Positions 1 through 64,000 of a stretch of DNA of 64,000 bases are shown piece after piece. The translations under genes and the position numbers were made by a program. Below the pieces are notes generated by a model. The model was not told the origin of the DNA. It searched no databases and was given only the letters and a program-made list of their open reading frames with translations. This stretch comes from Phycisphaera mikurensis NBRC 102666 (lineage in GTDB: Bacteria; Planctomycetota; Phycisphaerae; Phycisphaerales; UBA1924). Position 1 is the stretch's first letter. Every line of letters starts with the position of its first letter. Where the stretch lies: the NCBI GenBank assembly GCA_943369765.1, contig CALROI020000006.1, positions 89,228 to 153,227 of the forward strand, in the 5' to 3' direction.

Positions 1-535
1 CCGTAATCAGATCAACAACACCTGCCAACATTGGTCGCTGCAGCCCCTGCCAAGAGGTGCTCGCATTAGACGCGCCGGGGGGCAGCAGCGACAGTGAGCT
101 GGAGCCGATGGTTTTCGCGGGAGTCAGAAAGTCACCTTGCGGCGGTGATGTCAGTAAATTCAGGTTGAAACGAGAACCATAAGAAATTCTTGCTTCAGCA
201 GGAAGAATTTCGGTGAGAAAATAGTTGTCCAGTAGTGAGTGACCGTGCTGGTTTGTGGAAAGCGCGAAGAAGGCAGACGAGGGATATGGATCACCACCAT
301 TTCCTTGCCACTGGCTGGAAATGGGTCGTCCTGATTGTGAGTACACGGTGACGATCTTTCCCGTCCACGCGCAGGGATCTCCCTGCCCGCTGGGCAAGGG
401 CATCGTTGGTGTGATACGACGGGCCGTGTCGCAATCAAATGTGAACGGTTGAGCGAGCGAGCACTCACCACCAAAGCCGAACGAGACGGCGACGACTGAG
501 AGAGTTACGCCAAGAGAACGACGGCTGATCAGCAT
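1..535 (-). CDS. RHS/YD-repeat toxin, 5' fragment only (mirror of 54382..54916; runs off the window edge)
   Basis: Exact mirror of the first ~178 codons of the RHS gene (signal peptide MLISRRSLGVTLSVVAVSFGFGGECSLAQP...). Truncated by the window boundary, not by a stop codon. Confidence 0.8.
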   Translation of the reverse strand, partial: MLISRRSLGVTLSVVAVSFGFGGECSLAQPFTFDCDTARRITPTMPLPSGQGDPCAWTGKIVTVYSQSGRPISSQWQGNGGDPYPSSAFFALSTNQHGHSLLDNYFLTEILPAEARISYGSRFNLNLLTSPPQGDFLTPAKTIGSSSLSLLPPGASNASTSWQGLQRPMLAGVVDLIT

Positions 536-581
536 CGATTGGGCTCCATCGACAGGGCAAAGTCTCGCGACACTGGATCGC

Positions 582-610
582 AGATTACCGGGACCTACGG
601 TCAGCGTCAA
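582..610 (-). promoter_or_regulatory. Putative sigma70-like promoter (mirror of 54307..54335)
   Basis: Mirror of TTGACG-17 nt-TAATCT upstream of the RHS start. Confidence 0.3.
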
Positions 611-728
611 GCAGGTGTTCCGAGTTTCGCATGCCACGAATCGATAAATCTGCGTTCGACGTGCGTTCGCGTGCCTACCGAAGCGATGTCGAACGACGGC
701 TGCCTGCGACTTCTGGTACACTCGCGGC

Positions 729-2957
729 ATGCGGCACGCGTCACTTGGATTCTTCTCGTTTGCGGCGTTCGCGACAGTCGCGGCTTTCTCGTTGGCGTTG
801 CCGTGCGCCGCACAGCGTTCGGTCACGCTTGCTGGCCAGACGGATGTGGCGCGGCTGGTGGATTTGGCTTCTGAGCGGCTTGGGATTCGGGTGGAGTACG
901 ACCCCGCGGTGCTCAAAGGCGCGGTGACGGTGCGGGGTGCGGGGGATGGGGGGATTCCGGATTCGGAGCTTTGGGAAACGGTGAACGCGGCTCTTGCGGG
1001 GCGTGGGTTTACGATCATCAGCGCAGCGAAGGGCGCAACGCCAGCGGCGGATGGTGCTGTTGTCGATCCTGCGGCCGCTAATTCCTTGGTGAAACAAGCA
1101 TTCTCGGTGGTGCGGCTGAGTGAAGCTTCTAATCTCGTGATGCCCGATGGCCCGTTTGTGGGCAATCGCCTGACGTGGCCCGGGCTCGCGCCGGGGTACG
1201 CAGCGGTCTTTCTGAAGGTCGAACACCGTCAACCCAAGGCGGTCGCGGAATTGCTGAAGGTCGTGCTTTCGAAAACTGGATCGGTCGTCACGCCCGTGGG
1301 CGAAAGCGATCTCCTCTTCGTGGCGGACCTCGTGCCTCGCCTCAAACTCGCGGCGGAATTTCTCTCTCGCATCGACGCTCCGCAAGCACCGACCGAGCTG
1401 GCCGAGATCCCGCTTCTGAACGCGACGCCCGCCGACGTGATCTCGTTTGTAAAGGACATGGGAACGCGGCGTGAGCCCGGCGCGGCCATCGCAGTCGGAG
1501 GCATAGCGCAGCGCCCCCCTGGAGATGTTCTTCCGCAGCCCGGGGCCAACGCGGTGCTCGTGCTCGCCCCCAAGGAGCATCTCGCATTCTGGAAGGACCT
1601 GATCGCACGGCTGGACACGCGCCAGGCGTTGGAGACGCGGAATTACACACCGAGGCAAGCCGACGCGAAGTCACTGGTGAACCTCGTCGAACAGGTCGCG
1701 GGTATCGGTGTGGGCCAGAAGGCCGGCTCGGAGGGGCCGACCGCGAAGGTGATCGCGGACGAGTTCACCGGCACGCTCATCGTGACCGCGACGGCCTCGC
1801 AGCACACCAAGATCGCGGAGCTTCTTTCACGCATCGATTCCGCGAGCGGCAACGCCGCTCAGGTGGCCCGGTCGTTTGTCGTGCGCAATCGCCCGGTCAA
1901 GGAGGTCGTGGCCGTGCTCACGGAACTCCTCACCAAGAAGGTCGAGAACGTGAGCGTGCTGCTCCCGGGGGATTCACCCGCTCCAAGGCGGATAGAACCG
2001 ACGATCGCCGCGAGTCGTCGCGAGGAACCCACGACCCAGATCACCTCCGACGAGGGGACCAACACGGTGATCGTGGTGGCCGAGCCCCGTGTGCTGGCGC
2101 AGGTCGAGGTCCTGCTCGCCACCCTCGATGTCAGGCAGCCGCAAGTGATGATCGAGGTGGCGATGATCAGCCTGACGGACGGCCAGAGCCGCGCTCTCGG
2201 CGTTGAACTCGACAAGATCTCGACGCTTGCCGACGGCGCGGTGCGTCTGAGCTCGATCTTCAGCAGCACGAGCGGAGGTGGCGGACCTTCGGGTTCGCCC
2301 GGCACGGGGCTCACCGCGAGCTACATCAACGTCGGCGACTTCAGCGCGGTGCTGAGGGCGCTCGAAGCGGTCAACGACGGTCGATCCACCAGCGTGCCCT
2401 CGCTTCTCGTGGGGAACAACCAGCAGGCGACTTTCAGCTCTGTCGCGCAGCAGCCCACGGGCACGGTGAGCACGGACACCACGAGCACGACGACGCGCGG
2501 GTTCGGCGGGTTCCAGGACGCGGGCACGCGGATCAACGTCAAGCCGCAGATCGCCGAGGGCGACCACCTCGTGCTCACGTACAACGTGGAACTGAGTTCC
2601 TTCACCGGCAATCCTTCGTCGGACGGCCTGCCGGGTGCGCGGCAGCAGAACACGGTGAGCAGCGTGGCGATGATCCCCGACGGCCACGCGGTTGTGGTCG
2701 GCGGGATCGAGCTCAAGACCGACACGGACGACAGTTCAAAGACGCCGCTGCTGAGCGAGATCCCGCTGCTTGGGTTCCTGTTCCGGTCGAACACGGTGAC
2801 GCGGGACCGGACGCGGTTCTTCGTGCTGATTAGGGCGAACGTGATGCGGGACAGCGGGTTCGCGGATCTGAAGTACGTCAGCGGGCGGACGATTGAGAGC
2901 AACGATCTGGGCCTGAGCGACGGGTGGCCGAAGGTCGAGCCTCGGGTGATCAAATGA
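729..2957 (+). CDS. gspD: Secretin (GspD/PilQ family); mirror copy of 51960..54188
   Basis: Translation identical to the right-arm copy; signal peptide and C-terminal secretin motif as described there. Confidence 0.9.
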   Translation: MRHASLGFFSFAAFATVAAFSLALPCAAQRSVTLAGQTDVARLVDLASERLGIRVEYDPAVLKGAVTVRGAGDGGIPDSELWETVNAALAGRGFTIISAAKGATPAADGAVVDPAAANSLVKQAFSVVRLSEASNLVMPDGPFVGNRLTWPGLAPGYAAVFLKVEHRQPKAVAELLKVVLSKTGSVVTPVGESDLLFVADLVPRLKLAAEFLSRIDAPQAPTELAEIPLLNATPADVISFVKDMGTRREPGAAIAVGGIAQRPPGDVLPQPGANAVLVLAPKEHLAFWKDLIARLDTRQALETRNYTPRQADAKSLVNLVEQVAGIGVGQKAGSEGPTAKVIADEFTGTLIVTATASQHTKIAELLSRIDSASGNAAQVARSFVVRNRPVKEVVAVLTELLTKKVENVSVLLPGDSPAPRRIEPTIAASRREEPTTQITSDEGTNTVIVVAEPRVLAQVEVLLATLDVRQPQVMIEVAMISLTDGQSRALGVELDKISTLADGAVRLSSIFSSTSGGGGPSGSPGTGLTASYINVGDFSAVLRALEAVNDGRSTSVPSLLVGNNQQATFSSVAQQPTGTVSTDTTSTTTRGFGGFQDAGTRINVKPQIAEGDHLVLTYNVELSSFTGNPSSDGLPGARQQNTVSSVAMIPDGHAVVVGGIELKTDTDDSSKTPLLSEIPLLGFLFRSNTVTRDRTRFFVLIRANVMRDSGFADLKYVSGRTIESNDLGLSDGWPKVEPRVIK

Positions 2958-4498
2958 GCACGTTGGCGACGATCGCGAGTCCGGCTGCGTGGGGCGAGCC
3001 TTCGGGCGCGTTCTTGTCGCGTGTGCCGCGCGAGTTGTGTCGTCGGCATCTGGTCATCGGTGGTGGCCAACGCGACGGGTGCGAGGTGCTGCGGGTCTCG
3101 CCTTCGACGCCGCCGTGGATCGCGGGGAACGTGGCGGTGGCGTTGGGCACCCCGGTCCGCACGGTGCTTGACGATCCTGAAGCGATCGCGCGGGCGGTGG
3201 ACCTTCACTACCAGCACGCCGCAGGCAGTGGCAACGACGTGGGCGGCGGTGACGCTTCCGACTTGACGGGCGAAGCGGAGGTCCATGCCGAAGCGGCCAA
3301 GTTGCTCACGGATGCCGACCGCGACCTGCTCAAGATCGACGGCAAGGGCCCGGTGATCCGGCTGGTGGACATGATCCTGTTCGACGCGCTCTCGCGGCGG
3401 GCGAGCGACGTCCACATCCAACCTCTGGCCGATCGCACGCTGGTGCGGTTCCGGCTCGACGGCGTGCTGCACGACGTGCGCGAACTCCCTGCGGTGCTCG
3501 CGGCGTCGGTGGTCACGCGGATCAAGGTCATGTCGCGGATGGACGTGGCCGAGCGTGGTGCGCCGCAGGACGGGCGAGCGACCGTGACGATTGGTGGAGG
3601 TGTTGGTGTCGGCACACGATCAATCGACCTGCGTGTGAGCACGCTGCCGACGAGTTACGGCGAGCGTGCGGTGATCCGGTTGCTCGACAACTCGCGGGAC
3701 CACCACCTGATCGACCTCGCCAAGATCGGGATGCCGCCGGAGATCCAAGCGAGACTCGAAGAGCGCCTGAGTCGCGCCCACGGCATCGTGCTCGTGACGG
3801 GACCGACCGGGAGCGGGAAGACAACGACGCTCTACGCGTCGCTGCGGCTGATGGCGTCGCCTTCCACGGGTACCGCGTCCAAGGTGGGTGGCGAGCACAA
3901 CATCATGACCATTGAGGACCCCATCGAGTACGAGCTCTCGACGGTGGGGATCGCGGTGAGCCAGACGCAGGTCAACCCGAAGAAGGGCCTCACGTTCGCC
4001 ACGGGTCTGCGGCACATCCTGCGGCAGGACCCCGACATCGTGATGGTGGGCGAGATCCGCGACGAAGAGACGGCCCGTATGGCGATGCAGGCTTCGCTTA
4101 CGGGGCATCTCGTGCTGAGCACGCTCCACACCAACGACGCGGCGTCGGCGGTGACACGCCTCGTGGACCTTGGCATCGAGCCATACCTCGTGAGCGCGTC
4201 GCTTTCAGCGGTCTTGGCCCAGCGGCTGGTGCGGCGTGTCCACGCGGAGTGCAACGGTCGCGGCTGCGACGGGTGCCTCGGCTCGGGGTACCGGGGTCGG
4301 CTGGGCGTGTTCGAGATGCTGACGGTGAGCGATCGGGTGCGTGAGCTGATCACGACGAGCGCGGGCGAGCAGGTCATCCGCGACACCGCCCGCACCAGCG
4401 GCATGCGGACGCTGATGGAAGAGGGCAAGCGGCTCGCGGACGAACGGATCACTTCGATGGTCGAAGTGCAACGCGTGATCCAGGGGCTCGAAGGATGA
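2954..4498 (+). CDS. gspE: Type II secretion / type IV pilus assembly ATPase (GspE/PilB family); mirror copy of 50419..51963
   Basis: Identical translation. ATG 2954 overlaps the secretin stop (ATGA). Walker A, Asp box, Walker B and His box are present. Confidence 0.9.
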   Translation: MSTLATIASPAAWGEPSGAFLSRVPRELCRRHLVIGGGQRDGCEVLRVSPSTPPWIAGNVAVALGTPVRTVLDDPEAIARAVDLHYQHAAGSGNDVGGGDASDLTGEAEVHAEAAKLLTDADRDLLKIDGKGPVIRLVDMILFDALSRRASDVHIQPLADRTLVRFRLDGVLHDVRELPAVLAASVVTRIKVMSRMDVAERGAPQDGRATVTIGGGVGVGTRSIDLRVSTLPTSYGERAVIRLLDNSRDHHLIDLAKIGMPPEIQARLEERLSRAHGIVLVTGPTGSGKTTTLYASLRLMASPSTGTASKVGGEHNIMTIEDPIEYELSTVGIAVSQTQVNPKKGLTFATGLRHILRQDPDIVMVGEIRDEETARMAMQASLTGHLVLSTLHTNDAASAVTRLVDLGIEPYLVSASLSAVLAQRLVRRVHAECNGRGCDGCLGSGYRGRLGVFEMLTVSDRVRELITTSAGEQVIRDTARTSGMRTLMEEGKRLADERITSMVEVQRVIQGLEG

Positions 4499-5025
4499 CC
4501 CCCAACCCCCACAACCCCCACGACCCGATCCTGGCTCTCCGCCGCACGACGCGCCGCGTGGCGGGTGTGGGTGCGGCCTTGGTCGTCGCCGCGTTCGCGT
4601 GGGCGCTGTGGCCCATTGAGCGGGCTCCACTCGTGCTCGTGGACGCCGCTGGTCCGTCGCAAGCCACGCCATCAGCGGAACGCCTCGCCTTCAACGCTGA
4701 CGCGTTCAAAGCAACGCTCTGGACTCCGCCGCCCGTGCCGCCGCCCGCCCCGGTGATCGCTCAGAAAACCCCACCCCCACCGCTCAAGTTGCAACTGATC
4801 GGCATCACCCGCGACACCCCGGCCGAAGGCGGAACGCCAGAGCTGCGCGCCGCCCTCTATGACCCCGAGTCCGACCAGATGATGATCGTCGCAGCGGGCG
4901 AGAAGATCACGAGCGGCAAGGCCCGGTACACGGTCGCGTCCCTCACCGCCGACACGATCGAACTGGCCGACGGCGAGACCGTCCGCAAGCTCTCGCTCAA
5001 GGATGAACGGAGGCCCGGCACATGA
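4495..5025 (+). CDS. GspC/PilP-like bitopic protein; mirror copy of 49892..50422
   Basis: Identical translation; TM segment, Pro-rich linker and beta domain; ATGA overlap with gspE. Confidence 0.6.
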   Translation: MTPNPHNPHDPILALRRTTRRVAGVGAALVVAAFAWALWPIERAPLVLVDAAGPSQATPSAERLAFNADAFKATLWTPPPVPPPAPVIAQKTPPPPLKLQLIGITRDTPAEGGTPELRAALYDPESDQMMIVAAGEKITSGKARYTVASLTADTIELADGETVRKLSLKDERRPGT

Positions 5026-5930
5026 GCCACCCCCTCGCCAACCTTCATCCACGCCTTCCCGCCGAGCGGTTCTATTGGGCGATCCTCACCCCCGATGTTC
5101 CCGCGTCTTCGCTGCGATCGCTGACCGCGCCGATGACGCGGGCCATCCTCGACGAAGCGTTCGCGGCGCACTTGCCGGTGGACCTCGCGTCCATAGCTCC
5201 TGCGTACAAGCGGCTTCCCGACAACTCCGTGCTGGCGTGCGCCTTGCCCGCTTCCGCGTTGGACGACCCCGTGCTTGCCGCCGCCATCACGCTCGCCCCC
5301 TTGAACCTTCCGGTGTGGCTCGAACACGACGCCAACCCCGACACCCTCAACGTGCTCACCGGCGTGTTCGAGCCCCTTCCCGTGACGGCCGCACGCCGTC
5401 GCCGCTCGATAGCGGTCGCGTGCACCGCCGCGCTCGTGGCCTTGGGCCTGATCGTCGGCTTCGAACGGCGGGCAACCTCGGCACGCGCGGACCACAACAC
5501 TTCGCTCGCAGCGATCGAGCAACTGGTGTCGTCCAAGCCCGCTGTCGAGATCGGACTCTTCGCATCGCAGCCGATGCTTGAACGCTCGTTCACGCTCGAA
5601 CGCGAGCTCTCCCGCCTTCGGGCAACTCGGAGCACCAGAGCCTCGCTTGGCCTGGGCGACGCGACCGACCCGCTCGCCACGTTCCTCGCCGCGTGGCCCC
5701 GGGGCGTCAAGGCCCAGGTCCAGACGCTGACCGCCGCGCCGACGCAGCTCACCATGAGCGCGCTGCTTCCCACGCTGCCCGACGCCGAGCGGCTCGCAGC
5801 CTCGCTCGGCACCGCGCCCGGTTGGGATCACGCCCAGCCTCAGATCACCACCAGCGGCAAGGGTGTGCAGATGCAACTCACGCTCACCCCAGCAACCCCG
5901 GCGAGCAGGCCGCAAGGGGGCACGCCATGA
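5022..5930 (+). CDS. GspL/PilN-like membrane assembly protein (by topology and synteny); mirror copy of 48987..49895
   Basis: Identical translation; central TM segment; overlapping start and stop with neighbouring genes. Confidence 0.5.
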   Translation: MSHPLANLHPRLPAERFYWAILTPDVPASSLRSLTAPMTRAILDEAFAAHLPVDLASIAPAYKRLPDNSVLACALPASALDDPVLAAAITLAPLNLPVWLEHDANPDTLNVLTGVFEPLPVTAARRRRSIAVACTAALVALGLIVGFERRATSARADHNTSLAAIEQLVSSKPAVEIGLFASQPMLERSFTLERELSRLRATRSTRASLGLGDATDPLATFLAAWPRGVKAQVQTLTAAPTQLTMSALLPTLPDAERLAASLGTAPGWDHAQPQITTSGKGVQMQLTLTPATPASRPQGGTP

Positions 5931-6472
5931 CCGCCGCCCTCGTCATGATCCGCGCGGTCGCTGTCATCGCCATCGCGGGCGCGGCGTTCTCCGCGTGGCG
6001 TGCCGCGTCAGCCTCGTCAGATGCAAATCTCGCCCGCACGCAGGCGAAAGCCTTCTCGCAGCAACTGGCCGATGTCGAACGCCTGCGTCCCCAGCGTCAA
6101 ACCGCCCTCCTCGCTTCCAAGCCCACCGAAAGCGTCAGCACCGCGCTCCGCGCTTCGCTCGCCGCCGCCGGTGTGGGCGAATCTTCCCTCCGCGCGGTCA
6201 ATCCAGGCTCCGACGAAGCCCTGCCTTCGAACGACCCGACCAGCCCCGCGTACCGCCGCCAAAACATCACCGTCTCGCTCACCCCGATCACGACGCGCCA
6301 ACTCGGCCAGTTCTTCGCCGCGTGGCGAACCGCTGAACCCGCGTGGATCGTGACCCGCATCGACTGCACGCACGCGGGGGGCGAGGCCGACACCAACTCA
6401 ACCTACGACGCCCGACTCACCCTCGCCACGACGTACCTCGCGTCCCCTGTCACCAGCCCGAGCCCTCAGTAA
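5927..6472 (+). CDS. GspM/PilO-like membrane assembly protein (by topology and synteny); mirror copy of 48445..48990
   Basis: Identical translation. ATG 5927 overlaps the previous stop (ATGA). N-terminal TM segment followed by coiled coil. Confidence 0.5.
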   Translation: MTAALVMIRAVAVIAIAGAAFSAWRAASASSDANLARTQAKAFSQQLADVERLRPQRQTALLASKPTESVSTALRASLAAAGVGESSLRAVNPGSDEALPSNDPTSPAYRRQNITVSLTPITTRQLGQFFAAWRTAEPAWIVTRIDCTHAGGEADTNSTYDARLTLATTYLASPVTSPSPQ

Positions 6473-6491
6473 ACCCCCGCAAGGATTTCCC

Positions 6492-7127
6492 ATGCGTCTC
6501 ACCTGCCTCGTCACCATCGCCCTGATTGTTCCCCTCGCCACGCTCGCCTCGTGCAAATCCGGCCCGAGCACGGCCTACACACCCCTCGATCCCGAGCGGC
6601 GCGACACGTCCAAAGCCGACGGGCTCAATCAAGAAGCCGCCGCGCTCATGCAGGCTGAGCCCGCCAAGGCAGAGCAACTGCTCCGCGAAGCCCTCGCCGC
6701 CGACCTCTACCACGGCCCCGCGCACAACAACCTCGGCGTGCTGTTCCTCAAGCAGAACAAGCTCTACGAGGCCGCCGGCGAGTTCGAATGGGCCCGCAAA
6801 CTCCTTCCGGGCCACCCCGACCCACGCCTCAACCTCTCGCTCACGCTGGAATCCGCGGGCCGCTACGACCAGGCCGCCGACCACGCCCGTACCGCGCTGC
6901 AGATCCACCCCGGCCACATCGCGAGCCTCCAGCAACTCGCACGCCTCGAACTCCTACACCCGGCGCAATCCAAAGCGGCCTCTTTCGGAACCACGCGTCC
7001 CGAACGCGACCCCGAAGCCCGCGCCGAACTCCGTACCAAGCTCAGCGAGATCGCCATGCGTGGCGAGTCCGACGCCTGGAAGGATTGGGCACGGCTGCAA
7101 CTCGTGAAGCTCGATGGCGGTCGGTGA
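6492..7127 (+). CDS. TPR-repeat lipoprotein; mirror copy of 47790..48425
   Basis: Identical translation; lipobox LATLASC; TPR-like repeats. Confidence 0.75.
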   Translation: MRLTCLVTIALIVPLATLASCKSGPSTAYTPLDPERRDTSKADGLNQEAAALMQAEPAKAEQLLREALAADLYHGPAHNNLGVLFLKQNKLYEAAGEFEWARKLLPGHPDPRLNLSLTLESAGRYDQAADHARTALQIHPGHIASLQQLARLELLHPAQSKAASFGTTRPERDPEARAELRTKLSEIAMRGESDAWKDWARLQLVKLDGGR

Positions 7128-7224
7128 CTCGGTGGGGTCGTGGCAAAACACTCGATGTTCTGATTGAACGGAACCCAACTCGTAGTCGTCCTGCGGAATA
7201 GGTGCCATCGACGTTTGCATGGAC

Positions 7225-7695
7225 CTACTTGCCGTAGACGCCCCGACTCTTCTTGCGAATCGCCCCGCTCTTGGCGAGCTTGGAAAGTGCTTGCGAAACC
7301 ATAACCCGTTGGCTGGCCTCGCTTCCCTTACTCTTTCGGCCCATCGCTTTGAGCGCATCGAACACTTCCGATGGACCTCGATCGGTCCCATCGCTCAGAA
7401 CTTTGACGATCATCGCGCCCAAAGTTCCTTCACGAATCGCTCCCTGCCGGCGTCGCGCGGATTCCCGACGTCTGGCCGTCACGTTCTCACTCGGGTCGAG
7501 CTTGCCAAGGTGCAGCAAGAGATCTGCCCGAGCATGACTCAACGCAGTCTTGGCCGTGTTGAAGTCGGCTTCGGCCTTCTTGAAGTTAACCTCCGCCTCG
7601 CTGAATTTCTGTGCCAACATCGCAAGCGAGCGAGGTTGGGATGAAGAGCGGGACACCGGTGAGCGTCGAGAACGGGGGGCGCGTTTGGCCATCAT
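7225..7695 (-). CDS. Hypothetical protein; mirror copy of 47222..47692
   Basis: Identical translation; AAGGAG Shine-Dalgarno before the ATG. Confidence 0.55.
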   Translation of the reverse strand: MMAKRAPRSRRSPVSRSSSQPRSLAMLAQKFSEAEVNFKKAEADFNTAKTALSHARADLLLHLGKLDPSENVTARRRESARRRQGAIREGTLGAMIVKVLSDGTDRGPSEVFDALKAMGRKSKGSEASQRVMVSQALSKLAKSGAIRKKSRGVYGK

Positions 7696-7902
7696 GAGCT
7701 CCTTTTCCCACCCCATGATCGCAAGTATAGCTCCGTGACTCACTCAGATTCGTGCTCCCGGATCGGGGCTTTCCACAGACCTGTGGACTTCCGCTTGGTA
7801 CCACATTGCGGCATGATTGATCATCCACCGCACATCCTTCCTATCACTCCGGACGGCCACGCCCCTCACACTGGCTCCTCGGCCGACCCAACAGGCGGTC
7901 CG

Positions 7903-8271
7903 ATGCCGATCGTTTCGGAACAGAGTCAGCGGCTATTGAGTCTAAATGAGGCGGCCGATCTGTTGAGTGTGCATCGCAGTACCCTTGTCCGAGCCTGGAA
8001 GGCTGGCCAGTTGACGATCGTTCGGATTGGACGGCGCATGCTTGTCCGCACCACCGAGCTTGAGAAGTTTGTCAGGACACACGAACAGCGGTCTTGTTCC
8101 GACGCCCGACCGCTGAGTCCTCCCGGGCCTGGAGTATCTCTGAGTTCCCCCACGGCGTCGACCCCTTCCAATGACGCGACGGCAAGCACGCGGTCAACTG
8201 ATCGCGTAGCGGCGTATATCAGAGCACAACGCATCTTTAGGCGGCCCGGAAGCTCGGGAAACAACCCGTAA
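7903..8271 (+). CDS. Excisionase-family / MerR-like HTH DNA-binding protein; mirror copy of 46646..47014
   Basis: Identical translation (LSLNEAADLLSVHRSTLVRAWKAGQLTIVRIGRRMLV). Confidence 0.65.
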   Translation: MPIVSEQSQRLLSLNEAADLLSVHRSTLVRAWKAGQLTIVRIGRRMLVRTTELEKFVRTHEQRSCSDARPLSPPGPGVSLSSPTASTPSNDATASTRSTDRVAAYIRAQRIFRRPGSSGNNP

Positions 8272-8426
8272 CGGTCTCGTTACGCGATGCCTGTCGCGTT
8301 CAAATGCGCTCCATGCGCCACTGGCGGCCCAGCTGTCGTTGGTTCACTCGGTGGTTGGCTTGCTTTCGCTCGCACAAGGTGCGCGCATGCGCGCCCACAT
8401 CAACAGCATGCCTGACGGAGGTCACG

Positions 8427-9617
8427 ATGGATTCCGAACACCGACTCTTTGAACACGCCCACTACTGGCTTGTACAACGGCGCGATACGCCGCACCTGTA
8501 CATCTACTGGTGCCGACCGGGCACCCGTCGGGTCGAACGTCGAAGCACCAAGACGATTGACTTTGCAGAAGCCAAGCAGAGGCTCATCGCCTTCGCGGCA
8601 CGAAACCCCCTCTCCTCCAAACCTCCAGCGCGCAGCCGAATCACCCCTGAGTCCCATCCAAGCGATCGCGCGGCACCAATACCGGAGCACGTCTCACCAC
8701 GGCCTCTTGATCCTCCCATTCTCGACCTATTGACCGCCTACGTGGAACGCTTTGGCGCGGACCGTCCGTCCTTCTCGACGCTTCGTGCTGCCCTCGGCTT
8801 CTGGATGCGATTCTGTCTTTCCCAGGACATCGTCTATGTGTCGGAACTCAACCACGATGCCCAAGAGCGGTTCGTGAGTTGGAGACGCGAAGGGCTGATT
8901 CGATCGGGCAAGACGGGATCCAATGGCACCCTCAATCGAGATTTCTACCTGCTCAAAGGTGCCCTTCGACTTGCCTGGCGTCGTGGGCAACTGAGTCATG
9001 TGCCTTACGTAACGTCTCTTCCCGCCCCACCACCGCGGGACCAGTTCCTTACGGCCGACGAAGCCCACCGACTGCTCGCCGCGTGCGACGAACCGTATGT
9101 GCGCCGCTTTGTCCTTCTGGCCCTGCACACCCTTCAACGACCCAAGGCCATCTTTGAACTGCGTGTCGAGCAGGTCGATCTCCACCAGTGCCGCATCAAC
9201 TTCCTGCCGACGGGAAAGATCCAGACGAACAAGCGACGTCCGATGATTCCCATCACGCCAACCCTGAGGGACGAACTCAGCGTCGCCATCTCGGAATCCA
9301 GAAGCGGGTACATCATCGAGAAGGATGGGCTGCCTCTACAGAGCATGCGCAAGGCATTCGCCCGTGCGGCCAATCGGGCGGGCCTCCCGGGCATCACGCC
9401 CTATGTGCTCCGGCACACGGGTGCAACCCTTCTTGCCGCTTCCGGCGTACCCATGCACCAGATTGCCTCCATGCTGGGCCACACGACGCAGCGGATGACC
9501 GAGGTGTACGCCAAGCGCCGGCCGGAGTTCCTCAAAGAAGCCGTGAACACACTGGACAGTCTGTTCGGTGCGGCCCCCGCGCCACGCACCGCCACCTCTC
9601 GGACGAACGCGGCATAG
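8427..9617 (+). CDS. int: Tyrosine recombinase / phage-type integrase; mirror copy of 45300..46490
   Basis: Identical translation; GGAGG RBS before ATG 8427; C-terminal catalytic motifs. Confidence 0.9.
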   Translation: MDSEHRLFEHAHYWLVQRRDTPHLYIYWCRPGTRRVERRSTKTIDFAEAKQRLIAFAARNPLSSKPPARSRITPESHPSDRAAPIPEHVSPRPLDPPILDLLTAYVERFGADRPSFSTLRAALGFWMRFCLSQDIVYVSELNHDAQERFVSWRREGLIRSGKTGSNGTLNRDFYLLKGALRLAWRRGQLSHVPYVTSLPAPPPRDQFLTADEAHRLLAACDEPYVRRFVLLALHTLQRPKAIFELRVEQVDLHQCRINFLPTGKIQTNKRRPMIPITPTLRDELSVAISESRSGYIIEKDGLPLQSMRKAFARAANRAGLPGITPYVLRHTGATLLAASGVPMHQIASMLGHTTQRMTEVYAKRRPEFLKEAVNTLDSLFGAAPAPRTATSRTNAA

Positions 9618-9822
9618 ATCTGCGCGCCAGCGCGCCAAAGCGTGGGGTTCCGCGCGCCAAGATAAGACTCACTGAAAGGGCGGATTCCTGAGCTACTCGC
9701 CCGCACACGTGCCACGCCACCCTTTGGCGATTGCGCGTGTTGCGCGCCAGAATCTGCCTGTTTTGTCGCGCTAGACGACGGGCATCGCCGGCCACCCGCC
9801 GCAGATTTCCGAGGATTCTGAA

Positions 9823-9872
9823 TGGTGGGCAGTATTGGACTCGAACCAACGACCTCCACGATGTCAACGCGG
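9823..9872 (-). tRNA. 3' fragment of tRNA-Val(GAC), probable att core; not a complete tRNA (mirror of 45045..45094)
   Basis: Mirror of the anticodon arm, variable loop, T arm, 3' acceptor strand and CCA described at 45045..45094. Confidence 0.7.
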
Positions 9873-9886
9873 TCGACTTGGAGCTG

Positions 9887-9936
9887 GAGTGAGCAGGAGT
9901 GAGCAGGACAAATCAGGAGGAAGCAGGAGGAAGCAG
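9887..9936. repeat. Five phased 10-bp tandem units (mirror of 44981..45030)
   Basis: GAGTGAGCAG x2, GACAAATCAG, GAGGAAGCAG x2, read directly from the sequence. Confidence 0.8.
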
Positions 9937-10064
9937 AAAAGCTCTAGACACTTGGGGATGAGATCACGCAAGTCTCGATTTCAGAGCCTACTGCATGACC
10001 TCTGGGTCTGCACCTAAATGCTGACGAGTGCAGGAGGCAGCTGAGACAACCCACAATGACTCAT

Positions 10065-11378
10065 TCACTCTCCACCCACAGGAGGGTTGACTCCATGTTG
10101 CACCATCGGTGCATGCATCGCATCATCTCGTTCGATCCGCGTAGCCAGCTCTGGGCAAATCTCTCTAAGCAGGGCGTGGTTTTGATGCAGTACATCGGCA
10201 TACGGCGCGTACGCCACTCTCTGAAAAAAGTTCATTTCCTTGAGTTTTTCTATGCCCATGTTCAGAAGTCGCCCCAATCGCCCACCTTCGCGGGGATGAA
10301 GCGCAAAGCACAGACCAAAGCTTGGCATTGGAGTATTGGACATCGCGGGAAGTCGACCGGCTTGCTTGCCAAAGTCACGCTTCGCGTCCAGATACGTGAG
10401 CGTATCCGAGACAAAGCACTTGATTCGCTCTGGGCTTCCCGCGTCGTCCAGTGCTTCGGAGTAGCATTGATGAAGATCTCCCGACACGGCTGTTGCACCA
10501 ATTGCATTCTCACCGGTGTCAAGCACGGATTCTGGAATAAGGCTTGCATACAACGATTGCCCGATTAGAGTTTGAGTGTGCGTAAATGCCAACATTTCGC
10601 GCCGCAGTCGTTTGGCCCGCGCGGTACCGCCGCCTCGTCCGCTCGTTTCGACGACTGTGTGTTTTACACTTTCAGCACGCACAATTCCGATCGGAGCCAC
10701 ACGAACAAACGGCAAAGGGTCTGAAAGCCAAAGCTCACACGCGATGCTCTCGACCCCGATGTACTCACAACAGAGTAGGTCAATCTCCCCTGTGAGCAGC
10801 TTCGGCACGATCTTTTCCAGCTCTATGGGAATCCAATCCAGCTGAGCTGCAAGGAGTGAAGCGATGCGATCTGTCACCGTGCGAGCAATTCCCTCAGGCT
10901 TCGTGGCATTGCCGTATGCCAGCGGCCGTTTGTCATACCAGCCAACCTTGAGACGCCGAGAAGCCGGACTACCGGCAATGCGCTCCCAGGCCACCCCAGA
11001 ATCTTCGCGCTGGAAGTCGTAGCCTGCTGCTGCGAGAAGCTCCGACAAGATCGAGTACAGATCGCGCGGGCCGTGATATGGCATGCCCATTTTGGCGTGC
11101 TCCGCTGCGACACGTGGTGATGGCCGACCTCTTCGTTTCTGTTGCGGCCGCTCTCCATCTGTGCCACGTGGGGCATGGGCATATGCCGTTGCTAGGACGT
11201 GGGCTATGTGACCGATCACCGCTCGGCTCAGGCGATGGTCTCTACCGCTCAACCAACCAGAGACTTGGGCTTCTGAAAAGCCCGTCCTACTCGCCAACTC
11301 GTTCTGCTTTAGTTCGGACGCGCTCAAGTGCTGAGCCAGCAAGAGCGAGAAACGGGACGGCATGGGTTCATTGGCCAT
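10065..11378 (-). CDS. XRE-type HTH regulator fused to a solute-binding-protein-like domain; mirror copy of 43539..44852
   Basis: Identical translation. Confidence 0.75.
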   Translation of the reverse strand: MANEPMPSRFSLLLAQHLSASELKQNELASRTGFSEAQVSGWLSGRDHRLSRAVIGHIAHVLATAYAHAPRGTDGERPQQKRRGRPSPRVAAEHAKMGMPYHGPRDLYSILSELLAAAGYDFQREDSGVAWERIAGSPASRRLKVGWYDKRPLAYGNATKPEGIARTVTDRIASLLAAQLDWIPIELEKIVPKLLTGEIDLLCCEYIGVESIACELWLSDPLPFVRVAPIGIVRAESVKHTVVETSGRGGGTARAKRLRREMLAFTHTQTLIGQSLYASLIPESVLDTGENAIGATAVSGDLHQCYSEALDDAGSPERIKCFVSDTLTYLDAKRDFGKQAGRLPAMSNTPMPSFGLCFALHPREGGRLGRLLNMGIEKLKEMNFFQRVAYAPYADVLHQNHALLREICPELATRIERDDAMHAPMVQHGVNPPVGGE

Positions 11379-11452
11379 TCGCGATTGTTCGCCCAGATCT
11401 TGACAATGTCCGATTCTTCATCCCTCACTCGCCACTTTCTTGTCGGAACGCT

Positions 11453-11483
11453 AACAGTGAAGAAACACGCTTTCTTCACTGTT
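11453..11483. promoter_or_regulatory. Perfect 13-bp inverted repeat, operator-like (mirror of 43434..43464)
   Basis: AACAGTGAAGAAA-5 nt-TTTCTTCACTGTT. Confidence 0.5.
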
Positions 11484-11542
11484 CTGGTAAGATTTCCGAG
11501 TTGCAGCCACACGCACTTTGCTCTCGAAACGAGGAGGTCCCT

Positions 11543-12022
11543 ATGTCGGACATCGACGAAGACTCAGAGTCTGGAGTAGATCTCACTTCTGGAGACGACC
11601 AGAAGCCCCCAAGGATCAAGCTACAGGCGATCGGCCTGAGGGTTCTTTGGATCAGTGTCAGCGTCTTCATCGGCTTGATTGGCGGCGGTCTCTTTAAGAC
11701 GTCTGGCAGCTGGTTCGCCGCACGGCCTGTACCGCCAGAAGTGCGAGGACGGTGCTTTGCGAACAGTCTCTCCCAAATCATGCTGAGCAGCGGTGGCCAG
11801 GAGGCGATGCTCACCCACAACGGGGAGAGTTGGCGTGTGGAATCCATCAAACTCAATCAGCGATCGCAGCTGGAAGGAAAGCTGGTCTGCTGCTCGAACG
11901 GCCAACAGGTCGGTGTCGCGAACTTGGAGTTTGTGGACAACGACAAAGTTGAAGTTCGAGTCATGTTTCAGGATTCCAGACCGAACACGATGGTCGTTCA
12001 ACGACTCACGATCATGAAGTAG
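11543..12022 (+). CDS. Small membrane-anchored hypothetical protein; mirror copy of 42895..43374
   Basis: Identical translation; GAGGAGG RBS 5 nt before ATG 11543. Confidence 0.65.
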   Translation: MSDIDEDSESGVDLTSGDDQKPPRIKLQAIGLRVLWISVSVFIGLIGGGLFKTSGSWFAARPVPPEVRGRCFANSLSQIMLSSGGQEAMLTHNGESWRVESIKLNQRSQLEGKLVCCSNGQQVGVANLEFVDNDKVEVRVMFQDSRPNTMVVQRLTIMK

Positions 12023-12024
12023 CC

Positions 12025-12516
12025 CTAACGGGTGAGGTGCCGTTGCGACCGCTGCTGCCACGCCTTTCTTGCGCCGATAGGCCGGTCGTTTGGTATCACC
12101 GCCACCTCAGGCAGCACGAAGCGGGCCAAAGTGATTCTTCGTCGATTGGGGCCGTCTGGGTTGTCGCACACGAGTCTGACCTTACCGCGGTTGTGTTCCA
12201 CTCTGTCGACACCCAATCGACAAGGGACGCCCGTCGAAGGACACTGGATGCCTAACCCCAGTTCATCAAGTAAAGCGTTGACAGCTGCGACGCGATTGCG
12301 CAGTACCGCCACATCGAGACGGGAGCTTCCGTCAAGCAGCGAATTGATGGCCGGTGCGATGGAGACACCCAACGCGGCACGCCATCGCTGATGCGTTTCT
12401 CGTAGTGCTTCCGCGCAAGCCACCGGATCCCGTTGGACTTTACACACCCTGATTAGCACATCCCTGAAGTACTCAGTATTGTGACGCACGTGCTCCGTTT
12501 GATCGCTTTGTGGCAC
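12025..12516 (-). CDS. Hypothetical protein (163 aa, GTG start); mirror copy of 42401..42892
   Basis: Identical translation. Confidence 0.5.
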   Translation of the reverse strand: MPQSDQTEHVRHNTEYFRDVLIRVCKVQRDPVACAEALRETHQRWRAALGVSIAPAINSLLDGSSRLDVAVLRNRVAAVNALLDELGLGIQCPSTGVPCRLGVDRVEHNRGKVRLVCDNPDGPNRRRITLARFVLPEVAVIPNDRPIGARKAWQQRSQRHLTR

Positions 12517-12621
12517 AACGATCCCCCCCTACAGAGATGCGTCATAACACAGGAGAGATGCCTCGACAAGTGCGTTCTGGTAGGCGAGAAGCCTCGACTG
12601 CGGCAATCTGCACTGTCAGAC

Positions 12622-13548
12622 TTAGGACGCCACGATCACGGTAGGTTTCTGTTGCCGATGAACGAGCAGCGTTAGGATGTCGTGCGTGTTGTTGAAGCAC
12701 TCGGCATGAAACTCGTGACGGTCTCCGTTACTGTCAGCAAGATCGATCGTCTCGGCGCCGAGCAAACCGCCGCCGCGCCGGGTGACCACCTTTGCCAACT
12801 TTCGGAACACGACCTCGGGATCAAGCGACGCGAACTGCTTGATGTAGGACGGCGAGCAGAACATGCGCCGGATACGTGGGCTACCCATTGAGTCCGCGGG
12901 ATCCCACGGATGAGTACTGAGCATGCCCATGACGGGCTGATCGGAATTCTCCGTGGCTCGCCACAAGGTCGCCGTCACGCTGTTGCCGTAGATTCTGGCC
13001 AAGTACTTGATGCGATCGATCGACAGCGGCGCACTGCGGCTCTCATCGATGAAGCGCTTTCCCAGAAACAGCATCCTGCCGGCCCCATAGTTGGCCTCGG
13101 CTTCAATGGCGGCATGGCAGCCAACGGCGAGCGTGCGTTCCTGATCTCCGTGGGCATAAGGCGCATGCCAGTCCAGAATGGCGTGGGTGAGCTCGTGTCC
13201 CTCCCCCCACCGCTGCTTGGGCGACGGCAAGCTTTGGTCGATCAGAATCTGTTGACGATCAGGCACAAAGAGTGCTCGCAGACTCAGCTTCCTGACAACC
13301 TGCAACAAGAGCCGCGGCTCCTGCACGAGATTTCTTCCCGCAAGCCGAATCGTGTGGATCTTGCCTTCGAGCCAAGTTGGATCTTCAAGCGTGTAGTATC
13401 GCAGATCGAACTTGAGCAGCGCACGCACATGGGCCAGATTGAGAGGTGGCTCTGGTTGACCCACGTCTGCAAGCAGACGGTCAATTCGCCGATCGATATC
13501 ATGGCGTGTGGATAAGGGTAGGCTGACTTCGATCACGCGAGACACCAC
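12622..13548 (-). CDS. ImmA/IrrE-family zinc metallopeptidase (COG2856-like); mirror copy of 41369..42295
   Basis: Identical translation; HEXXH motif (GHELTHAIL). Confidence 0.7.
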   Translation of the reverse strand: MVSRVIEVSLPLSTRHDIDRRIDRLLADVGQPEPPLNLAHVRALLKFDLRYYTLEDPTWLEGKIHTIRLAGRNLVQEPRLLLQVVRKLSLRALFVPDRQQILIDQSLPSPKQRWGEGHELTHAILDWHAPYAHGDQERTLAVGCHAAIEAEANYGAGRMLFLGKRFIDESRSAPLSIDRIKYLARIYGNSVTATLWRATENSDQPVMGMLSTHPWDPADSMGSPRIRRMFCSPSYIKQFASLDPEVVFRKLAKVVTRRGGGLLGAETIDLADSNGDRHEFHAECFNNTHDILTLLVHRQQKPTVIVAS

Positions 13549-13562
13549 CTTTCGGTGATATT

Positions 13563-14051
13563 CTATCGCTGCTCGGACGTCAGAATTCGAAGCAATGCCT
13601 GTAAGGCATCTTCTTCCTCGCGCGTGAGCTTTGCCATGGACTCCGACTGCGCGGCGAAACGAACAGCGGCACTTCCCACCTGGGGGTCTCTGGTGCTTGA
13701 AAGTCCAGCGAGATCCATGAGTTTTCCGACGGGAACGCCTGTGACGCCTGCAAGCTGAAAGATAGTCCGGGGCTCGGCGGGTCTGGTGGAGCCCATTTCC
13801 AGCACGAGCAATTCCACAATGTCCACGCGTGCTTCGATGGAAAACCGTTCGACCGTCCATCCCTTGCTTCGACGCCACAGTTCGATGAACCGAGCAAACG
13901 CCGCGCCCTGCATGTCGCTTGCAGGACGGCCGCCTTTCCACCATCCACAATCGACGACAAAGCCGCCGGTTGCCACCGTGCCGCATGCTTCTTCCAAGAG
14001 CCCGAGCTCTCTCAGAAAGGAATTCTGCTCATCGTTTGGCTGCAGCGTCAT
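13563..14051 (-). CDS. XRE-family HTH protein; mirror copy of 40866..41354
   Basis: Identical translation. Confidence 0.7.
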   Translation of the reverse strand: MTLQPNDEQNSFLRELGLLEEACGTVATGGFVVDCGWWKGGRPASDMQGAAFARFIELWRRSKGWTVERFSIEARVDIVELLVLEMGSTRPAEPRTIFQLAGVTGVPVGKLMDLAGLSSTRDPQVGSAAVRFAAQSESMAKLTREEEDALQALLRILTSEQR

Positions 14052-14689
14052 GTCCAACCTCCTTGGCTCAATACCTCCTGGGCTTTGGCCCCAGACACCT
14101 CGAAATACACCAGCCCCTGCTTTGTCGAATCCGGACCCAGACTGGTAAATCCCATCCCCTCGTAGAATCTTTCCGACTGCGGCAGAGCATGAAGACCCAC
14201 GCGCCCTTCAAACTCCTCGTTCCGCGAGCGTGCCATCGCTGCCAACACCAGTGTGGTTCCGATTCGCTTGACGGACGAACGCTGATTCAACTGCGGAATG
14301 GGCCAGTTGCTCGGTGCCGATTCCACATAGTCCACATAGACAAGCGGGCGACCTCGATGCGGTTCCAGCCTCGCTCGGTCGAACCGAGGGTCAAGACGCA
14401 GCAGCATCGCCCCAAGCCACCGCTCGCCGGCCCGAATTCCGTAAATGGCGCGACTCAGTTGAGGCTCGGCCAGAATCTTCCGACTCCAGTCCCAATGCAG
14501 ACTCTGCGGCCACACTTCGCGTGGAATCTCGCGCTCAAGCATGGCGCGCATGATCGCGGCCCGCTCTCGATGCCAGGTTTCGTCCATGCCGATCAACTCA
14601 AGATTCGACACTTCCGCGAGCACGTCACACGGGAGGTGTGTGCTTCCATCTCGTTGTGGAAGCTGCACGGCTCGAACCCTGTGGCTCAT
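14048..14689 (-). CDS. GNAT-family acetyltransferase, toxin-like; mirror copy of 40228..40869
   Basis: Identical translation. Confidence 0.7.
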   Translation of the reverse strand: MSHRVRAVQLPQRDGSTHLPCDVLAEVSNLELIGMDETWHRERAAIMRAMLEREIPREVWPQSLHWDWSRKILAEPQLSRAIYGIRAGERWLGAMLLRLDPRFDRARLEPHRGRPLVYVDYVESAPSNWPIPQLNQRSSVKRIGTTLVLAAMARSRNEEFEGRVGLHALPQSERFYEGMGFTSLGPDSTKQGLVYFEVSGAKAQEVLSQGGWT

Positions 14690-14913
14690 AGCACCACGAC
14701 CTCAGCCTTTTTCTGCTGGCGCTCGTCTTCCAAAAAGAGCCGCTCTCCGGCTGCCAGCCGAGTGTCGACCACTTGGTAGAGCCGAAGGGCTTGGCGAATG
14801 AGGGCGGTCTTGGAAAGCCCTTTGTGCGTCGACAGCGCGTCCAAAACGCCCATCTCAGCGTCCGACAACGACAGGGTCATTTGGCGTTTGTCAGGTAGTC
14901 CGTGGTCATTCAT
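14686..14913 (-). CDS. Ribbon-helix-helix (CopG/Arc-like) antitoxin-like protein; mirror copy of 40004..40231
   Basis: Identical translation. Confidence 0.7.
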   Translation of the reverse strand: MNDHGLPDKRQMTLSLSDAEMGVLDALSTHKGLSKTALIRQALRLYQVVDTRLAAGERLFLEDERQQKKAEVVVL

Positions 14914-14933
14914 TTTTGCACCTCTCACCACTG

Positions 14934-14962
14934 ACTATACGCGATTTCCACGGGAAATGCAA
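14934..14962 (-). promoter_or_regulatory. Sigma70-like promoter with embedded operator palindrome (mirror of 39955..39983)
   Basis: Mirror of TTGCAT-17 nt-TATAGT containing ATTTCC-CGT-GGAAAT. Confidence 0.45.
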
Positions 14963-15098
14963 GGCCTACGGATGTTTTTTGTTTGTTCTTTGTTGACTTT
15001 CTGGCCATTGAATCTACGCTTTCAGTACATCGCCCGAGAACTTGGACTGTCTGGAAGGACCAGCGGCAAGCTCGAAAGCGACACGAAAGGACCTGACC

Positions 15099-15806
15099 AT
15101 GACGATTCCGCCTTCTGCTCCCGGTGAACCGATCGATCTCGAAGTGTGGTCGCAGCGAAACGAACGCCCGCCCGGTGGGCGCCGCTACCGCATCCGGGTA
15201 GACCGCGAGTACTACGTGGTTGACGTGGGGGCCATGACCGCCGAGGCGATCTTGAACCTCGCGGGCAAATCTTCGACCTCGCATCGCTTGTACCAAAAGC
15301 ACCGCGGCCAAGAACCCCAGTTGCTCAATCCCACGACCTTGGTCGACTTTACGGCTCCTGGGATCGAGCGCTTTCAGACGATTCCCATCGATCCCACCGA
15401 TGGACTTGAGCTTCGCCGCGACTTCAACCTGCTTCCTGAGGACGCTCAAGCACTGAAAGAACGCGGCTTGGCGTACGAAACCGTGATCCAGGGCGGGGAG
15501 CACTGGGTGATCATGCACAGTTACGCGCTGCCCAACGGCTACAACGAGACAAAGGTCAACGCAGCCCTCCTGCTCCCGACCACCTATCCAGACGCCCAGA
15601 TCGACATGGTATTCTTCAACCCGCCCGTCGCACGCGTCGACGGCAAACCCATCCACGCGGCCACCGAGCGAGCGCTGGATTCCCGAGCCTTTCAGCAGTG
15701 GTCACGCCACCGAACACCCGCCAATCCTTGGCGTGTGGGCATCGATAACCTCGGTACGCACCTTCTCATGGTGGATCACTGGCTTGAGAAGGAGCTGTCG
15801 CGATGA
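15099..15806 (+). CDS. Multi-ubiquitin (beta-grasp) domain fused to a Prok-E2_E-like UBC-fold domain; mirror copy of 39111..39818
   Basis: Identical translation; GAAAGGA RBS before ATG 15099. Confidence 0.75.
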   Translation: MTIPPSAPGEPIDLEVWSQRNERPPGGRRYRIRVDREYYVVDVGAMTAEAILNLAGKSSTSHRLYQKHRGQEPQLLNPTTLVDFTAPGIERFQTIPIDPTDGLELRRDFNLLPEDAQALKERGLAYETVIQGGEHWVIMHSYALPNGYNETKVNAALLLPTTYPDAQIDMVFFNPPVARVDGKPIHAATERALDSRAFQQWSRHRTPANPWRVGIDNLGTHLLMVDHWLEKELSR

Positions 15807-17188
15807 TGCGTGTCCACCTTCGCTTGAGCGGACGCCATCATGAAGAACTCAAAGCGCACCTCTTTCCCGGCGACGGGCAGGAGGCTGCTTCATTCGCCCT
15901 GTGCGGGCGACGGCATGGCGATCCTCATGTTCTGTGCGTCCACGAGGTGATCCCAATCCCTCATGCGCGATGCGAGCGATCGGATCAGCACATCACCTGG
16001 CCAAGTGACGTGCTCCCACCGATCCTGTCCAGAGCCAGCCGTGAGGGAATGGCTCTGCTCAAGATCCACTCTCACCCGACAGGCTACCGACAGTTTTCTC
16101 GCGTTGATGACGTGTCTGATCGTGCTGTTTTTTCCTCGGTCTACGGCTGGATTGATAGCGACGAACCACACGCTTCGGCCGTCATGCTTCCTGACGGTTC
16201 GCTGTTCGCTCGCACGATCGACCCGGACGGGCGGTTCTCAGATGTCGCCTTGATCACGATTGCCGGTGATGACATTCTCGCATGGGGGCCAAGCCTGCCG
16301 TCACTTGGGTCCGCCCCAGCCGACCAGCGGCAGGTGTTCGGACCAGGCACGACCGAGCGGCTGCAGCGATTGTCCATTGCCGTTCTCGGATGCTCAGGTA
16401 CCGGCAGCCCCACCATTGAGATGCTGATGCGGTTGGGTGTTGGCCACCTTGTTCTTGTGGACCCTGACACGATCGAAGACCGGAATCTGAATCGAATCTA
16501 CGGCTCGACACGTGCAGACGTGGGACGGCCCAAAGTCGATGTCTTGGCCGATCGAATCCGGTCAACGGGCCTAGGCACACGCGTGACACCGGTTCGGCAG
16601 CTGATCCATGAACCCAACGCGCTGCACGCTGTTTCTGGTGCTGATGTCGTCTTCGGATGCATGGATTCCGCCGAAGGCCGACACCTCTTGTCACGGCTTG
16701 CCACCCACTACCTCCTCCCGTACATCGACATGGGTGTGCGTTTGGAGGCGGATGGCAAAGGCGGCATCTCTCAAGATGGAATGGGAATCCACTATGTGCA
16801 GCCAGGACGATCAAGCCTCCTTAGCCGAGGCGTATACACCATGGAGCACGTGCGAGCCGAATCACTGCGCCGCACAAATCGAACAGCGTACGAAGAGCAG
16901 CGCCGCAACAAGTACATCGCGAACGTGGACGTGACGAGCCCTGCCGTCATCAGCCTCAACACCCTGGCGGCGACCACCGCTGTTAACGAGTTCTTGTGCC
17001 GACTTCATCCAGGCCTTCGTCTGGATCCCAACCACGCGTTTGCGGTGACGCGGCTCAGCCTTGTGAATGCGCAGGCCTCTCACGAAGCTGAACCCGAGCA
17101 GGCGTGTGCGGTCATGGCGAAGCACGTGGGCCGCGCTGATACAAATCCACCACTCGGACTTCCAGCCCTTGGAGGACCGACCAAATGA
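15803..17188 (+). CDS. JAB/JAMM peptidase fused to a ThiF/E1-like adenylyltransferase; mirror copy of 37729..39114
   Basis: Identical translation; ATGA overlap with the upstream gene. Confidence 0.85.
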   Translation: MMRVHLRLSGRHHEELKAHLFPGDGQEAASFALCGRRHGDPHVLCVHEVIPIPHARCERSDQHITWPSDVLPPILSRASREGMALLKIHSHPTGYRQFSRVDDVSDRAVFSSVYGWIDSDEPHASAVMLPDGSLFARTIDPDGRFSDVALITIAGDDILAWGPSLPSLGSAPADQRQVFGPGTTERLQRLSIAVLGCSGTGSPTIEMLMRLGVGHLVLVDPDTIEDRNLNRIYGSTRADVGRPKVDVLADRIRSTGLGTRVTPVRQLIHEPNALHAVSGADVVFGCMDSAEGRHLLSRLATHYLLPYIDMGVRLEADGKGGISQDGMGIHYVQPGRSSLLSRGVYTMEHVRAESLRRTNRTAYEEQRRNKYIANVDVTSPAVISLNTLAATTAVNEFLCRLHPGLRLDPNHAFAVTRLSLVNAQASHEAEPEQACAVMAKHVGRADTNPPLGLPALGGPTK

Positions 17189-17595
17189 TCTTCCTGCTGC
17201 GTCGAGCGGTGTCCACGATCGCACGATGGCTTGGATCGCTCTTCGCATCCCCGAGCCTTCAACCCACCAGCACGGAGGTCCACTCCTCCGATTACTTCCG
17301 AGTCGTGCTCGCGAGCGACCTGCCCGTCTCGCTTGACACGCTCACGCTGTACGTCGTTGGAGAACAAGGCAGTTTTTGGTTCGCGTCACTGCTTTGTCCA
17401 TGTGGTTGTGGCGACACGATCACCGTCACGTTGCTGAAAGCGGACCGGCCACACTGGACTCTGAGTAAGGCGAACAACCGCCCAACCCTCGTGCCCTCCA
17501 TCTGGCGCCGCAAAGGGTGCGGATCGCACTTCTTCCTCCGCGGTGGCAGGATCATCTGGTGCGACGAACGGTTCGCACCTCCTGATTCCGAATGA
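17185..17595 (+). CDS. DUF6527-like Cys-rich small protein; mirror copy of 37322..37732
   Basis: Identical translation; ATGA overlap with the E1 gene. Confidence 0.7.
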   Translation: MIFLLRRAVSTIARWLGSLFASPSLQPTSTEVHSSDYFRVVLASDLPVSLDTLTLYVVGEQGSFWFASLLCPCGCGDTITVTLLKADRPHWTLSKANNRPTLVPSIWRRKGCGSHFFLRGGRIIWCDERFAPPDSE

Positions 17596-17911
17596 ACGAG
17601 CCATGTCGGCTCGCACGAACGAACGTGCTGAACTCCCTTCCTTTTCAATGTGGATGAGGTTGGACGAGACGGATCGGTGGGGTGCTGTCCACCGATCGCG
17701 CCGCATCCCGTCGATTGACGCATGGCATTCCCCTTTACCGTGGGAAACGCGATCCGGAGGCGCTCACCCAGCCAGACTGCGAACGCAAGGATTTCGCGGT
17801 CGCTCCGGCACCGAGCGCACGATGGCACTTTTTCGCGCAGGCGCGACGCTGCTTTTCGGTAGATGGGGTGGAGGTCGTCACCGTCACTGTCGTTGCCGCA
17901 GGAGATCCCTG

Positions 17912-19519
17912 ATGAAATTGCCCGTTGTTCTGTGTGTGATTCTGATGGATCTTCTGTGCCTTTCGAGGGTGATGGGCCAGACGTTTGTGATCGACAGCCT
18001 GACACGATCCCCGAGCTCGGTCACGAGCGGAGGATTAGTGGAGGTCACGGTTCGCGTTCGCAACACCGGTCCTGGCAGCGGTCAGCTCCGCTCGGTTCGG
18101 GTAATTGCTGCCCCGGTACCTCCGCCACTTTCCGCGGTTCCAACGACGAGGACGTTTAACCCGCCCGTCACCCTTGCGGCAAACCAGATCCGCGATGTCG
18201 TTCTCATGGTCGCGATGCCTGTCTTGAACAACTGCGTGACCACGTGGTCGTTTGGCTTTGATGTCACCGTCGATGCCGGCAGCGGCACCTTTACCCGGAG
18301 TTTCACGGGAGCTGGCAACAACGTGACCGTGACGCCGTTCTGCCCGGATCTCACCGCACCCGTGCCAACGGGATGGGACCGTGAAGTCGTCGTCTCGAAC
18401 ACCTTTGATGCCACGCGAACAACGGGTGTCGTTCAGCTAACTCTGCCGATCTATGTGAGCGCGTATGTGCGCAACCTGGGCGGCCCAACGCCCGCTGGCG
18501 TGCCGTGCACATTGCTGGTACGGCGGACCTCTGACCGCGTGGTCGTCTACACGACGAGCCAGATCCTTCCGCCAATGGCGAGCCAAGAGACGAATACGTC
18601 GTTCCGAAACACCATCGTGCCGCCTGCATCGTTACGCGCGTGCGATAACTACGAGGCGTTGATTCTGATTGATCCGGACAACATCGTTCTGGAGTCCAAC
18701 AACGGCAACAACCAGTACTCAAGTCCTTCCGTGTTCGTCAACAGCCCGCAGTCGATTCAGTCTCAGCCGACCAGTCAGAGTGCCTGTGCGGGATCGAGCG
18801 TTTCGTTTCGGGTGACCGTCAACAGCGGTGGCGCTGAAGTCTTCTTCCGGTGGAAGAAGAATGGCGTCGTGATCCCCATCAGCGGTCCAGGTGGCAATCC
18901 TTCGGCGGCGACAAACACACTTGTGCTGACCAACATCCAGCCCCTTGATGGGGGGTCGTATTCGTGTGCGATCTCAAATGCGTGCGAAGCGCTCACGAGC
19001 CAGTCGGCGATTCTGTCGGTCCTGACGACCGCCCCCATTCAACAGCAGCCGCAAGACGATTCGGCGTGCCCAGGATCGCCTGCCGTGTTTTCTGTACTTG
19101 CGTCGGGGCCAGGGCCGTTGTCGTACCAGTGGCAATGGCGGATCGGCCCGTCGGCCGACTGGATCAACGTGCGAGAGGGCCTCAACACCGATCCGCAGGG
19201 CGGCACAGTTGCCTTCGTCGCCAGCACTGTCCGCACGTCATCGGTGACCATCGACCCGAGCCGGAGTGTCGGTACCTTTGCACGCTGGGAGCATCGGTGC
19301 GTCGTGACAAACGGGTGTGGAGATGCCTCCACGAGGGCAGCGGCTCTCACCGTCTGTGCGGCGGACACGAACTGCGATGGGTTTCTGGACTTCTTCGACT
19401 ACAACGCCTTTGTCCTTGCCTTTGAAGCCGGAGGGCTTGAAGCTGATTTCAACGGCGACGGGTTTCTCGACTTCTTCGACTACGACAGCTTTGTCACGGC
19501 GTTTGAGGCGGGGTGCTGA
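17912..19519 (+). CDS. Secreted Ig-like repeat protein with C-terminal GC-type dockerin-like tail; mirror copy of 35398..37005
   Basis: Identical translation; GGAG before ATG 17912. Confidence 0.75.
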   Translation: MKLPVVLCVILMDLLCLSRVMGQTFVIDSLTRSPSSVTSGGLVEVTVRVRNTGPGSGQLRSVRVIAAPVPPPLSAVPTTRTFNPPVTLAANQIRDVVLMVAMPVLNNCVTTWSFGFDVTVDAGSGTFTRSFTGAGNNVTVTPFCPDLTAPVPTGWDREVVVSNTFDATRTTGVVQLTLPIYVSAYVRNLGGPTPAGVPCTLLVRRTSDRVVVYTTSQILPPMASQETNTSFRNTIVPPASLRACDNYEALILIDPDNIVLESNNGNNQYSSPSVFVNSPQSIQSQPTSQSACAGSSVSFRVTVNSGGAEVFFRWKKNGVVIPISGPGGNPSAATNTLVLTNIQPLDGGSYSCAISNACEALTSQSAILSVLTTAPIQQQPQDDSACPGSPAVFSVLASGPGPLSYQWQWRIGPSADWINVREGLNTDPQGGTVAFVASTVRTSSVTIDPSRSVGTFARWEHRCVVTNGCGDASTRAAALTVCAADTNCDGFLDFFDYNAFVLAFEAGGLEADFNGDGFLDFFDYDSFVTAFEAGC

Positions 19520-19711
19520 GTATCCCTGCCCGCCTCACGCAGAGGACGCCCGCTTCGGCTGGAACTGGTCCGGCAAACACCCCCTGGAAACCATTGGGTG
19601 TGAAGTGGCCGCAGCTTGGCGTTCGGAACGTGGGAGGGCCTATCGAGGAACTCTGCGGATCGCACCGCTGATTGAGGCAGCTTCATGATGGGCGCCATAC
19701 GCGAATGTGCC

Positions 19712-19733
19712 TTTGACACATTTATGTGTCAAA
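19712..19733. promoter_or_regulatory. 10-bp perfect inverted repeat, operator-like (mirror of 35184..35205)
   Basis: TTTGACACAT-2 nt-ATGTGTCAAA. Confidence 0.4.
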
Positions 19734-19861
19734 TGCGCGCACCAGACCATCGCGTTTGCGGTCGATGGGGACGCTGTTCTCGTGGACGGCCGGATATCGT
19801 CACGCGCCAACGACAAACCAGCCCGCAAGGCATCAACGTTCGCATCACTCAAGGACCCTCC

Positions 19862-21967
19862 ATGAACCACCTTCGCCCGCTCCGCACTTGGATAATCACG
19901 CCTGTGGTCACCACCGCGTCCCTCGTCAGTCTGGCTGGATGCGGGATCTTCCAAGACCGTCAAGACCGCTTGGCGTCAACCCACCTGGCGGTACTCTCGG
20001 TGGAGAGCTTTGAGTCAGCCCGTCAGAATCTCAGCCCCAACTTCAAATTGAGCGGGGACGATGCCGTCAAGCTCGTCAACCCAACGATCGGCGTCTCGAC
20101 GCGTTCAACACTTGATGCGTTACGGGCCAGCGGTGAACTCTCCCTCGACATCACGCCCGATGCCCTGGGCGTTGGCGAGGACGCCGCCCCAGCACTGCCG
20201 GGCTCGGCTCCGCGTGCCCCCACCTTCACACCCCCGCAGAGCTTCAAGGATGCCTTGGATCAATCCAGCAGCCTTCGCACCAGCCGTATTCTGGAGTACC
20301 AGCTCGCGCAATCGCTCTTTGAGCAGGTGGCCATGCTCAACGCCACGGTGGCCTCTGCCGCGGTTCCCGCCGGCTACGAAGGCCACATCGTTCAACTTCA
20401 ACTCGGTGTCATGCCCCGCATGGAGAAGCTCGAGCGTGACGTGTACGCCGACATCGCATTCTTTGCCGTGTCAAAGAACCTTCCCGCTCAGACCAGCACG
20501 GACTCCCGTCTGGTCCAACAGGCGTCGTTGCTGGGACCCAACGCCGCGAACGCAGATGGGATCTCACGGCGTATTCGCGTTGTGCCGCTCCTCAGCACAG
20601 ACAGCCTCGAATCGGTGGTGAACTCTGCGAGTTTGGACAAACTTCGTGCACTCTCCGGCGGCTTGCGACTTGCGGCCGACCGTGTGTCGGCCGGTGGCTC
20701 GGTCGAGCGCGTCCTTGAGCAAATCGAAGCCTCCCTAGGCAAGCAGTTGTTCAGCTCGTACTCGGTTGCCCGTCTTTCTGAGAACACGCTTCGTGCCCGC
20801 TTCGGCGCGGTGCCCACAGGTTTGGGATCATCCTCGGTTGTCCCCAGGACCCACAAGGTCTCGGTACTCGTCCTGATTCCGAATGATTTGGCACAACAAC
20901 TCCGCGGGTCAGGTACCGACATCGAGCTCCTCGCCTCGGCTAAGACAACGCTCATCAATCCCAAGGACGGAGAAGAATCCGAACCGCTCGATTTCCCCCG
21001 CCTCGTCCAAGAAGGCATGGCGCAGATCGCCCCCTACTTCGCCTTGCCTGGCCAGTCAACGCTGCTGACATCGTCCGACATCGCATCGGTCGTGAAGCTT
21101 GCCGTCGTTGCGCAAGAGAACGACTACCAAGGATTCCTCGATCGGTCCAACCTGCTGATTGCCGAACTCAAGAGACGTGCATCGGTTCCAGCCTGCTCCC
21201 AGCTCGTCGCTGAAGTCACGCCCGAGTCACTGTGGATCGAGGTCATTGGCCTGGTGACCAAAACACAGTATTCGGGGGCACGCTTCACCATTGCCAAGCC
21301 CCCACTGCCGCAGATGACACCCCCGACGCATGTCTTTGCGCTCGATGACGGCAAGTCTTGGACCATCACGCTCTCAGGCATCCTTGCCAGCCGTATCCGA
21401 GCCGAGCAGTGCGCGATGACCGTGCCGGATCTGGCGAACGGGACGTTCTTTCCCGAGCAGGTGCTGGAGGGCAAGGGCGGCGAAGCCAAGCTCGTGTTCC
21501 CTCCGCTTAAGGGTATCGTGACGGCACCCAGCCTCACGGTGACTCTCAACACGGCCGAGTCCGCGTTTATCACCGGCAGACACACAACTACGATGCCGGT
21601 CCAACGCGTCTCCATCAAGGCACCCTCGCCTGACCCGGTCCCGCTGCTCACGACCTCAACCAAGTTCATCAACAAAGCCAACGGCACGGCCGTCGCCGTT
21701 ATCGCCGTGAACTTCGCCTCCTTCGGCGATCGCCGTCTGCCGACATTCACGCTCAAGGGCGCGAACGCCGCGATCACGGGCGTCACCGCCTCGCCCGCGG
21801 ACGGTGCGATTCTCAAGAACGGAACCGCTCTCGTCAGCAAGGATTGCGTGATCACGCTGACCATGACCGGCCTTTCCGACGATCAGGACGTCACCCTCCA
21901 AGCACAAGACGCCGACAACCGACCCCTCGCGGTCGACGGCAAGGAGGTCGCTTTTCGCGTGAGATAA
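19862..21967 (+). CDS. Large hypothetical lipoprotein (701 aa); mirror copy of 32950..35055
   Basis: Identical translation; lipobox SLAGC. Confidence 0.7.
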   Translation: MNHLRPLRTWIITPVVTTASLVSLAGCGIFQDRQDRLASTHLAVLSVESFESARQNLSPNFKLSGDDAVKLVNPTIGVSTRSTLDALRASGELSLDITPDALGVGEDAAPALPGSAPRAPTFTPPQSFKDALDQSSSLRTSRILEYQLAQSLFEQVAMLNATVASAAVPAGYEGHIVQLQLGVMPRMEKLERDVYADIAFFAVSKNLPAQTSTDSRLVQQASLLGPNAANADGISRRIRVVPLLSTDSLESVVNSASLDKLRALSGGLRLAADRVSAGGSVERVLEQIEASLGKQLFSSYSVARLSENTLRARFGAVPTGLGSSSVVPRTHKVSVLVLIPNDLAQQLRGSGTDIELLASAKTTLINPKDGEESEPLDFPRLVQEGMAQIAPYFALPGQSTLLTSSDIASVVKLAVVAQENDYQGFLDRSNLLIAELKRRASVPACSQLVAEVTPESLWIEVIGLVTKTQYSGARFTIAKPPLPQMTPPTHVFALDDGKSWTITLSGILASRIRAEQCAMTVPDLANGTFFPEQVLEGKGGEAKLVFPPLKGIVTAPSLTVTLNTAESAFITGRHTTTMPVQRVSIKAPSPDPVPLLTTSTKFINKANGTAVAVIAVNFASFGDRRLPTFTLKGANAAITGVTASPADGAILKNGTALVSKDCVITLTMTGLSDDQDVTLQAQDADNRPLAVDGKEVAFRVR

Positions 21968-22330
21968 GACGCAGCGACCACCGAGTTACGGCGATGCACC
22001 CTTACGCCATCGCTCTGCGGGTTTGCTCGAGGCGCTTGGAATGATCCGAATCCATCCAGTGGTTTCCGCTGCGTGCGCACAGCTCTGACTTGTGGATTTC
22101 ATTCTGAACGTTGGCATACTCGGTGTGGAGACAGAGTAGGATGCGGAAGTCTTCTCCGGATGCGGCGGGGCCGTCTCAACGAGAACAGGACGGAAGAACC
22201 TCTGCCATCTGACGCGCGATAGTCGCCTTTATCCCCAGTCGCAACACATGCGGCTGATGTGGATGGCTCACTTGCTTTATGCTTGAACACTCTGCCTTCG
22301 TGGCAGCTTACCCCAGATTGAGGACTCTCC

Positions 22331-24364
22331 ATGCGTCTAACTTCACTCACCCTTACGAACTTCCGCTGCTTCGGACCAGCTCCCACGACAATTGTGCTGA
22401 CAGACCTTACCGCGTTTGTCGGGACCAATGCGTGTGGCAAGACTGCTATTCTGCAAGGTTTGCAGAGAGTCTTTGGGATGACCGGCCCCGATCGCGAGCT
22501 CAAGCGAGAGGATTTTCACGTTCCCCGCGGCGCCGCTTCTCCCGGGACCGCTCCGATCCTGCAACGAGCACTCTCCATTGAAGCCATCCTGGAGTTTCCC
22601 GAACTGGCCAAGGAAGAGCCGGACGACGACAGCATCGCAGAGTGCTTTCGGCAGATGGTGGTTACGGAAACCGGTGGCACCCCCTATTGCCGCGTACGTT
22701 TGGAAGGCACGTGGACTGAAAGCAGCCTTCCCGAGGGAACGATCGAGCAGCACACCTATTGGGTCACGTCGGCTGAAGGGGATGAAGAAGCAAAGAGGGA
22801 AATGCGAGCATCTGAACGCTCGCGTGTTCACTTGCACTACGTCCCTGCTTCGCGAGATCCTGCAAGGCACATCCGACAGGTTTCAGGGTCGATCATGGCC
22901 CGACTGTTCAAGGCCGTGAAGTGGTCCAATGAAGTGAAGGGCAGCGTGGCGGCCGCATCGAACGATATCCTCGACGCCTTCACGGCAGAGGGCGCCGTCA
23001 CGTCGATTCAGGGCGCCCTGAGTGCGAACTGGACAACTCTCCACGATGCAGCCGCGTACAGCGGAGTGAAGATCAGACCGATCAGCAATCGCTTCGAGGA
23101 CATTCTTCGGCAGGTGGAGGCGGTGTTTACTCCCTCGCCAGGAGGCGAAGAGGATCCTCTAGATCGGCTGAGCGACGGTCAGCGATCTTTGTTTTACCTC
23201 GCGATGGTTGGTGCCGCGTTCGATATCGAAGAGGCGACGCTCCAAGCCGAGGAGGAGGAGCGAGAATTCGATCTCGACAGGCTCGATCCGCCTTCCCTGA
23301 CGGTCTTCGCCTTCGAGGAGCCGGAGAACCATATCTCGCCTCATTTCCTTGGCCGGATTATGGACGTCCTTCGCAAGCTTGAACGATCACCGCGTGCGCA
23401 GGTGCTGTTAACGAGTCACTCACCGTCGATCATGCACCGCATCGACCCTACGGAAGTACGTCACCTCCGCCTAGATCAAGCCACCCATACGACCAAGGTG
23501 AGGTCCATTTCGCTGCCTGCAACCACCGATGAGGCCTATCCATTCGTCCGGGAGGCCGTTCGCGCATATCCGGAGCTCTATTTTGCACGCCTTGTGATCC
23601 TCGGAGAAGGGGACAGCGAGGAAATCGTGCTGCCACGTCTGGCCGAGGCCGCAGGCATCCCGATCGATCAGAGCTTTATCTCAATCGTGCCGCTGGGCGG
23701 ACGGCACGTGAATCACTTCTGGCGCCTGCTCGCTGGCCTGGACATCCCCCATCTCACTCTCCTGGATTTCGATCGAGAACGCGATGGAGGGGGATGGGGT
23801 CGCATCAAGTACGCGCTGAATCAGCTGCTCGCAGTAAATGTGCCGAGAGACACACTGCTCGTCGTCGCCGCGAAGGAGGGTGACACACGCATACTTTCTC
23901 AAGCTGAGCTGGATGGCATGGAGAAATGGCCCCTTACTTTGTCGACAGACCAATGGCGCAGCACTCTAGAGGCTCACGGTGTTTACTTTTCAGCACCGCT
24001 CGATCTTGATGCCCTGATGCTAGAGTCCTTTCCCGTGGCGTACCGCGTTGTCGATCCAGGGAACTTCGGACCACGAATTCCCAAGCCTGATGCGCCGGAG
24101 CTGGACGCTCGGCGTAAGGAAGCAATCCACGCTGTACTCGGAAGTGGAACCGCCAGTACCTATACGTCTACGGAGGTGGACGGCTTTTTCTGGTATCGCT
24201 ACCTTTTCCTTGGCCGATCAAAGCCGACCTCACACCTACAGGCCATGACACGATTGAGCGCTGCGCAACTCACCGATGGGTGTCCTCCGGTTTTGGCTCG
24301 CCTGATCGACCGAGTGCGTGACACGCTCGCACTTGCCCCTGGAGGCCCCAGCGATGTCACCTAA
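22331..24364 (+). CDS. gajA: OLD-family ATP-dependent endonuclease (ABC ATPase + TOPRIM), GajA-like; mirror copy of 30553..32586
   Basis: Identical translation. Confidence 0.85.
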   Translation: MRLTSLTLTNFRCFGPAPTTIVLTDLTAFVGTNACGKTAILQGLQRVFGMTGPDRELKREDFHVPRGAASPGTAPILQRALSIEAILEFPELAKEEPDDDSIAECFRQMVVTETGGTPYCRVRLEGTWTESSLPEGTIEQHTYWVTSAEGDEEAKREMRASERSRVHLHYVPASRDPARHIRQVSGSIMARLFKAVKWSNEVKGSVAAASNDILDAFTAEGAVTSIQGALSANWTTLHDAAAYSGVKIRPISNRFEDILRQVEAVFTPSPGGEEDPLDRLSDGQRSLFYLAMVGAAFDIEEATLQAEEEEREFDLDRLDPPSLTVFAFEEPENHISPHFLGRIMDVLRKLERSPRAQVLLTSHSPSIMHRIDPTEVRHLRLDQATHTTKVRSISLPATTDEAYPFVREAVRAYPELYFARLVILGEGDSEEIVLPRLAEAAGIPIDQSFISIVPLGGRHVNHFWRLLAGLDIPHLTLLDFDRERDGGGWGRIKYALNQLLAVNVPRDTLLVVAAKEGDTRILSQAELDGMEKWPLTLSTDQWRSTLEAHGVYFSAPLDLDALMLESFPVAYRVVDPGNFGPRIPKPDAPELDARRKEAIHAVLGSGTASTYTSTEVDGFFWYRYLFLGRSKPTSHLQAMTRLSAAQLTDGCPPVLARLIDRVRDTLALAPGGPSDVT

Positions 24365-26252
24365 GGTTCGCCCAGCGGAATGGCGTCCTGTGGGAGTAGA
24401 TGGCCTTGAGCCCGCGGCGGAGGAAGCGGTTCGATCCTCCGGGCATCGGGTGGTCATCGCGGGGCCAGGAGCGGGCAAGACGGAACTACTCGCTCAGCGT
24501 GCGTGTTACCTGCTTCAGACCGGCCTTTGCCCGCGTCCCACACGTATCCTGGCGATCAGTTTCAAACGTGATGCCGCACGGAATCTTCGAGAACGTGTTT
24601 TGCAGCGCTGTGGCTCGGATCTGGCGCAACGGTTTGACTCGTTGACGTTCGACGCCTTTGCCAAAGGGCTCATAGATCGCTTTCGTAATGCCCTGCCAAC
24701 TGCGTGGATGCCCACGGTAGATTACCGCCTCGACTTCAAGTTGAGCAGTTTCAGTGTGCGAGATCGGCTGGCTGAGATTCCAGAATCTGAGGGCGGGCTG
24801 TCTGACCGCGATTTGGCTGGGTTAAATGCCCAGAACATGTACATCGAGGACTTCATCGGCAGACCCTTGCCGAGTGTTCTACCCCCTGCGACAACGCTTC
24901 GTTCACGCGCCGCAGTAGCCTTATGGTCCTATTCGCTTCTCCATGGTGGTCAATCTGCGTTAAATTTTCAGATGATCGGCCGGCTGGCTGAGCTCATGCT
25001 CCGCGCTAATCCGAAGATCCTGCGTGCGCTCCGCGCTACCTACGGCTTCGTCTTCCTTGACGAGTTTCAGGATACCACAGAGATTCAGTACGAACTCACC
25101 AAAACAGCGTTTTTGGGCTCCCAAGCTGTTCTGACCGCTGTAGGTGACAATAAGCAGCGAATCATGGGTTGGGCCGGAGCTATGGAAGACGTGTTCGCCG
25201 AGTTCCGGAGCGATTTTGGTGCAGGTCGCATTTCACTTGTACGAAACTACCGCTCGGCTCCTGAACTGGTTAGAATTTTGGGAGTCTTGACCGCCGAACT
25301 CGATGTCGACGCCGCGGTTCCCGAAGCGATGGATGACGGTAGCACGGGACGGGGTGAGTGCCGTGTTCTCCTGTTTCAAGACCACGATGCAGAGGCTCGG
25401 CATATCGCAGCCCTGATCGCCGAGTGGGTCAATCACGAGGGTGTCGCACCGCGAGACATCTGCATCCTGACACGCAATCGTCCGGCAGACTACACAGAAG
25501 CAGTTCGTACCGCGCTCGCTGAAAAGCACGTTGAAGCCCGTATCGAATCAGAACTGCAAGATCTTCTCTCTGAGCCAGTCTCCACGTTAGTGCTTCATGT
25601 TCTGAGGCTCGCAACAACAGCGAAGGCGCCACAGTCTCGTACGGAACTACTAGATTTCTTGACTGACTCCGACGGAGACGATGCCGATCGCGATACCCGG
25701 TGGCTTGAACGATCCCTTGACAGCTATATCCGAACGCTTCGGGGTACGATCGCGTCGACACCCGTCACACCGGAAAGCGTTGCGGCGATCATGGGAACGA
25801 TCGTGACTTTCTTGAAGCCTGATCGCCTTGGGCATTTTTTCCCGCAGTATTCTCAAGGCACTCTGCTCGACGACACGTTACTGGCGCTTGGCAAGCAGAT
25901 TACCTCATACCTTCACACAAAGAGCTGGCCAACTGCGATTGATGCACTCGAAGGCGTAGGATCTGTGCCCATCATGACGATGCACAAGAGTAAGGGGCTT
26001 GAATACCACAGCGTGATCTTCGTTGGACTGGAAGATTCTGCTTTGTGGTCATTTGCACGAAACCCGGCAGAAGAGACCCGAGGCTTTTTCGTCGCGTTCT
26101 CCAGGGCAAAGAAACGCGTTCTCTTCACCTTTTGCCGCTCTCGACCTAGAACGCCTGGGGCACCTTCGGAATCCCAGCGTCGAACGGCAATCGGTCGCCT
26201 CTACCAGCTCCTAGAGCACGCGGGCATCACGCCCGAGCAGATCACGGCCTAA
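24354..26252 (+). CDS. gajB: UvrD/PcrA/Rep-family SF1 helicase, GajB-like; mirror copy of 28665..30563
   Basis: Identical translation. ATG 24354 is preceded by GGAGG and overlaps the gajA stop by 11 nt. Confidence 0.85.
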   Translation: MSPKVRPAEWRPVGVDGLEPAAEEAVRSSGHRVVIAGPGAGKTELLAQRACYLLQTGLCPRPTRILAISFKRDAARNLRERVLQRCGSDLAQRFDSLTFDAFAKGLIDRFRNALPTAWMPTVDYRLDFKLSSFSVRDRLAEIPESEGGLSDRDLAGLNAQNMYIEDFIGRPLPSVLPPATTLRSRAAVALWSYSLLHGGQSALNFQMIGRLAELMLRANPKILRALRATYGFVFLDEFQDTTEIQYELTKTAFLGSQAVLTAVGDNKQRIMGWAGAMEDVFAEFRSDFGAGRISLVRNYRSAPELVRILGVLTAELDVDAAVPEAMDDGSTGRGECRVLLFQDHDAEARHIAALIAEWVNHEGVAPRDICILTRNRPADYTEAVRTALAEKHVEARIESELQDLLSEPVSTLVLHVLRLATTAKAPQSRTELLDFLTDSDGDDADRDTRWLERSLDSYIRTLRGTIASTPVTPESVAAIMGTIVTFLKPDRLGHFFPQYSQGTLLDDTLLALGKQITSYLHTKSWPTAIDALEGVGSVPIMTMHKSKGLEYHSVIFVGLEDSALWSFARNPAEETRGFFVAFSRAKKRVLFTFCRSRPRTPGAPSESQRRTAIGRLYQLLEHAGITPEQITA

Positions 26253-26285
26253 TCCCTTTTCCAGCCTAAAAGCTGCGGAGGCACT

Positions 26286-26483
26286 TTACCGGCAAAACAG
26301 GGCGACGACCTTCAGAGGCCATCGCCACTTGAATGCGACACTGATGAGGATCAGCACACAGATCACTGTCAGCACACCAAATACCGGACCGGCAATCCAC
26401 CAAAGTGAAATCGGAAACTGGACCGGCGGCATCTTTGGAGCCGGAGGAGAGACCTGAGCCACAACCGCATGCAGGCGCATCAT
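26286..26483 (-). CDS. Possible small single-pass membrane protein (65 aa); mirror copy of 28434..28631
   Basis: Identical translation; hydrophobic stretch only. Confidence 0.3.
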   Translation of the reverse strand: MMRLHAVVAQVSPPAPKMPPVQFPISLWWIAGPVFGVLTVICVLILISVAFKWRWPLKVVALFCR

Positions 26484-26540
26484 GAACTGATGGTATCCGG
26501 CACCAGCAGATCAGGTGAACCGGGTTTGCTGCCTCGCGAC

Positions 26541-27443
26541 TCAGGTACCGGTGGTGCTGCGTCTGAGGTCGAGATTGCGAGGGAAATGCACCCGCCAAGT
26601 GGGGCAGTACTCGGTGTCCGCCATCGCATAGTCCAAGTAGAAATCCATCACAATCGGGCGCTCGCGAAACGGTGCTAGGGCTGCTACGTCAAAGTACCTG
26701 GTGCGCTCCAGGTAGAAGCCGATGGCCTGTTCGTAGGGGTATACGTAGGCCAGGGTCTTGAGCATGGCTGCCAGCTCTCCTACTGCGATCCGCGGAGCCG
26801 CCTTGCGAAAGGCGCTCAAAATGGCCGCGTGCCCGCCCGCGTAAGCCGGCCTGACACACGCGTCAATCAGGCTTCGCTCCAAGCCGGTCACGGGGATTGG
26901 CCTGCCGGCGTCGTCTCGAAGCTCGATTACGCCCAACCGGCCGGTGTGCTTGCCGTTTAGCATCACGAGGTTCCGCCTTCCCAGTTTGGCCACATTCGTG
27001 GTGAGCCGTTGTGGGCGACGAAACGCGATGTCGATGCTCTGCTGGGTGGGCGGGTCTGTTGCCGGCTTTAAGGGTCGCTGCTCCTGGTTCGCGTAGAGCA
27101 CTTTCTGGGACGATTTGGTCAAACCGTGTAGGTACAGCGCGCTGCCGTGGCTGATGTACGCACCAGGCTTTGCGTTGACCGCAAGGACATAAGGTGACAC
27201 CCGCCCCCAGCTGTAGAGGGTCTCTGGACGGTAAGAAAATTGGAGCTTCACACAGCGAAGTTCTGATCTCGCGACCAGAAAATCGATGAAGCCCATAAGA
27301 CCCAAGCCGGAGGGAACCCAGCTCAACCGCTTGTTGTGGAACAGATCTGACAGGTCTTTTTGACGAAAGACCTTCGTCGGCCGGGCTTCGAACCACGTGA
27401 TGATCGCAGGAAGAGCGTGGGCAAGTCGGTTGATCTGAGGCAT
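26541..27443 (-). CDS. AbiEi-family antitoxin-like / COG5340-like transcriptional regulator; mirror copy of 27474..28376
   Basis: Identical translation. The start codon lies 15 bp from the palindrome centre. Confidence 0.6.
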   Translation of the reverse strand: MPQINRLAHALPAIITWFEARPTKVFRQKDLSDLFHNKRLSWVPSGLGLMGFIDFLVARSELRCVKLQFSYRPETLYSWGRVSPYVLAVNAKPGAYISHGSALYLHGLTKSSQKVLYANQEQRPLKPATDPPTQQSIDIAFRRPQRLTTNVAKLGRRNLVMLNGKHTGRLGVIELRDDAGRPIPVTGLERSLIDACVRPAYAGGHAAILSAFRKAAPRIAVGELAAMLKTLAYVYPYEQAIGFYLERTRYFDVAALAPFRERPIVMDFYLDYAMADTEYCPTWRVHFPRNLDLRRSTTGT

Positions 27444-27473
27444 GGGAAGCGCAGTATATATACTGCGCTTCCC

Positions 27474-28376
27474 ATGCCTCAGATCAACCGACTTGCCCAC
27501 GCTCTTCCTGCGATCATCACGTGGTTCGAAGCCCGGCCGACGAAGGTCTTTCGTCAAAAAGACCTGTCAGATCTGTTCCACAACAAGCGGTTGAGCTGGG
27601 TTCCCTCCGGCTTGGGTCTTATGGGCTTCATCGATTTTCTGGTCGCGAGATCAGAACTTCGCTGTGTGAAGCTCCAATTTTCTTACCGTCCAGAGACCCT
27701 CTACAGCTGGGGGCGGGTGTCACCTTATGTCCTTGCGGTCAACGCAAAGCCTGGTGCGTACATCAGCCACGGCAGCGCGCTGTACCTACACGGTTTGACC
27801 AAATCGTCCCAGAAAGTGCTCTACGCGAACCAGGAGCAGCGACCCTTAAAGCCGGCAACAGACCCGCCCACCCAGCAGAGCATCGACATCGCGTTTCGTC
27901 GCCCACAACGGCTCACCACGAATGTGGCCAAACTGGGAAGGCGGAACCTCGTGATGCTAAACGGCAAGCACACCGGCCGGTTGGGCGTAATCGAGCTTCG
28001 AGACGACGCCGGCAGGCCAATCCCCGTGACCGGCTTGGAGCGAAGCCTGATTGACGCGTGTGTCAGGCCGGCTTACGCGGGCGGGCACGCGGCCATTTTG
28101 AGCGCCTTTCGCAAGGCGGCTCCGCGGATCGCAGTAGGAGAGCTGGCAGCCATGCTCAAGACCCTGGCCTACGTATACCCCTACGAACAGGCCATCGGCT
28201 TCTACCTGGAGCGCACCAGGTACTTTGACGTAGCAGCCCTAGCACCGTTTCGCGAGCGCCCGATTGTGATGGATTTCTACTTGGACTATGCGATGGCGGA
28301 CACCGAGTACTGCCCCACTTGGCGGGTGCATTTCCCTCGCAATCTCGACCTCAGACGCAGCACCACCGGTACCTGA
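27474..28376 (+). CDS. AbiEi-family antitoxin-like / COG5340-like transcriptional regulator (300 aa), without an adjacent AbiEii toxin gene
   Basis: ORF with the start taken at ATG 27474 (MPQINRLAHALP...). The 38 upstream codons of the 338-aa ORF are read-through into the mirror copy. Motifs resemble AbiEi: N-terminal wHTH-like region, AYISHGSALYLHGLT, GLERSLIDACVRPAYAGG. Called from memory of the family, not from a search. Confidence 0.6.
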   Translation: MPQINRLAHALPAIITWFEARPTKVFRQKDLSDLFHNKRLSWVPSGLGLMGFIDFLVARSELRCVKLQFSYRPETLYSWGRVSPYVLAVNAKPGAYISHGSALYLHGLTKSSQKVLYANQEQRPLKPATDPPTQQSIDIAFRRPQRLTTNVAKLGRRNLVMLNGKHTGRLGVIELRDDAGRPIPVTGLERSLIDACVRPAYAGGHAAILSAFRKAAPRIAVGELAAMLKTLAYVYPYEQAIGFYLERTRYFDVAALAPFRERPIVMDFYLDYAMADTEYCPTWRVHFPRNLDLRRSTTGT

Positions 28377-28433
28377 GTCGCGAGGCAGCAAACCCGGTTC
28401 ACCTGATCTGCTGGTGCCGGATACCATCAGTTC

Positions 28434-28631
28434 ATGATGCGCCTGCATGCGGTTGTGGCTCAGGTCTCTCCTCCGGCTCCAAAGATGCCGCCGGTCCAGT
28501 TTCCGATTTCACTTTGGTGGATTGCCGGTCCGGTATTTGGTGTGCTGACAGTGATCTGTGTGCTGATCCTCATCAGTGTCGCATTCAAGTGGCGATGGCC
28601 TCTGAAGGTCGTCGCCCTGTTTTGCCGGTAA
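28434..28631 (+). CDS. Possible small single-pass membrane protein (65 aa)
   Basis: Hydrophobic segment ISLWWIAGPVFGVLTVICVLILISVAF followed by basic residues. No clear RBS and no recognised family. Confidence 0.3.
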   Translation: MMRLHAVVAQVSPPAPKMPPVQFPISLWWIAGPVFGVLTVICVLILISVAFKWRWPLKVVALFCR

Positions 28632-28664
28632 AGTGCCTCCGCAGCTTTTAGGCTGGAAAAGGGA

Positions 28665-30563
28665 TTAGGCCGTGATCTGCTCGGGCGTGATGCCCGCGTG
28701 CTCTAGGAGCTGGTAGAGGCGACCGATTGCCGTTCGACGCTGGGATTCCGAAGGTGCCCCAGGCGTTCTAGGTCGAGAGCGGCAAAAGGTGAAGAGAACG
28801 CGTTTCTTTGCCCTGGAGAACGCGACGAAAAAGCCTCGGGTCTCTTCTGCCGGGTTTCGTGCAAATGACCACAAAGCAGAATCTTCCAGTCCAACGAAGA
28901 TCACGCTGTGGTATTCAAGCCCCTTACTCTTGTGCATCGTCATGATGGGCACAGATCCTACGCCTTCGAGTGCATCAATCGCAGTTGGCCAGCTCTTTGT
29001 GTGAAGGTATGAGGTAATCTGCTTGCCAAGCGCCAGTAACGTGTCGTCGAGCAGAGTGCCTTGAGAATACTGCGGGAAAAAATGCCCAAGGCGATCAGGC
29101 TTCAAGAAAGTCACGATCGTTCCCATGATCGCCGCAACGCTTTCCGGTGTGACGGGTGTCGACGCGATCGTACCCCGAAGCGTTCGGATATAGCTGTCAA
29201 GGGATCGTTCAAGCCACCGGGTATCGCGATCGGCATCGTCTCCGTCGGAGTCAGTCAAGAAATCTAGTAGTTCCGTACGAGACTGTGGCGCCTTCGCTGT
29301 TGTTGCGAGCCTCAGAACATGAAGCACTAACGTGGAGACTGGCTCAGAGAGAAGATCTTGCAGTTCTGATTCGATACGGGCTTCAACGTGCTTTTCAGCG
29401 AGCGCGGTACGAACTGCTTCTGTGTAGTCTGCCGGACGATTGCGTGTCAGGATGCAGATGTCTCGCGGTGCGACACCCTCGTGATTGACCCACTCGGCGA
29501 TCAGGGCTGCGATATGCCGAGCCTCTGCATCGTGGTCTTGAAACAGGAGAACACGGCACTCACCCCGTCCCGTGCTACCGTCATCCATCGCTTCGGGAAC
29601 CGCGGCGTCGACATCGAGTTCGGCGGTCAAGACTCCCAAAATTCTAACCAGTTCAGGAGCCGAGCGGTAGTTTCGTACAAGTGAAATGCGACCTGCACCA
29701 AAATCGCTCCGGAACTCGGCGAACACGTCTTCCATAGCTCCGGCCCAACCCATGATTCGCTGCTTATTGTCACCTACAGCGGTCAGAACAGCTTGGGAGC
29801 CCAAAAACGCTGTTTTGGTGAGTTCGTACTGAATCTCTGTGGTATCCTGAAACTCGTCAAGGAAGACGAAGCCGTAGGTAGCGCGGAGCGCACGCAGGAT
29901 CTTCGGATTAGCGCGGAGCATGAGCTCAGCCAGCCGGCCGATCATCTGAAAATTTAACGCAGATTGACCACCATGGAGAAGCGAATAGGACCATAAGGCT
30001 ACTGCGGCGCGTGAACGAAGCGTTGTCGCAGGGGGTAGAACACTCGGCAAGGGTCTGCCGATGAAGTCCTCGATGTACATGTTCTGGGCATTTAACCCAG
30101 CCAAATCGCGGTCAGACAGCCCGCCCTCAGATTCTGGAATCTCAGCCAGCCGATCTCGCACACTGAAACTGCTCAACTTGAAGTCGAGGCGGTAATCTAC
30201 CGTGGGCATCCACGCAGTTGGCAGGGCATTACGAAAGCGATCTATGAGCCCTTTGGCAAAGGCGTCGAACGTCAACGAGTCAAACCGTTGCGCCAGATCC
30301 GAGCCACAGCGCTGCAAAACACGTTCTCGAAGATTCCGTGCGGCATCACGTTTGAAACTGATCGCCAGGATACGTGTGGGACGCGGGCAAAGGCCGGTCT
30401 GAAGCAGGTAACACGCACGCTGAGCGAGTAGTTCCGTCTTGCCCGCTCCTGGCCCCGCGATGACCACCCGATGCCCGGAGGATCGAACCGCTTCCTCCGC
30501 CGCGGGCTCAAGGCCATCTACTCCCACAGGACGCCATTCCGCTGGGCGAACCTTAGGTGACAT
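28665..30563 (-). CDS. gajB: UvrD/PcrA/Rep-family SF1 helicase, GajB-like (632 aa)
   Basis: Walker A VIAGPGAGKTE; motif II VFLDEFQDTT; LVRNYRSAPE; TMHKSKGLEYHSVIFVGL. Lies immediately downstream of the OLD-family gene and overlaps it by 11 nt. Confidence 0.85.
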   Translation of the reverse strand: MSPKVRPAEWRPVGVDGLEPAAEEAVRSSGHRVVIAGPGAGKTELLAQRACYLLQTGLCPRPTRILAISFKRDAARNLRERVLQRCGSDLAQRFDSLTFDAFAKGLIDRFRNALPTAWMPTVDYRLDFKLSSFSVRDRLAEIPESEGGLSDRDLAGLNAQNMYIEDFIGRPLPSVLPPATTLRSRAAVALWSYSLLHGGQSALNFQMIGRLAELMLRANPKILRALRATYGFVFLDEFQDTTEIQYELTKTAFLGSQAVLTAVGDNKQRIMGWAGAMEDVFAEFRSDFGAGRISLVRNYRSAPELVRILGVLTAELDVDAAVPEAMDDGSTGRGECRVLLFQDHDAEARHIAALIAEWVNHEGVAPRDICILTRNRPADYTEAVRTALAEKHVEARIESELQDLLSEPVSTLVLHVLRLATTAKAPQSRTELLDFLTDSDGDDADRDTRWLERSLDSYIRTLRGTIASTPVTPESVAAIMGTIVTFLKPDRLGHFFPQYSQGTLLDDTLLALGKQITSYLHTKSWPTAIDALEGVGSVPIMTMHKSKGLEYHSVIFVGLEDSALWSFARNPAEETRGFFVAFSRAKKRVLFTFCRSRPRTPGAPSESQRRTAIGRLYQLLEHAGITPEQITA

Positions 30564-32586
30564 CGCTGGGGCCTCCAGGGGCAAGTGCGAGCGTGTCACG
30601 CACTCGGTCGATCAGGCGAGCCAAAACCGGAGGACACCCATCGGTGAGTTGCGCAGCGCTCAATCGTGTCATGGCCTGTAGGTGTGAGGTCGGCTTTGAT
30701 CGGCCAAGGAAAAGGTAGCGATACCAGAAAAAGCCGTCCACCTCCGTAGACGTATAGGTACTGGCGGTTCCACTTCCGAGTACAGCGTGGATTGCTTCCT
30801 TACGCCGAGCGTCCAGCTCCGGCGCATCAGGCTTGGGAATTCGTGGTCCGAAGTTCCCTGGATCGACAACGCGGTACGCCACGGGAAAGGACTCTAGCAT
30901 CAGGGCATCAAGATCGAGCGGTGCTGAAAAGTAAACACCGTGAGCCTCTAGAGTGCTGCGCCATTGGTCTGTCGACAAAGTAAGGGGCCATTTCTCCATG
31001 CCATCCAGCTCAGCTTGAGAAAGTATGCGTGTGTCACCCTCCTTCGCGGCGACGACGAGCAGTGTGTCTCTCGGCACATTTACTGCGAGCAGCTGATTCA
31101 GCGCGTACTTGATGCGACCCCATCCCCCTCCATCGCGTTCTCGATCGAAATCCAGGAGAGTGAGATGGGGGATGTCCAGGCCAGCGAGCAGGCGCCAGAA
31201 GTGATTCACGTGCCGTCCGCCCAGCGGCACGATTGAGATAAAGCTCTGATCGATCGGGATGCCTGCGGCCTCGGCCAGACGTGGCAGCACGATTTCCTCG
31301 CTGTCCCCTTCTCCGAGGATCACAAGGCGTGCAAAATAGAGCTCCGGATATGCGCGAACGGCCTCCCGGACGAATGGATAGGCCTCATCGGTGGTTGCAG
31401 GCAGCGAAATGGACCTCACCTTGGTCGTATGGGTGGCTTGATCTAGGCGGAGGTGACGTACTTCCGTAGGGTCGATGCGGTGCATGATCGACGGTGAGTG
31501 ACTCGTTAACAGCACCTGCGCACGCGGTGATCGTTCAAGCTTGCGAAGGACGTCCATAATCCGGCCAAGGAAATGAGGCGAGATATGGTTCTCCGGCTCC
31601 TCGAAGGCGAAGACCGTCAGGGAAGGCGGATCGAGCCTGTCGAGATCGAATTCTCGCTCCTCCTCCTCGGCTTGGAGCGTCGCCTCTTCGATATCGAACG
31701 CGGCACCAACCATCGCGAGGTAAAACAAAGATCGCTGACCGTCGCTCAGCCGATCTAGAGGATCCTCTTCGCCTCCTGGCGAGGGAGTAAACACCGCCTC
31801 CACCTGCCGAAGAATGTCCTCGAAGCGATTGCTGATCGGTCTGATCTTCACTCCGCTGTACGCGGCTGCATCGTGGAGAGTTGTCCAGTTCGCACTCAGG
31901 GCGCCCTGAATCGACGTGACGGCGCCCTCTGCCGTGAAGGCGTCGAGGATATCGTTCGATGCGGCCGCCACGCTGCCCTTCACTTCATTGGACCACTTCA
32001 CGGCCTTGAACAGTCGGGCCATGATCGACCCTGAAACCTGTCGGATGTGCCTTGCAGGATCTCGCGAAGCAGGGACGTAGTGCAAGTGAACACGCGAGCG
32101 TTCAGATGCTCGCATTTCCCTCTTTGCTTCTTCATCCCCTTCAGCCGACGTGACCCAATAGGTGTGCTGCTCGATCGTTCCCTCGGGAAGGCTGCTTTCA
32201 GTCCACGTGCCTTCCAAACGTACGCGGCAATAGGGGGTGCCACCGGTTTCCGTAACCACCATCTGCCGAAAGCACTCTGCGATGCTGTCGTCGTCCGGCT
32301 CTTCCTTGGCCAGTTCGGGAAACTCCAGGATGGCTTCAATGGAGAGTGCTCGTTGCAGGATCGGAGCGGTCCCGGGAGAAGCGGCGCCGCGGGGAACGTG
32401 AAAATCCTCTCGCTTGAGCTCGCGATCGGGGCCGGTCATCCCAAAGACTCTCTGCAAACCTTGCAGAATAGCAGTCTTGCCACACGCATTGGTCCCGACA
32501 AACGCGGTAAGGTCTGTCAGCACAATTGTCGTGGGAGCTGGTCCGAAGCAGCGGAAGTTCGTAAGGGTGAGTGAAGTTAGACGCAT
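30553..32586 (-). CDS. gajA: OLD-family ATP-dependent endonuclease (ABC ATPase + TOPRIM), GajA-like (677 aa)
   Basis: N-terminal LTLTNFRCFG...FVGTNACGKTAIL (Walker A); ABC signature RLSDGQRSLF; Walker B VFAFEEPENHISPH; LLTSHSP. C-terminal TOPRIM LVILGEGDSEEIVLP ... LTLLDFDRERDGG. Confidence 0.85.
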   Translation of the reverse strand: MRLTSLTLTNFRCFGPAPTTIVLTDLTAFVGTNACGKTAILQGLQRVFGMTGPDRELKREDFHVPRGAASPGTAPILQRALSIEAILEFPELAKEEPDDDSIAECFRQMVVTETGGTPYCRVRLEGTWTESSLPEGTIEQHTYWVTSAEGDEEAKREMRASERSRVHLHYVPASRDPARHIRQVSGSIMARLFKAVKWSNEVKGSVAAASNDILDAFTAEGAVTSIQGALSANWTTLHDAAAYSGVKIRPISNRFEDILRQVEAVFTPSPGGEEDPLDRLSDGQRSLFYLAMVGAAFDIEEATLQAEEEEREFDLDRLDPPSLTVFAFEEPENHISPHFLGRIMDVLRKLERSPRAQVLLTSHSPSIMHRIDPTEVRHLRLDQATHTTKVRSISLPATTDEAYPFVREAVRAYPELYFARLVILGEGDSEEIVLPRLAEAAGIPIDQSFISIVPLGGRHVNHFWRLLAGLDIPHLTLLDFDRERDGGGWGRIKYALNQLLAVNVPRDTLLVVAAKEGDTRILSQAELDGMEKWPLTLSTDQWRSTLEAHGVYFSAPLDLDALMLESFPVAYRVVDPGNFGPRIPKPDAPELDARRKEAIHAVLGSGTASTYTSTEVDGFFWYRYLFLGRSKPTSHLQAMTRLSAAQLTDGCPPVLARLIDRVRDTLALAPGGPSDVT

Positions 32587-32949
32587 GGAGAGTCCTCAAT
32601 CTGGGGTAAGCTGCCACGAAGGCAGAGTGTTCAAGCATAAAGCAAGTGAGCCATCCACATCAGCCGCATGTGTTGCGACTGGGGATAAAGGCGACTATCG
32701 CGCGTCAGATGGCAGAGGTTCTTCCGTCCTGTTCTCGTTGAGACGGCCCCGCCGCATCCGGAGAAGACTTCCGCATCCTACTCTGTCTCCACACCGAGTA
32801 TGCCAACGTTCAGAATGAAATCCACAAGTCAGAGCTGTGCGCACGCAGCGGAAACCACTGGATGGATTCGGATCATTCCAAGCGCCTCGAGCAAACCCGC
32901 AGAGCGATGGCGTAAGGGTGCATCGCCGTAACTCGGTGGTCGCTGCGTC

Positions 32950-35055
32950 TTATCTCACGCGAAAAGCGACCTCCTTGCCGTCGACCGCGAGGGGTCGGTT
33001 GTCGGCGTCTTGTGCTTGGAGGGTGACGTCCTGATCGTCGGAAAGGCCGGTCATGGTCAGCGTGATCACGCAATCCTTGCTGACGAGAGCGGTTCCGTTC
33101 TTGAGAATCGCACCGTCCGCGGGCGAGGCGGTGACGCCCGTGATCGCGGCGTTCGCGCCCTTGAGCGTGAATGTCGGCAGACGGCGATCGCCGAAGGAGG
33201 CGAAGTTCACGGCGATAACGGCGACGGCCGTGCCGTTGGCTTTGTTGATGAACTTGGTTGAGGTCGTGAGCAGCGGGACCGGGTCAGGCGAGGGTGCCTT
33301 GATGGAGACGCGTTGGACCGGCATCGTAGTTGTGTGTCTGCCGGTGATAAACGCGGACTCGGCCGTGTTGAGAGTCACCGTGAGGCTGGGTGCCGTCACG
33401 ATACCCTTAAGCGGAGGGAACACGAGCTTGGCTTCGCCGCCCTTGCCCTCCAGCACCTGCTCGGGAAAGAACGTCCCGTTCGCCAGATCCGGCACGGTCA
33501 TCGCGCACTGCTCGGCTCGGATACGGCTGGCAAGGATGCCTGAGAGCGTGATGGTCCAAGACTTGCCGTCATCGAGCGCAAAGACATGCGTCGGGGGTGT
33601 CATCTGCGGCAGTGGGGGCTTGGCAATGGTGAAGCGTGCCCCCGAATACTGTGTTTTGGTCACCAGGCCAATGACCTCGATCCACAGTGACTCGGGCGTG
33701 ACTTCAGCGACGAGCTGGGAGCAGGCTGGAACCGATGCACGTCTCTTGAGTTCGGCAATCAGCAGGTTGGACCGATCGAGGAATCCTTGGTAGTCGTTCT
33801 CTTGCGCAACGACGGCAAGCTTCACGACCGATGCGATGTCGGACGATGTCAGCAGCGTTGACTGGCCAGGCAAGGCGAAGTAGGGGGCGATCTGCGCCAT
33901 GCCTTCTTGGACGAGGCGGGGGAAATCGAGCGGTTCGGATTCTTCTCCGTCCTTGGGATTGATGAGCGTTGTCTTAGCCGAGGCGAGGAGCTCGATGTCG
34001 GTACCTGACCCGCGGAGTTGTTGTGCCAAATCATTCGGAATCAGGACGAGTACCGAGACCTTGTGGGTCCTGGGGACAACCGAGGATGATCCCAAACCTG
34101 TGGGCACCGCGCCGAAGCGGGCACGAAGCGTGTTCTCAGAAAGACGGGCAACCGAGTACGAGCTGAACAACTGCTTGCCTAGGGAGGCTTCGATTTGCTC
34201 AAGGACGCGCTCGACCGAGCCACCGGCCGACACACGGTCGGCCGCAAGTCGCAAGCCGCCGGAGAGTGCACGAAGTTTGTCCAAACTCGCAGAGTTCACC
34301 ACCGATTCGAGGCTGTCTGTGCTGAGGAGCGGCACAACGCGAATACGCCGTGAGATCCCATCTGCGTTCGCGGCGTTGGGTCCCAGCAACGACGCCTGTT
34401 GGACCAGACGGGAGTCCGTGCTGGTCTGAGCGGGAAGGTTCTTTGACACGGCAAAGAATGCGATGTCGGCGTACACGTCACGCTCGAGCTTCTCCATGCG
34501 GGGCATGACACCGAGTTGAAGTTGAACGATGTGGCCTTCGTAGCCGGCGGGAACCGCGGCAGAGGCCACCGTGGCGTTGAGCATGGCCACCTGCTCAAAG
34601 AGCGATTGCGCGAGCTGGTACTCCAGAATACGGCTGGTGCGAAGGCTGCTGGATTGATCCAAGGCATCCTTGAAGCTCTGCGGGGGTGTGAAGGTGGGGG
34701 CACGCGGAGCCGAGCCCGGCAGTGCTGGGGCGGCGTCCTCGCCAACGCCCAGGGCATCGGGCGTGATGTCGAGGGAGAGTTCACCGCTGGCCCGTAACGC
34801 ATCAAGTGTTGAACGCGTCGAGACGCCGATCGTTGGGTTGACGAGCTTGACGGCATCGTCCCCGCTCAATTTGAAGTTGGGGCTGAGATTCTGACGGGCT
34901 GACTCAAAGCTCTCCACCGAGAGTACCGCCAGGTGGGTTGACGCCAAGCGGTCTTGACGGTCTTGGAAGATCCCGCATCCAGCCAGACTGACGAGGGACG
35001 CGGTGGTGACCACAGGCGTGATTATCCAAGTGCGGAGCGGGCGAAGGTGGTTCAT
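32950..35055 (-). CDS. Large hypothetical lipoprotein (701 aa), no recognised domain
   Basis: Start taken at MNHLRPLRTWIITPVVTTASLVSLAGC (lipobox). The upstream 59 codons of the ORF are Arg/Cys-rich read-through across an operator-like palindrome. The rest has ordinary amino-acid composition. Confidence 0.7.
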   Translation of the reverse strand: MNHLRPLRTWIITPVVTTASLVSLAGCGIFQDRQDRLASTHLAVLSVESFESARQNLSPNFKLSGDDAVKLVNPTIGVSTRSTLDALRASGELSLDITPDALGVGEDAAPALPGSAPRAPTFTPPQSFKDALDQSSSLRTSRILEYQLAQSLFEQVAMLNATVASAAVPAGYEGHIVQLQLGVMPRMEKLERDVYADIAFFAVSKNLPAQTSTDSRLVQQASLLGPNAANADGISRRIRVVPLLSTDSLESVVNSASLDKLRALSGGLRLAADRVSAGGSVERVLEQIEASLGKQLFSSYSVARLSENTLRARFGAVPTGLGSSSVVPRTHKVSVLVLIPNDLAQQLRGSGTDIELLASAKTTLINPKDGEESEPLDFPRLVQEGMAQIAPYFALPGQSTLLTSSDIASVVKLAVVAQENDYQGFLDRSNLLIAELKRRASVPACSQLVAEVTPESLWIEVIGLVTKTQYSGARFTIAKPPLPQMTPPTHVFALDDGKSWTITLSGILASRIRAEQCAMTVPDLANGTFFPEQVLEGKGGEAKLVFPPLKGIVTAPSLTVTLNTAESAFITGRHTTTMPVQRVSIKAPSPDPVPLLTTSTKFINKANGTAVAVIAVNFASFGDRRLPTFTLKGANAAITGVTASPADGAILKNGTALVSKDCVITLTMTGLSDDQDVTLQAQDADNRPLAVDGKEVAFRVR

Positions 35056-35183
35056 GGAGGGTCCTTGAGTGATGCGAACGTTGATGCCTTGCGGGCTGGT
35101 TTGTCGTTGGCGCGTGACGATATCCGGCCGTCCACGAGAACAGCGTCCCCATCGACCGCAAACGCGATGGTCTGGTGCGCGCA

Positions 35184-35205
35184 TTTGACACATAAATGTG
35201 TCAAA
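35184..35205. promoter_or_regulatory. 10-bp perfect inverted repeat TTTGACACAT-AA-ATGTGTCAAA, operator-like, ~130 bp upstream of the lipoprotein start
   Basis: Read directly from the sequence. An AT-rich palindrome in a GC-rich intergenic region, with TTGACA on both strands. Confidence 0.4.
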
Positions 35206-35397
35206 GGCACATTCGCGTATGGCGCCCATCATGAAGCTGCCTCAATCAGCGGTGCGATCCGCAGAGTTCCTCGATAGGCCCTCCCACGTTCCGAACGCCA
35301 AGCTGCGGCCACTTCACACCCAATGGTTTCCAGGGGGTGTTTGCCGGACCAGTTCCAGCCGAAGCGGGCGTCCTCTGCGTGAGGCGGGCAGGGATAC

Positions 35398-37005
35398 TCA
35401 GCACCCCGCCTCAAACGCCGTGACAAAGCTGTCGTAGTCGAAGAAGTCGAGAAACCCGTCGCCGTTGAAATCAGCTTCAAGCCCTCCGGCTTCAAAGGCA
35501 AGGACAAAGGCGTTGTAGTCGAAGAAGTCCAGAAACCCATCGCAGTTCGTGTCCGCCGCACAGACGGTGAGAGCCGCTGCCCTCGTGGAGGCATCTCCAC
35601 ACCCGTTTGTCACGACGCACCGATGCTCCCAGCGTGCAAAGGTACCGACACTCCGGCTCGGGTCGATGGTCACCGATGACGTGCGGACAGTGCTGGCGAC
35701 GAAGGCAACTGTGCCGCCCTGCGGATCGGTGTTGAGGCCCTCTCGCACGTTGATCCAGTCGGCCGACGGGCCGATCCGCCATTGCCACTGGTACGACAAC
35801 GGCCCTGGCCCCGACGCAAGTACAGAAAACACGGCAGGCGATCCTGGGCACGCCGAATCGTCTTGCGGCTGCTGTTGAATGGGGGCGGTCGTCAGGACCG
35901 ACAGAATCGCCGACTGGCTCGTGAGCGCTTCGCACGCATTTGAGATCGCACACGAATACGACCCCCCATCAAGGGGCTGGATGTTGGTCAGCACAAGTGT
36001 GTTTGTCGCCGCCGAAGGATTGCCACCTGGACCGCTGATGGGGATCACGACGCCATTCTTCTTCCACCGGAAGAAGACTTCAGCGCCACCGCTGTTGACG
36101 GTCACCCGAAACGAAACGCTCGATCCCGCACAGGCACTCTGACTGGTCGGCTGAGACTGAATCGACTGCGGGCTGTTGACGAACACGGAAGGACTTGAGT
36201 ACTGGTTGTTGCCGTTGTTGGACTCCAGAACGATGTTGTCCGGATCAATCAGAATCAACGCCTCGTAGTTATCGCACGCGCGTAACGATGCAGGCGGCAC
36301 GATGGTGTTTCGGAACGACGTATTCGTCTCTTGGCTCGCCATTGGCGGAAGGATCTGGCTCGTCGTGTAGACGACCACGCGGTCAGAGGTCCGCCGTACC
36401 AGCAATGTGCACGGCACGCCAGCGGGCGTTGGGCCGCCCAGGTTGCGCACATACGCGCTCACATAGATCGGCAGAGTTAGCTGAACGACACCCGTTGTTC
36501 GCGTGGCATCAAAGGTGTTCGAGACGACGACTTCACGGTCCCATCCCGTTGGCACGGGTGCGGTGAGATCCGGGCAGAACGGCGTCACGGTCACGTTGTT
36601 GCCAGCTCCCGTGAAACTCCGGGTAAAGGTGCCGCTGCCGGCATCGACGGTGACATCAAAGCCAAACGACCACGTGGTCACGCAGTTGTTCAAGACAGGC
36701 ATCGCGACCATGAGAACGACATCGCGGATCTGGTTTGCCGCAAGGGTGACGGGCGGGTTAAACGTCCTCGTCGTTGGAACCGCGGAAAGTGGCGGAGGTA
36801 CCGGGGCAGCAATTACCCGAACCGAGCGGAGCTGACCGCTGCCAGGACCGGTGTTGCGAACGCGAACCGTGACCTCCACTAATCCTCCGCTCGTGACCGA
36901 GCTCGGGGATCGTGTCAGGCTGTCGATCACAAACGTCTGGCCCATCACCCTCGAAAGGCACAGAAGATCCATCAGAATCACACACAGAACAACGGGCAAT
37001 TTCAT
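35398..37005 (-). CDS. Secreted Ig-like repeat protein with C-terminal GC-type dockerin-like tail (535 aa)
   Basis: Signal peptide MKLPVVLCVILMDLLCLSRVMGQ. Ig I-set-like segments (LVLTNIQPLDGGSYSCAISNACEALTSQSAILSV; WEHRCVVTNGCGDASTRAAALTV). Tail has two EF-hand/dockerin-like repeats (DTNCDGFLDFFDYNAFVLAFEAGG, DFNGDGFLDFFDYDSFVTAFEAGC) ending in G-C. Confidence 0.75.
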   Translation of the reverse strand: MKLPVVLCVILMDLLCLSRVMGQTFVIDSLTRSPSSVTSGGLVEVTVRVRNTGPGSGQLRSVRVIAAPVPPPLSAVPTTRTFNPPVTLAANQIRDVVLMVAMPVLNNCVTTWSFGFDVTVDAGSGTFTRSFTGAGNNVTVTPFCPDLTAPVPTGWDREVVVSNTFDATRTTGVVQLTLPIYVSAYVRNLGGPTPAGVPCTLLVRRTSDRVVVYTTSQILPPMASQETNTSFRNTIVPPASLRACDNYEALILIDPDNIVLESNNGNNQYSSPSVFVNSPQSIQSQPTSQSACAGSSVSFRVTVNSGGAEVFFRWKKNGVVIPISGPGGNPSAATNTLVLTNIQPLDGGSYSCAISNACEALTSQSAILSVLTTAPIQQQPQDDSACPGSPAVFSVLASGPGPLSYQWQWRIGPSADWINVREGLNTDPQGGTVAFVASTVRTSSVTIDPSRSVGTFARWEHRCVVTNGCGDASTRAAALTVCAADTNCDGFLDFFDYNAFVLAFEAGGLEADFNGDGFLDFFDYDSFVTAFEAGC

Positions 37006-37321
37006 CAGGGATCTCCTGCGGCAACGACAGTGACGGTGACGACCTCCACCCCATCTACCGAAAAGCAGCGTCGCGCCTGCGCGAAAAAGTGCCATCGTGC
37101 GCTCGGTGCCGGAGCGACCGCGAAATCCTTGCGTTCGCAGTCTGGCTGGGTGAGCGCCTCCGGATCGCGTTTCCCACGGTAAAGGGGAATGCCATGCGTC
37201 AATCGACGGGATGCGGCGCGATCGGTGGACAGCACCCCACCGATCCGTCTCGTCCAACCTCATCCACATTGAAAAGGAAGGGAGTTCAGCACGTTCGTTC
37301 GTGCGAGCCGACATGGCTCGT

Positions 37322-37732
37322 TCATTCGGAATCAGGAGGTGCGAACCGTTCGTCGCACCAGATGATCCTGCCACCGCGGAGGAAGAAGTGCGATCCGCAC
37401 CCTTTGCGGCGCCAGATGGAGGGCACGAGGGTTGGGCGGTTGTTCGCCTTACTCAGAGTCCAGTGTGGCCGGTCCGCTTTCAGCAACGTGACGGTGATCG
37501 TGTCGCCACAACCACATGGACAAAGCAGTGACGCGAACCAAAAACTGCCTTGTTCTCCAACGACGTACAGCGTGAGCGTGTCAAGCGAGACGGGCAGGTC
37601 GCTCGCGAGCACGACTCGGAAGTAATCGGAGGAGTGGACCTCCGTGCTGGTGGGTTGAAGGCTCGGGGATGCGAAGAGCGATCCAAGCCATCGTGCGATC
37701 GTGGACACCGCTCGACGCAGCAGGAAGATCAT
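37322..37732 (-). CDS. DUF6527-like Cys-rich small protein (136 aa), third gene of the Ub-like conjugation operon
   Basis: Cys cluster LLCPCGCGD ... RRKGCGSHFFLRGGRIIWC (zinc-ribbon-like). ATGA overlap with the E1 gene. Family name recalled from memory of co-occurrence with multi-ubiquitin/ThiF genes. Confidence 0.7.
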   Translation of the reverse strand: MIFLLRRAVSTIARWLGSLFASPSLQPTSTEVHSSDYFRVVLASDLPVSLDTLTLYVVGEQGSFWFASLLCPCGCGDTITVTLLKADRPHWTLSKANNRPTLVPSIWRRKGCGSHFFLRGGRIIWCDERFAPPDSE

Positions 37733-39114
37733 TTGGTCGGTCCTCCAAGGGCTGGAAGTCCGAGTGGTGGATTTGTATCAGCGCGGCCCACGTGCTTCGC
37801 CATGACCGCACACGCCTGCTCGGGTTCAGCTTCGTGAGAGGCCTGCGCATTCACAAGGCTGAGCCGCGTCACCGCAAACGCGTGGTTGGGATCCAGACGA
37901 AGGCCTGGATGAAGTCGGCACAAGAACTCGTTAACAGCGGTGGTCGCCGCCAGGGTGTTGAGGCTGATGACGGCAGGGCTCGTCACGTCCACGTTCGCGA
38001 TGTACTTGTTGCGGCGCTGCTCTTCGTACGCTGTTCGATTTGTGCGGCGCAGTGATTCGGCTCGCACGTGCTCCATGGTGTATACGCCTCGGCTAAGGAG
38101 GCTTGATCGTCCTGGCTGCACATAGTGGATTCCCATTCCATCTTGAGAGATGCCGCCTTTGCCATCCGCCTCCAAACGCACACCCATGTCGATGTACGGG
38201 AGGAGGTAGTGGGTGGCAAGCCGTGACAAGAGGTGTCGGCCTTCGGCGGAATCCATGCATCCGAAGACGACATCAGCACCAGAAACAGCGTGCAGCGCGT
38301 TGGGTTCATGGATCAGCTGCCGAACCGGTGTCACGCGTGTGCCTAGGCCCGTTGACCGGATTCGATCGGCCAAGACATCGACTTTGGGCCGTCCCACGTC
38401 TGCACGTGTCGAGCCGTAGATTCGATTCAGATTCCGGTCTTCGATCGTGTCAGGGTCCACAAGAACAAGGTGGCCAACACCCAACCGCATCAGCATCTCA
38501 ATGGTGGGGCTGCCGGTACCTGAGCATCCGAGAACGGCAATGGACAATCGCTGCAGCCGCTCGGTCGTGCCTGGTCCGAACACCTGCCGCTGGTCGGCTG
38601 GGGCGGACCCAAGTGACGGCAGGCTTGGCCCCCATGCGAGAATGTCATCACCGGCAATCGTGATCAAGGCGACATCTGAGAACCGCCCGTCCGGGTCGAT
38701 CGTGCGAGCGAACAGCGAACCGTCAGGAAGCATGACGGCCGAAGCGTGTGGTTCGTCGCTATCAATCCAGCCGTAGACCGAGGAAAAAACAGCACGATCA
38801 GACACGTCATCAACGCGAGAAAACTGTCGGTAGCCTGTCGGGTGAGAGTGGATCTTGAGCAGAGCCATTCCCTCACGGCTGGCTCTGGACAGGATCGGTG
38901 GGAGCACGTCACTTGGCCAGGTGATGTGCTGATCCGATCGCTCGCATCGCGCATGAGGGATTGGGATCACCTCGTGGACGCACAGAACATGAGGATCGCC
39001 ATGCCGTCGCCCGCACAGGGCGAATGAAGCAGCCTCCTGCCCGTCGCCGGGAAAGAGGTGCGCTTTGAGTTCTTCATGATGGCGTCCGCTCAAGCGAAGG
39101 TGGACACGCATCAT
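37729..39114 (-). CDS. JAB/JAMM metallopeptidase fused to a ThiF/E1-like adenylyltransferase (461 aa)
   Basis: JAMM motif: upstream Glu (GDGQEAASFALCG) plus HSHPTGYRQFSRVDD (HxHx7SxxD). E1 Rossmann IAVLGCSGTGS, VDPDTIEDRNLNRIYG and Cys-containing VVFGCMDSAEGR. Confidence 0.85.
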   Translation of the reverse strand: MMRVHLRLSGRHHEELKAHLFPGDGQEAASFALCGRRHGDPHVLCVHEVIPIPHARCERSDQHITWPSDVLPPILSRASREGMALLKIHSHPTGYRQFSRVDDVSDRAVFSSVYGWIDSDEPHASAVMLPDGSLFARTIDPDGRFSDVALITIAGDDILAWGPSLPSLGSAPADQRQVFGPGTTERLQRLSIAVLGCSGTGSPTIEMLMRLGVGHLVLVDPDTIEDRNLNRIYGSTRADVGRPKVDVLADRIRSTGLGTRVTPVRQLIHEPNALHAVSGADVVFGCMDSAEGRHLLSRLATHYLLPYIDMGVRLEADGKGGISQDGMGIHYVQPGRSSLLSRGVYTMEHVRAESLRRTNRTAYEEQRRNKYIANVDVTSPAVISLNTLAATTAVNEFLCRLHPGLRLDPNHAFAVTRLSLVNAQASHEAEPEQACAVMAKHVGRADTNPPLGLPALGGPTK

Positions 39115-39818
39115 CGCGACAGCTCCTTCTCAAGCCAGTGATCCACCATGAGAAGGTGCGTACCGAGGTTATCGATGCCCACACGCCAAGGATTGGCGGG
39201 TGTTCGGTGGCGTGACCACTGCTGAAAGGCTCGGGAATCCAGCGCTCGCTCGGTGGCCGCGTGGATGGGTTTGCCGTCGACGCGTGCGACGGGCGGGTTG
39301 AAGAATACCATGTCGATCTGGGCGTCTGGATAGGTGGTCGGGAGCAGGAGGGCTGCGTTGACCTTTGTCTCGTTGTAGCCGTTGGGCAGCGCGTAACTGT
39401 GCATGATCACCCAGTGCTCCCCGCCCTGGATCACGGTTTCGTACGCCAAGCCGCGTTCTTTCAGTGCTTGAGCGTCCTCAGGAAGCAGGTTGAAGTCGCG
39501 GCGAAGCTCAAGTCCATCGGTGGGATCGATGGGAATCGTCTGAAAGCGCTCGATCCCAGGAGCCGTAAAGTCGACCAAGGTCGTGGGATTGAGCAACTGG
39601 GGTTCTTGGCCGCGGTGCTTTTGGTACAAGCGATGCGAGGTCGAAGATTTGCCCGCGAGGTTCAAGATCGCCTCGGCGGTCATGGCCCCCACGTCAACCA
39701 CGTAGTACTCGCGGTCTACCCGGATGCGGTAGCGGCGCCCACCGGGCGGGCGTTCGTTTCGCTGCGACCACACTTCGAGATCGATCGGTTCACCGGGAGC
39801 AGAAGGCGGAATCGTCAT
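39111..39818 (-). CDS. Multi-ubiquitin (beta-grasp) domain fused to a Prok-E2_E-like UBC-fold domain (235 aa, contains no cysteine)
   Basis: N-terminal RRYRIRVDREYYVVDVGAMTAEAILNLAGKSS...LVDFTAPGIERFQTIP resembles the multi-ubiquitin family. C-terminal HWVIMHSYALPNGYNETKVNAALLLPTTYPDAQIDMVFFNPPVARVDGKPI resembles prokaryotic E2 family E. Start taken at ATG 39818 (RBS GAAAGGA); ATGA overlap with the JAB-E1 gene. Confidence 0.75.
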   Translation of the reverse strand: MTIPPSAPGEPIDLEVWSQRNERPPGGRRYRIRVDREYYVVDVGAMTAEAILNLAGKSSTSHRLYQKHRGQEPQLLNPTTLVDFTAPGIERFQTIPIDPTDGLELRRDFNLLPEDAQALKERGLAYETVIQGGEHWVIMHSYALPNGYNETKVNAALLLPTTYPDAQIDMVFFNPPVARVDGKPIHAATERALDSRAFQQWSRHRTPANPWRVGIDNLGTHLLMVDHWLEKELSR

Positions 39819-39954
39819 GGTCAGGTCCTTTCGTGTCGCTTTCGAGCTTGCCGCTGGTCCTTCCAGACAGTCCAAGTTCTCGGGCGATGTACTGAAAGCG
39901 TAGATTCAATGGCCAGAAAGTCAACAAAGAACAAACAAAAAACATCCGTAGGCC

Positions 39955-39983
39955 TTGCATTTCCCGTGGAAATCGCGTATAGT
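39955..39983 (+). promoter_or_regulatory. Sigma70-like promoter TTGCAT-17 nt-TATAGT with embedded palindrome ATTTCC-CGT-GGAAAT (candidate RHH operator)
   Basis: Read directly from the sequence. Located 21 nt upstream of the RHH ATG (40004), in the divergent intergenic region shared with the Ub-like operon. Confidence 0.45.
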
Positions 39984-40003
39984 CAGTGGTGAGAGGTGCA
40001 AAA

Positions 40004-40231
40004 ATGAATGACCACGGACTACCTGACAAACGCCAAATGACCCTGTCGTTGTCGGACGCTGAGATGGGCGTTTTGGACGCGCTGTCGACGCACAAAGGGC
40101 TTTCCAAGACCGCCCTCATTCGCCAAGCCCTTCGGCTCTACCAAGTGGTCGACACTCGGCTGGCAGCCGGAGAGCGGCTCTTTTTGGAAGACGAGCGCCA
40201 GCAGAAAAAGGCTGAGGTCGTGGTGCTATGA
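40004..40231 (+). CDS. Ribbon-helix-helix (CopG/Arc-like) antitoxin-like protein (75 aa)
   Basis: RQMTLSLSDAEMGVLDALSTHKGLSKTALIRQALRLY fits a beta-alpha-alpha RHH. ATG 40004 is preceded by GAGAGG. The stop overlaps the GNAT start (ATGA). Confidence 0.7.
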   Translation: MNDHGLPDKRQMTLSLSDAEMGVLDALSTHKGLSKTALIRQALRLYQVVDTRLAAGERLFLEDERQQKKAEVVVL

Positions 40232-40869
40232 GCCACAGGGTTCGAGCCGTGCAGCTTCCACAACGAGATGGAAGCACACACCTCCCGTGTGACGTGCTCG
40301 CGGAAGTGTCGAATCTTGAGTTGATCGGCATGGACGAAACCTGGCATCGAGAGCGGGCCGCGATCATGCGCGCCATGCTTGAGCGCGAGATTCCACGCGA
40401 AGTGTGGCCGCAGAGTCTGCATTGGGACTGGAGTCGGAAGATTCTGGCCGAGCCTCAACTGAGTCGCGCCATTTACGGAATTCGGGCCGGCGAGCGGTGG
40501 CTTGGGGCGATGCTGCTGCGTCTTGACCCTCGGTTCGACCGAGCGAGGCTGGAACCGCATCGAGGTCGCCCGCTTGTCTATGTGGACTATGTGGAATCGG
40601 CACCGAGCAACTGGCCCATTCCGCAGTTGAATCAGCGTTCGTCCGTCAAGCGAATCGGAACCACACTGGTGTTGGCAGCGATGGCACGCTCGCGGAACGA
40701 GGAGTTTGAAGGGCGCGTGGGTCTTCATGCTCTGCCGCAGTCGGAAAGATTCTACGAGGGGATGGGATTTACCAGTCTGGGTCCGGATTCGACAAAGCAG
40801 GGGCTGGTGTATTTCGAGGTGTCTGGGGCCAAAGCCCAGGAGGTATTGAGCCAAGGAGGTTGGACATGA
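40228..40869 (+). CDS. GNAT-family acetyltransferase, toxin-like partner of the RHH protein (213 aa)
   Basis: GNAT motif-A-like RIGTTLVLAAMARSRNEEFEGRVGLHALPQSERFYEGMGF. Genetic coupling to the RHH gene as in TacAT/AtaRT-type TA pairs. Confidence 0.7.
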   Translation: MSHRVRAVQLPQRDGSTHLPCDVLAEVSNLELIGMDETWHRERAAIMRAMLEREIPREVWPQSLHWDWSRKILAEPQLSRAIYGIRAGERWLGAMLLRLDPRFDRARLEPHRGRPLVYVDYVESAPSNWPIPQLNQRSSVKRIGTTLVLAAMARSRNEEFEGRVGLHALPQSERFYEGMGFTSLGPDSTKQGLVYFEVSGAKAQEVLSQGGWT

Positions 40870-41354
40870 CGCTGCAGCCAAACGATGAGCAGAATTCCTT
40901 TCTGAGAGAGCTCGGGCTCTTGGAAGAAGCATGCGGCACGGTGGCAACCGGCGGCTTTGTCGTCGATTGTGGATGGTGGAAAGGCGGCCGTCCTGCAAGC
41001 GACATGCAGGGCGCGGCGTTTGCTCGGTTCATCGAACTGTGGCGTCGAAGCAAGGGATGGACGGTCGAACGGTTTTCCATCGAAGCACGCGTGGACATTG
41101 TGGAATTGCTCGTGCTGGAAATGGGCTCCACCAGACCCGCCGAGCCCCGGACTATCTTTCAGCTTGCAGGCGTCACAGGCGTTCCCGTCGGAAAACTCAT
41201 GGATCTCGCTGGACTTTCAAGCACCAGAGACCCCCAGGTGGGAAGTGCCGCTGTTCGTTTCGCCGCGCAGTCGGAGTCCATGGCAAAGCTCACGCGCGAG
41301 GAAGAAGATGCCTTACAGGCATTGCTTCGAATTCTGACGTCCGAGCAGCGATAG
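40866..41354 (+). CDS. XRE-family HTH protein (162 aa)
   Basis: HTH segment FARFIELWRRSKGWTVERFSIEARVDIVELLVLEMG...IFQLAGVTGVPVGKLMDLAGL. ATG 40866 overlaps the GNAT stop (ATGA) and follows AAGGAGG. Confidence 0.7.
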   Translation: MTLQPNDEQNSFLRELGLLEEACGTVATGGFVVDCGWWKGGRPASDMQGAAFARFIELWRRSKGWTVERFSIEARVDIVELLVLEMGSTRPAEPRTIFQLAGVTGVPVGKLMDLAGLSSTRDPQVGSAAVRFAAQSESMAKLTREEEDALQALLRILTSEQR

Positions 41355-41368
41355 AATATCACCGAAAG

Positions 41369-42295
41369 GTGGTGTCTCGCGTGATCGAAGTCAGCCTACC
41401 CTTATCCACACGCCATGATATCGATCGGCGAATTGACCGTCTGCTTGCAGACGTGGGTCAACCAGAGCCACCTCTCAATCTGGCCCATGTGCGTGCGCTG
41501 CTCAAGTTCGATCTGCGATACTACACGCTTGAAGATCCAACTTGGCTCGAAGGCAAGATCCACACGATTCGGCTTGCGGGAAGAAATCTCGTGCAGGAGC
41601 CGCGGCTCTTGTTGCAGGTTGTCAGGAAGCTGAGTCTGCGAGCACTCTTTGTGCCTGATCGTCAACAGATTCTGATCGACCAAAGCTTGCCGTCGCCCAA
41701 GCAGCGGTGGGGGGAGGGACACGAGCTCACCCACGCCATTCTGGACTGGCATGCGCCTTATGCCCACGGAGATCAGGAACGCACGCTCGCCGTTGGCTGC
41801 CATGCCGCCATTGAAGCCGAGGCCAACTATGGGGCCGGCAGGATGCTGTTTCTGGGAAAGCGCTTCATCGATGAGAGCCGCAGTGCGCCGCTGTCGATCG
41901 ATCGCATCAAGTACTTGGCCAGAATCTACGGCAACAGCGTGACGGCGACCTTGTGGCGAGCCACGGAGAATTCCGATCAGCCCGTCATGGGCATGCTCAG
42001 TACTCATCCGTGGGATCCCGCGGACTCAATGGGTAGCCCACGTATCCGGCGCATGTTCTGCTCGCCGTCCTACATCAAGCAGTTCGCGTCGCTTGATCCC
42101 GAGGTCGTGTTCCGAAAGTTGGCAAAGGTGGTCACCCGGCGCGGCGGCGGTTTGCTCGGCGCCGAGACGATCGATCTTGCTGACAGTAACGGAGACCGTC
42201 ACGAGTTTCATGCCGAGTGCTTCAACAACACGCACGACATCCTAACGCTGCTCGTTCATCGGCAACAGAAACCTACCGTGATCGTGGCGTCCTAA
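41369..42295 (+). CDS. ImmA/IrrE-family zinc metallopeptidase (COG2856-like), about 308 aa
   Basis: HEXXH in WGEGHELTHAILDWH, with surrounding COG2856-like context (LFVPDRQQILIDQSLP..., EAEANYGAGRMLF). Start is uncertain (GTG 41369, 41372 or 41381, after GAAAGG). The upstream part of the 454-aa ORF overlaps the XRE gene out of frame and is Arg-rich. Confidence 0.7.
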   Translation: MVSRVIEVSLPLSTRHDIDRRIDRLLADVGQPEPPLNLAHVRALLKFDLRYYTLEDPTWLEGKIHTIRLAGRNLVQEPRLLLQVVRKLSLRALFVPDRQQILIDQSLPSPKQRWGEGHELTHAILDWHAPYAHGDQERTLAVGCHAAIEAEANYGAGRMLFLGKRFIDESRSAPLSIDRIKYLARIYGNSVTATLWRATENSDQPVMGMLSTHPWDPADSMGSPRIRRMFCSPSYIKQFASLDPEVVFRKLAKVVTRRGGGLLGAETIDLADSNGDRHEFHAECFNNTHDILTLLVHRQQKPTVIVAS

Positions 42296-42400
42296 GTCTG
42301 ACAGTGCAGATTGCCGCAGTCGAGGCTTCTCGCCTACCAGAACGCACTTGTCGAGGCATCTCTCCTGTGTTATGACGCATCTCTGTAGGGGGGGATCGTT

Positions 42401-42892
42401 GTGCCACAAAGCGATCAAACGGAGCACGTGCGTCACAATACTGAGTACTTCAGGGATGTGCTAATCAGGGTGTGTAAAGTCCAACGGGATCCGGTGGCTT
42501 GCGCGGAAGCACTACGAGAAACGCATCAGCGATGGCGTGCCGCGTTGGGTGTCTCCATCGCACCGGCCATCAATTCGCTGCTTGACGGAAGCTCCCGTCT
42601 CGATGTGGCGGTACTGCGCAATCGCGTCGCAGCTGTCAACGCTTTACTTGATGAACTGGGGTTAGGCATCCAGTGTCCTTCGACGGGCGTCCCTTGTCGA
42701 TTGGGTGTCGACAGAGTGGAACACAACCGCGGTAAGGTCAGACTCGTGTGCGACAACCCAGACGGCCCCAATCGACGAAGAATCACTTTGGCCCGCTTCG
42801 TGCTGCCTGAGGTGGCGGTGATACCAAACGACCGGCCTATCGGCGCAAGAAAGGCGTGGCAGCAGCGGTCGCAACGGCACCTCACCCGTTAG
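42401..42892 (+). CDS. Hypothetical protein (163 aa, GTG start)
   Basis: ORF with ordinary amino-acid composition and no recognised motif. Preceded by phased direct repeats. Confidence 0.5.
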   Translation: MPQSDQTEHVRHNTEYFRDVLIRVCKVQRDPVACAEALRETHQRWRAALGVSIAPAINSLLDGSSRLDVAVLRNRVAAVNALLDELGLGIQCPSTGVPCRLGVDRVEHNRGKVRLVCDNPDGPNRRRITLARFVLPEVAVIPNDRPIGARKAWQQRSQRHLTR

Positions 42893-42894
42893 GG

Positions 42895-43374
42895 CTACTT
42901 CATGATCGTGAGTCGTTGAACGACCATCGTGTTCGGTCTGGAATCCTGAAACATGACTCGAACTTCAACTTTGTCGTTGTCCACAAACTCCAAGTTCGCG
43001 ACACCGACCTGTTGGCCGTTCGAGCAGCAGACCAGCTTTCCTTCCAGCTGCGATCGCTGATTGAGTTTGATGGATTCCACACGCCAACTCTCCCCGTTGT
43101 GGGTGAGCATCGCCTCCTGGCCACCGCTGCTCAGCATGATTTGGGAGAGACTGTTCGCAAAGCACCGTCCTCGCACTTCTGGCGGTACAGGCCGTGCGGC
43201 GAACCAGCTGCCAGACGTCTTAAAGAGACCGCCGCCAATCAAGCCGATGAAGACGCTGACACTGATCCAAAGAACCCTCAGGCCGATCGCCTGTAGCTTG
43301 ATCCTTGGGGGCTTCTGGTCGTCTCCAGAAGTGAGATCTACTCCAGACTCTGAGTCTTCGTCGATGTCCGACAT
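42895..43374 (-). CDS. Small membrane-anchored hypothetical protein (159 aa)
   Basis: Start MSDIDEDSESG... after GAGGAGG. One TM segment LRVLWISVSVFIGLIGGGLF followed by a beta-rich domain. The longer 314-aa ORF is an upstream read-through. Confidence 0.65.
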   Translation of the reverse strand: MSDIDEDSESGVDLTSGDDQKPPRIKLQAIGLRVLWISVSVFIGLIGGGLFKTSGSWFAARPVPPEVRGRCFANSLSQIMLSSGGQEAMLTHNGESWRVESIKLNQRSQLEGKLVCCSNGQQVGVANLEFVDNDKVEVRVMFQDSRPNTMVVQRLTIMK

Positions 43375-43433
43375 AGGGACCTCCTCGTTTCGAGAGCAAA
43401 GTGCGTGTGGCTGCAACTCGGAAATCTTACCAG

Positions 43434-43464
43434 AACAGTGAAGAAAGCGTGTTTCTTCACTGTT
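43434..43464. promoter_or_regulatory. Perfect 13-bp inverted repeat AACAGTGAAGAAA-GCGTG-TTTCTTCACTGTT in a divergent promoter region
   Basis: Read directly from the sequence. Lies between the small membrane protein start (43374) and the HTH regulator start (43539). Confidence 0.5.
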
Positions 43465-43538
43465 AGCGTTCCGACAAGAAAGTGGCGAGTGAGGGATGAA
43501 GAATCGGACATTGTCAAGATCTGGGCGAACAATCGCGA

Positions 43539-44852
43539 ATGGCCAATGAACCCATGCCGTCCCGTTTCTCGCTCTTGCTGGCTCAGCACTTGAGCGCGTC
43601 CGAACTAAAGCAGAACGAGTTGGCGAGTAGGACGGGCTTTTCAGAAGCCCAAGTCTCTGGTTGGTTGAGCGGTAGAGACCATCGCCTGAGCCGAGCGGTG
43701 ATCGGTCACATAGCCCACGTCCTAGCAACGGCATATGCCCATGCCCCACGTGGCACAGATGGAGAGCGGCCGCAACAGAAACGAAGAGGTCGGCCATCAC
43801 CACGTGTCGCAGCGGAGCACGCCAAAATGGGCATGCCATATCACGGCCCGCGCGATCTGTACTCGATCTTGTCGGAGCTTCTCGCAGCAGCAGGCTACGA
43901 CTTCCAGCGCGAAGATTCTGGGGTGGCCTGGGAGCGCATTGCCGGTAGTCCGGCTTCTCGGCGTCTCAAGGTTGGCTGGTATGACAAACGGCCGCTGGCA
44001 TACGGCAATGCCACGAAGCCTGAGGGAATTGCTCGCACGGTGACAGATCGCATCGCTTCACTCCTTGCAGCTCAGCTGGATTGGATTCCCATAGAGCTGG
44101 AAAAGATCGTGCCGAAGCTGCTCACAGGGGAGATTGACCTACTCTGTTGTGAGTACATCGGGGTCGAGAGCATCGCGTGTGAGCTTTGGCTTTCAGACCC
44201 TTTGCCGTTTGTTCGTGTGGCTCCGATCGGAATTGTGCGTGCTGAAAGTGTAAAACACACAGTCGTCGAAACGAGCGGACGAGGCGGCGGTACCGCGCGG
44301 GCCAAACGACTGCGGCGCGAAATGTTGGCATTTACGCACACTCAAACTCTAATCGGGCAATCGTTGTATGCAAGCCTTATTCCAGAATCCGTGCTTGACA
44401 CCGGTGAGAATGCAATTGGTGCAACAGCCGTGTCGGGAGATCTTCATCAATGCTACTCCGAAGCACTGGACGACGCGGGAAGCCCAGAGCGAATCAAGTG
44501 CTTTGTCTCGGATACGCTCACGTATCTGGACGCGAAGCGTGACTTTGGCAAGCAAGCCGGTCGACTTCCCGCGATGTCCAATACTCCAATGCCAAGCTTT
44601 GGTCTGTGCTTTGCGCTTCATCCCCGCGAAGGTGGGCGATTGGGGCGACTTCTGAACATGGGCATAGAAAAACTCAAGGAAATGAACTTTTTTCAGAGAG
44701 TGGCGTACGCGCCGTATGCCGATGTACTGCATCAAAACCACGCCCTGCTTAGAGAGATTTGCCCAGAGCTGGCTACGCGGATCGAACGAGATGATGCGAT
44801 GCATGCACCGATGGTGCAACATGGAGTCAACCCTCCTGTGGGTGGAGAGTGA
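43539..44852 (+). CDS. XRE-type HTH regulator fused to a type-2 periplasmic-binding-protein-like (SBP_bac_3-like) ligand-binding domain (437 aa)
   Basis: N-terminal FSLLLAQHLSASELKQNELASRTGFSEAQVSGWLSG (HTH). C-terminal LKVGWYDKRPLAYGNATKPEGIARTVTDRIASLLAAQLDWIPIELEKIVPKLLTGEIDLLCCEY (solute-binding fold). No signal peptide. Confidence 0.75.
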   Translation: MANEPMPSRFSLLLAQHLSASELKQNELASRTGFSEAQVSGWLSGRDHRLSRAVIGHIAHVLATAYAHAPRGTDGERPQQKRRGRPSPRVAAEHAKMGMPYHGPRDLYSILSELLAAAGYDFQREDSGVAWERIAGSPASRRLKVGWYDKRPLAYGNATKPEGIARTVTDRIASLLAAQLDWIPIELEKIVPKLLTGEIDLLCCEYIGVESIACELWLSDPLPFVRVAPIGIVRAESVKHTVVETSGRGGGTARAKRLRREMLAFTHTQTLIGQSLYASLIPESVLDTGENAIGATAVSGDLHQCYSEALDDAGSPERIKCFVSDTLTYLDAKRDFGKQAGRLPAMSNTPMPSFGLCFALHPREGGRLGRLLNMGIEKLKEMNFFQRVAYAPYADVLHQNHALLREICPELATRIERDDAMHAPMVQHGVNPPVGGE

Positions 44853-44980
44853 ATGAGTCATTGTGGGTTGTCTCAGCTGCCTCCTGCACTCGTCAGCATT
44901 TAGGTGCAGACCCAGAGGTCATGCAGTAGGCTCTGAAATCGAGACTTGCGTGATCTCATCCCCAAGTGTCTAGAGCTTTT

Positions 44981-45030
44981 CTGCTTCCTCCTGCTTCCTC
45001 CTGATTTGTCCTGCTCACTCCTGCTCACTC
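44981..45030. repeat. Five phased 10-bp tandem units directly 5' of the tRNA fragment
   Basis: CTGCTTCCTC CTGCTTCCTC CTGATTTGTC CTGCTCACTC CTGCTCACTC, read directly from the sequence. Confidence 0.8.
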
Positions 45031-45044
45031 CAGCTCCAAGTCGA

Positions 45045-45094
45045 CCGCGTTGACATCGTGGAGGTCGTTGGTTCGAGTCCAATACTGCCCACCA
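45045..45094 (+). tRNA. 3' fragment of tRNA-Val(GAC): anticodon arm through CCA; probable att core, not an intact gene
   Basis: Parts read in order: CCGCG-TTGACAT-CGTGG (anticodon stem-loop, anticodon GAC), AGGTC variable loop, GTTGG-TTCGAGT-CCAAT (T arm), ACTGCCC-A-CCA. The required 5' acceptor strand GGGCAGT and a D arm are absent upstream. Confidence 0.7.
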
Positions 45095-45299
45095 TTCAGA
45101 ATCCTCGGAAATCTGCGGCGGGTGGCCGGCGATGCCCGTCGTCTAGCGCGACAAAACAGGCAGATTCTGGCGCGCAACACGCGCAATCGCCAAAGGGTGG
45201 CGTGGCACGTGTGCGGGCGAGTAGCTCAGGAATCCGCCCTTTCAGTGAGTCTTATCTTGGCGCGCGGAACCCCACGCTTTGGCGCGCTGGCGCGCAGAT

Positions 45300-46490
45300 C
45301 TATGCCGCGTTCGTCCGAGAGGTGGCGGTGCGTGGCGCGGGGGCCGCACCGAACAGACTGTCCAGTGTGTTCACGGCTTCTTTGAGGAACTCCGGCCGGC
45401 GCTTGGCGTACACCTCGGTCATCCGCTGCGTCGTGTGGCCCAGCATGGAGGCAATCTGGTGCATGGGTACGCCGGAAGCGGCAAGAAGGGTTGCACCCGT
45501 GTGCCGGAGCACATAGGGCGTGATGCCCGGGAGGCCCGCCCGATTGGCCGCACGGGCGAATGCCTTGCGCATGCTCTGTAGAGGCAGCCCATCCTTCTCG
45601 ATGATGTACCCGCTTCTGGATTCCGAGATGGCGACGCTGAGTTCGTCCCTCAGGGTTGGCGTGATGGGAATCATCGGACGTCGCTTGTTCGTCTGGATCT
45701 TTCCCGTCGGCAGGAAGTTGATGCGGCACTGGTGGAGATCGACCTGCTCGACACGCAGTTCAAAGATGGCCTTGGGTCGTTGAAGGGTGTGCAGGGCCAG
45801 AAGGACAAAGCGGCGCACATACGGTTCGTCGCACGCGGCGAGCAGTCGGTGGGCTTCGTCGGCCGTAAGGAACTGGTCCCGCGGTGGTGGGGCGGGAAGA
45901 GACGTTACGTAAGGCACATGACTCAGTTGCCCACGACGCCAGGCAAGTCGAAGGGCACCTTTGAGCAGGTAGAAATCTCGATTGAGGGTGCCATTGGATC
46001 CCGTCTTGCCCGATCGAATCAGCCCTTCGCGTCTCCAACTCACGAACCGCTCTTGGGCATCGTGGTTGAGTTCCGACACATAGACGATGTCCTGGGAAAG
46101 ACAGAATCGCATCCAGAAGCCGAGGGCAGCACGAAGCGTCGAGAAGGACGGACGGTCCGCGCCAAAGCGTTCCACGTAGGCGGTCAATAGGTCGAGAATG
46201 GGAGGATCAAGAGGCCGTGGTGAGACGTGCTCCGGTATTGGTGCCGCGCGATCGCTTGGATGGGACTCAGGGGTGATTCGGCTGCGCGCTGGAGGTTTGG
46301 AGGAGAGGGGGTTTCGTGCCGCGAAGGCGATGAGCCTCTGCTTGGCTTCTGCAAAGTCAATCGTCTTGGTGCTTCGACGTTCGACCCGACGGGTGCCCGG
46401 TCGGCACCAGTAGATGTACAGGTGCGGCGTATCGCGCCGTTGTACAAGCCAGTAGTGGGCGTGTTCAAAGAGTCGGTGTTCGGAATCCAT
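45300..46490 (-). CDS. int: Tyrosine recombinase / phage-type integrase (396 aa)
   Basis: C-terminal catalytic region ...YVLRHTGATLLAASGVPMHQIASMLGHTTQRMTEVYAK (R/H-x-x-R, H, Y). Start at MDSEHRLFEH after GGAGG. Adjacent to the tRNA fragment and the excisionase-like gene. Confidence 0.9.
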   Translation of the reverse strand: MDSEHRLFEHAHYWLVQRRDTPHLYIYWCRPGTRRVERRSTKTIDFAEAKQRLIAFAARNPLSSKPPARSRITPESHPSDRAAPIPEHVSPRPLDPPILDLLTAYVERFGADRPSFSTLRAALGFWMRFCLSQDIVYVSELNHDAQERFVSWRREGLIRSGKTGSNGTLNRDFYLLKGALRLAWRRGQLSHVPYVTSLPAPPPRDQFLTADEAHRLLAACDEPYVRRFVLLALHTLQRPKAIFELRVEQVDLHQCRINFLPTGKIQTNKRRPMIPITPTLRDELSVAISESRSGYIIEKDGLPLQSMRKAFARAANRAGLPGITPYVLRHTGATLLAASGVPMHQIASMLGHTTQRMTEVYAKRRPEFLKEAVNTLDSLFGAAPAPRTATSRTNAA

Positions 46491-46645
46491 CGTGACCTCC
46501 GTCAGGCATGCTGTTGATGTGGGCGCGCATGCGCGCACCTTGTGCGAGCGAAAGCAAGCCAACCACCGAGTGAACCAACGACAGCTGGGCCGCCAGTGGC
46601 GCATGGAGCGCATTTGAACGCGACAGGCATCGCGTAACGAGACCG

Positions 46646-47014
46646 TTACGGGTTGTTTCCCGAGCTTCCGGGCCGCCTAAAGATGCGTTGTGCTCTGATA
46701 TACGCCGCTACGCGATCAGTTGACCGCGTGCTTGCCGTCGCGTCATTGGAAGGGGTCGACGCCGTGGGGGAACTCAGAGATACTCCAGGCCCGGGAGGAC
46801 TCAGCGGTCGGGCGTCGGAACAAGACCGCTGTTCGTGTGTCCTGACAAACTTCTCAAGCTCGGTGGTGCGGACAAGCATGCGCCGTCCAATCCGAACGAT
46901 CGTCAACTGGCCAGCCTTCCAGGCTCGGACAAGGGTACTGCGATGCACACTCAACAGATCGGCCGCCTCATTTAGACTCAATAGCCGCTGACTCTGTTCC
47001 GAAACGATCGGCAT
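46646..47014 (-). CDS. Excisionase-family / MerR-like HTH DNA-binding protein (122 aa)
   Basis: LSLNEAADLLSVHRSTLVRAWKAGQLTIVRIGRRMLVRTTELEKFV is typical of excisionase-type HTH. The start is uncertain (ATG 47014 chosen; an upstream in-frame ATG exists). Confidence 0.65.
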   Translation of the reverse strand: MPIVSEQSQRLLSLNEAADLLSVHRSTLVRAWKAGQLTIVRIGRRMLVRTTELEKFVRTHEQRSCSDARPLSPPGPGVSLSSPTASTPSNDATASTRSTDRVAAYIRAQRIFRRPGSSGNNP

Positions 47015-47221
47015 CGGACCGCCTGTTGGGTCGGCCGAGGAGCCAGTGTGAGGGGCGTGGCCGTCCGGAGTGATAGGAAGGATGTGCGGTGGATGATCAA
47101 TCATGCCGCAATGTGGTACCAAGCGGAAGTCCACAGGTCTGTGGAAAGCCCCGATCCGGGAGCACGAATCTGAGTGAGTCACGGAGCTATACTTGCGATC
47201 ATGGGGTGGGAAAAGGAGCTC

Positions 47222-47692
47222 ATGATGGCCAAACGCGCCCCCCGTTCTCGACGCTCACCGGTGTCCCGCTCTTCATCCCAACCTCGCTCGCTTGCGATGT
47301 TGGCACAGAAATTCAGCGAGGCGGAGGTTAACTTCAAGAAGGCCGAAGCCGACTTCAACACGGCCAAGACTGCGTTGAGTCATGCTCGGGCAGATCTCTT
47401 GCTGCACCTTGGCAAGCTCGACCCGAGTGAGAACGTGACGGCCAGACGTCGGGAATCCGCGCGACGCCGGCAGGGAGCGATTCGTGAAGGAACTTTGGGC
47501 GCGATGATCGTCAAAGTTCTGAGCGATGGGACCGATCGAGGTCCATCGGAAGTGTTCGATGCGCTCAAAGCGATGGGCCGAAAGAGTAAGGGAAGCGAGG
47601 CCAGCCAACGGGTTATGGTTTCGCAAGCACTTTCCAAGCTCGCCAAGAGCGGGGCGATTCGCAAGAAGAGTCGGGGCGTCTACGGCAAGTAG
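47222..47692 (+). CDS. Hypothetical protein (156 aa), basic N-terminus, coiled coil, possible winged-helix C-terminus
   Basis: AAGGAG 3 nt before ATG 47222. No recognised family. Confidence 0.55.
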   Translation: MMAKRAPRSRRSPVSRSSSQPRSLAMLAQKFSEAEVNFKKAEADFNTAKTALSHARADLLLHLGKLDPSENVTARRRESARRRQGAIREGTLGAMIVKVLSDGTDRGPSEVFDALKAMGRKSKGSEASQRVMVSQALSKLAKSGAIRKKSRGVYGK

Positions 47693-47789
47693 GTCCATGC
47701 AAACGTCGATGGCACCTATTCCGCAGGACGACTACGAGTTGGGTTCCGTTCAATCAGAACATCGAGTGTTTTGCCACGACCCCACCGAG

Positions 47790-48425
47790 TCACCGACCGC
47801 CATCGAGCTTCACGAGTTGCAGCCGTGCCCAATCCTTCCAGGCGTCGGACTCGCCACGCATGGCGATCTCGCTGAGCTTGGTACGGAGTTCGGCGCGGGC
47901 TTCGGGGTCGCGTTCGGGACGCGTGGTTCCGAAAGAGGCCGCTTTGGATTGCGCCGGGTGTAGGAGTTCGAGGCGTGCGAGTTGCTGGAGGCTCGCGATG
48001 TGGCCGGGGTGGATCTGCAGCGCGGTACGGGCGTGGTCGGCGGCCTGGTCGTAGCGGCCCGCGGATTCCAGCGTGAGCGAGAGGTTGAGGCGTGGGTCGG
48101 GGTGGCCCGGAAGGAGTTTGCGGGCCCATTCGAACTCGCCGGCGGCCTCGTAGAGCTTGTTCTGCTTGAGGAACAGCACGCCGAGGTTGTTGTGCGCGGG
48201 GCCGTGGTAGAGGTCGGCGGCGAGGGCTTCGCGGAGCAGTTGCTCTGCCTTGGCGGGCTCAGCCTGCATGAGCGCGGCGGCTTCTTGATTGAGCCCGTCG
48301 GCTTTGGACGTGTCGCGCCGCTCGGGATCGAGGGGTGTGTAGGCCGTGCTCGGGCCGGATTTGCACGAGGCGAGCGTGGCGAGGGGAACAATCAGGGCGA
48401 TGGTGACGAGGCAGGTGAGACGCAT
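47790..48425 (-). CDS. TPR-repeat lipoprotein (211 aa)
   Basis: MRLTCLVTIALIVPLATLASC lipobox. TPR-like repeats (AEQLLREALAADLYHGPAHNNLGVLFLKQNKLYEAAGEFEWARKL...). Last gene of the secretin cluster. Confidence 0.75.
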   Translation of the reverse strand: MRLTCLVTIALIVPLATLASCKSGPSTAYTPLDPERRDTSKADGLNQEAAALMQAEPAKAEQLLREALAADLYHGPAHNNLGVLFLKQNKLYEAAGEFEWARKLLPGHPDPRLNLSLTLESAGRYDQAADHARTALQIHPGHIASLQQLARLELLHPAQSKAASFGTTRPERDPEARAELRTKLSEIAMRGESDAWKDWARLQLVKLDGGR

Positions 48426-48444
48426 GGGAAATCCTTGCGGGGGT

Positions 48445-48990
48445 TTACTGAGGGCTCGGGCTGGTGACAGGGGACGCGAGGTACGTCGTGGCGAGGGTGA
48501 GTCGGGCGTCGTAGGTTGAGTTGGTGTCGGCCTCGCCCCCCGCGTGCGTGCAGTCGATGCGGGTCACGATCCACGCGGGTTCAGCGGTTCGCCACGCGGC
48601 GAAGAACTGGCCGAGTTGGCGCGTCGTGATCGGGGTGAGCGAGACGGTGATGTTTTGGCGGCGGTACGCGGGGCTGGTCGGGTCGTTCGAAGGCAGGGCT
48701 TCGTCGGAGCCTGGATTGACCGCGCGGAGGGAAGATTCGCCCACACCGGCGGCGGCGAGCGAAGCGCGGAGCGCGGTGCTGACGCTTTCGGTGGGCTTGG
48801 AAGCGAGGAGGGCGGTTTGACGCTGGGGACGCAGGCGTTCGACATCGGCCAGTTGCTGCGAGAAGGCTTTCGCCTGCGTGCGGGCGAGATTTGCATCTGA
48901 CGAGGCTGACGCGGCACGCCACGCGGAGAACGCCGCGCCCGCGATGGCGATGACAGCGACCGCGCGGATCATGACGAGGGCGGCGGTCAT
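48445..48990 (-). CDS. GspM/PilO-like membrane assembly protein (181 aa; by topology and synteny)
   Basis: N-terminal TM segment ALVMIRAVAVIAIAGAAFSAW followed by a coiled coil. The start overlaps the previous stop (ATGA). The upstream part of the 259-aa ORF is Arg-rich read-through. Confidence 0.5.
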   Translation of the reverse strand: MTAALVMIRAVAVIAIAGAAFSAWRAASASSDANLARTQAKAFSQQLADVERLRPQRQTALLASKPTESVSTALRASLAAAGVGESSLRAVNPGSDEALPSNDPTSPAYRRQNITVSLTPITTRQLGQFFAAWRTAEPAWIVTRIDCTHAGGEADTNSTYDARLTLATTYLASPVTSPSPQ

Positions 48991-49895
48991 GGCGTGCCCC
49001 CTTGCGGCCTGCTCGCCGGGGTTGCTGGGGTGAGCGTGAGTTGCATCTGCACACCCTTGCCGCTGGTGGTGATCTGAGGCTGGGCGTGATCCCAACCGGG
49101 CGCGGTGCCGAGCGAGGCTGCGAGCCGCTCGGCGTCGGGCAGCGTGGGAAGCAGCGCGCTCATGGTGAGCTGCGTCGGCGCGGCGGTCAGCGTCTGGACC
49201 TGGGCCTTGACGCCCCGGGGCCACGCGGCGAGGAACGTGGCGAGCGGGTCGGTCGCGTCGCCCAGGCCAAGCGAGGCTCTGGTGCTCCGAGTTGCCCGAA
49301 GGCGGGAGAGCTCGCGTTCGAGCGTGAACGAGCGTTCAAGCATCGGCTGCGATGCGAAGAGTCCGATCTCGACAGCGGGCTTGGACGACACCAGTTGCTC
49401 GATCGCTGCGAGCGAAGTGTTGTGGTCCGCGCGTGCCGAGGTTGCCCGCCGTTCGAAGCCGACGATCAGGCCCAAGGCCACGAGCGCGGCGGTGCACGCG
49501 ACCGCTATCGAGCGGCGACGGCGTGCGGCCGTCACGGGAAGGGGCTCGAACACGCCGGTGAGCACGTTGAGGGTGTCGGGGTTGGCGTCGTGTTCGAGCC
49601 ACACCGGAAGGTTCAAGGGGGCGAGCGTGATGGCGGCGGCAAGCACGGGGTCGTCCAACGCGGAAGCGGGCAAGGCGCACGCCAGCACGGAGTTGTCGGG
49701 AAGCCGCTTGTACGCAGGAGCTATGGACGCGAGGTCCACCGGCAAGTGCGCCGCGAACGCTTCGTCGAGGATGGCCCGCGTCATCGGCGCGGTCAGCGAT
49801 CGCAGCGAAGACGCGGGAACATCGGGGGTGAGGATCGCCCAATAGAACCGCTCGGCGGGAAGGCGTGGATGAAGGTTGGCGAGGGGGTGGCTCAT
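48987..49895 (-). CDS. GspL/PilN-like membrane assembly protein (302 aa; by topology and synteny)
   Basis: Central TM segment SIAVACTAALVALGLIVGF. Sits between the C-like and M-like genes with overlapping start and stop codons. Confidence 0.5.
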   Translation of the reverse strand: MSHPLANLHPRLPAERFYWAILTPDVPASSLRSLTAPMTRAILDEAFAAHLPVDLASIAPAYKRLPDNSVLACALPASALDDPVLAAAITLAPLNLPVWLEHDANPDTLNVLTGVFEPLPVTAARRRRSIAVACTAALVALGLIVGFERRATSARADHNTSLAAIEQLVSSKPAVEIGLFASQPMLERSFTLERELSRLRATRSTRASLGLGDATDPLATFLAAWPRGVKAQVQTLTAAPTQLTMSALLPTLPDAERLAASLGTAPGWDHAQPQITTSGKGVQMQLTLTPATPASRPQGGTP

Positions 49896-50422
49896 GTGCC
49901 GGGCCTCCGTTCATCCTTGAGCGAGAGCTTGCGGACGGTCTCGCCGTCGGCCAGTTCGATCGTGTCGGCGGTGAGGGACGCGACCGTGTACCGGGCCTTG
50001 CCGCTCGTGATCTTCTCGCCCGCTGCGACGATCATCATCTGGTCGGACTCGGGGTCATAGAGGGCGGCGCGCAGCTCTGGCGTTCCGCCTTCGGCCGGGG
50101 TGTCGCGGGTGATGCCGATCAGTTGCAACTTGAGCGGTGGGGGTGGGGTTTTCTGAGCGATCACCGGGGCGGGCGGCGGCACGGGCGGCGGAGTCCAGAG
50201 CGTTGCTTTGAACGCGTCAGCGTTGAAGGCGAGGCGTTCCGCTGATGGCGTGGCTTGCGACGGACCAGCGGCGTCCACGAGCACGAGTGGAGCCCGCTCA
50301 ATGGGCCACAGCGCCCACGCGAACGCGGCGACGACCAAGGCCGCACCCACACCCGCCACGCGGCGCGTCGTGCGGCGGAGAGCCAGGATCGGGTCGTGGG
50401 GGTTGTGGGGGTTGGGGGTCAT
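49892..50422 (-). CDS. GspC/PilP-like bitopic protein (176 aa)
   Basis: TM segment VAGVGAALVVAAFAWALW, Pro-rich linker, beta domain LKLQLIGITRD...YTVASLTADTIELADGETVRKLSL. ATGA overlap with gspE. Confidence 0.6.
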   Translation of the reverse strand: MTPNPHNPHDPILALRRTTRRVAGVGAALVVAAFAWALWPIERAPLVLVDAAGPSQATPSAERLAFNADAFKATLWTPPPVPPPAPVIAQKTPPPPLKLQLIGITRDTPAEGGTPELRAALYDPESDQMMIVAAGEKITSGKARYTVASLTADTIELADGETVRKLSLKDERRPGT

Positions 50423-51963
50423 CCTTCGAGCCCCTGGATCACGCGTTGCACTTCGACCATCGAAGTGATCCGTTCGTCCGCGAGCCGCTTGCCCTCTTCC
50501 ATCAGCGTCCGCATGCCGCTGGTGCGGGCGGTGTCGCGGATGACCTGCTCGCCCGCGCTCGTCGTGATCAGCTCACGCACCCGATCGCTCACCGTCAGCA
50601 TCTCGAACACGCCCAGCCGACCCCGGTACCCCGAGCCGAGGCACCCGTCGCAGCCGCGACCGTTGCACTCCGCGTGGACACGCCGCACCAGCCGCTGGGC
50701 CAAGACCGCTGAAAGCGACGCGCTCACGAGGTATGGCTCGATGCCAAGGTCCACGAGGCGTGTCACCGCCGACGCCGCGTCGTTGGTGTGGAGCGTGCTC
50801 AGCACGAGATGCCCCGTAAGCGAAGCCTGCATCGCCATACGGGCCGTCTCTTCGTCGCGGATCTCGCCCACCATCACGATGTCGGGGTCCTGCCGCAGGA
50901 TGTGCCGCAGACCCGTGGCGAACGTGAGGCCCTTCTTCGGGTTGACCTGCGTCTGGCTCACCGCGATCCCCACCGTCGAGAGCTCGTACTCGATGGGGTC
51001 CTCAATGGTCATGATGTTGTGCTCGCCACCCACCTTGGACGCGGTACCCGTGGAAGGCGACGCCATCAGCCGCAGCGACGCGTAGAGCGTCGTTGTCTTC
51101 CCGCTCCCGGTCGGTCCCGTCACGAGCACGATGCCGTGGGCGCGACTCAGGCGCTCTTCGAGTCTCGCTTGGATCTCCGGCGGCATCCCGATCTTGGCGA
51201 GGTCGATCAGGTGGTGGTCCCGCGAGTTGTCGAGCAACCGGATCACCGCACGCTCGCCGTAACTCGTCGGCAGCGTGCTCACACGCAGGTCGATTGATCG
51301 TGTGCCGACACCAACACCTCCACCAATCGTCACGGTCGCTCGCCCGTCCTGCGGCGCACCACGCTCGGCCACGTCCATCCGCGACATGACCTTGATCCGC
51401 GTGACCACCGACGCCGCGAGCACCGCAGGGAGTTCGCGCACGTCGTGCAGCACGCCGTCGAGCCGGAACCGCACCAGCGTGCGATCGGCCAGAGGTTGGA
51501 TGTGGACGTCGCTCGCCCGCCGCGAGAGCGCGTCGAACAGGATCATGTCCACCAGCCGGATCACCGGGCCCTTGCCGTCGATCTTGAGCAGGTCGCGGTC
51601 GGCATCCGTGAGCAACTTGGCCGCTTCGGCATGGACCTCCGCTTCGCCCGTCAAGTCGGAAGCGTCACCGCCGCCCACGTCGTTGCCACTGCCTGCGGCG
51701 TGCTGGTAGTGAAGGTCCACCGCCCGCGCGATCGCTTCAGGATCGTCAAGCACCGTGCGGACCGGGGTGCCCAACGCCACCGCCACGTTCCCCGCGATCC
51801 ACGGCGGCGTCGAAGGCGAGACCCGCAGCACCTCGCACCCGTCGCGTTGGCCACCACCGATGACCAGATGCCGACGACACAACTCGCGCGGCACACGCGA
51901 CAAGAACGCGCCCGAAGGCTCGCCCCACGCAGCCGGACTCGCGATCGTCGCCAACGTGCTCAT
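50419..51963 (-). CDS. gspE: Type II secretion / type IV pilus assembly ATPase (GspE/PilB family, 514 aa)
   Basis: Walker A VLVTGPTGSGKTTT; Asp box IMTIEDPIEY; Walker B DPDIVMVGEIRD; His box LVLSTLHTNDA; Cys cluster CNGRGCDGC. Confidence 0.9.
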   Translation of the reverse strand: MSTLATIASPAAWGEPSGAFLSRVPRELCRRHLVIGGGQRDGCEVLRVSPSTPPWIAGNVAVALGTPVRTVLDDPEAIARAVDLHYQHAAGSGNDVGGGDASDLTGEAEVHAEAAKLLTDADRDLLKIDGKGPVIRLVDMILFDALSRRASDVHIQPLADRTLVRFRLDGVLHDVRELPAVLAASVVTRIKVMSRMDVAERGAPQDGRATVTIGGGVGVGTRSIDLRVSTLPTSYGERAVIRLLDNSRDHHLIDLAKIGMPPEIQARLEERLSRAHGIVLVTGPTGSGKTTTLYASLRLMASPSTGTASKVGGEHNIMTIEDPIEYELSTVGIAVSQTQVNPKKGLTFATGLRHILRQDPDIVMVGEIRDEETARMAMQASLTGHLVLSTLHTNDAASAVTRLVDLGIEPYLVSASLSAVLAQRLVRRVHAECNGRGCDGCLGSGYRGRLGVFEMLTVSDRVRELITTSAGEQVIRDTARTSGMRTLMEEGKRLADERITSMVEVQRVIQGLEG

Positions 51964-54188
51964 TTGATCACCCGAGGCTCGACCTTCGGCCACCCGTCGC
52001 TCAGGCCCAGATCGTTGCTCTCAATCGTCCGCCCGCTGACGTACTTCAGATCCGCGAACCCGCTGTCCCGCATCACGTTCGCCCTAATCAGCACGAAGAA
52101 CCGCGTCCGGTCCCGCGTCACCGTGTTCGACCGGAACAGGAACCCAAGCAGCGGGATCTCGCTCAGCAGCGGCGTCTTTGAACTGTCGTCCGTGTCGGTC
52201 TTGAGCTCGATCCCGCCGACCACAACCGCGTGGCCGTCGGGGATCATCGCCACGCTGCTCACCGTGTTCTGCTGCCGCGCACCCGGCAGGCCGTCCGACG
52301 AAGGATTGCCGGTGAAGGAACTCAGTTCCACGTTGTACGTGAGCACGAGGTGGTCGCCCTCGGCGATCTGCGGCTTGACGTTGATCCGCGTGCCCGCGTC
52401 CTGGAACCCGCCGAACCCGCGCGTCGTCGTGCTCGTGGTGTCCGTGCTCACCGTGCCCGTGGGCTGCTGCGCGACAGAGCTGAAAGTCGCCTGCTGGTTG
52501 TTCCCCACGAGAAGCGAGGGCACGCTGGTGGATCGACCGTCGTTGACCGCTTCGAGCGCCCTCAGCACCGCGCTGAAGTCGCCGACGTTGATGTAGCTCG
52601 CGGTGAGCCCCGTGCCGGGCGAACCCGAAGGTCCGCCACCTCCGCTCGTGCTGCTGAAGATCGAGCTCAGACGCACCGCGCCGTCGGCAAGCGTCGAGAT
52701 CTTGTCGAGTTCAACGCCGAGAGCGCGGCTCTGGCCGTCCGTCAGGCTGATCATCGCCACCTCGATCATCACTTGCGGCTGCCTGACATCGAGGGTGGCG
52801 AGCAGGACCTCGACCTGCGCCAGCACACGGGGCTCGGCCACCACGATCACCGTGTTGGTCCCCTCGTCGGAGGTGATCTGGGTCGTGGGTTCCTCGCGAC
52901 GACTCGCGGCGATCGTCGGTTCTATCCGCCTTGGAGCGGGTGAATCCCCCGGGAGCAGCACGCTCACGTTCTCGACCTTCTTGGTGAGGAGTTCCGTGAG
53001 CACGGCCACGACCTCCTTGACCGGGCGATTGCGCACGACAAACGACCGGGCCACCTGAGCGGCGTTGCCGCTCGCGGAATCGATGCGTGAAAGAAGCTCC
53101 GCGATCTTGGTGTGCTGCGAGGCCGTCGCGGTCACGATGAGCGTGCCGGTGAACTCGTCCGCGATCACCTTCGCGGTCGGCCCCTCCGAGCCGGCCTTCT
53201 GGCCCACACCGATACCCGCGACCTGTTCGACGAGGTTCACCAGTGACTTCGCGTCGGCTTGCCTCGGTGTGTAATTCCGCGTCTCCAACGCCTGGCGCGT
53301 GTCCAGCCGTGCGATCAGGTCCTTCCAGAATGCGAGATGCTCCTTGGGGGCGAGCACGAGCACCGCGTTGGCCCCGGGCTGCGGAAGAACATCTCCAGGG
53401 GGGCGCTGCGCTATGCCTCCGACTGCGATGGCCGCGCCGGGCTCACGCCGCGTTCCCATGTCCTTTACAAACGAGATCACGTCGGCGGGCGTCGCGTTCA
53501 GAAGCGGGATCTCGGCCAGCTCGGTCGGTGCTTGCGGAGCGTCGATGCGAGAGAGAAATTCCGCCGCGAGTTTGAGGCGAGGCACGAGGTCCGCCACGAA
53601 GAGGAGATCGCTTTCGCCCACGGGCGTGACGACCGATCCAGTTTTCGAAAGCACGACCTTCAGCAATTCCGCGACCGCCTTGGGTTGACGGTGTTCGACC
53701 TTCAGAAAGACCGCTGCGTACCCCGGCGCGAGCCCGGGCCACGTCAGGCGATTGCCCACAAACGGGCCATCGGGCATCACGAGATTAGAAGCTTCACTCA
53801 GCCGCACCACCGAGAATGCTTGTTTCACCAAGGAATTAGCGGCCGCAGGATCGACAACAGCACCATCCGCCGCTGGCGTTGCGCCCTTCGCTGCGCTGAT
53901 GATCGTAAACCCACGCCCCGCAAGAGCCGCGTTCACCGTTTCCCAAAGCTCCGAATCCGGAATCCCCCCATCCCCCGCACCCCGCACCGTCACCGCGCCT
54001 TTGAGCACCGCGGGGTCGTACTCCACCCGAATCCCAAGCCGCTCAGAAGCCAAATCCACCAGCCGCGCCACATCCGTCTGGCCAGCAAGCGTGACCGAAC
54101 GCTGTGCGGCGCACGGCAACGCCAACGAGAAAGCCGCGACTGTCGCGAACGCCGCAAACGAGAAGAATCCAAGTGACGCGTGCCGCAT
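51960..54188 (-). CDS. gspD: Secretin (GspD/PilQ family, 742 aa)
   Basis: Signal peptide MRHASLGFFSFAAFATVAAFSLALPCAAQ. C-terminal secretin signature ...KTPLLSEIPLLGFLFRSNTVTRDRTRFFVLIRANV. Confidence 0.9.
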   Translation of the reverse strand: MRHASLGFFSFAAFATVAAFSLALPCAAQRSVTLAGQTDVARLVDLASERLGIRVEYDPAVLKGAVTVRGAGDGGIPDSELWETVNAALAGRGFTIISAAKGATPAADGAVVDPAAANSLVKQAFSVVRLSEASNLVMPDGPFVGNRLTWPGLAPGYAAVFLKVEHRQPKAVAELLKVVLSKTGSVVTPVGESDLLFVADLVPRLKLAAEFLSRIDAPQAPTELAEIPLLNATPADVISFVKDMGTRREPGAAIAVGGIAQRPPGDVLPQPGANAVLVLAPKEHLAFWKDLIARLDTRQALETRNYTPRQADAKSLVNLVEQVAGIGVGQKAGSEGPTAKVIADEFTGTLIVTATASQHTKIAELLSRIDSASGNAAQVARSFVVRNRPVKEVVAVLTELLTKKVENVSVLLPGDSPAPRRIEPTIAASRREEPTTQITSDEGTNTVIVVAEPRVLAQVEVLLATLDVRQPQVMIEVAMISLTDGQSRALGVELDKISTLADGAVRLSSIFSSTSGGGGPSGSPGTGLTASYINVGDFSAVLRALEAVNDGRSTSVPSLLVGNNQQATFSSVAQQPTGTVSTDTTSTTTRGFGGFQDAGTRINVKPQIAEGDHLVLTYNVELSSFTGNPSSDGLPGARQQNTVSSVAMIPDGHAVVVGGIELKTDTDDSSKTPLLSEIPLLGFLFRSNTVTRDRTRFFVLIRANVMRDSGFADLKYVSGRTIESNDLGLSDGWPKVEPRVIK

Positions 54189-54306
54189 GCCGCGAGTGTA
54201 CCAGAAGTCGCAGGCAGCCGTCGTTCGACATCGCTTCGGTAGGCACGCGAACGCACGTCGAACGCAGATTTATCGATTCGTGGCATGCGAAACTCGGAAC
54301 ACCTGC

Positions 54307-54335
54307 TTGACGCTGACCGTAGGTCCCGGTAATCT
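54307..54335 (+). promoter_or_regulatory. Putative sigma70-like promoter TTGACG-17 nt-TAATCT upstream of the RHS gene
   Basis: Read directly from the sequence. Located 47 nt upstream of ATG 54382, in the gspD/RHS divergent region. Confidence 0.3.
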
Positions 54336-54381
54336 GCGATCCAGTGTCGCGAGACTTTGCCCTGTCGATGGAGCCCAATCG

Positions 54382-57300
54382 ATGCTGATCAGCCGTCGTT
54401 CTCTTGGCGTAACTCTCTCAGTCGTCGCCGTCTCGTTCGGCTTTGGTGGTGAGTGCTCGCTCGCTCAACCGTTCACATTTGATTGCGACACGGCCCGTCG
54501 TATCACACCAACGATGCCCTTGCCCAGCGGGCAGGGAGATCCCTGCGCGTGGACGGGAAAGATCGTCACCGTGTACTCACAATCAGGACGACCCATTTCC
54601 AGCCAGTGGCAAGGAAATGGTGGTGATCCATATCCCTCGTCTGCCTTCTTCGCGCTTTCCACAAACCAGCACGGTCACTCACTACTGGACAACTATTTTC
54701 TCACCGAAATTCTTCCTGCTGAAGCAAGAATTTCTTATGGTTCTCGTTTCAACCTGAATTTACTGACATCACCGCCGCAAGGTGACTTTCTGACTCCCGC
54801 GAAAACCATCGGCTCCAGCTCACTGTCGCTGCTGCCCCCCGGCGCGTCTAATGCGAGCACCTCTTGGCAGGGGCTGCAGCGACCAATGTTGGCAGGTGTT
54901 GTTGATCTGATTACGGGTCAGCCAATGATTCAAGTAACGGACCTCGAACTCCCTTTTGATGGGGCGACTTTTCGATTGACACGGACTCGGTCCGGGCTGC
55001 CCGCTGCGACTGGTGGCCCAGACCCTTCAAATCCGGCATTCTACAACAACGATAGCGGCAACCAGTTCATGGGTCTACAAGAAACCGAATTCTGGTGGGA
55101 CTGGACCGGAACCGGCTGGATGGCCTCAGAAAATCCCATACTCTTGATCGACTCGGCCTTACCGGATTCAATCGGGTCCAACCCTCGCACATGCTGGCTG
55201 GTGCTCGACGCTCACCACACGATTCCTTTCCAGCAGATCGAAGGCACAGATCGCTATGAAGCACCTCCGAGATTTCGCGCACGACTGACACACAATGGCG
55301 CCTTAGCAATAGATACATCGACGAGTCCTCCAACAACCGAGTACTTTGACCACGACGGAATCCCGTGCACCTCGACTGTCATGAAGTGGGCACAACCCCC
55401 AACAGAGTGGACCGTTTCGCTCTATGAAGGCGAGGTTAAGTACACGTTCGTGATCATCGGAGAGGTGCGGGATCCCGACTCGATTCAAGGCCCTATTCAG
55501 GAGCAGTTTTTCGGGGACGACGTTCCGTTCAATGCGGACTGGAAACCGTCTCCGTACCTTAATTGCAATCAGGGCGAAGAGTTTGTAACCAACTATCATG
55601 AACGCCCGTTTCTACGCGACGACTTTCCAGCTTTGGCAGGTCATAGCTCTTACATTGGCGAAATGAATCCGGGCTTCGGCATGCCGTGGTATGCGCTCTG
55701 CACTCGAATCGAAGATCGTTTCGGCCATCTGGTTCAAATTGAATATGCCGATACAACAAGCGAGAGCATGGCAGTGTTGCCTCAGGGCGGTCCGCCAGAA
55801 AACTTGGATGGTTGTGTGCCCTGCCAGCAAGATGCTCTTGCAAAGGGTCAAATCAAGTGGATCAAGCTTTGGTCGGGCGATGAGGTTAAGTGGACTCTTG
55901 CGTACGTTCATCGCCGAGTATTCGGAGTCGAATGGGATGTTAGTTTGCCCCAATGGGGCATCAATCCCTGCGACAACCCCCAAGCGTATGATGTGCACGG
56001 CTACAATGTAATAGATCGCATCTATGCTTTCGAAGGCGACGAGAATCTGGAAGCATTGGATTCCAGTTTCTTCACAATCCCTTGGACCGATCGCATGACG
56101 GTTCCCGAGAGCGCCTGCACAGACTACCTCTCTGCGGCAGGGCAGGCTGCAGTCCTCCCGCTGCTGAGCCTCGAAGGTGGCCGAGATCCCATCGCTCACT
56201 ACCTCGTGCTAAACTCATCAGCGACGTTTCTCAATGAGTGGAAGCATCAGGTTCGCTATCACTATGAGTATAACCAAACCCCAAGTGGCAACCCCGGAAT
56301 CATTGAGGAAAATGACCCCGGCTACGTCAGAGGTCAGACACGACTGCTCATGACTTCCATGAAGAGTCGTACGACTCAATTGCCCGCCGACCCTGTAGAG
56401 TCTCGTCGTATCTACACATACAGTCCCAGCTTAAATCCGCAGCGACTAATCGGTATCTTTGAAAATGACGACATCCATCGCGTGCTCACATTGCCGGGCG
56501 TTTCAATATCAAGCACGGACTTCGCAAATATCGCCTCGACCGGCAATGGTCTTATCGGCGACATCGAGTATTTGTTCTGCGCGTCGGTTTCGTTCGATCG
56601 TGTTGAGTTTAACTGGAGACACGTCGGGCACCCTGACGATTCTTTCGGGCAAGCTGCGACTTTCTCCGCTCCGACCTATTTATCATTGCTAGAGGCTGTG
56701 CCAGCGGAACGGAGACCTTATCTTAAACTAAGTGCGAGTGAAGCAAGTTCTCTTCTCTCGAACCGCGTCCTGACCGTGACAGCCTTGAGCGCTCGATCAT
56801 CGGACGGGCAGATGCATCACTACCGCATCAATCGGCTCGCTGTCTCTGGAGGCGGCGTCACGAGCTCCGGGCCAGTGAATGGCTTCGTTGGGCCACCGGG
56901 CGGTGAACACGATTGCATGCCGTCCGCCTTTCACATTCCATTTCGCTGGCACTCATTTACGAACTCATCTCAGGTGCCACCGGTCGTCATTGATGATCCG
57001 CCACTTGACAAAGCTCGTTGGATTTCGATTATCGATGAGTTTGGAAGTGATGGAGAACAATCTTCTCACAGTGGCTACCTTGCAGCCCGAAACAATGAAA
57101 CGCTTTACTCAGCAGACGGCATCAAGCCAGGTCAGCTCTCTCGTCGCGTGGTGAACGTCAACGCGTCGGGAGTCGTGCTTAAGGACTACCTGTGGCAGTT
57201 CACGCCTGATGGCACCCTTGTCGAGGGGAGCGGGCTCGGCGAAGAGGTTCATTATCAGCGAGTTTCGGACTATTTTGGAACGGCTGCCATTCCTCCGGAT

Positions 57301-60300
57301 ATGCCGTCATTGCTACGAAACGACTTACTTCTCACAAGAGTGTGTTCCGTTGGCTGGTCCGCTGTGCTTCCAGAAGCGGATCAAGAGACAAAGGGGCTTG
57401 TTCGATTCAGTGAATATCAAATCGGCACACCACCAGCGTCATGGGGCTCATTAACCCCGCAAGAGATTTTGGCACGGTATCCATGGTCTATGCGCATCCA
57501 GCAGGTGGCGTCTGGTGTCCAGATGGGCACGACTCCTGCATCAAACACAAAGGTTTACAAGAATCAGACTCTGTACTCAGTGGATCTGCCTTGGGAGGTT
57601 TCACACCAGATCGAATTCTTGACCCCGGCGACTGGTCTGCTCAGTTCTCTACCACCGCCCGCATGGGGCGCGGGCCCAGAACCCGGGTTGCGAGTCACGC
57701 GCTTTGTCAACACGCGCGCAAACGAACCCAATGTTCAGCTGTTCGAACAAAGGATCCTAAGTTCGACCACGATATCGTCTGGTCGAAGGCAGCAACCTGG
57801 GGGTTTTTGGTACTACCCGGTCGAACGTCAAGAGTTCGACGCTGAAGGCCAGTTGGTCTACTCGATCAGCGGCCTGGTTCGGAATCCGTCAGATCCGAAC
57901 TCGACTGGAAATAGCGACAGCCTTGAGTCTCTCATCTTCACCTATAACTACCGCGAAACCGATTATAGATTTGCGATCGCAATCGATGTCGTGCCTGGCG
58001 CGACGGTAGCCTGTCCAGTATCGAGCCTCTTTGGCACGCTGACACTCCCGTCCAGCAACTCAGGATGGATCAGAAAGAGTGCTTCCCCCTCCGCTGCGAA
58101 TCTGGCGACGGTGACTTGGGCCGACCTCTATGGTGTCACGGATGTGTTCTACCCGGATGGGCCCAATGCAAGCCCAGGCATGCGATTTGCGCGTCGCTGG
58201 GCTGTATTTGGCGCTGTAGGAAACACGCCACCGGACGAGTTGGAAGTCTACGAGTACGTTTTCAACAACATCAAGTCCACAGATGGAGTCAACTTCCTGA
58301 CCGACAGCCCCGGCCAACTGACAGTGTATCAAGGTTCAAAACCCGGACGCTCCATTATACTAAGAGAGAAGGGCTTCTTCGTAAGTCCGCCCTCTGGACA
58401 AGAGCCGACGGCACCGGCTTCGTTTGTGCTCGATGTCACAGGCAATTCATACACACTCGACGATAACAATGTTATTGACGCCATTACCGCCCCGGGGTAC
58501 CGACCTCCCTTCTTTGCGTTGGCAAAGACGCAGATGACGCTCGATTCCAACGGACGACCCGCGAATGCAGAGTTGATCGAGCGAGGATACGACGGATCAT
58601 GGATGGCAGTCGGCTCAAAGAGTACTAATAATCTCATCGATGTGATCCGTGAGAAAGAAATTGATGGGAACGTCTCTAGACAAACCAGGAGTCTGATCGG
58701 GCAGCACATGCGTGCCTACTCGGGTACCGGTGATGCTGCTTGGATTGGCGATGGCGCGACGTGGAACGTGCAATTACAAGCCTACGTCGACCCTCTCACG
58801 GGAAATCCCACCACTCTGCACAACATGATCCTTAAAGAACGAAACCGCTACGGCACAGGACCCAACGACGCGTGGATGCCCACCATCAGTTGGAGTTACC
58901 GGTCACATGACCCCGGGACTTTTGCTGACCAGTTTTATTCCGTGCCCGCTTTCACCGACGATCCTCACGGCTACGCAACCCTGACCCAGTACGACTGGCG
59001 GATGCGCCCGGTGAGAATCGATCAGTACGACAAAGGTGCTGATCTCAGCGATCTCACCGCCCGCGAGACGAAGAGACTCGGCACCACCCTGCAGTTCCAT
59101 GACCACGCCGACCGTACCTACATGACGGTGACCTTTGGCGGCTATGTGTCGGCCGGTGGCGCATTGAATCTGCAATCGCCGCTTGACCCGGTTCTGCGCG
59201 TCGGAACAGAGGTTCCAGTCGTTCCGGAGGATTTCAACTGGACGAACACCACGAGGCCCGTATCGATCACCTACACGATCTACGGAACCGATGGTGGAGC
59301 CGAGGAGATCCGCAGGTACACCGTTCCCGAGACTCATTCCGGTTCGCTCGCCTGGACCAGCGAATGGCGTTACAGGGGCTTCGGGAATCAGGATGTCTTC
59401 TCGCAGTCGCCAAACTCTCCCGCGATGTTGACCTACTTCGATGGGCTTGGACGTCCACAGCGTGTTCTCTCCGGGCTGCCGGGCGGGACGCCTGCGAGCT
59501 TCTACGAATTGTCCGCGACCACCTATGTGTACGACGAAAAAGGAAGTGTGCTCGAAGAGTCCCGACTTGAAAGGGCACCAGGTACGACTGGCCCCCAGCT
59601 CGACCACACCACCAACGCCATCCGCTCGCGGCAGTTTCACTGGTACGACACAGAGAAACGAAGGATCGCGTCCGCCGATGTTGGGACCCAGAGATCGGCG
59701 TACACGGTAGGCAATGCGGATTCGGGCTTCGCCTACGAGCGATCTGTTCAACCCCCCGAGGTCACGATCCCGTTGGAAGAAACTGGTACGCCACCACCAG
59801 AAGTGGAAGTCAATCTTAACGGCGTTCCCGCGGGAGCAAAGATTTCGTTTTCCAAGTACGACACCGTCACGGGCAACCTTGTCTACTCGGTTGACCCTGA
59901 TCTGACGGTCACACGCCGCGAGTACGGGCGTGCGAACAGGCTGGCCAAGATCATCGAGAACTATCGGAGGGGACCAGGAGGGGACACCAAGAAGCGGTCA
60001 ACGGGGTATGATTATCAGTACGGCCGAATTGTCCGAATGATGGCGGTTCAAGGGACGGAGTTTGGACTCGGCTCGGGCGCTCAGAATGCTGTCACACAGA
60101 TTTCGGACGTGGCATACGGCGCTGACATTCTCGATGAAGCCTTTGAAATCCGTTCACGCGACAACTCTCTCGTCGGCCAGTTCCGCATCCCCGCGCCGGG
60201 CGGAATGACATCGAGCGATCAGGCCACGATCGTGCTTCGGTACACGTTCACCGGCAAGATCGCCGAGCGGATCGACCTCCGCGGCGTCGTCTTCCGCTAC

Positions 60301-63162
60301 GCCTACGACGCGCTGGATCGGCTCAAGTCCATCACGGTTGGCTACTACCCAACCGCTGGCGGATCGGGAGCTAGTTTCATCGCCAAGTACCCCGCCACCA
60401 TGAACACGCCGACGAGCGGCCCCGACCCGATCGCTCCGGCGGACCGCGTTGGGTACGTCGAGTACGCCTACAGCGTTCGGACCGGACAGCTCGCAACCGT
60501 GCTCGCGAAGACAAAGCCCGGCTCCGGAGGGTCTGTCATCGCGTTCAACCGGTTCGCCTACGACAGCCAGCAGAACCTGATCGAGGAGGTTCAGTCGATC
60601 GGCACCGATACCGTGACCGCCTCGACGCCCCGAATCACTTACAACTGGACTTACTTCTTCAACGCCGGCAGCACGACCATGGCCGGGCGGCACAGGCTCG
60701 ATGGGATGGACTACCCGACGCACGGCGGGGCTCTCTCGCGTCGCGTCGAGTTCGGGTACGGTTCTACGGGATCCACCGAAGATCTCCTTGGGCGGGTTGC
60801 TTTGATGCAGACCCGCTTTGGCACGTTCGGCCCGTCCAGCGCTCTCTCGGATGTGGCCGCGTTTACTTACTCTGGCGAGGCACGTCGTTCAAAGCTGACG
60901 CTTGGCGGTGCCATCGTGTGCGACCTCGCCGCTCCCAATGTCGCCGGGCTTCCCGGGCTCGACATGTTCGGGCGGCTCGTCAATCTCAACTACACCACCA
61001 CCGTTTCAGGCACCCCACGCACCTTGCACGGCGCAACCTACACCTACGACATCTCCGGCAACCGCTTGTCGGCTTCCGTCACCAGGGCCGCAACCGCCGA
61101 CACGGTCGAGACCAACGTCTGGTCCCAGACCAACACCTACGACGCCCTCGAACAACTCACCGGGACGCAGTTCGGCACACTTACCGGCGGCACCATCCCC
61201 GCCCCGCTCGTGACCGACGCGTGGTTCATGGACGTCTTCGGCAACTGGAACGCCAATCTCGCTCTCCACGGACGGGTCACGACTGACAACCGACCCACAA
61301 CCCCCACCGTCCGGCAGATCACCGACACCACCAACACACGCAACCGCATCGCCACTCGTAGCGACACCGTTCTTGGGGCGTCAGCCACGACCATTGCCTA
61401 TGACACGGCGGGCAACCTTGTCTCCGACGGAATCTACTTCTACCAGTACGACGCGTGGAACCGGTTGGTGCAGACCAACGAAGCGAGCACAAACCCTAGC
61501 TACACTGGGCCCGCGGACACGGACAAGAACCCAACTGTCGCCAACCACCCGGTCCTTCCGGCGGCGATGCTGAAGCACTGGAAGTACGACGGTCTGGGCC
61601 GTCTGATCGAGGTGCAATCGCCGTATCCCGACGCCGAGGTGTCGAGTGGCCAGCTCCGGGCCGAGCGGTTCTACTACGACGGCGTCCGGCGTATCCAGGA
61701 ACTGATCATCGATCCGACGCCGACGATCCAGTTGGTGCTGGGCGAAGGCGAGGGTGGCGGCGAGGGGACACTCGGCGGCGAGGCCACTCAATCCCAGGGC
61801 GAGGGCAACGAGCCCTCCGCGGATCCCGAAACGTCAACGACAGGCCTGACGAACGCGGCGGTGGGCGGACCGACGCCGGTGGCGTTGTCGCAGATGAAGC
61901 GGGAGTACATCTGGGGCCCCGGAGACCGCGCATGGGGCGGCGGGGTGGACGAGTTGCTGGTGCAGTATGACGCGGCCCGGCTTGCGTGGTGGATGCTCAG
62001 CGACGGCGGGGGCGACGTGGTGGCCATGTGCAAGAAGTATGGCACGGGCTCTACCGCGTACGCGAAGGTGGCGGCCCAGTGGACCTACGACGCCTACGGG
62101 AGCGTGCTGGCCGAGAACGTGTTCGACACGAGCAGCCCGGTGAACCGCTGCGGGCATAAGGGTTTGTTCGCCGACCGGTTGGACGTGGGCGTCGTCGTCA
62201 GCACCGGCGGCGAAGACACCGACCGGCTGATGCCCGGCGCGGAACTGATCTACGCCAATCGGAACCGGAGTTACTCGCCGAGGATGGGACGGTTCCTGCA
62301 GAGTGATCCGCACTCCACGGGGACACCGGTTCTAGAGTCAATGCCGTTCCATGGCTCTGCCACATCGCCTAGTTTAATCGCCTTCAACCTTGGCGGTCAC
62401 TATCGAGACGGCACCAATGCTTACCGGTATCTGCAATCAAGGCCACACTGCCTATCTGATCCAAATGGACTTTACTCAGAGGAGGAGGCTTACACAGATT
62501 TCACCGAAATGCTGGGCCTTCTCGATCCGATTCCGGGGCCCGCCGATTTCATTCGCGGCATGCTCAATGCAATGGTGCAGGGGTACGCTGACAATCAGGA
62601 AGTTGATTCGTACTGGGCTTCGGACTGGGAAGCTGGCGATCAAGATCACACCCGCTTGAGTGATTTGTGGGTAACGGTCGCTATGTTGCAAGGATTGAAG
62701 GACGCGTTTGACATCGGCATCCCGTTCATGGACGAGGATGCCAACACGCTAGACTTGGCGGACAGCAAAGGCGGAGGTGCCGCCAAAGGGACTCGTGTCA
62801 GCTGGAGATCGCCAGAACTAAGGAAGCTAAAACCTGGCTGCGGCTGGAAGAAAATCAAACCTGACATTGACGGATACAAGGTGTGGGCTAAAATTGATAT
62901 AAATGGTGTTAAGCGAGTCAAGTTTGAAGGAGTGCCGGACAAGGACGTTTGTGATATTCAAATTACAGGTCCTGCAAATCATGGAAAAGATATCTCGGAT
63001 GCTTGGAAAGTATGGGAAAAAAACAATCCCGGAAAGCCACGTCCCCCTGGGAGCGCGATGCATCATGATTCAAAGCCAGGCAGGCTCATTCGACTTCCCA
63101 ATTACATTCACCAAAGAGTGTGGCACCAAGGAGCAGTAGGCGATGCAAATCAAGGTTCATGA
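54382..63162 (+). CDS. RHS/YD-repeat polymorphic toxin (2926 aa) with Sec signal peptide and C-terminal HNH/EndoVII-like (xHH) nuclease-like domain
   Basis: Start at MLISRRSLGVTLSVVAVSFGFGGECSLA|QP; the ORF 5' extension to 53752 is antisense to gspD. Rhs-type opening VVDLITGQPMIQVTDLELPFDGATFRLTRTRS; many YD repeats (YDALDRLKSI, YTYDISGNRL, YQYDAWNRLV). Core-end motif SDPNGL at 62458..62472. Tail contains SAMHHDSKPGRLIRLPNYIHQRVWHQGAVG. Confidence 0.9.
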   Translation: MLISRRSLGVTLSVVAVSFGFGGECSLAQPFTFDCDTARRITPTMPLPSGQGDPCAWTGKIVTVYSQSGRPISSQWQGNGGDPYPSSAFFALSTNQHGHSLLDNYFLTEILPAEARISYGSRFNLNLLTSPPQGDFLTPAKTIGSSSLSLLPPGASNASTSWQGLQRPMLAGVVDLITGQPMIQVTDLELPFDGATFRLTRTRSGLPAATGGPDPSNPAFYNNDSGNQFMGLQETEFWWDWTGTGWMASENPILLIDSALPDSIGSNPRTCWLVLDAHHTIPFQQIEGTDRYEAPPRFRARLTHNGALAIDTSTSPPTTEYFDHDGIPCTSTVMKWAQPPTEWTVSLYEGEVKYTFVIIGEVRDPDSIQGPIQEQFFGDDVPFNADWKPSPYLNCNQGEEFVTNYHERPFLRDDFPALAGHSSYIGEMNPGFGMPWYALCTRIEDRFGHLVQIEYADTTSESMAVLPQGGPPENLDGCVPCQQDALAKGQIKWIKLWSGDEVKWTLAYVHRRVFGVEWDVSLPQWGINPCDNPQAYDVHGYNVIDRIYAFEGDENLEALDSSFFTIPWTDRMTVPESACTDYLSAAGQAAVLPLLSLEGGRDPIAHYLVLNSSATFLNEWKHQVRYHYEYNQTPSGNPGIIEENDPGYVRGQTRLLMTSMKSRTTQLPADPVESRRIYTYSPSLNPQRLIGIFENDDIHRVLTLPGVSISSTDFANIASTGNGLIGDIEYLFCASVSFDRVEFNWRHVGHPDDSFGQAATFSAPTYLSLLEAVPAERRPYLKLSASEASSLLSNRVLTVTALSARSSDGQMHHYRINRLAVSGGGVTSSGPVNGFVGPPGGEHDCMPSAFHIPFRWHSFTNSSQVPPVVIDDPPLDKARWISIIDEFGSDGEQSSHSGYLAARNNETLYSADGIKPGQLSRRVVNVNASGVVLKDYLWQFTPDGTLVEGSGLGEEVHYQRVSDYFGTAAIPPDMPSLLRNDLLLTRVCSVGWSAVLPEADQETKGLVRFSEYQIGTPPASWGSLTPQEILARYPWSMRIQQVASGVQMGTTPASNTKVYKNQTLYSVDLPWEVSHQIEFLTPATGLLSSLPPPAWGAGPEPGLRVTRFVNTRANEPNVQLFEQRILSSTTISSGRRQQPGGFWYYPVERQEFDAEGQLVYSISGLVRNPSDPNSTGNSDSLESLIFTYNYRETDYRFAIAIDVVPGATVACPVSSLFGTLTLPSSNSGWIRKSASPSAANLATVTWADLYGVTDVFYPDGPNASPGMRFARRWAVFGAVGNTPPDELEVYEYVFNNIKSTDGVNFLTDSPGQLTVYQGSKPGRSIILREKGFFVSPPSGQEPTAPASFVLDVTGNSYTLDDNNVIDAITAPGYRPPFFALAKTQMTLDSNGRPANAELIERGYDGSWMAVGSKSTNNLIDVIREKEIDGNVSRQTRSLIGQHMRAYSGTGDAAWIGDGATWNVQLQAYVDPLTGNPTTLHNMILKERNRYGTGPNDAWMPTISWSYRSHDPGTFADQFYSVPAFTDDPHGYATLTQYDWRMRPVRIDQYDKGADLSDLTARETKRLGTTLQFHDHADRTYMTVTFGGYVSAGGALNLQSPLDPVLRVGTEVPVVPEDFNWTNTTRPVSITYTIYGTDGGAEEIRRYTVPETHSGSLAWTSEWRYRGFGNQDVFSQSPNSPAMLTYFDGLGRPQRVLSGLPGGTPASFYELSATTYVYDEKGSVLEESRLERAPGTTGPQLDHTTNAIRSRQFHWYDTEKRRIASADVGTQRSAYTVGNADSGFAYERSVQPPEVTIPLEETGTPPPEVEVNLNGVPAGAKISFSKYDTVTGNLVYSVDPDLTVTRREYGRANRLAKIIENYRRGPGGDTKKRSTGYDYQYGRIVRMMAVQGTEFGLGSGAQNAVTQISDVAYGADILDEAFEIRSRDNSLVGQFRIPAPGGMTSSDQATIVLRYTFTGKIAERIDLRGVVFRYAYDALDRLKSITVGYYPTAGGSGASFIAKYPATMNTPTSGPDPIAPADRVGYVEYAYSVRTGQLATVLAKTKPGSGGSVIAFNRFAYDSQQNLIEEVQSIGTDTVTASTPRITYNWTYFFNAGSTTMAGRHRLDGMDYPTHGGALSRRVEFGYGSTGSTEDLLGRVALMQTRFGTFGPSSALSDVAAFTYSGEARRSKLTLGGAIVCDLAAPNVAGLPGLDMFGRLVNLNYTTTVSGTPRTLHGATYTYDISGNRLSASVTRAATADTVETNVWSQTNTYDALEQLTGTQFGTLTGGTIPAPLVTDAWFMDVFGNWNANLALHGRVTTDNRPTTPTVRQITDTTNTRNRIATRSDTVLGASATTIAYDTAGNLVSDGIYFYQYDAWNRLVQTNEASTNPSYTGPADTDKNPTVANHPVLPAAMLKHWKYDGLGRLIEVQSPYPDAEVSSGQLRAERFYYDGVRRIQELIIDPTPTIQLVLGEGEGGGEGTLGGEATQSQGEGNEPSADPETSTTGLTNAAVGGPTPVALSQMKREYIWGPGDRAWGGGVDELLVQYDAARLAWWMLSDGGGDVVAMCKKYGTGSTAYAKVAAQWTYDAYGSVLAENVFDTSSPVNRCGHKGLFADRLDVGVVVSTGGEDTDRLMPGAELIYANRNRSYSPRMGRFLQSDPHSTGTPVLESMPFHGSATSPSLIAFNLGGHYRDGTNAYRYLQSRPHCLSDPNGLYSEEEAYTDFTEMLGLLDPIPGPADFIRGMLNAMVQGYADNQEVDSYWASDWEAGDQDHTRLSDLWVTVAMLQGLKDAFDIGIPFMDEDANTLDLADSKGGGAAKGTRVSWRSPELRKLKPGCGWKKIKPDIDGYKVWAKIDINGVKRVKFEGVPDKDVCDIQITGPANHGKDISDAWKVWEKNNPGKPRPPGSAMHHDSKPGRLIRLPNYIHQRVWHQGAVGDANQGS

Positions 63163-63697
63163 GTATTTTGACGACAAAACGCATGGCTCAAGTGCTCGGA
63201 TTGACCGCGGTGTGGTTTGTGGCATGGGGCCCATGCTCAAAGAAGCCGACATAATGGCGTTGGAGAAGGCTCTAGACTGCACCCTGCCGGAAGATTATCG
63301 ACAGTGGCTTCTGGCTATCAATGGCGGCTTTCCTGACTTTGGATCTGACGGAACGGCGTACTTCAGCTGCATGGTCGATGGAGAGATTCTGTATGATTCG
63401 TGTCAAGCGTTTCTGAAATGTGATCCTGCCCACCCTTGGATCAATCTCGCGGACGTCAATAAGGAATATGCGTCCCGGCTTCCTTCCGAGTGCATCGCCA
63501 TCGGCATGCCACACATCGATACGCCGCACCGAATGCTGCTTCTCGCTGTTCGAGGCGCCCGCCGAGGCGAGGTCTATGACTGGTTCCGGCCGCTCGTCCG
63601 GCGTAAGTGGGGGGCTTATCGAACGAACCTTCTCGCCGCGTCCTTTCAAGCGTTCTGGAATGGGCTGTTCGGCGAGATGCCCTCGTCAGAGGACTGA
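63143..63697 (+). CDS. SMI1/KNR4 (SUKH superfamily) immunity-like protein (184 aa)
   Basis: MALEKALDCTLPEDYRQWLLAINGGFPDF is typical of SMI1/KNR4. AAGGAG lies 9 nt before ATG 63143. The gene overlaps the RHS 3' end by 20 nt. Internal ATGs at about 63224 and 63233 are alternative starts. Confidence 0.75.
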   Translation: MQIKVHEYFDDKTHGSSARIDRGVVCGMGPMLKEADIMALEKALDCTLPEDYRQWLLAINGGFPDFGSDGTAYFSCMVDGEILYDSCQAFLKCDPAHPWINLADVNKEYASRLPSECIAIGMPHIDTPHRMLLLAVRGARRGEVYDWFRPLVRRKWGAYRTNLLAASFQAFWNGLFGEMPSSED

Positions 63698-63722
63698 CGC
63701 ACCCCGCATCCGCGAATCCCGT

Positions 63723-64000
63723 TCACGTATTCCGACCGCGTAGCGTCCTTACCACGTGCTTCGACTGCGTGACGAGGGCTGCATTTTTCGCTCGATTCAC
63801 GGGTTCGGACGGATCTGCTTTGCCCGACCAAGCGGTTTTCACGTATTGCTCGCACCGTCGAGTCGTCAAGGGCGCATCGTGCCATCCGCGCTCCGGGTAT
63901 TTCGCGAGGCCGTTGCGTAATTTCCCAACCACGCCGCCGATTGGAATTGGTGCCGCAGCACACCCCCAATCCGCTTCCGGCACCGCACGCTTGGCAAGAT
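63723..64000 (-). CDS. Possible 3' end of a gene continuing beyond the window (hypothetical)
   Basis: The reading frame stays open from 63723 to the window edge; codons upstream of the GTG at 63983 contain no stop. No recognisable motif. Confidence 0.25.
   Translation of the reverse strand, partial: LAKRAVPEADWGCAAAPIPIGGVVGKLRNGLAKYPERGWHDAPLTTRRCEQYVKTAWSGKADPSEPVNRAKNAALVTQSKHVVRTLRGRNT

Follow-up and report, generated by a model that had tools for sequence, protein, structure and literature searches.

A 55-kb mirror occupies the first part of the window, by which we mean the whole stretch of 64,000 nt that was analysed; it is real in the file, yet in all likelihood it reflects a fold-back in sequencing or assembly rather than a true feature of the genome. 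When the left arm was compared with its mirror image, 27,458 of the 27,458 pairs (x, 54917-x) were Watson-Crick complementary, with 0 mismatches and without a spacer. The mirror point lies at 27458/27459, in the context ...GCGCAGTATA/TATACTGCGC... (here and below, a slash in a sequence marks the centre). A mirror of this perfection cannot have arisen by chance, and the zero-spacer palindrome of at least 2 x 27,458 bp claimed in a preliminary description, which had been made from the sequence alone, is borne out.

The left arm is cut short by the edge of the window, where it reaches position 1, and the partner of position 54917 would be position 0, which lies outside. The arm length of at least 27,458 bp is therefore a lower bound set by the window edge and, as had been proposed, the palindrome may extend further. 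The source record has a length of 233,370 bp, an even number that fits a mirror of 2 x 116,685 bp, although this is weak evidence. No other 25-mer was found to be repeated within 27459..64000. Every ORF in one arm has a twin with an identical translation in the other, so that the preliminary description was correct both in pairing the ORFs and in regarding the gene count of the region as inflated two-fold. The right arm is continuous with the DNA that follows it, and a contig from an independent assembly, ERR9580560_487, matches 52743..64091 with 0 mismatches and crosses 54916/54917. Of the two, the left arm is probably the spurious copy. The features of the window are listed in Table 1.

Table 1. 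Features of the mirror, its apex and the genes of the right arm and flank
Feature	Position	Strand	Description
Left arm	1..27458		Reverse complement of 27459..54916 without a mismatch; cut off at the window edge
Apex palindrome	27444..27473		30 bp, zero-spacer, GGGAAGCGCAGTATA/TATACTGCGCTTCCC; turn-around point; natural member of the GTATA/TATAC family
Right arm	27459..54916		Runs unbroken into 54917..64000; copy with normal context
AbiEi-family gene, 300 aa	27474..28376	+	PADLOC AbiEi E=8e-11; mirror copy 26541..27443, minus strand
Gabija pair	28665..32586	-	GajB 28665..30599 (PADLOC E=5.5e-216); GajA 30553..32586 (PADLOC E=2e-248)
Ubiquitin-like conjugation module	37322..39875	-	BubE-like ORF; JAB+E1 37729..39114; multiubiquitin+E2 39111..39875
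Mobility module	45300..47182	-	Tyrosine integrase 45300..46613; HTH_17 excisionase-like gene 46646..47182
Island boundary (probable)	47884..47913		GC ~0.59 to ~0.68; Logan contig ERR9580560_2750 has its outer end here
Chromosomal flank within the arm	50419..54188	-	Type II/IV secretion ATPase 50419..51993; secretin 51960..54188
Giant ORF, 2,926-3,136 aa	53752 or 54382..63162	+	Followed by a SUKH/SMI1_KNR4 immunity-like gene 63143..63697

Judged by its sequence, the mirror point is not placed at random and is the centre of a natural short palindrome. From this centre it is 15 nt to the ATG of the AbiEi-family gene downstream. The palindrome has (TA)4 in its middle and arms that are richer in GC, and the window contains the motif AGTATATATACT once, versus 0 expected occurrences. 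Folding of the 30-mer as single-stranded DNA gave a hairpin of -15.2 kcal/mol (z=-9.6), which makes it suited to snap-back priming. The AbiEi-family gene has 87 homologues, the best of which is 95% identical over 300 aa, and the N-termini of the homologues align with the ATG at 27474. In a protein-guided scan of GTDB representative genomes, only relatives at 28-48% identity turned up, and scans of JGI metagenomes and IMG/VR for exact 48-mers gave no match.

Relatives of the AbiEi-family gene are preceded by 1-5 short zero-spacer palindromes that have the same GTATA/TATAC core and arms of 14-17 nt. Counting perfect palindromes with a half-length of at least 10, we detected 119 in 33.8 kb of upstream DNA versus 8 in 428.6 kb elsewhere, and 60 of 68 loci had at least one in the 450 nt upstream of the gene. 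Half-lengths peak at 14-17, 29% of the family members have a half-length of 15, and no related locus contains a palindrome with a half-length above 27. Conservation is confined to the central GTATA/TATAC and a weak bias at positions 6-9. Further out, the arms are free to vary yet remain complementary: pairing between the arms is 0.86-0.95 at positions 6-14, whereas sequence information at positions 10-14 is ~0 bits. Arms that stay paired despite varied sequence are the pattern expected from selection for hairpin or cruciform formation. The palindromes are promoter-proximal and often form arrays of 2-5 with different arms; in one locus (L002), the proximal palindrome provides a -10-like TATACT with TTGATT 16 nt upstream.

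Across ~90 related loci, the palindromes are internal to the assemblies and have ordinary, different DNA on both sides. Five of these loci, on JGI contigs L009-L013, carry the orthologue that is 95% identical; here, the DNA upstream is non-mirrored and encodes an AbiEi_3/AbiEii pair, and a homologous integrase lies downstream. Sequence across the site is likewise non-mirrored in ~85 further loci. Moreover, among 38 contigs ending near family palindromes, only one ends inside one.

The operators of AbiEi proteins offer a comparison. For S. agalactiae AbiEi and M. tuberculosis Rv2827c, these are pairs of 23-bp repeats that lie 3 or 13 bp apart and are conserved in sequence (PMC7319586). The short palindromes resemble them in that they are inverted repeats upstream of an AbiEi-family gene, overlap the promoter and sometimes occur in several copies. 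Unlike these operators, they are spacer-less palindromes of 28-34 bp with arms of 14-17 nt, in which only the central 5-9 nt are conserved and the outer arms are variable but complementary. The motif strings gave no relevant match in the literature. The family in front of AbiEi-family genes is widespread and apparently undescribed; its palindromes lack a spacer, have a (TA)4 core and co-vary in their arms.

The run ERR9580560 has been assembled independently with k=31 in Logan, and this assembly holds the same DNA at 100% identity. Contig ERR9580560_2750 corresponds to window positions 27444..47913 with 0 mismatches and ends 15 nt past the apex. The stop was calibrated on natural palindromes: Logan contigs cross those of half-length 14 and 15 (the latter in 6 of 6 runs, all of one locus), and they stop 13 nt past the centre for half-length 17 (2 of 2 runs), so that only a few loci enter the calibration. 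Because natural half-lengths 14 and 15 are passed and 17 stops at +13, the stop at +15 indicates a k-mer whose sole continuation is its own reverse complement; we accordingly dropped the idea that this stop was due to a half-length of 15, which the 29% share of such members in the family had made plausible. It follows that the reads themselves contain the turn-around, which the assembler alone did not invent.

The Logan graph has no surviving alternative continuation at the apex, and apex-crossing k-mers without such an alternative are not as expected from a rare chimera. The natural upstream junction, i.e. TATACTGCGCTTCCCATG joined to non-mirror DNA, was not found, Logan not being searchable by DNA. 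As for fold-back ends in general in this run, the other Logan contig end at hand has no palindromic signature. The Logan contig numbers are small (487 and 2750, versus ~10^5 in metagenome runs) and hint only at a sample of low complexity.

These observations bear on the possibility that the reads were normal and that the assembler reversed its graph walk at the 30-bp palindrome. It is true that k=31 graphs are broken by natural palindromes with half-lengths of 16 or more, and bidirected graphs permit a walk along a palindromic path. A palindrome of 28-34 bp, however, does not reach the final k used by common assemblers and plays no part in the overlap of long reads, and JGI assemblies routinely cross the family sites. 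Moreover, Logan also reads 15 nt into the mirror with no other continuation, unlike at natural half-lengths of 14, 15 or 17. A pure assembler error is, therefore, highly improbable.

The explanation that we favour, and regard as probable, is that a strand snapped back at the natural palindrome, either in vitro or in the form of a hairpin-capped break, and that the assembler mirrored the rest. The organism's real sequence would be the right-hand half, from 27459 onwards, where the AbiEi-family gene of the island, like its relatives, has a short perfect palindrome centred on (TA)4 in front of it. A DNA strand with its end in or close to this palindrome would fold back and be copied, or would close covalently as a hairpin and be read around, giving molecules of the form reverse-complement(arm)-apex-arm. 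Such molecules would dominate the reads of the run at the locus, and the assembler would walk the same sequence outward in both directions, producing the mirror of at least 2 x 27,458 bp. The snap-back would have taken place during amplification or library preparation and not in the cell. The true upstream DNA, which probably includes more GTATATATAC palindromes and the rest of the island, would then be absent from the contig.

Three observations are in line with a fold-back. The arms are identical and lack a spacer, as expected if one sequence was traversed twice; the junction is a self-complementary sequence able to prime itself; and relatives have non-mirrored DNA across the site. The preliminary description had placed an artefact, or a hairpin end read around, ahead of a genuine inverted duplication, and this ranking is supported by an apex that belongs to a family internal elsewhere, by its hairpin stability and by the junction in the reads.

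Fold-back chimeras of this general kind are well documented. More than 85% of MDA chimeras are inverted, with priming at 2-21 nt of complementarity (Lasken & Stockwell 2007, PMC1855051), palindromes occur in 40-50% of PacBio reads from whole-genome-amplified DNA (Pacasus, PMC6218980), and 0.55-0.6% of ONT genomic reads are fold-backs, which can tangle assembly graphs (Breakinator, PMC12870357). The mirror shares with the chimeras of amplified DNA and long reads the inverted self-copy with identical arms, the self-complementary junction (~15 nt here, compared to 2-21 nt in the literature), and the capacity to tangle assemblies and to double the apparent gene content. Typical MDA chimeras, by contrast, have an intervening deletion, scattered positions and low support each, whereas the mirror has no spacer, is centred on one defined natural palindrome and is apparently the sole path in the reads; the perfect palindrome would explain why the intervening deletion is absent. 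In bulk DNA that had not been amplified, a fold-back that outcompetes the natural junction would point to a structure in cells.

Such a structure could be a covalently closed hairpin end that was formed in the cell and read around, either as a hairpin-capped break after cruciform extrusion and cutting or as a replication intermediate; it would be a true molecule without a heritable duplication. The junction in the reads and the lack of a surviving alternative in the Logan graph are compatible with this idea, as are the (TA)4 centre, the GC-richer arms and the pairing that is kept despite sequence variation. Short inverted repeats reportedly seed large palindromes in vivo, as Tanaka et al. are said to have found in 2002. 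The mirror resembles such seeded palindromes, known from eukaryotic gene amplification and hairpin-capped breaks, in having a short perfect inverted repeat exactly at its centre; the known cases, however, come from yeast and mammalian cells, and bacteria normally destroy such structures. Moreover, there is neither a break nor a mirror at the family palindromes in ~90 related assemblies, and a broken chromosome is not viable, so that these molecules should be a minority, and yet the intact junction was not seen. Finally, Illumina libraries fail to recover the tips of hairpins (10.1101/2025.07.18.665644). Altogether, we consider a hairpin end formed in the cell rather unlikely.

A more specific version has it that the palindromes before AbiEi-family genes, in Phycisphaerae and other bacteria, extrude cruciforms and that one of them was resolved to a closed hairpin, as a hairpin-capped break linked to the activity of the defence island or as the end of a linear replicon. 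Cruciform extrusion would explain co-varying arms of which only the (TA)4 centre is conserved; as a whole, this proposal is quite unlikely.

The apex might also be a hairpin telomere made by a protelomerase, as in Borrelia (ResT), Agrobacterium (TelA) and N15-type phages (TelN), in which case the contig would read round the end of a linear replicon. Such telomeres share with the mirror a palindromic centre rich in AT and a terminal inverted duplication without a spacer, and the TATA/TATA centre of the apex is AT-rich and alternating, as known resolution sites are. The Logan graph has no continuation here, and replicons with hairpin ends look alike in long-read assemblies, with terminal inverted duplications of 5-18 kb (10.1101/2025.07.18.665644). 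The same motif in the relatives, however, does not mark replicon ends and is an internal, promoter-proximal repeat, often in arrays. In the window it is embedded in an integrated island, with a start codon only 15 nt away. A second att copy would account for the break of the Logan contig at the boundary of the island, which would then have a far end. Among the 26 window ORFs searched against Pfam, none matched a protelomerase, the sole tyrosine recombinase being an ordinary Phage_integrase, and no second matching end was found. To our knowledge, no linear chromosome is known in the Planctomycetota. A telomere at this site is thus very unlikely.

The remaining alternative is a genuine heritable inverted duplication, with two head-to-head copies and no spacer in the genome. 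Identical arms and reads that cross the apex would fit a very recent event, and a Logan contig from the apex to 47913 would also be expected if a true palindrome had arms of 20,455 bp and its outer flanks differed from each other. Long spacer-less palindromes are, however, cleaved by SbcCD-type nucleases and block replication; the upstream regulatory region of the gene itself would have been replaced; and nothing similar is present in any relative. Moreover, the mirror symmetry persists beyond 47913, as far as 54916 at least, and arms of 20,455 bp leave this unexplained; an island or att boundary at the GC shift is the simpler account of where the Logan contig ends; the palindrome ending at 47913 was rejected. 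A duplication of this kind is scarcely probable, and a telomere or a heritable giant palindrome is, in either form, unlikely.

From 27459 onwards, the DNA is best read as chromosomal, with an integrase-borne defence island that measures at least 20.4 kb and to which the mobility module and the apex both belong. The Gabija genes match Pfam UvrD and OLD-TOPRIM, and the ubiquitin-like module was assigned by Pfam, PADLOC E1-E2 and a BubE annotation on a Logan gene call. In the mobility module, Phage_integrase (E=8e-20) and HTH_17 (E=2.5e-9) were detected, and the integrase is ~75% identical at the nucleotide level to that of the relative L009. We infer that 47884..47913 is an att boundary; it falls within the 3' portion of a minus-strand TPR gene (47790..48425), and no tRNA gene that could serve as an integration target is present in the window. 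The flank genes match T2SSE (E=1.7e-117), and Secretin and Secretin_N. The arm takes in the first 535 nt of the giant ORF, or 1,165 nt when counted from its earliest start. The label of RHS gene, which the preliminary description had given to the ORF cut by the window edge, was not confirmed: for this large ORF (53752 or 54382..63162), the Pfam match to RHS_repeat was only sub-threshold (E=0.017, 16 bits versus a cut-off of 22).

The value of the mirror itself lies in quality control. One of the two arms, at least 27 kb long and perhaps as much as half of the 233-kb record, is probably spurious and should be discarded, as it doubles gene counts and single-copy markers and conceals the true upstream part of the defence island. 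Fold-backs need not fall at random: a natural 30-bp palindrome can determine the exact base at which the turn-around occurs. Whether the junction exists in the reads can be seen from an assembly of their k-mers. If a hairpin end were formed in the cell after all, it would be unprecedented for the phylum and for AbiE-type loci. The short-palindrome family is a by-product of the analysis that possibly carries more weight than the mirror, and the pairing of its variable arms suggests that AbiEi-family genes may be regulated via DNA structure and not by sequence alone.

A scripted comparison of position x with 54917-x (x = 1..27458) found 27,458/27,458 pairs to be complementary with no spacer; the apex, at 27458/27459, reads GGGAAGCGCAGTATA on its left and TATACTGCGCTTCCC on its right. 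The zero-spacer palindrome over 1-54916 and the lack of divergence between its arms, both claimed in the preliminary description, are borne out in full. The measured arm length is a minimum, because the left arm ends at position 1 solely through the window edge, as had been proposed; by contrast, the RHS label given to the gene cut there was not confirmed, the RHS_repeat match in the giant ORF being sub-threshold (E=0.017). No further repeat of at least 25 nt was found inside window 27459..64000.

The turn-around was examined in Logan, in which raw reads are assembled independently at k=31. Contig ERR9580560_2750 (20,470 bp) corresponds to window 27444..47913 and equally to 7004..27473, and ERR9580560_487 corresponds to window coordinates 52743..64091, both with 0 mismatches. 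ERR9580560_2750 ends 15 nt beyond the apex, at 27473; there, the 31-mer 27443..27473 leads directly into its own reverse complement. Natural short palindromes in relatives served as calibration for such stops (L095 and L096 in Logan SRR13723396/94; L097-L102 in Logan SRR87972xx): contigs passed palindromes with a half-length, i.e. arm length, of 14 and of 15 (the latter in 6/6 independent runs), while at half-length 17 they broke off 13 nt beyond the centre (30 minus half-length; 2/2 runs). This empirical rule for k=31 helps to interpret contig ends in that resource. By this calibration, the stop at +15 does not match a natural palindrome with normal continuation; it is the signature of a fold-back for which no alternative path survives. 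We conclude that the turn-around junction is present in reads and that a purely in-silico turn-around is unlikely; the calibration likewise speaks against pure assembler error, which we regard as highly improbable. The k-mers show no competing path at the apex in the Logan graph of ERR9580560, but as one palindromic read gives each apex-spanning canonical k-mer twice, they alone are no proof of many supporting reads. The contig numbers in this run are small (487, 2750) compared with ~10^5 in metagenome runs, a hint that the sample is of low complexity, for instance a single-cell or isolate library.

The closest orthologue of the AbiEi-family gene at the apex (95% amino-acid identity) is present on five JGI contigs, in which ordinary DNA with a divergent AbiEi_3/AbiEii pair lies upstream, a homologous integrase lies downstream, and a short palindrome with the core GGTATA/TATACC (slash, centre) is found 51 nt upstream of the ATG. 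In genome assemblies, Phycisphaerae homologues similarly carry 1-5 perfect spacer-less palindromes upstream, e.g. CCTCAGGCGCAGTATA directly followed by TATACTGCGCCTGAGG; one in locus L002 adjoins the ATG, as the apex palindrome does in the window. These palindromes belong to a widespread family whose members are 28-34 bp long and stand in 1-5 copies 50-110 nt apart. Across 86 loci, the 450-nt upstream regions (33.8 kb) contain 119 perfect palindromes with a half-length of at least 10, as opposed to 8 in 428.6 kb elsewhere in the same loci. The half-lengths peak at 14-17 and none exceeds 27 in any of the 86 loci; 112/119 have the core GTATA/TATAC, which in other loci is confined to the region upstream of an AbiEi-family gene, and 60/68 loci having at least 300 nt upstream contain at least one palindrome with a half-length of at least 12. 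Only 1/38 contig ends near palindromes falls inside one. The only copy of the motif AGTATATATACT in the window is the one at the apex (expected, 0). In a metagenome scan, at least 568 relatives of the AbiEi-family gene were confirmed among the 600 pattern matches listed. A search of the accessible literature gave no earlier account of this motif.

Among 148 distinct sites, pairing is 86-95% at positions 6-14 from the centre and falls off from position 15 outward, while positions 10-14 hold almost no sequence information (~0 bits). Because these positions stay paired nonetheless, the arms co-vary; possible reasons are a cruciform or hairpin function and homogenisation by template switching. In the proximal L002 palindrome (9960-9995), the right half forms a -10-like TATACT that TTGATT precedes by 16 nt, and the ATG follows TATACT by 8-9 nt (8 nt in L002; also window 27459-27476), suggesting a leaderless transcript from a promoter embedded in the palindrome. 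AbiEi operators are likewise inverted repeats overlapping a promoter; however, they are defined by 23-bp repeats, a 3-13-bp gap and conserved sequence (PMC7319586), whereas the palindromes described here are spacer-less, and their conservation is limited to the (TA)4-centred core, with co-varying arms.

Since the family palindromes in relatives sit upstream in ordinary DNA, the centre of the mirror coincides to the base with an element that in relatives is internal and, as judged from sequence, regulatory. We consider it probable, as the best-supported reading, that a strand ending at or near this palindrome snapped back and was copied, or that a hairpin-closed end was read around, giving molecules of the type reverse-complement(arm)-apex-arm that the assembler extended symmetrically in both directions. 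This reading agrees with what is known of amplified and long-read libraries: more than 85% of MDA chimeras are inverted, with priming on complementary stretches of 2-21 nt (PMC1855051); 40-50% of PacBio reads of amplified DNA contain palindromes (PMC6218980); and among ONT genomic reads, 0.55-0.6% are fold-backs, which are able to tangle assembly graphs (PMC12870357). As single-stranded DNA, the apex 30-mer folds at -15.2 kcal/mol (z=-9.6). That a hairpin-capped break arose in the cell at the cruciform-prone palindrome is unlikely, and a hairpin formed in the cell at a regulatory palindrome prone to structure formation is quite unlikely. Borrelia assemblies show how hairpin-type ends appear (10.1101/2025.07.18.665644); a protelomerase-type telomere at the apex is nevertheless very unlikely, as the motif is internal in relatives, the apex sits within an island, at 15 nt from a start codon, and no protelomerase-type Pfam match was found among the 26 window ORFs scanned. 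A heritable giant palindrome is scarcely probable. The phenomenon is probably a fold-back artefact or read-around, the reading previously put forward as likeliest; what is unusual is that the place of the junction is set by a natural palindrome.

Features of the right arm and flank, and palindrome-bearing sites in the window and related loci
Feature	Position	Match or remark
AbiEi-family gene, 300 aa	27474..28376	PADLOC E=8e-11
Gabija pair		GajB PADLOC E=5.5e-216; GajA PADLOC E=2e-248
Ig/CARDB protein	right arm	within island cargo
Ubiquitin-like E1/JAB + E2/multiubiquitin module with BubE-like ORF		island cargo
HTH protein	right arm	
Tyrosine integrase and HTH_17 excisionase-like gene	right arm	
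capP-like protein	40931-42295	island cargo
TPR gene, type II/IV secretion ATPase, secretin, giant ORF, SUKH immunity-type gene	beyond ~47.8-47.9 kb	
Palindrome, window	27444-27473	perfect, spacer-less
Palindromes, L002	9696-9995	perfect, spacer-less
Palindromes, L003	1155-1491	perfect, spacer-less
Palindromes, L005	9637-9968	perfect, spacer-less
Palindrome, L009 (JGI contig)	9931-9968	perfect, spacer-less
Palindromes, L014-L093	upstream of match	same spacer-less family

Because of its gene content and the GC step from ~0.59 to ~0.68 at about 47.8-47.9 kb, with chromosomal genes beyond, the 20 kb adjoining the apex is an integrase-borne defence island in a chromosomal setting. No tRNA genes were found in the window. 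The backbone from the AbiEi-like gene to the integrase is common to the window and L009; compared with the five JGI contigs, the window has 16.5 kb of extra cargo at 28450-45013 (L009 10977-11011), comprising the Gabija pair, the Ig/CARDB protein, the ubiquitin-like module with its BubE-like ORF and the capP-like protein, and the island is a cargo-swapping hotspot flanked by two conserved ends. In several relatives, a convergent toxin gene, AbiEii (PF08843), overlaps the AbiEi-like gene at the latter's 3' end (L094 10838-11728; L097 3835-4728); AbiEii is absent after the gene in the window (28377-28664) and after its 95% orthologue in L009, and the AbiEi-like gene of the window looks orphaned.

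The outer end of ERR9580560_2750 (47913) coincides with the GC shift, within the TPR gene towards its 3' end (window 47790-47913). Most simply, this stop is an island/att boundary occurring in two contexts, in which case the island would have a far end somewhere in the sample; the integration boundary, with an att core from near 47884, probably falls at the 3' end of a gene that encodes a protein. The giant ORF (2,926-3,136 aa, within window 53752-63697) has no Pfam domain above threshold and overlaps by 20 nt the SUKH/SMI1_KNR4 immunity-type gene directly after it, suggesting a polymorphic toxin whose repeat scaffold is not recognised. The region has a GC content of 0.54-0.57 compared with 0.68 in the neighbouring secretion genes.

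In total, the mirror truly exists in the file, yet the genome itself most probably lacks it. One arm is to be removed and gene counts over 1..54916 are to be halved, in line with the two-fold inflation noted previously. The palindrome family upstream of AbiEi-family genes merits follow-up of its own.

Follow-up and report, generated by a model that had tools for sequence, protein, structure and literature searches.

Sequence and structure comparison identifies a Type I Bub operon, very probably intact, beside Gabija on an integrase-bearing island

Three minus-strand genes spanning 39818-37322 form a bub operon in the window (the whole 64,000-nucleotide stretch analysed; Table 1). The ORFs and both junctions are as the first-pass annotation had claimed for three translationally coupled genes, whose minus-strand ATGA overlaps lie at 39114-39111 and 37732-37729, and all the motifs that it quoted were found in the translations (HSHPTGYRQFSRVDD, GCSGTGS, DPDTIEDRNLNR, CPCGCGD, GCGSHFF and IIWC). 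The bubAB frame is open further upstream, as far as a TTG at 39875; the ATG at 39818 has a Shine-Dalgarno-like AAGGA 9 nt 5' of it, and genes called independently on a Logan contig have the same start. The operon is far beyond chance. Of 80 related loci, spread over many phyla, 78-79 have the gene order Ubl-E2, JAB-E1, DUF6527. Separate bubA and bubB genes are present in half of the related loci, and no fourth gene is conserved 3' of bubE. Downstream, a consensus scan placed a terminator-like hairpin, a weak signal given 4 sites in the region against a chance expectation of 2.2.

Table 1. Positions of the bub operon, its flanking elements and neighbouring systems in the window
Feature	Coordinates	Strand	Remarks
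bubAB ORF	39111-39818	-	235 aa counted from ATG
bubA part of bubAB, ubiquitin-like protein	39513-39818	-	residues 1-102; Pfam Multi_ubiq
bubB part of bubAB, cysteine-free E2	39111-39512	-	residues 103-235; Pfam Prok-E2_E
bubCD ORF	37729-39114	-	461 aa
bubC part of bubCD, JAB/JAMM metallopeptidase	38620-39114	-	residues ~1-165; Pfam Prok-JAB
bubD part of bubCD, ThiF-type E1 adenylation domain	37729-38619	-	Pfam ThiF
bubE, DUF6527 peptidase	37322-37732	-	136 aa
Terminator-like hairpin, then T-run	37071-37084	-	~240 nt 3' of bubE; consensus scan
Divergent intergenic control region	39819-40003		185 bp between bubAB and RHH gene
Ribbon-helix-helix (RHH) protein, cassette gene 1	40004-40231	+	Pfam RHH_1, 4.7e-5
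GNAT-family acetyltransferase, cassette gene 2	40228-40869	+	213 aa; Pfam Acetyltransf_10, 8.5e-6
XRE-type HTH protein, CapH/DdrO-like candidate repressor, cassette gene 3	40866-41354	+	
M78/IrrE-family zinc peptidase, CapP-like, cassette gene 4	41381-42295	+	PADLOC capP, 2e-14
Mirror copy of bubAB-bubCD-bubE	15099-17595	+	identical; left palindrome arm
Gabija, neighbouring system	28665-32586	-	gajA 30553-32586, gajB 28665-30563; genes overlap

Five Pfam domains were found across the three genes, and these are the five families named in the first-pass annotation (Multi_ubiq, Prok-E2_E, Prok-JAB, ThiF and DUF6527), all scoring above the Pfam cut-offs. In BubAB, Multi_ubiq matched residues 30-95 (E 3.3e-7, 30.8 bits against a cut-off of 24.5) and Prok-E2_E matched residues 111-232 (E 2.4e-36). 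The proposed fusion of a multi-ubiquitin region to an E2 was thereby upheld at the level of the profiles, but not in its multiplicity: the AlphaFold model (pLDDT 94) has a single beta-grasp (residues ~30-96), a linker and the E2 domain, so that ‘multi-Ub’ is merely the name of the Pfam family. Foldseek matched BubA to residues 155-229 of the BubA in 9ea8_B (TMt 0.81) and to the multi-ubiquitin proteins 9cd2 and 8u38. The BubA part ends at Gly102 (...IDPTDG), which lies in the linker, where the model is less confident, and is invariant in 43/43 fused homologs and throughout a 94-sequence alignment. Standalone BubA genes from 38 related loci provide an independent marker of the mature C-terminus, since their products end at, or shortly past, the Gly aligned with Gly102 (26/38 stop exactly there). 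The BubB part matched Citrobacter BubB in the PDB with E 6e-29, and its model superposes on 9eae_C with a TMt of 0.93 and an rmsd of 1.2 Å (Foldseek). Aligned with the Citrobacter protein, S202, H204 and D169 fall in its WSRHR and LDM motifs; they are conserved in 80/80, 80/80 and 75/80 sequences, respectively. The whole BubAB translation has zero Cys residues.

The second protein is, as had been proposed, a fusion of a JAMM peptidase to a ThiF/E1 domain. Prok-JAB matched residues 12-117 of BubCD (E 1.2e-5, 25.6 bits against a cut-off of 25) and ThiF residues 177-312 (E 1.6e-33), and residues 8-457 align with the solved Citrobacter BubCD (PDB 9ea4_A, E 1e-78). Identity is 39% to the Citrobacter protein and 51-52% to the nearest species-representative genome. 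The JAMM residues Glu27/His89/His91/Asp102 map one-to-one onto Citrobacter E28/H91/H93/D104 and are invariant in 80-81 of 81 sequences. GCSGTGS is the nucleotide loop of BubD, Arg231 and the crossover-loop Tyr371 map to Citrobacter R227 and Y370 (both 81/81 invariant), and no Cys lies between residues 287 and 398, the crossover loop included. The JAMM site is conserved even in the 26 split loci where BubA is already Gly-terminated, so the JAB domain probably does more than process the pre-protein.

The third gene had been described as DUF6527-like, and PF20137 matched residues 65-126 of its product with E 8.7e-23. From its sequence, BubE is predicted to have a C4 zinc site (Cys71/73/75/112) and a Ser105-His115 dyad, spaced as in Citrobacter C57/C59/C61/S92/C99/H102. 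Among 77 relatives, S105, C112 and H115 are present in all, C71 and C75 in 76 and C73 in 73. The N-terminus carries a hydrophobic extension, MIFLLRRAVSTIARWLGSLFASPSL.

Divergent from bubAB lies a four-gene cassette. The RHH gene is found in 62/64 GNAT-anchored loci where the flank lets the gene be seen. The GNAT protein has 364 metagenome relatives; no PDB sequence relative was found at E <= 1, hence no solved GNAT toxin scores, and PADLOC gave no match. For the HTH protein there was no direct Pfam or PADLOC match, and its relatives carry PF01381/PF12844. The best Foldseek matches of its model (pLDDT 74) were DdrO 6jq1 (E 0.03) and XRE proteins, with the CapH N-terminal domain 7t5u at TMt 0.71 and no E-value better than 0.03; the model weakly suggests a CapH-like protein. 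Its gene is directly 5' of the M78 gene, the order seen in CapH/CapP pairs. In the fourth protein Peptidase_M78 scored 17.6 bits, under the Pfam cut-off. A HELTH motif is encoded at 41720-41734 with a conserved Glu 27 residues past the second His, and HExxH with Glu at +27 is kept in 38 relatives, a spacing equal to that of CapP H97/E98/H101/E128. The conserved Cys is at +22 and so precedes the Glu ligand by 5 residues, whereas the CapP cysteine switch lies at ~+13; according to the CapP literature this switch is not universal among CapP homologs.

In the intergenic region, TGGCCA (39910-39915) abuts AAGTCAA (39918-39924), which on the bubAB strand reads TTGACT, a -35-like box, and a promoter-like pair (TTGCAT-17 nt-TATAGT) faces the cassette. 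A consensus promoter scan of the region returned nothing at threshold, so the promoter assignments are putative. Across 69 cassette loci, the DNA upstream of the RHH gene has 1.88 TRGCYA hexamers per 160 nt (controls, 0.12-0.15), and the AAGTCAA box is present in 22/69 cassette-locus regions against 1.6% of controls. The control region of the window has a single copy of the operator-like hexamer. According to the literature, CapH+CapP adjoins 31% of Bub operons. In the window, bub expression is probably controlled by the adjacent cassette from the divergent region. A cassette of the identical type flanks Type III CBASS in other loci.

The same island carries Gabija, with two genes between it and bubE. 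PADLOC matched GajA and GajB at 2e-248 and 5.5e-216, and the Pfam domains are OLD-like TOPRIM with AAA_15/21, and UvrD helicase. The island also has an integrase and an HTH_17 excisionase-like gene, and its GC content is 0.55-0.62 against ~0.68 in the flank. Gabija, the integrase and the CapH/CapP-like regulator pair support a defence context for the bub operon, and the placement in a defence island given by the first-pass annotation agrees with this. A feature that it had missed is a 55-kb perfect palindrome around the operon: positions 1-27458, when reverse-complemented, match 27459-54916 without a single mismatch, so the bub operon is present twice in the window. The palindrome is probably an assembly fold-back.

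The domain fusions, profile hits and structure matches agree with the operon type predicted by Iyer, Burroughs and Aravind, as had been noted, and the suggested kinship to CBASS Cap2/Cap3 and Bil is likewise supported by profile and structure comparison and by the genomic context. The novelty then attached to the architecture was, however, out of date. The 6E.1/DUF6527 architecture is the Type I Bub operon that Ye et al. characterized in 2024 (bioRxiv 2024.11.21.623953); it consists of BubAB, BubCD and BubE, and conjugation passes via oxyesters on an E1 Tyr and an E2 Ser. In that work the JAB domain cuts BubAB past a conserved Gly (G229 in Citrobacter), the oxyesters, BubA-lysine conjugates and BubE deconjugation were characterized in Citrobacter and E. 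coli systems, and conjugates depended, both in vitro and in E. coli, on the Citrobacter residues equivalent to Ser202, His204 and Tyr371. The role of the Cys-rich third protein, said in the first-pass annotation not to be established, was therefore described there: BubE is a zinc-stabilized Ser-His peptidase that takes conjugates off. A likely trigger, DNA damage acting via CapH/CapP-type regulators, has been proposed in the literature. All the residues named as catalytic in the Bub paper map one-to-one onto the window proteins, and the Bub-defining residues vary little or not at all among 77-81 genomic relatives and 94 database homologs. On these comparisons of sequence and of predicted structure, the locus belongs to the Type I Bub operons: the kind of system is already known, and what is new is this instance of it within a mobile defence island. 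It is very likely that the operon is intact on its integrase-bearing island beside Gabija and works by the mechanism drawn from its homologs.

By homology to the characterized Citrobacter system, bubAB would be translated as a pre-protein that the JAMM site of BubCD cleaves past Gly102, freeing BubA, a Ubl of 102 residues with one beta-grasp, and BubB, an E2 of 133 residues. The ThiF-type E1 of BubCD, with Arg231, would adenylate Gly102 and hold the Ubl as an oxyester on Tyr371. Transfer to Ser202 of the cysteine-free E2, helped by His204 and Asp169, would follow, and from there the Ubl may move to lysines of target proteins. BubE, with its predicted zinc-stabilized Ser105-His115 site and hydrophobic N-terminal tail, would remove or limit conjugates. 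The CapH/DdrO-like XRE repressor and CapP/IrrE-like metallopeptidase of the cassette are proposed to regulate the operon; characterized CapH/CapP-type pairs derepress defence operons on ssDNA from DNA damage or phage infection.

The most likely biological output is antiphage or stress defence. The authors of the Bub work propose ‘antiphage immunity or stress response’ and recommend that roles beyond immunity be considered, and no antiphage activity has been reported for any Bub operon. The same biochemistry could thus serve a DNA-damage or stress module, or maintenance of the mobile element, in which host or element proteins are modified during induction, for example. The resemblance of the regulator pair to DdrO/IrrE and ImmR/ImmA, which act in damage responses and element mobilization, and the integrase on the island are consistent with such a role. 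Against it, Gabija lies nearby on the same island, one and the same regulator cassette accompanies Bub cargo in some loci and Type III CBASS cargo in others, and Bil and CBASS, both related to Bub, act against phages; we consider a role outside antiphage defence possible but the less probable one.

That the operon is dead or non-conjugating, its proteins being no more than scaffolds or an adenylation/peptidase pair, is very improbable. An earlier bioinformatic view favoured this reading because the family-E E2 and the E1 lack catalytic cysteines, and 6E E2-like proteins had, as the Bub paper notes, been predicted to be inactive (bioRxiv 2024.11.21.623953); the absence of Cys from BubAB and from the E1 crossover loop fits that expectation. 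However, Ser202, His204 and Tyr371 are 100% invariant in 80-94 relatives from many phyla, which points to catalytic constraint, their Citrobacter counterparts are needed for conjugates, and the window proteins, which are not truncated, match the active enzymes from end to end.

A sulfur-carrier or cofactor/siderophore-type pathway in the style of CysO-Mec+ or QbsE-QbsD would use similar parts, with a ThiF/MoeB-like enzyme activating a ThiS/MoaD-like beta-grasp protein that the JAB domain matures. Sulfur-transfer operons also pair a JAB domain with a beta-grasp protein, and the E1 shows sub-threshold NCBIfam similarity to ThiF, MoeB and UbaA. These scores are far under the curated cut-offs (e.g. 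81 against 275 bits), the operon has an E2 domain and a DUF6527 peptidase as obligate partners, its neighbourhood has neither a rhodanese nor a cysteine synthase nor a thiazole/molybdopterin gene, the Bub machinery is the top structural and sequence match, and the locus sits within a mobile defence island. The odds of such a pathway are slighter still. A cysteine-dependent system, Bil (BilABCD) or Type II CBASS (Cap2/Cap3), is just as remote: the JAB, E1, E2 and Ubl logic is in common and the PADLOC E1-E2 (Cap2) models match the E1 domain at 9e-16, but only over the adenylation core (residues 184-306), and the E1 is a single homodimer-type domain and not an IAD-AAD-CYS enzyme.

Set beside known systems, the operon is closest to the Type I Bub of Citrobacter sp. 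RHBSTW-00271 (PDB 9ea4, 9ea5, 9ea8, 9eae, 9eav), with which it has in common the same three genes in the same order, Ubl-E2 and JAB-E1 fusions that lack catalytic cysteines, the Gly ending the Ubl, the E2 Asp/Ser/His (D299/S333/H335 there), the JAMM Glu/His/His/Asp, the E1 Arg and crossover-loop Tyr, and the BubE C4 zinc site, Ser/His and hydrophobic N-terminal tail, as well as a mobile-element location and association with CapH/CapP-type regulators. The Citrobacter Ubl has three beta-grasp domains in 229 aa, whereas that of the window has one in 102 aa, so the calcium-dependent filaments of three-domain Ubls need not apply. The host is probably planctomycete-like (~68% GC), Citrobacter being an enterobacterium, and the regulator pair, unlike that of Citrobacter, lies inside a four-gene cassette with an added RHH-GNAT pair.

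Type II Bub (6E.2; E. coli ZDHYS365 BubA, BubBD, BubE) shares the DUF6527 BubE, a multi-ubiquitin-family Ubl and oxyester chemistry via E1 Tyr and E2 Ser. It has an E2-E1 fusion, a standalone Ubl, usually no JAB, and an E2 Ser with Lys and His, whereas the window E2 pairs its Ser with His and Asp; this type was ruled out, as the window E2 is joined to the Ubl and the E1 to the JAB domain. Bil shares the Ubl, E2, JAB and E1 logic, the lack of an E3 and the defence-island context, but uses thioesters (E1 CYS domain, E2 Cys) and separate genes, has no DUF6527 and targets a phage tail protein. It was set aside given the single ThiF domain fused to JAB, the E2 free of Cys and the DUF6527 protein, and Type II CBASS because no CD-NTase cyclase or effector was matched among the ten neighbouring ORFs scanned. 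PADLOC 2023, which has no Bub model, gave only generic E1-E2 matches.

In CapH+CapP pairs, as in DdrO/IrrE and ImmR/ImmA, an XRE-type HTH gene is followed by an M78 peptidase gene with HExxH and Glu at +27, as here; CapH+CapP pairs, like the window pair, are divergent from the defence operon, and the module is found beside both CBASS and Bub. CapH of the known pairs has a C-terminal pair of dimerization helices, and CapP a C-terminal GAF domain for ssDNA binding. Differences are the conserved Cys of the window peptidase, which is off the cysteine-switch position, ~45 extra N-terminal residues in the HTH protein, poorly modelled, and the RHH and GNAT genes that always precede the pair, neither of which is mentioned in the CapH/CapP and Bub papers compared. 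The RHH gene overlaps the GNAT gene by 4 nt, an arrangement that fits GNAT-RHH type II toxin-antitoxin systems (TacAT/AtaRT-like). The window RHH protein matches RHH_1 and not the DUF1778 typical of GNAT-RHH antitoxins, and its GNAT has 213 aa against ~160-175 aa in typical GNAT toxins. The HTH-M78 genes almost always come next after the RHH-GNAT pair, an unusual setting for toxin-antitoxin genes that stand alone.

The three minus-strand reading frames proposed in the first-pass annotation are present, bubAB being read from ATG, with an ATGA overlap on the coding strand at each of the two junctions. Gene calling done independently on a public short-read contig gave the same three gene models. 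An AAGGA box lies ahead of the ATG at 39818, and the bubAB frame is open upstream of this ATG as far as a TTG at 39875. All of the domains named in that annotation exceeded the curated Pfam cut-offs in profile searches (see table). Operons of this type, the '6E/DUF6527' operons of Iyer, Burroughs and Aravind, were renamed Bub (bacterial ubiquitination-like) in two 2024 preprints from one group (bioRxiv 2024.11.21.623953). A Type I Bub (6E.1) operon is defined there by BubAB, a Ubl-E2 fusion, BubCD, a JAB-E1 fusion, and BubE, a DUF6527 protein (bioRxiv 2024.11.21.623953). The window operon has exactly this architecture and fits all the defining features of the family; its identification as a ubiquitin-like conjugation operon was thus correct. 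The architecture is already characterised and is not a new kind of system, and the role of the Cys-rich third protein, which had been thought not to be established, is already characterised in the Bub work.

Structural comparison agrees with this assignment. Residues 8-457 of the JAB-E1 protein align with the solved Citrobacter BubCD (9ea4_A; E 1e-78, 39% identity), and the E2 half of BubAB aligns with Citrobacter BubB (9eav_D/9eae_C; E 6e-29). An AlphaFold2 model of BubAB, given 94 database homologs as input, has a mean pLDDT of 94 and consists of a short N-terminal helix, one beta-grasp (~30-96), a linker of lower confidence (97-112) and the E2 domain (113-234). In Foldseek comparisons, the E2 domain superposes on 9eae_C with a TM of 0.93 at 1.2 A, and the beta-grasp matches BubA(155-229) and other bacterial multi-ubiquitin proteins. 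The earlier description of a 'multi-Ub' region therefore holds as a Ubl assignment, from both the Pfam profile and Foldseek, but not in its multiplicity, since the model contains a single Ubl domain. As 40% of catalogued Bub operons have single-domain Ubls, this is ordinary variation. A sequence search of the PDB with BubE gave chance-level matches only, which fits with there being no solved BubE structure. The 2023 PADLOC library gave no match for BubAB or BubE and only generic Cap2 E1-E2 matches to the adenylation core; because this library is older than Bub, the weak result is no evidence against the assignment. A cofactor-biosynthesis reading was rejected, NCBIfam giving only sub-threshold ThiF/MoeB-type matches.

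Features of the window, with gene coordinates or protein residues and the supporting match or Citrobacter counterpart
Feature	Position	Strand	Match, counterpart or detail
bubAB	39111-39818	(-)	235 aa
Multi_ubiq	BubAB 30-95		Pfam E 3.3e-7
Prok-E2_E	BubAB 111-232		Pfam E 2.4e-36
bubCD	37729-39114	(-)	461 aa
Prok-JAB	BubCD 12-117		Pfam E 1.2e-5, 25.6 bits vs cut-off 25
ThiF	BubCD 177-312		Pfam E 1.6e-33
bubE	37322-37732	(-)	136 aa
DUF6527	BubE 65-126		Pfam E 8.7e-23
JAMM site	E27/H89/H91/D102		Citrobacter E28/H91/H93/D104
E1 adenylation Arg	R231		Citrobacter R227
E1 crossover-loop Tyr	Y371		Citrobacter Y370
E2	D169/S202/H204		Citrobacter D299/S333/H335
BubE zinc site	C71/C73/C75/C112		Citrobacter C57/C59/C61/C99
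BubE dyad	S105/H115		Citrobacter S92/H102
Mirror bubAB-bubCD-bubE	15099-17595	(+)	identical to minus-strand copy
Cassette	40004-42295	(+)	four genes
RHH protein	first cassette gene	(+)
GNAT acetyltransferase	second cassette gene	(+)
164-aa HTH protein	third cassette gene	(+)	relatives with XRE HTH domains
M78 peptidase	fourth cassette gene	(+)	PADLOC capP 2e-14
TGGCCA	39910-39915		abuts TTGACT facing bubAB (AAGTCAA; to 39924)
Gabija	28665-32586	(-)
gajA	30553-32586	(-)	PADLOC 2e-248
gajB	28665-30563	(-)	PADLOC 5.5e-216
Ig_3/CARDB and lipoprotein-like genes	32950-37005	(-)	535 aa and 701 aa
Tyrosine integrase	45300-46490/46613	(-)	right-hand island end
HTH_17 excisionase-like gene	46646-47182	(-)	right-hand island end
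Secretion or pilus-like cluster	47790-54188	(-)	T2SSE-family ATPase, E 1.7e-117
Giant ORF and SUKH-1 gene region	53752-63697	(+)	ORF of 3136 aa
SUKH-1/SMI1-KNR4 protein	63143-63697	(+)	E 5.7e-13

The Bub paper names the residues that define the Citrobacter system (bioRxiv 2024.11.21.623953); once a two-residue offset from the tag on the PDB chain is allowed for, these correspond one-to-one with residues of the window proteins. Cysteine is absent from the whole of BubAB and from BubCD between residues 287 and 398. Conservation was assessed in one genome per GTDB species, using a two-sequence BubCD alignment as the query; this gave 152 relatives, of which 80 loci were kept, with identities of 43-52% and the nearest in Planctomycetota, Gemmataceae and Abditibacterium MAGs. 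The order BubAB-BubCD-BubE is kept in 78-79 of the 80 loci, and all mapped residues are invariant or nearly so in these genomic relatives (Y371, R231, E27, H89 and D102, 81/81; S202 and H204, 80/80; S105 and H115, 77/77). Independently, a 94-sequence database alignment shows G102, D169, S202 and H204 to be invariant. No conserved fourth gene is found 3' of bubE in the relatives, and the functional unit is therefore three genes.

While comparison establishes the identity of the operon's parts, their mechanism is one that we infer through homology. The JAB domain of BubCD would cut BubAB after Gly102, and the E1 domain would adenylate BubA and then hold it as a Tyr371 oxyester. BubB would accept BubA as a Ser202 oxyester, with the help of His204 and Asp169, and pass it to target lysines, whilst the conjugates would be stripped by BubE, a weak Ser-His peptidase that zinc stimulates and that has a hydrophobic tail at its N-terminus. 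[quoted passage not shown] In 38 of the 77 that could be classified (L004-L081), about half of the Type I-like set, bubA and bubB are separate genes, which qualifies the Bub paper's description of every Type I operon as a fusion (bioRxiv 2024.11.21.623953). The 38 standalone BubA frames end in D-Q-T-E-G before the stop, 26 exactly at the Gly and 12 with 1-9 extra residues, and this ending aligns with IDPTDG102/LELRRDF in the window protein, the slash following Gly102. Since split-gene BubA ends at the aligned Gly, these loci are natural evidence for Gly102 as the mature, activatable C-terminus. [quoted passage not shown] However, the JAMM residues of BubCD are invariant even in the split loci, where no cleavage is needed. 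An exposed Gly in 26 of the 38 split loci together with an invariant JAMM site suggests, from the comparative sequence data, that the JAB domain of Type I Bub has a role beyond pre-protein processing, against the literature's current suggestion.

The extended four-gene cassette, divergent from bubAB and 185 bp from it, is the least expected finding of the analysis. Its plus-strand genes overlap or abut. For the 164-aa HTH protein, the closest matches to its model are DdrO and other XRE repressors; by a further match, to the N-terminal domain of CapH, it appears weakly CapH-like. The M78 peptidase resembles CapP in its HExxH and Glu at +27, with the same spacing, but its conserved Cys lies off CapP's cysteine-switch position. 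In a search of solved structures, the GNAT and HTH proteins had no relatives and the M78 protein only a marginal IrrE match. The terms GNAT, acetyltransferase and RHH are absent from the Bub and CapH/CapP literature examined.

Four GTDB genomes of different phyla also have this cassette, all four genes in the same divergent layout, beside a Type I Bub operon. A GNAT-anchored metagenome scan gave 364 relatives, of which 80 loci were kept; where the flank was long enough, these carried the RHH gene in 62/64 cases, the HTH gene in 60/63 and the M78 gene in 31/39. Besides the window, cassette loci comprise L030, L034, L056, L069 and L083-L162. Of 28 loci with sufficient flank, 6 have Type I Bub as the divergent cargo and 3 another E1-containing operon. 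At one locus (L137), the cargo is a complete Type III CBASS by PADLOC (cyclase 3.6e-149, HORMA 1.5e-85, TRIP13 7.5e-135, SAVED-nuclease 1.4e-207), and seven more cassette loci show the Type III CBASS gene-size pattern.

Across 69 loci, the palindromic hexamer TRGCYA shows ~15-fold enrichment within 160 nt 5' of the RHH gene (1.88 versus 0.12-0.15 per 160 nt), and an AAGTCAA/TTGACTT box is present in 22/69 of these regions versus 1.6% of controls. The window intergenic region has a single hexamer, abutting such a box. Hexamer and box resemble an operator with a -35 element, placed between cassette and cargo. A consensus promoter scan of 36900-40300 gave no sites, so the assignments of promoter and operator depend on motif enrichment across loci and on inspection by eye.

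Taken jointly, these observations might mean that the cassette is a portable module, so far undescribed, for the control of defence operons, with RHH-GNAT as a functional second tier and the JAB domain acting beyond processing, a combined reading that we put forward tentatively and consider rather doubtful as a whole. Within it, the RHH-GNAT pair could be an acetylation-based switch on a repressor, for which the CapK/CapS kinase-repressor pair is the proposed analogue, or, alternatively, a toxin arm freed together with the cargo. Outside this reading, the two genes could simply be a co-travelling toxin-antitoxin pair.

The operon occurs twice in the window as assembled. The stretch 1-27458 matches 27459-54916 as an exact reverse complement, free of mismatches and spacer; the centre, between 27458 and 27459, reads GCGCAGTATA to its left and TATACTGCGC to its right. 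Since the symmetry extends to the left window edge, the palindrome may exceed 54,916 nt. Gabija, the cassette and the integrase are doubled in the left arm along with the three bub genes. A k=31 de Bruijn-graph contig (Logan, run ERR9580560) equals window 27444-47913 exactly and ends 15 nt past the centre, as expected of such a graph, which stops at a fold-back; the contig's other end falls at a GC jump. A palindrome of at least 55 kb is most likely an assembly fold-back chimera, though it may reflect reading around a hairpin telomere. An argument for artefact from a fold-back inside a gene was dropped, as there is an ATG, in frame, 15 nt to the right of the centre and the gene may be complete. 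Exact look-ups with the 300-aa and 338-aa versions of the centre-adjacent ORF gave no record for the sequence beyond the centre. The second operon copy follows from the palindrome and probably does not represent a true duplication; under either explanation it is not to be counted as biology.

The operon lies within a low-GC segment (0.55-0.62). Past the excisionase-like gene, GC rises from ~0.60 to 0.68, and 47913 is the last position of the Logan contig; the 0.68-GC sequence, which starts at ~47.9 kb, is presumably host chromosome. Because the same segment carries a complete Gabija system along with genes for a tyrosine integrase and an excisionase-like HTH_17 protein, placement in a defence island, as first suggested, is supported. 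A tRNA scan found no tRNA genes in the window, so that no tRNA-linked att site is definable, nor is an att repeat, since the other island end was lost in the fold-back. The interval from bubE to Gabija contains two genes, one for a secreted Ig_3/CARDB protein with a C-terminal EF-hand/dockerin-like repeat, the other for a lipoprotein-like protein with no Pfam match. Neither these two genes nor the remaining island ORFs have homologs among 160 related Bub/cassette loci, and they are therefore not part of the system. The genes of the high-GC flank, for a TPR protein, the ATPase and a secretin with Secretin_N and Secretin domains, form a cluster like those for type II secretion or type IV pili. 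On the plus strand, a giant ORF with no Pfam match overlaps the gene that follows it, for the SUKH-1 immunity-type protein, an arrangement as in a polymorphic toxin with its immunity gene.

CapH+CapP pairs adjoin 31% of known Bub operons, and such pairs derepress defence operons once CapP senses single-stranded DNA. Given the CapH/CapP-like genes here, DNA damage or phage infection would, by analogy, most likely be the trigger of the window operon.

The operon is a divergent, compact example of Bub with one beta-grasp domain, from a host that is probably a planctomycete. Its 102-residue minimal Ubl, complete regulator cassette and nearby Gabija make it a handy unit with which to test the antiphage role and the inducer of Bub. 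The comparative leads concern regulation, through the swapping of cassette cargo between Bub and Type III CBASS and the operator-like motif, and the role of JAB, through the frequent split of bubA and bubB with a Gly-ending BubA. The locus reveals no new kind of system and stands as a further example of a known one.
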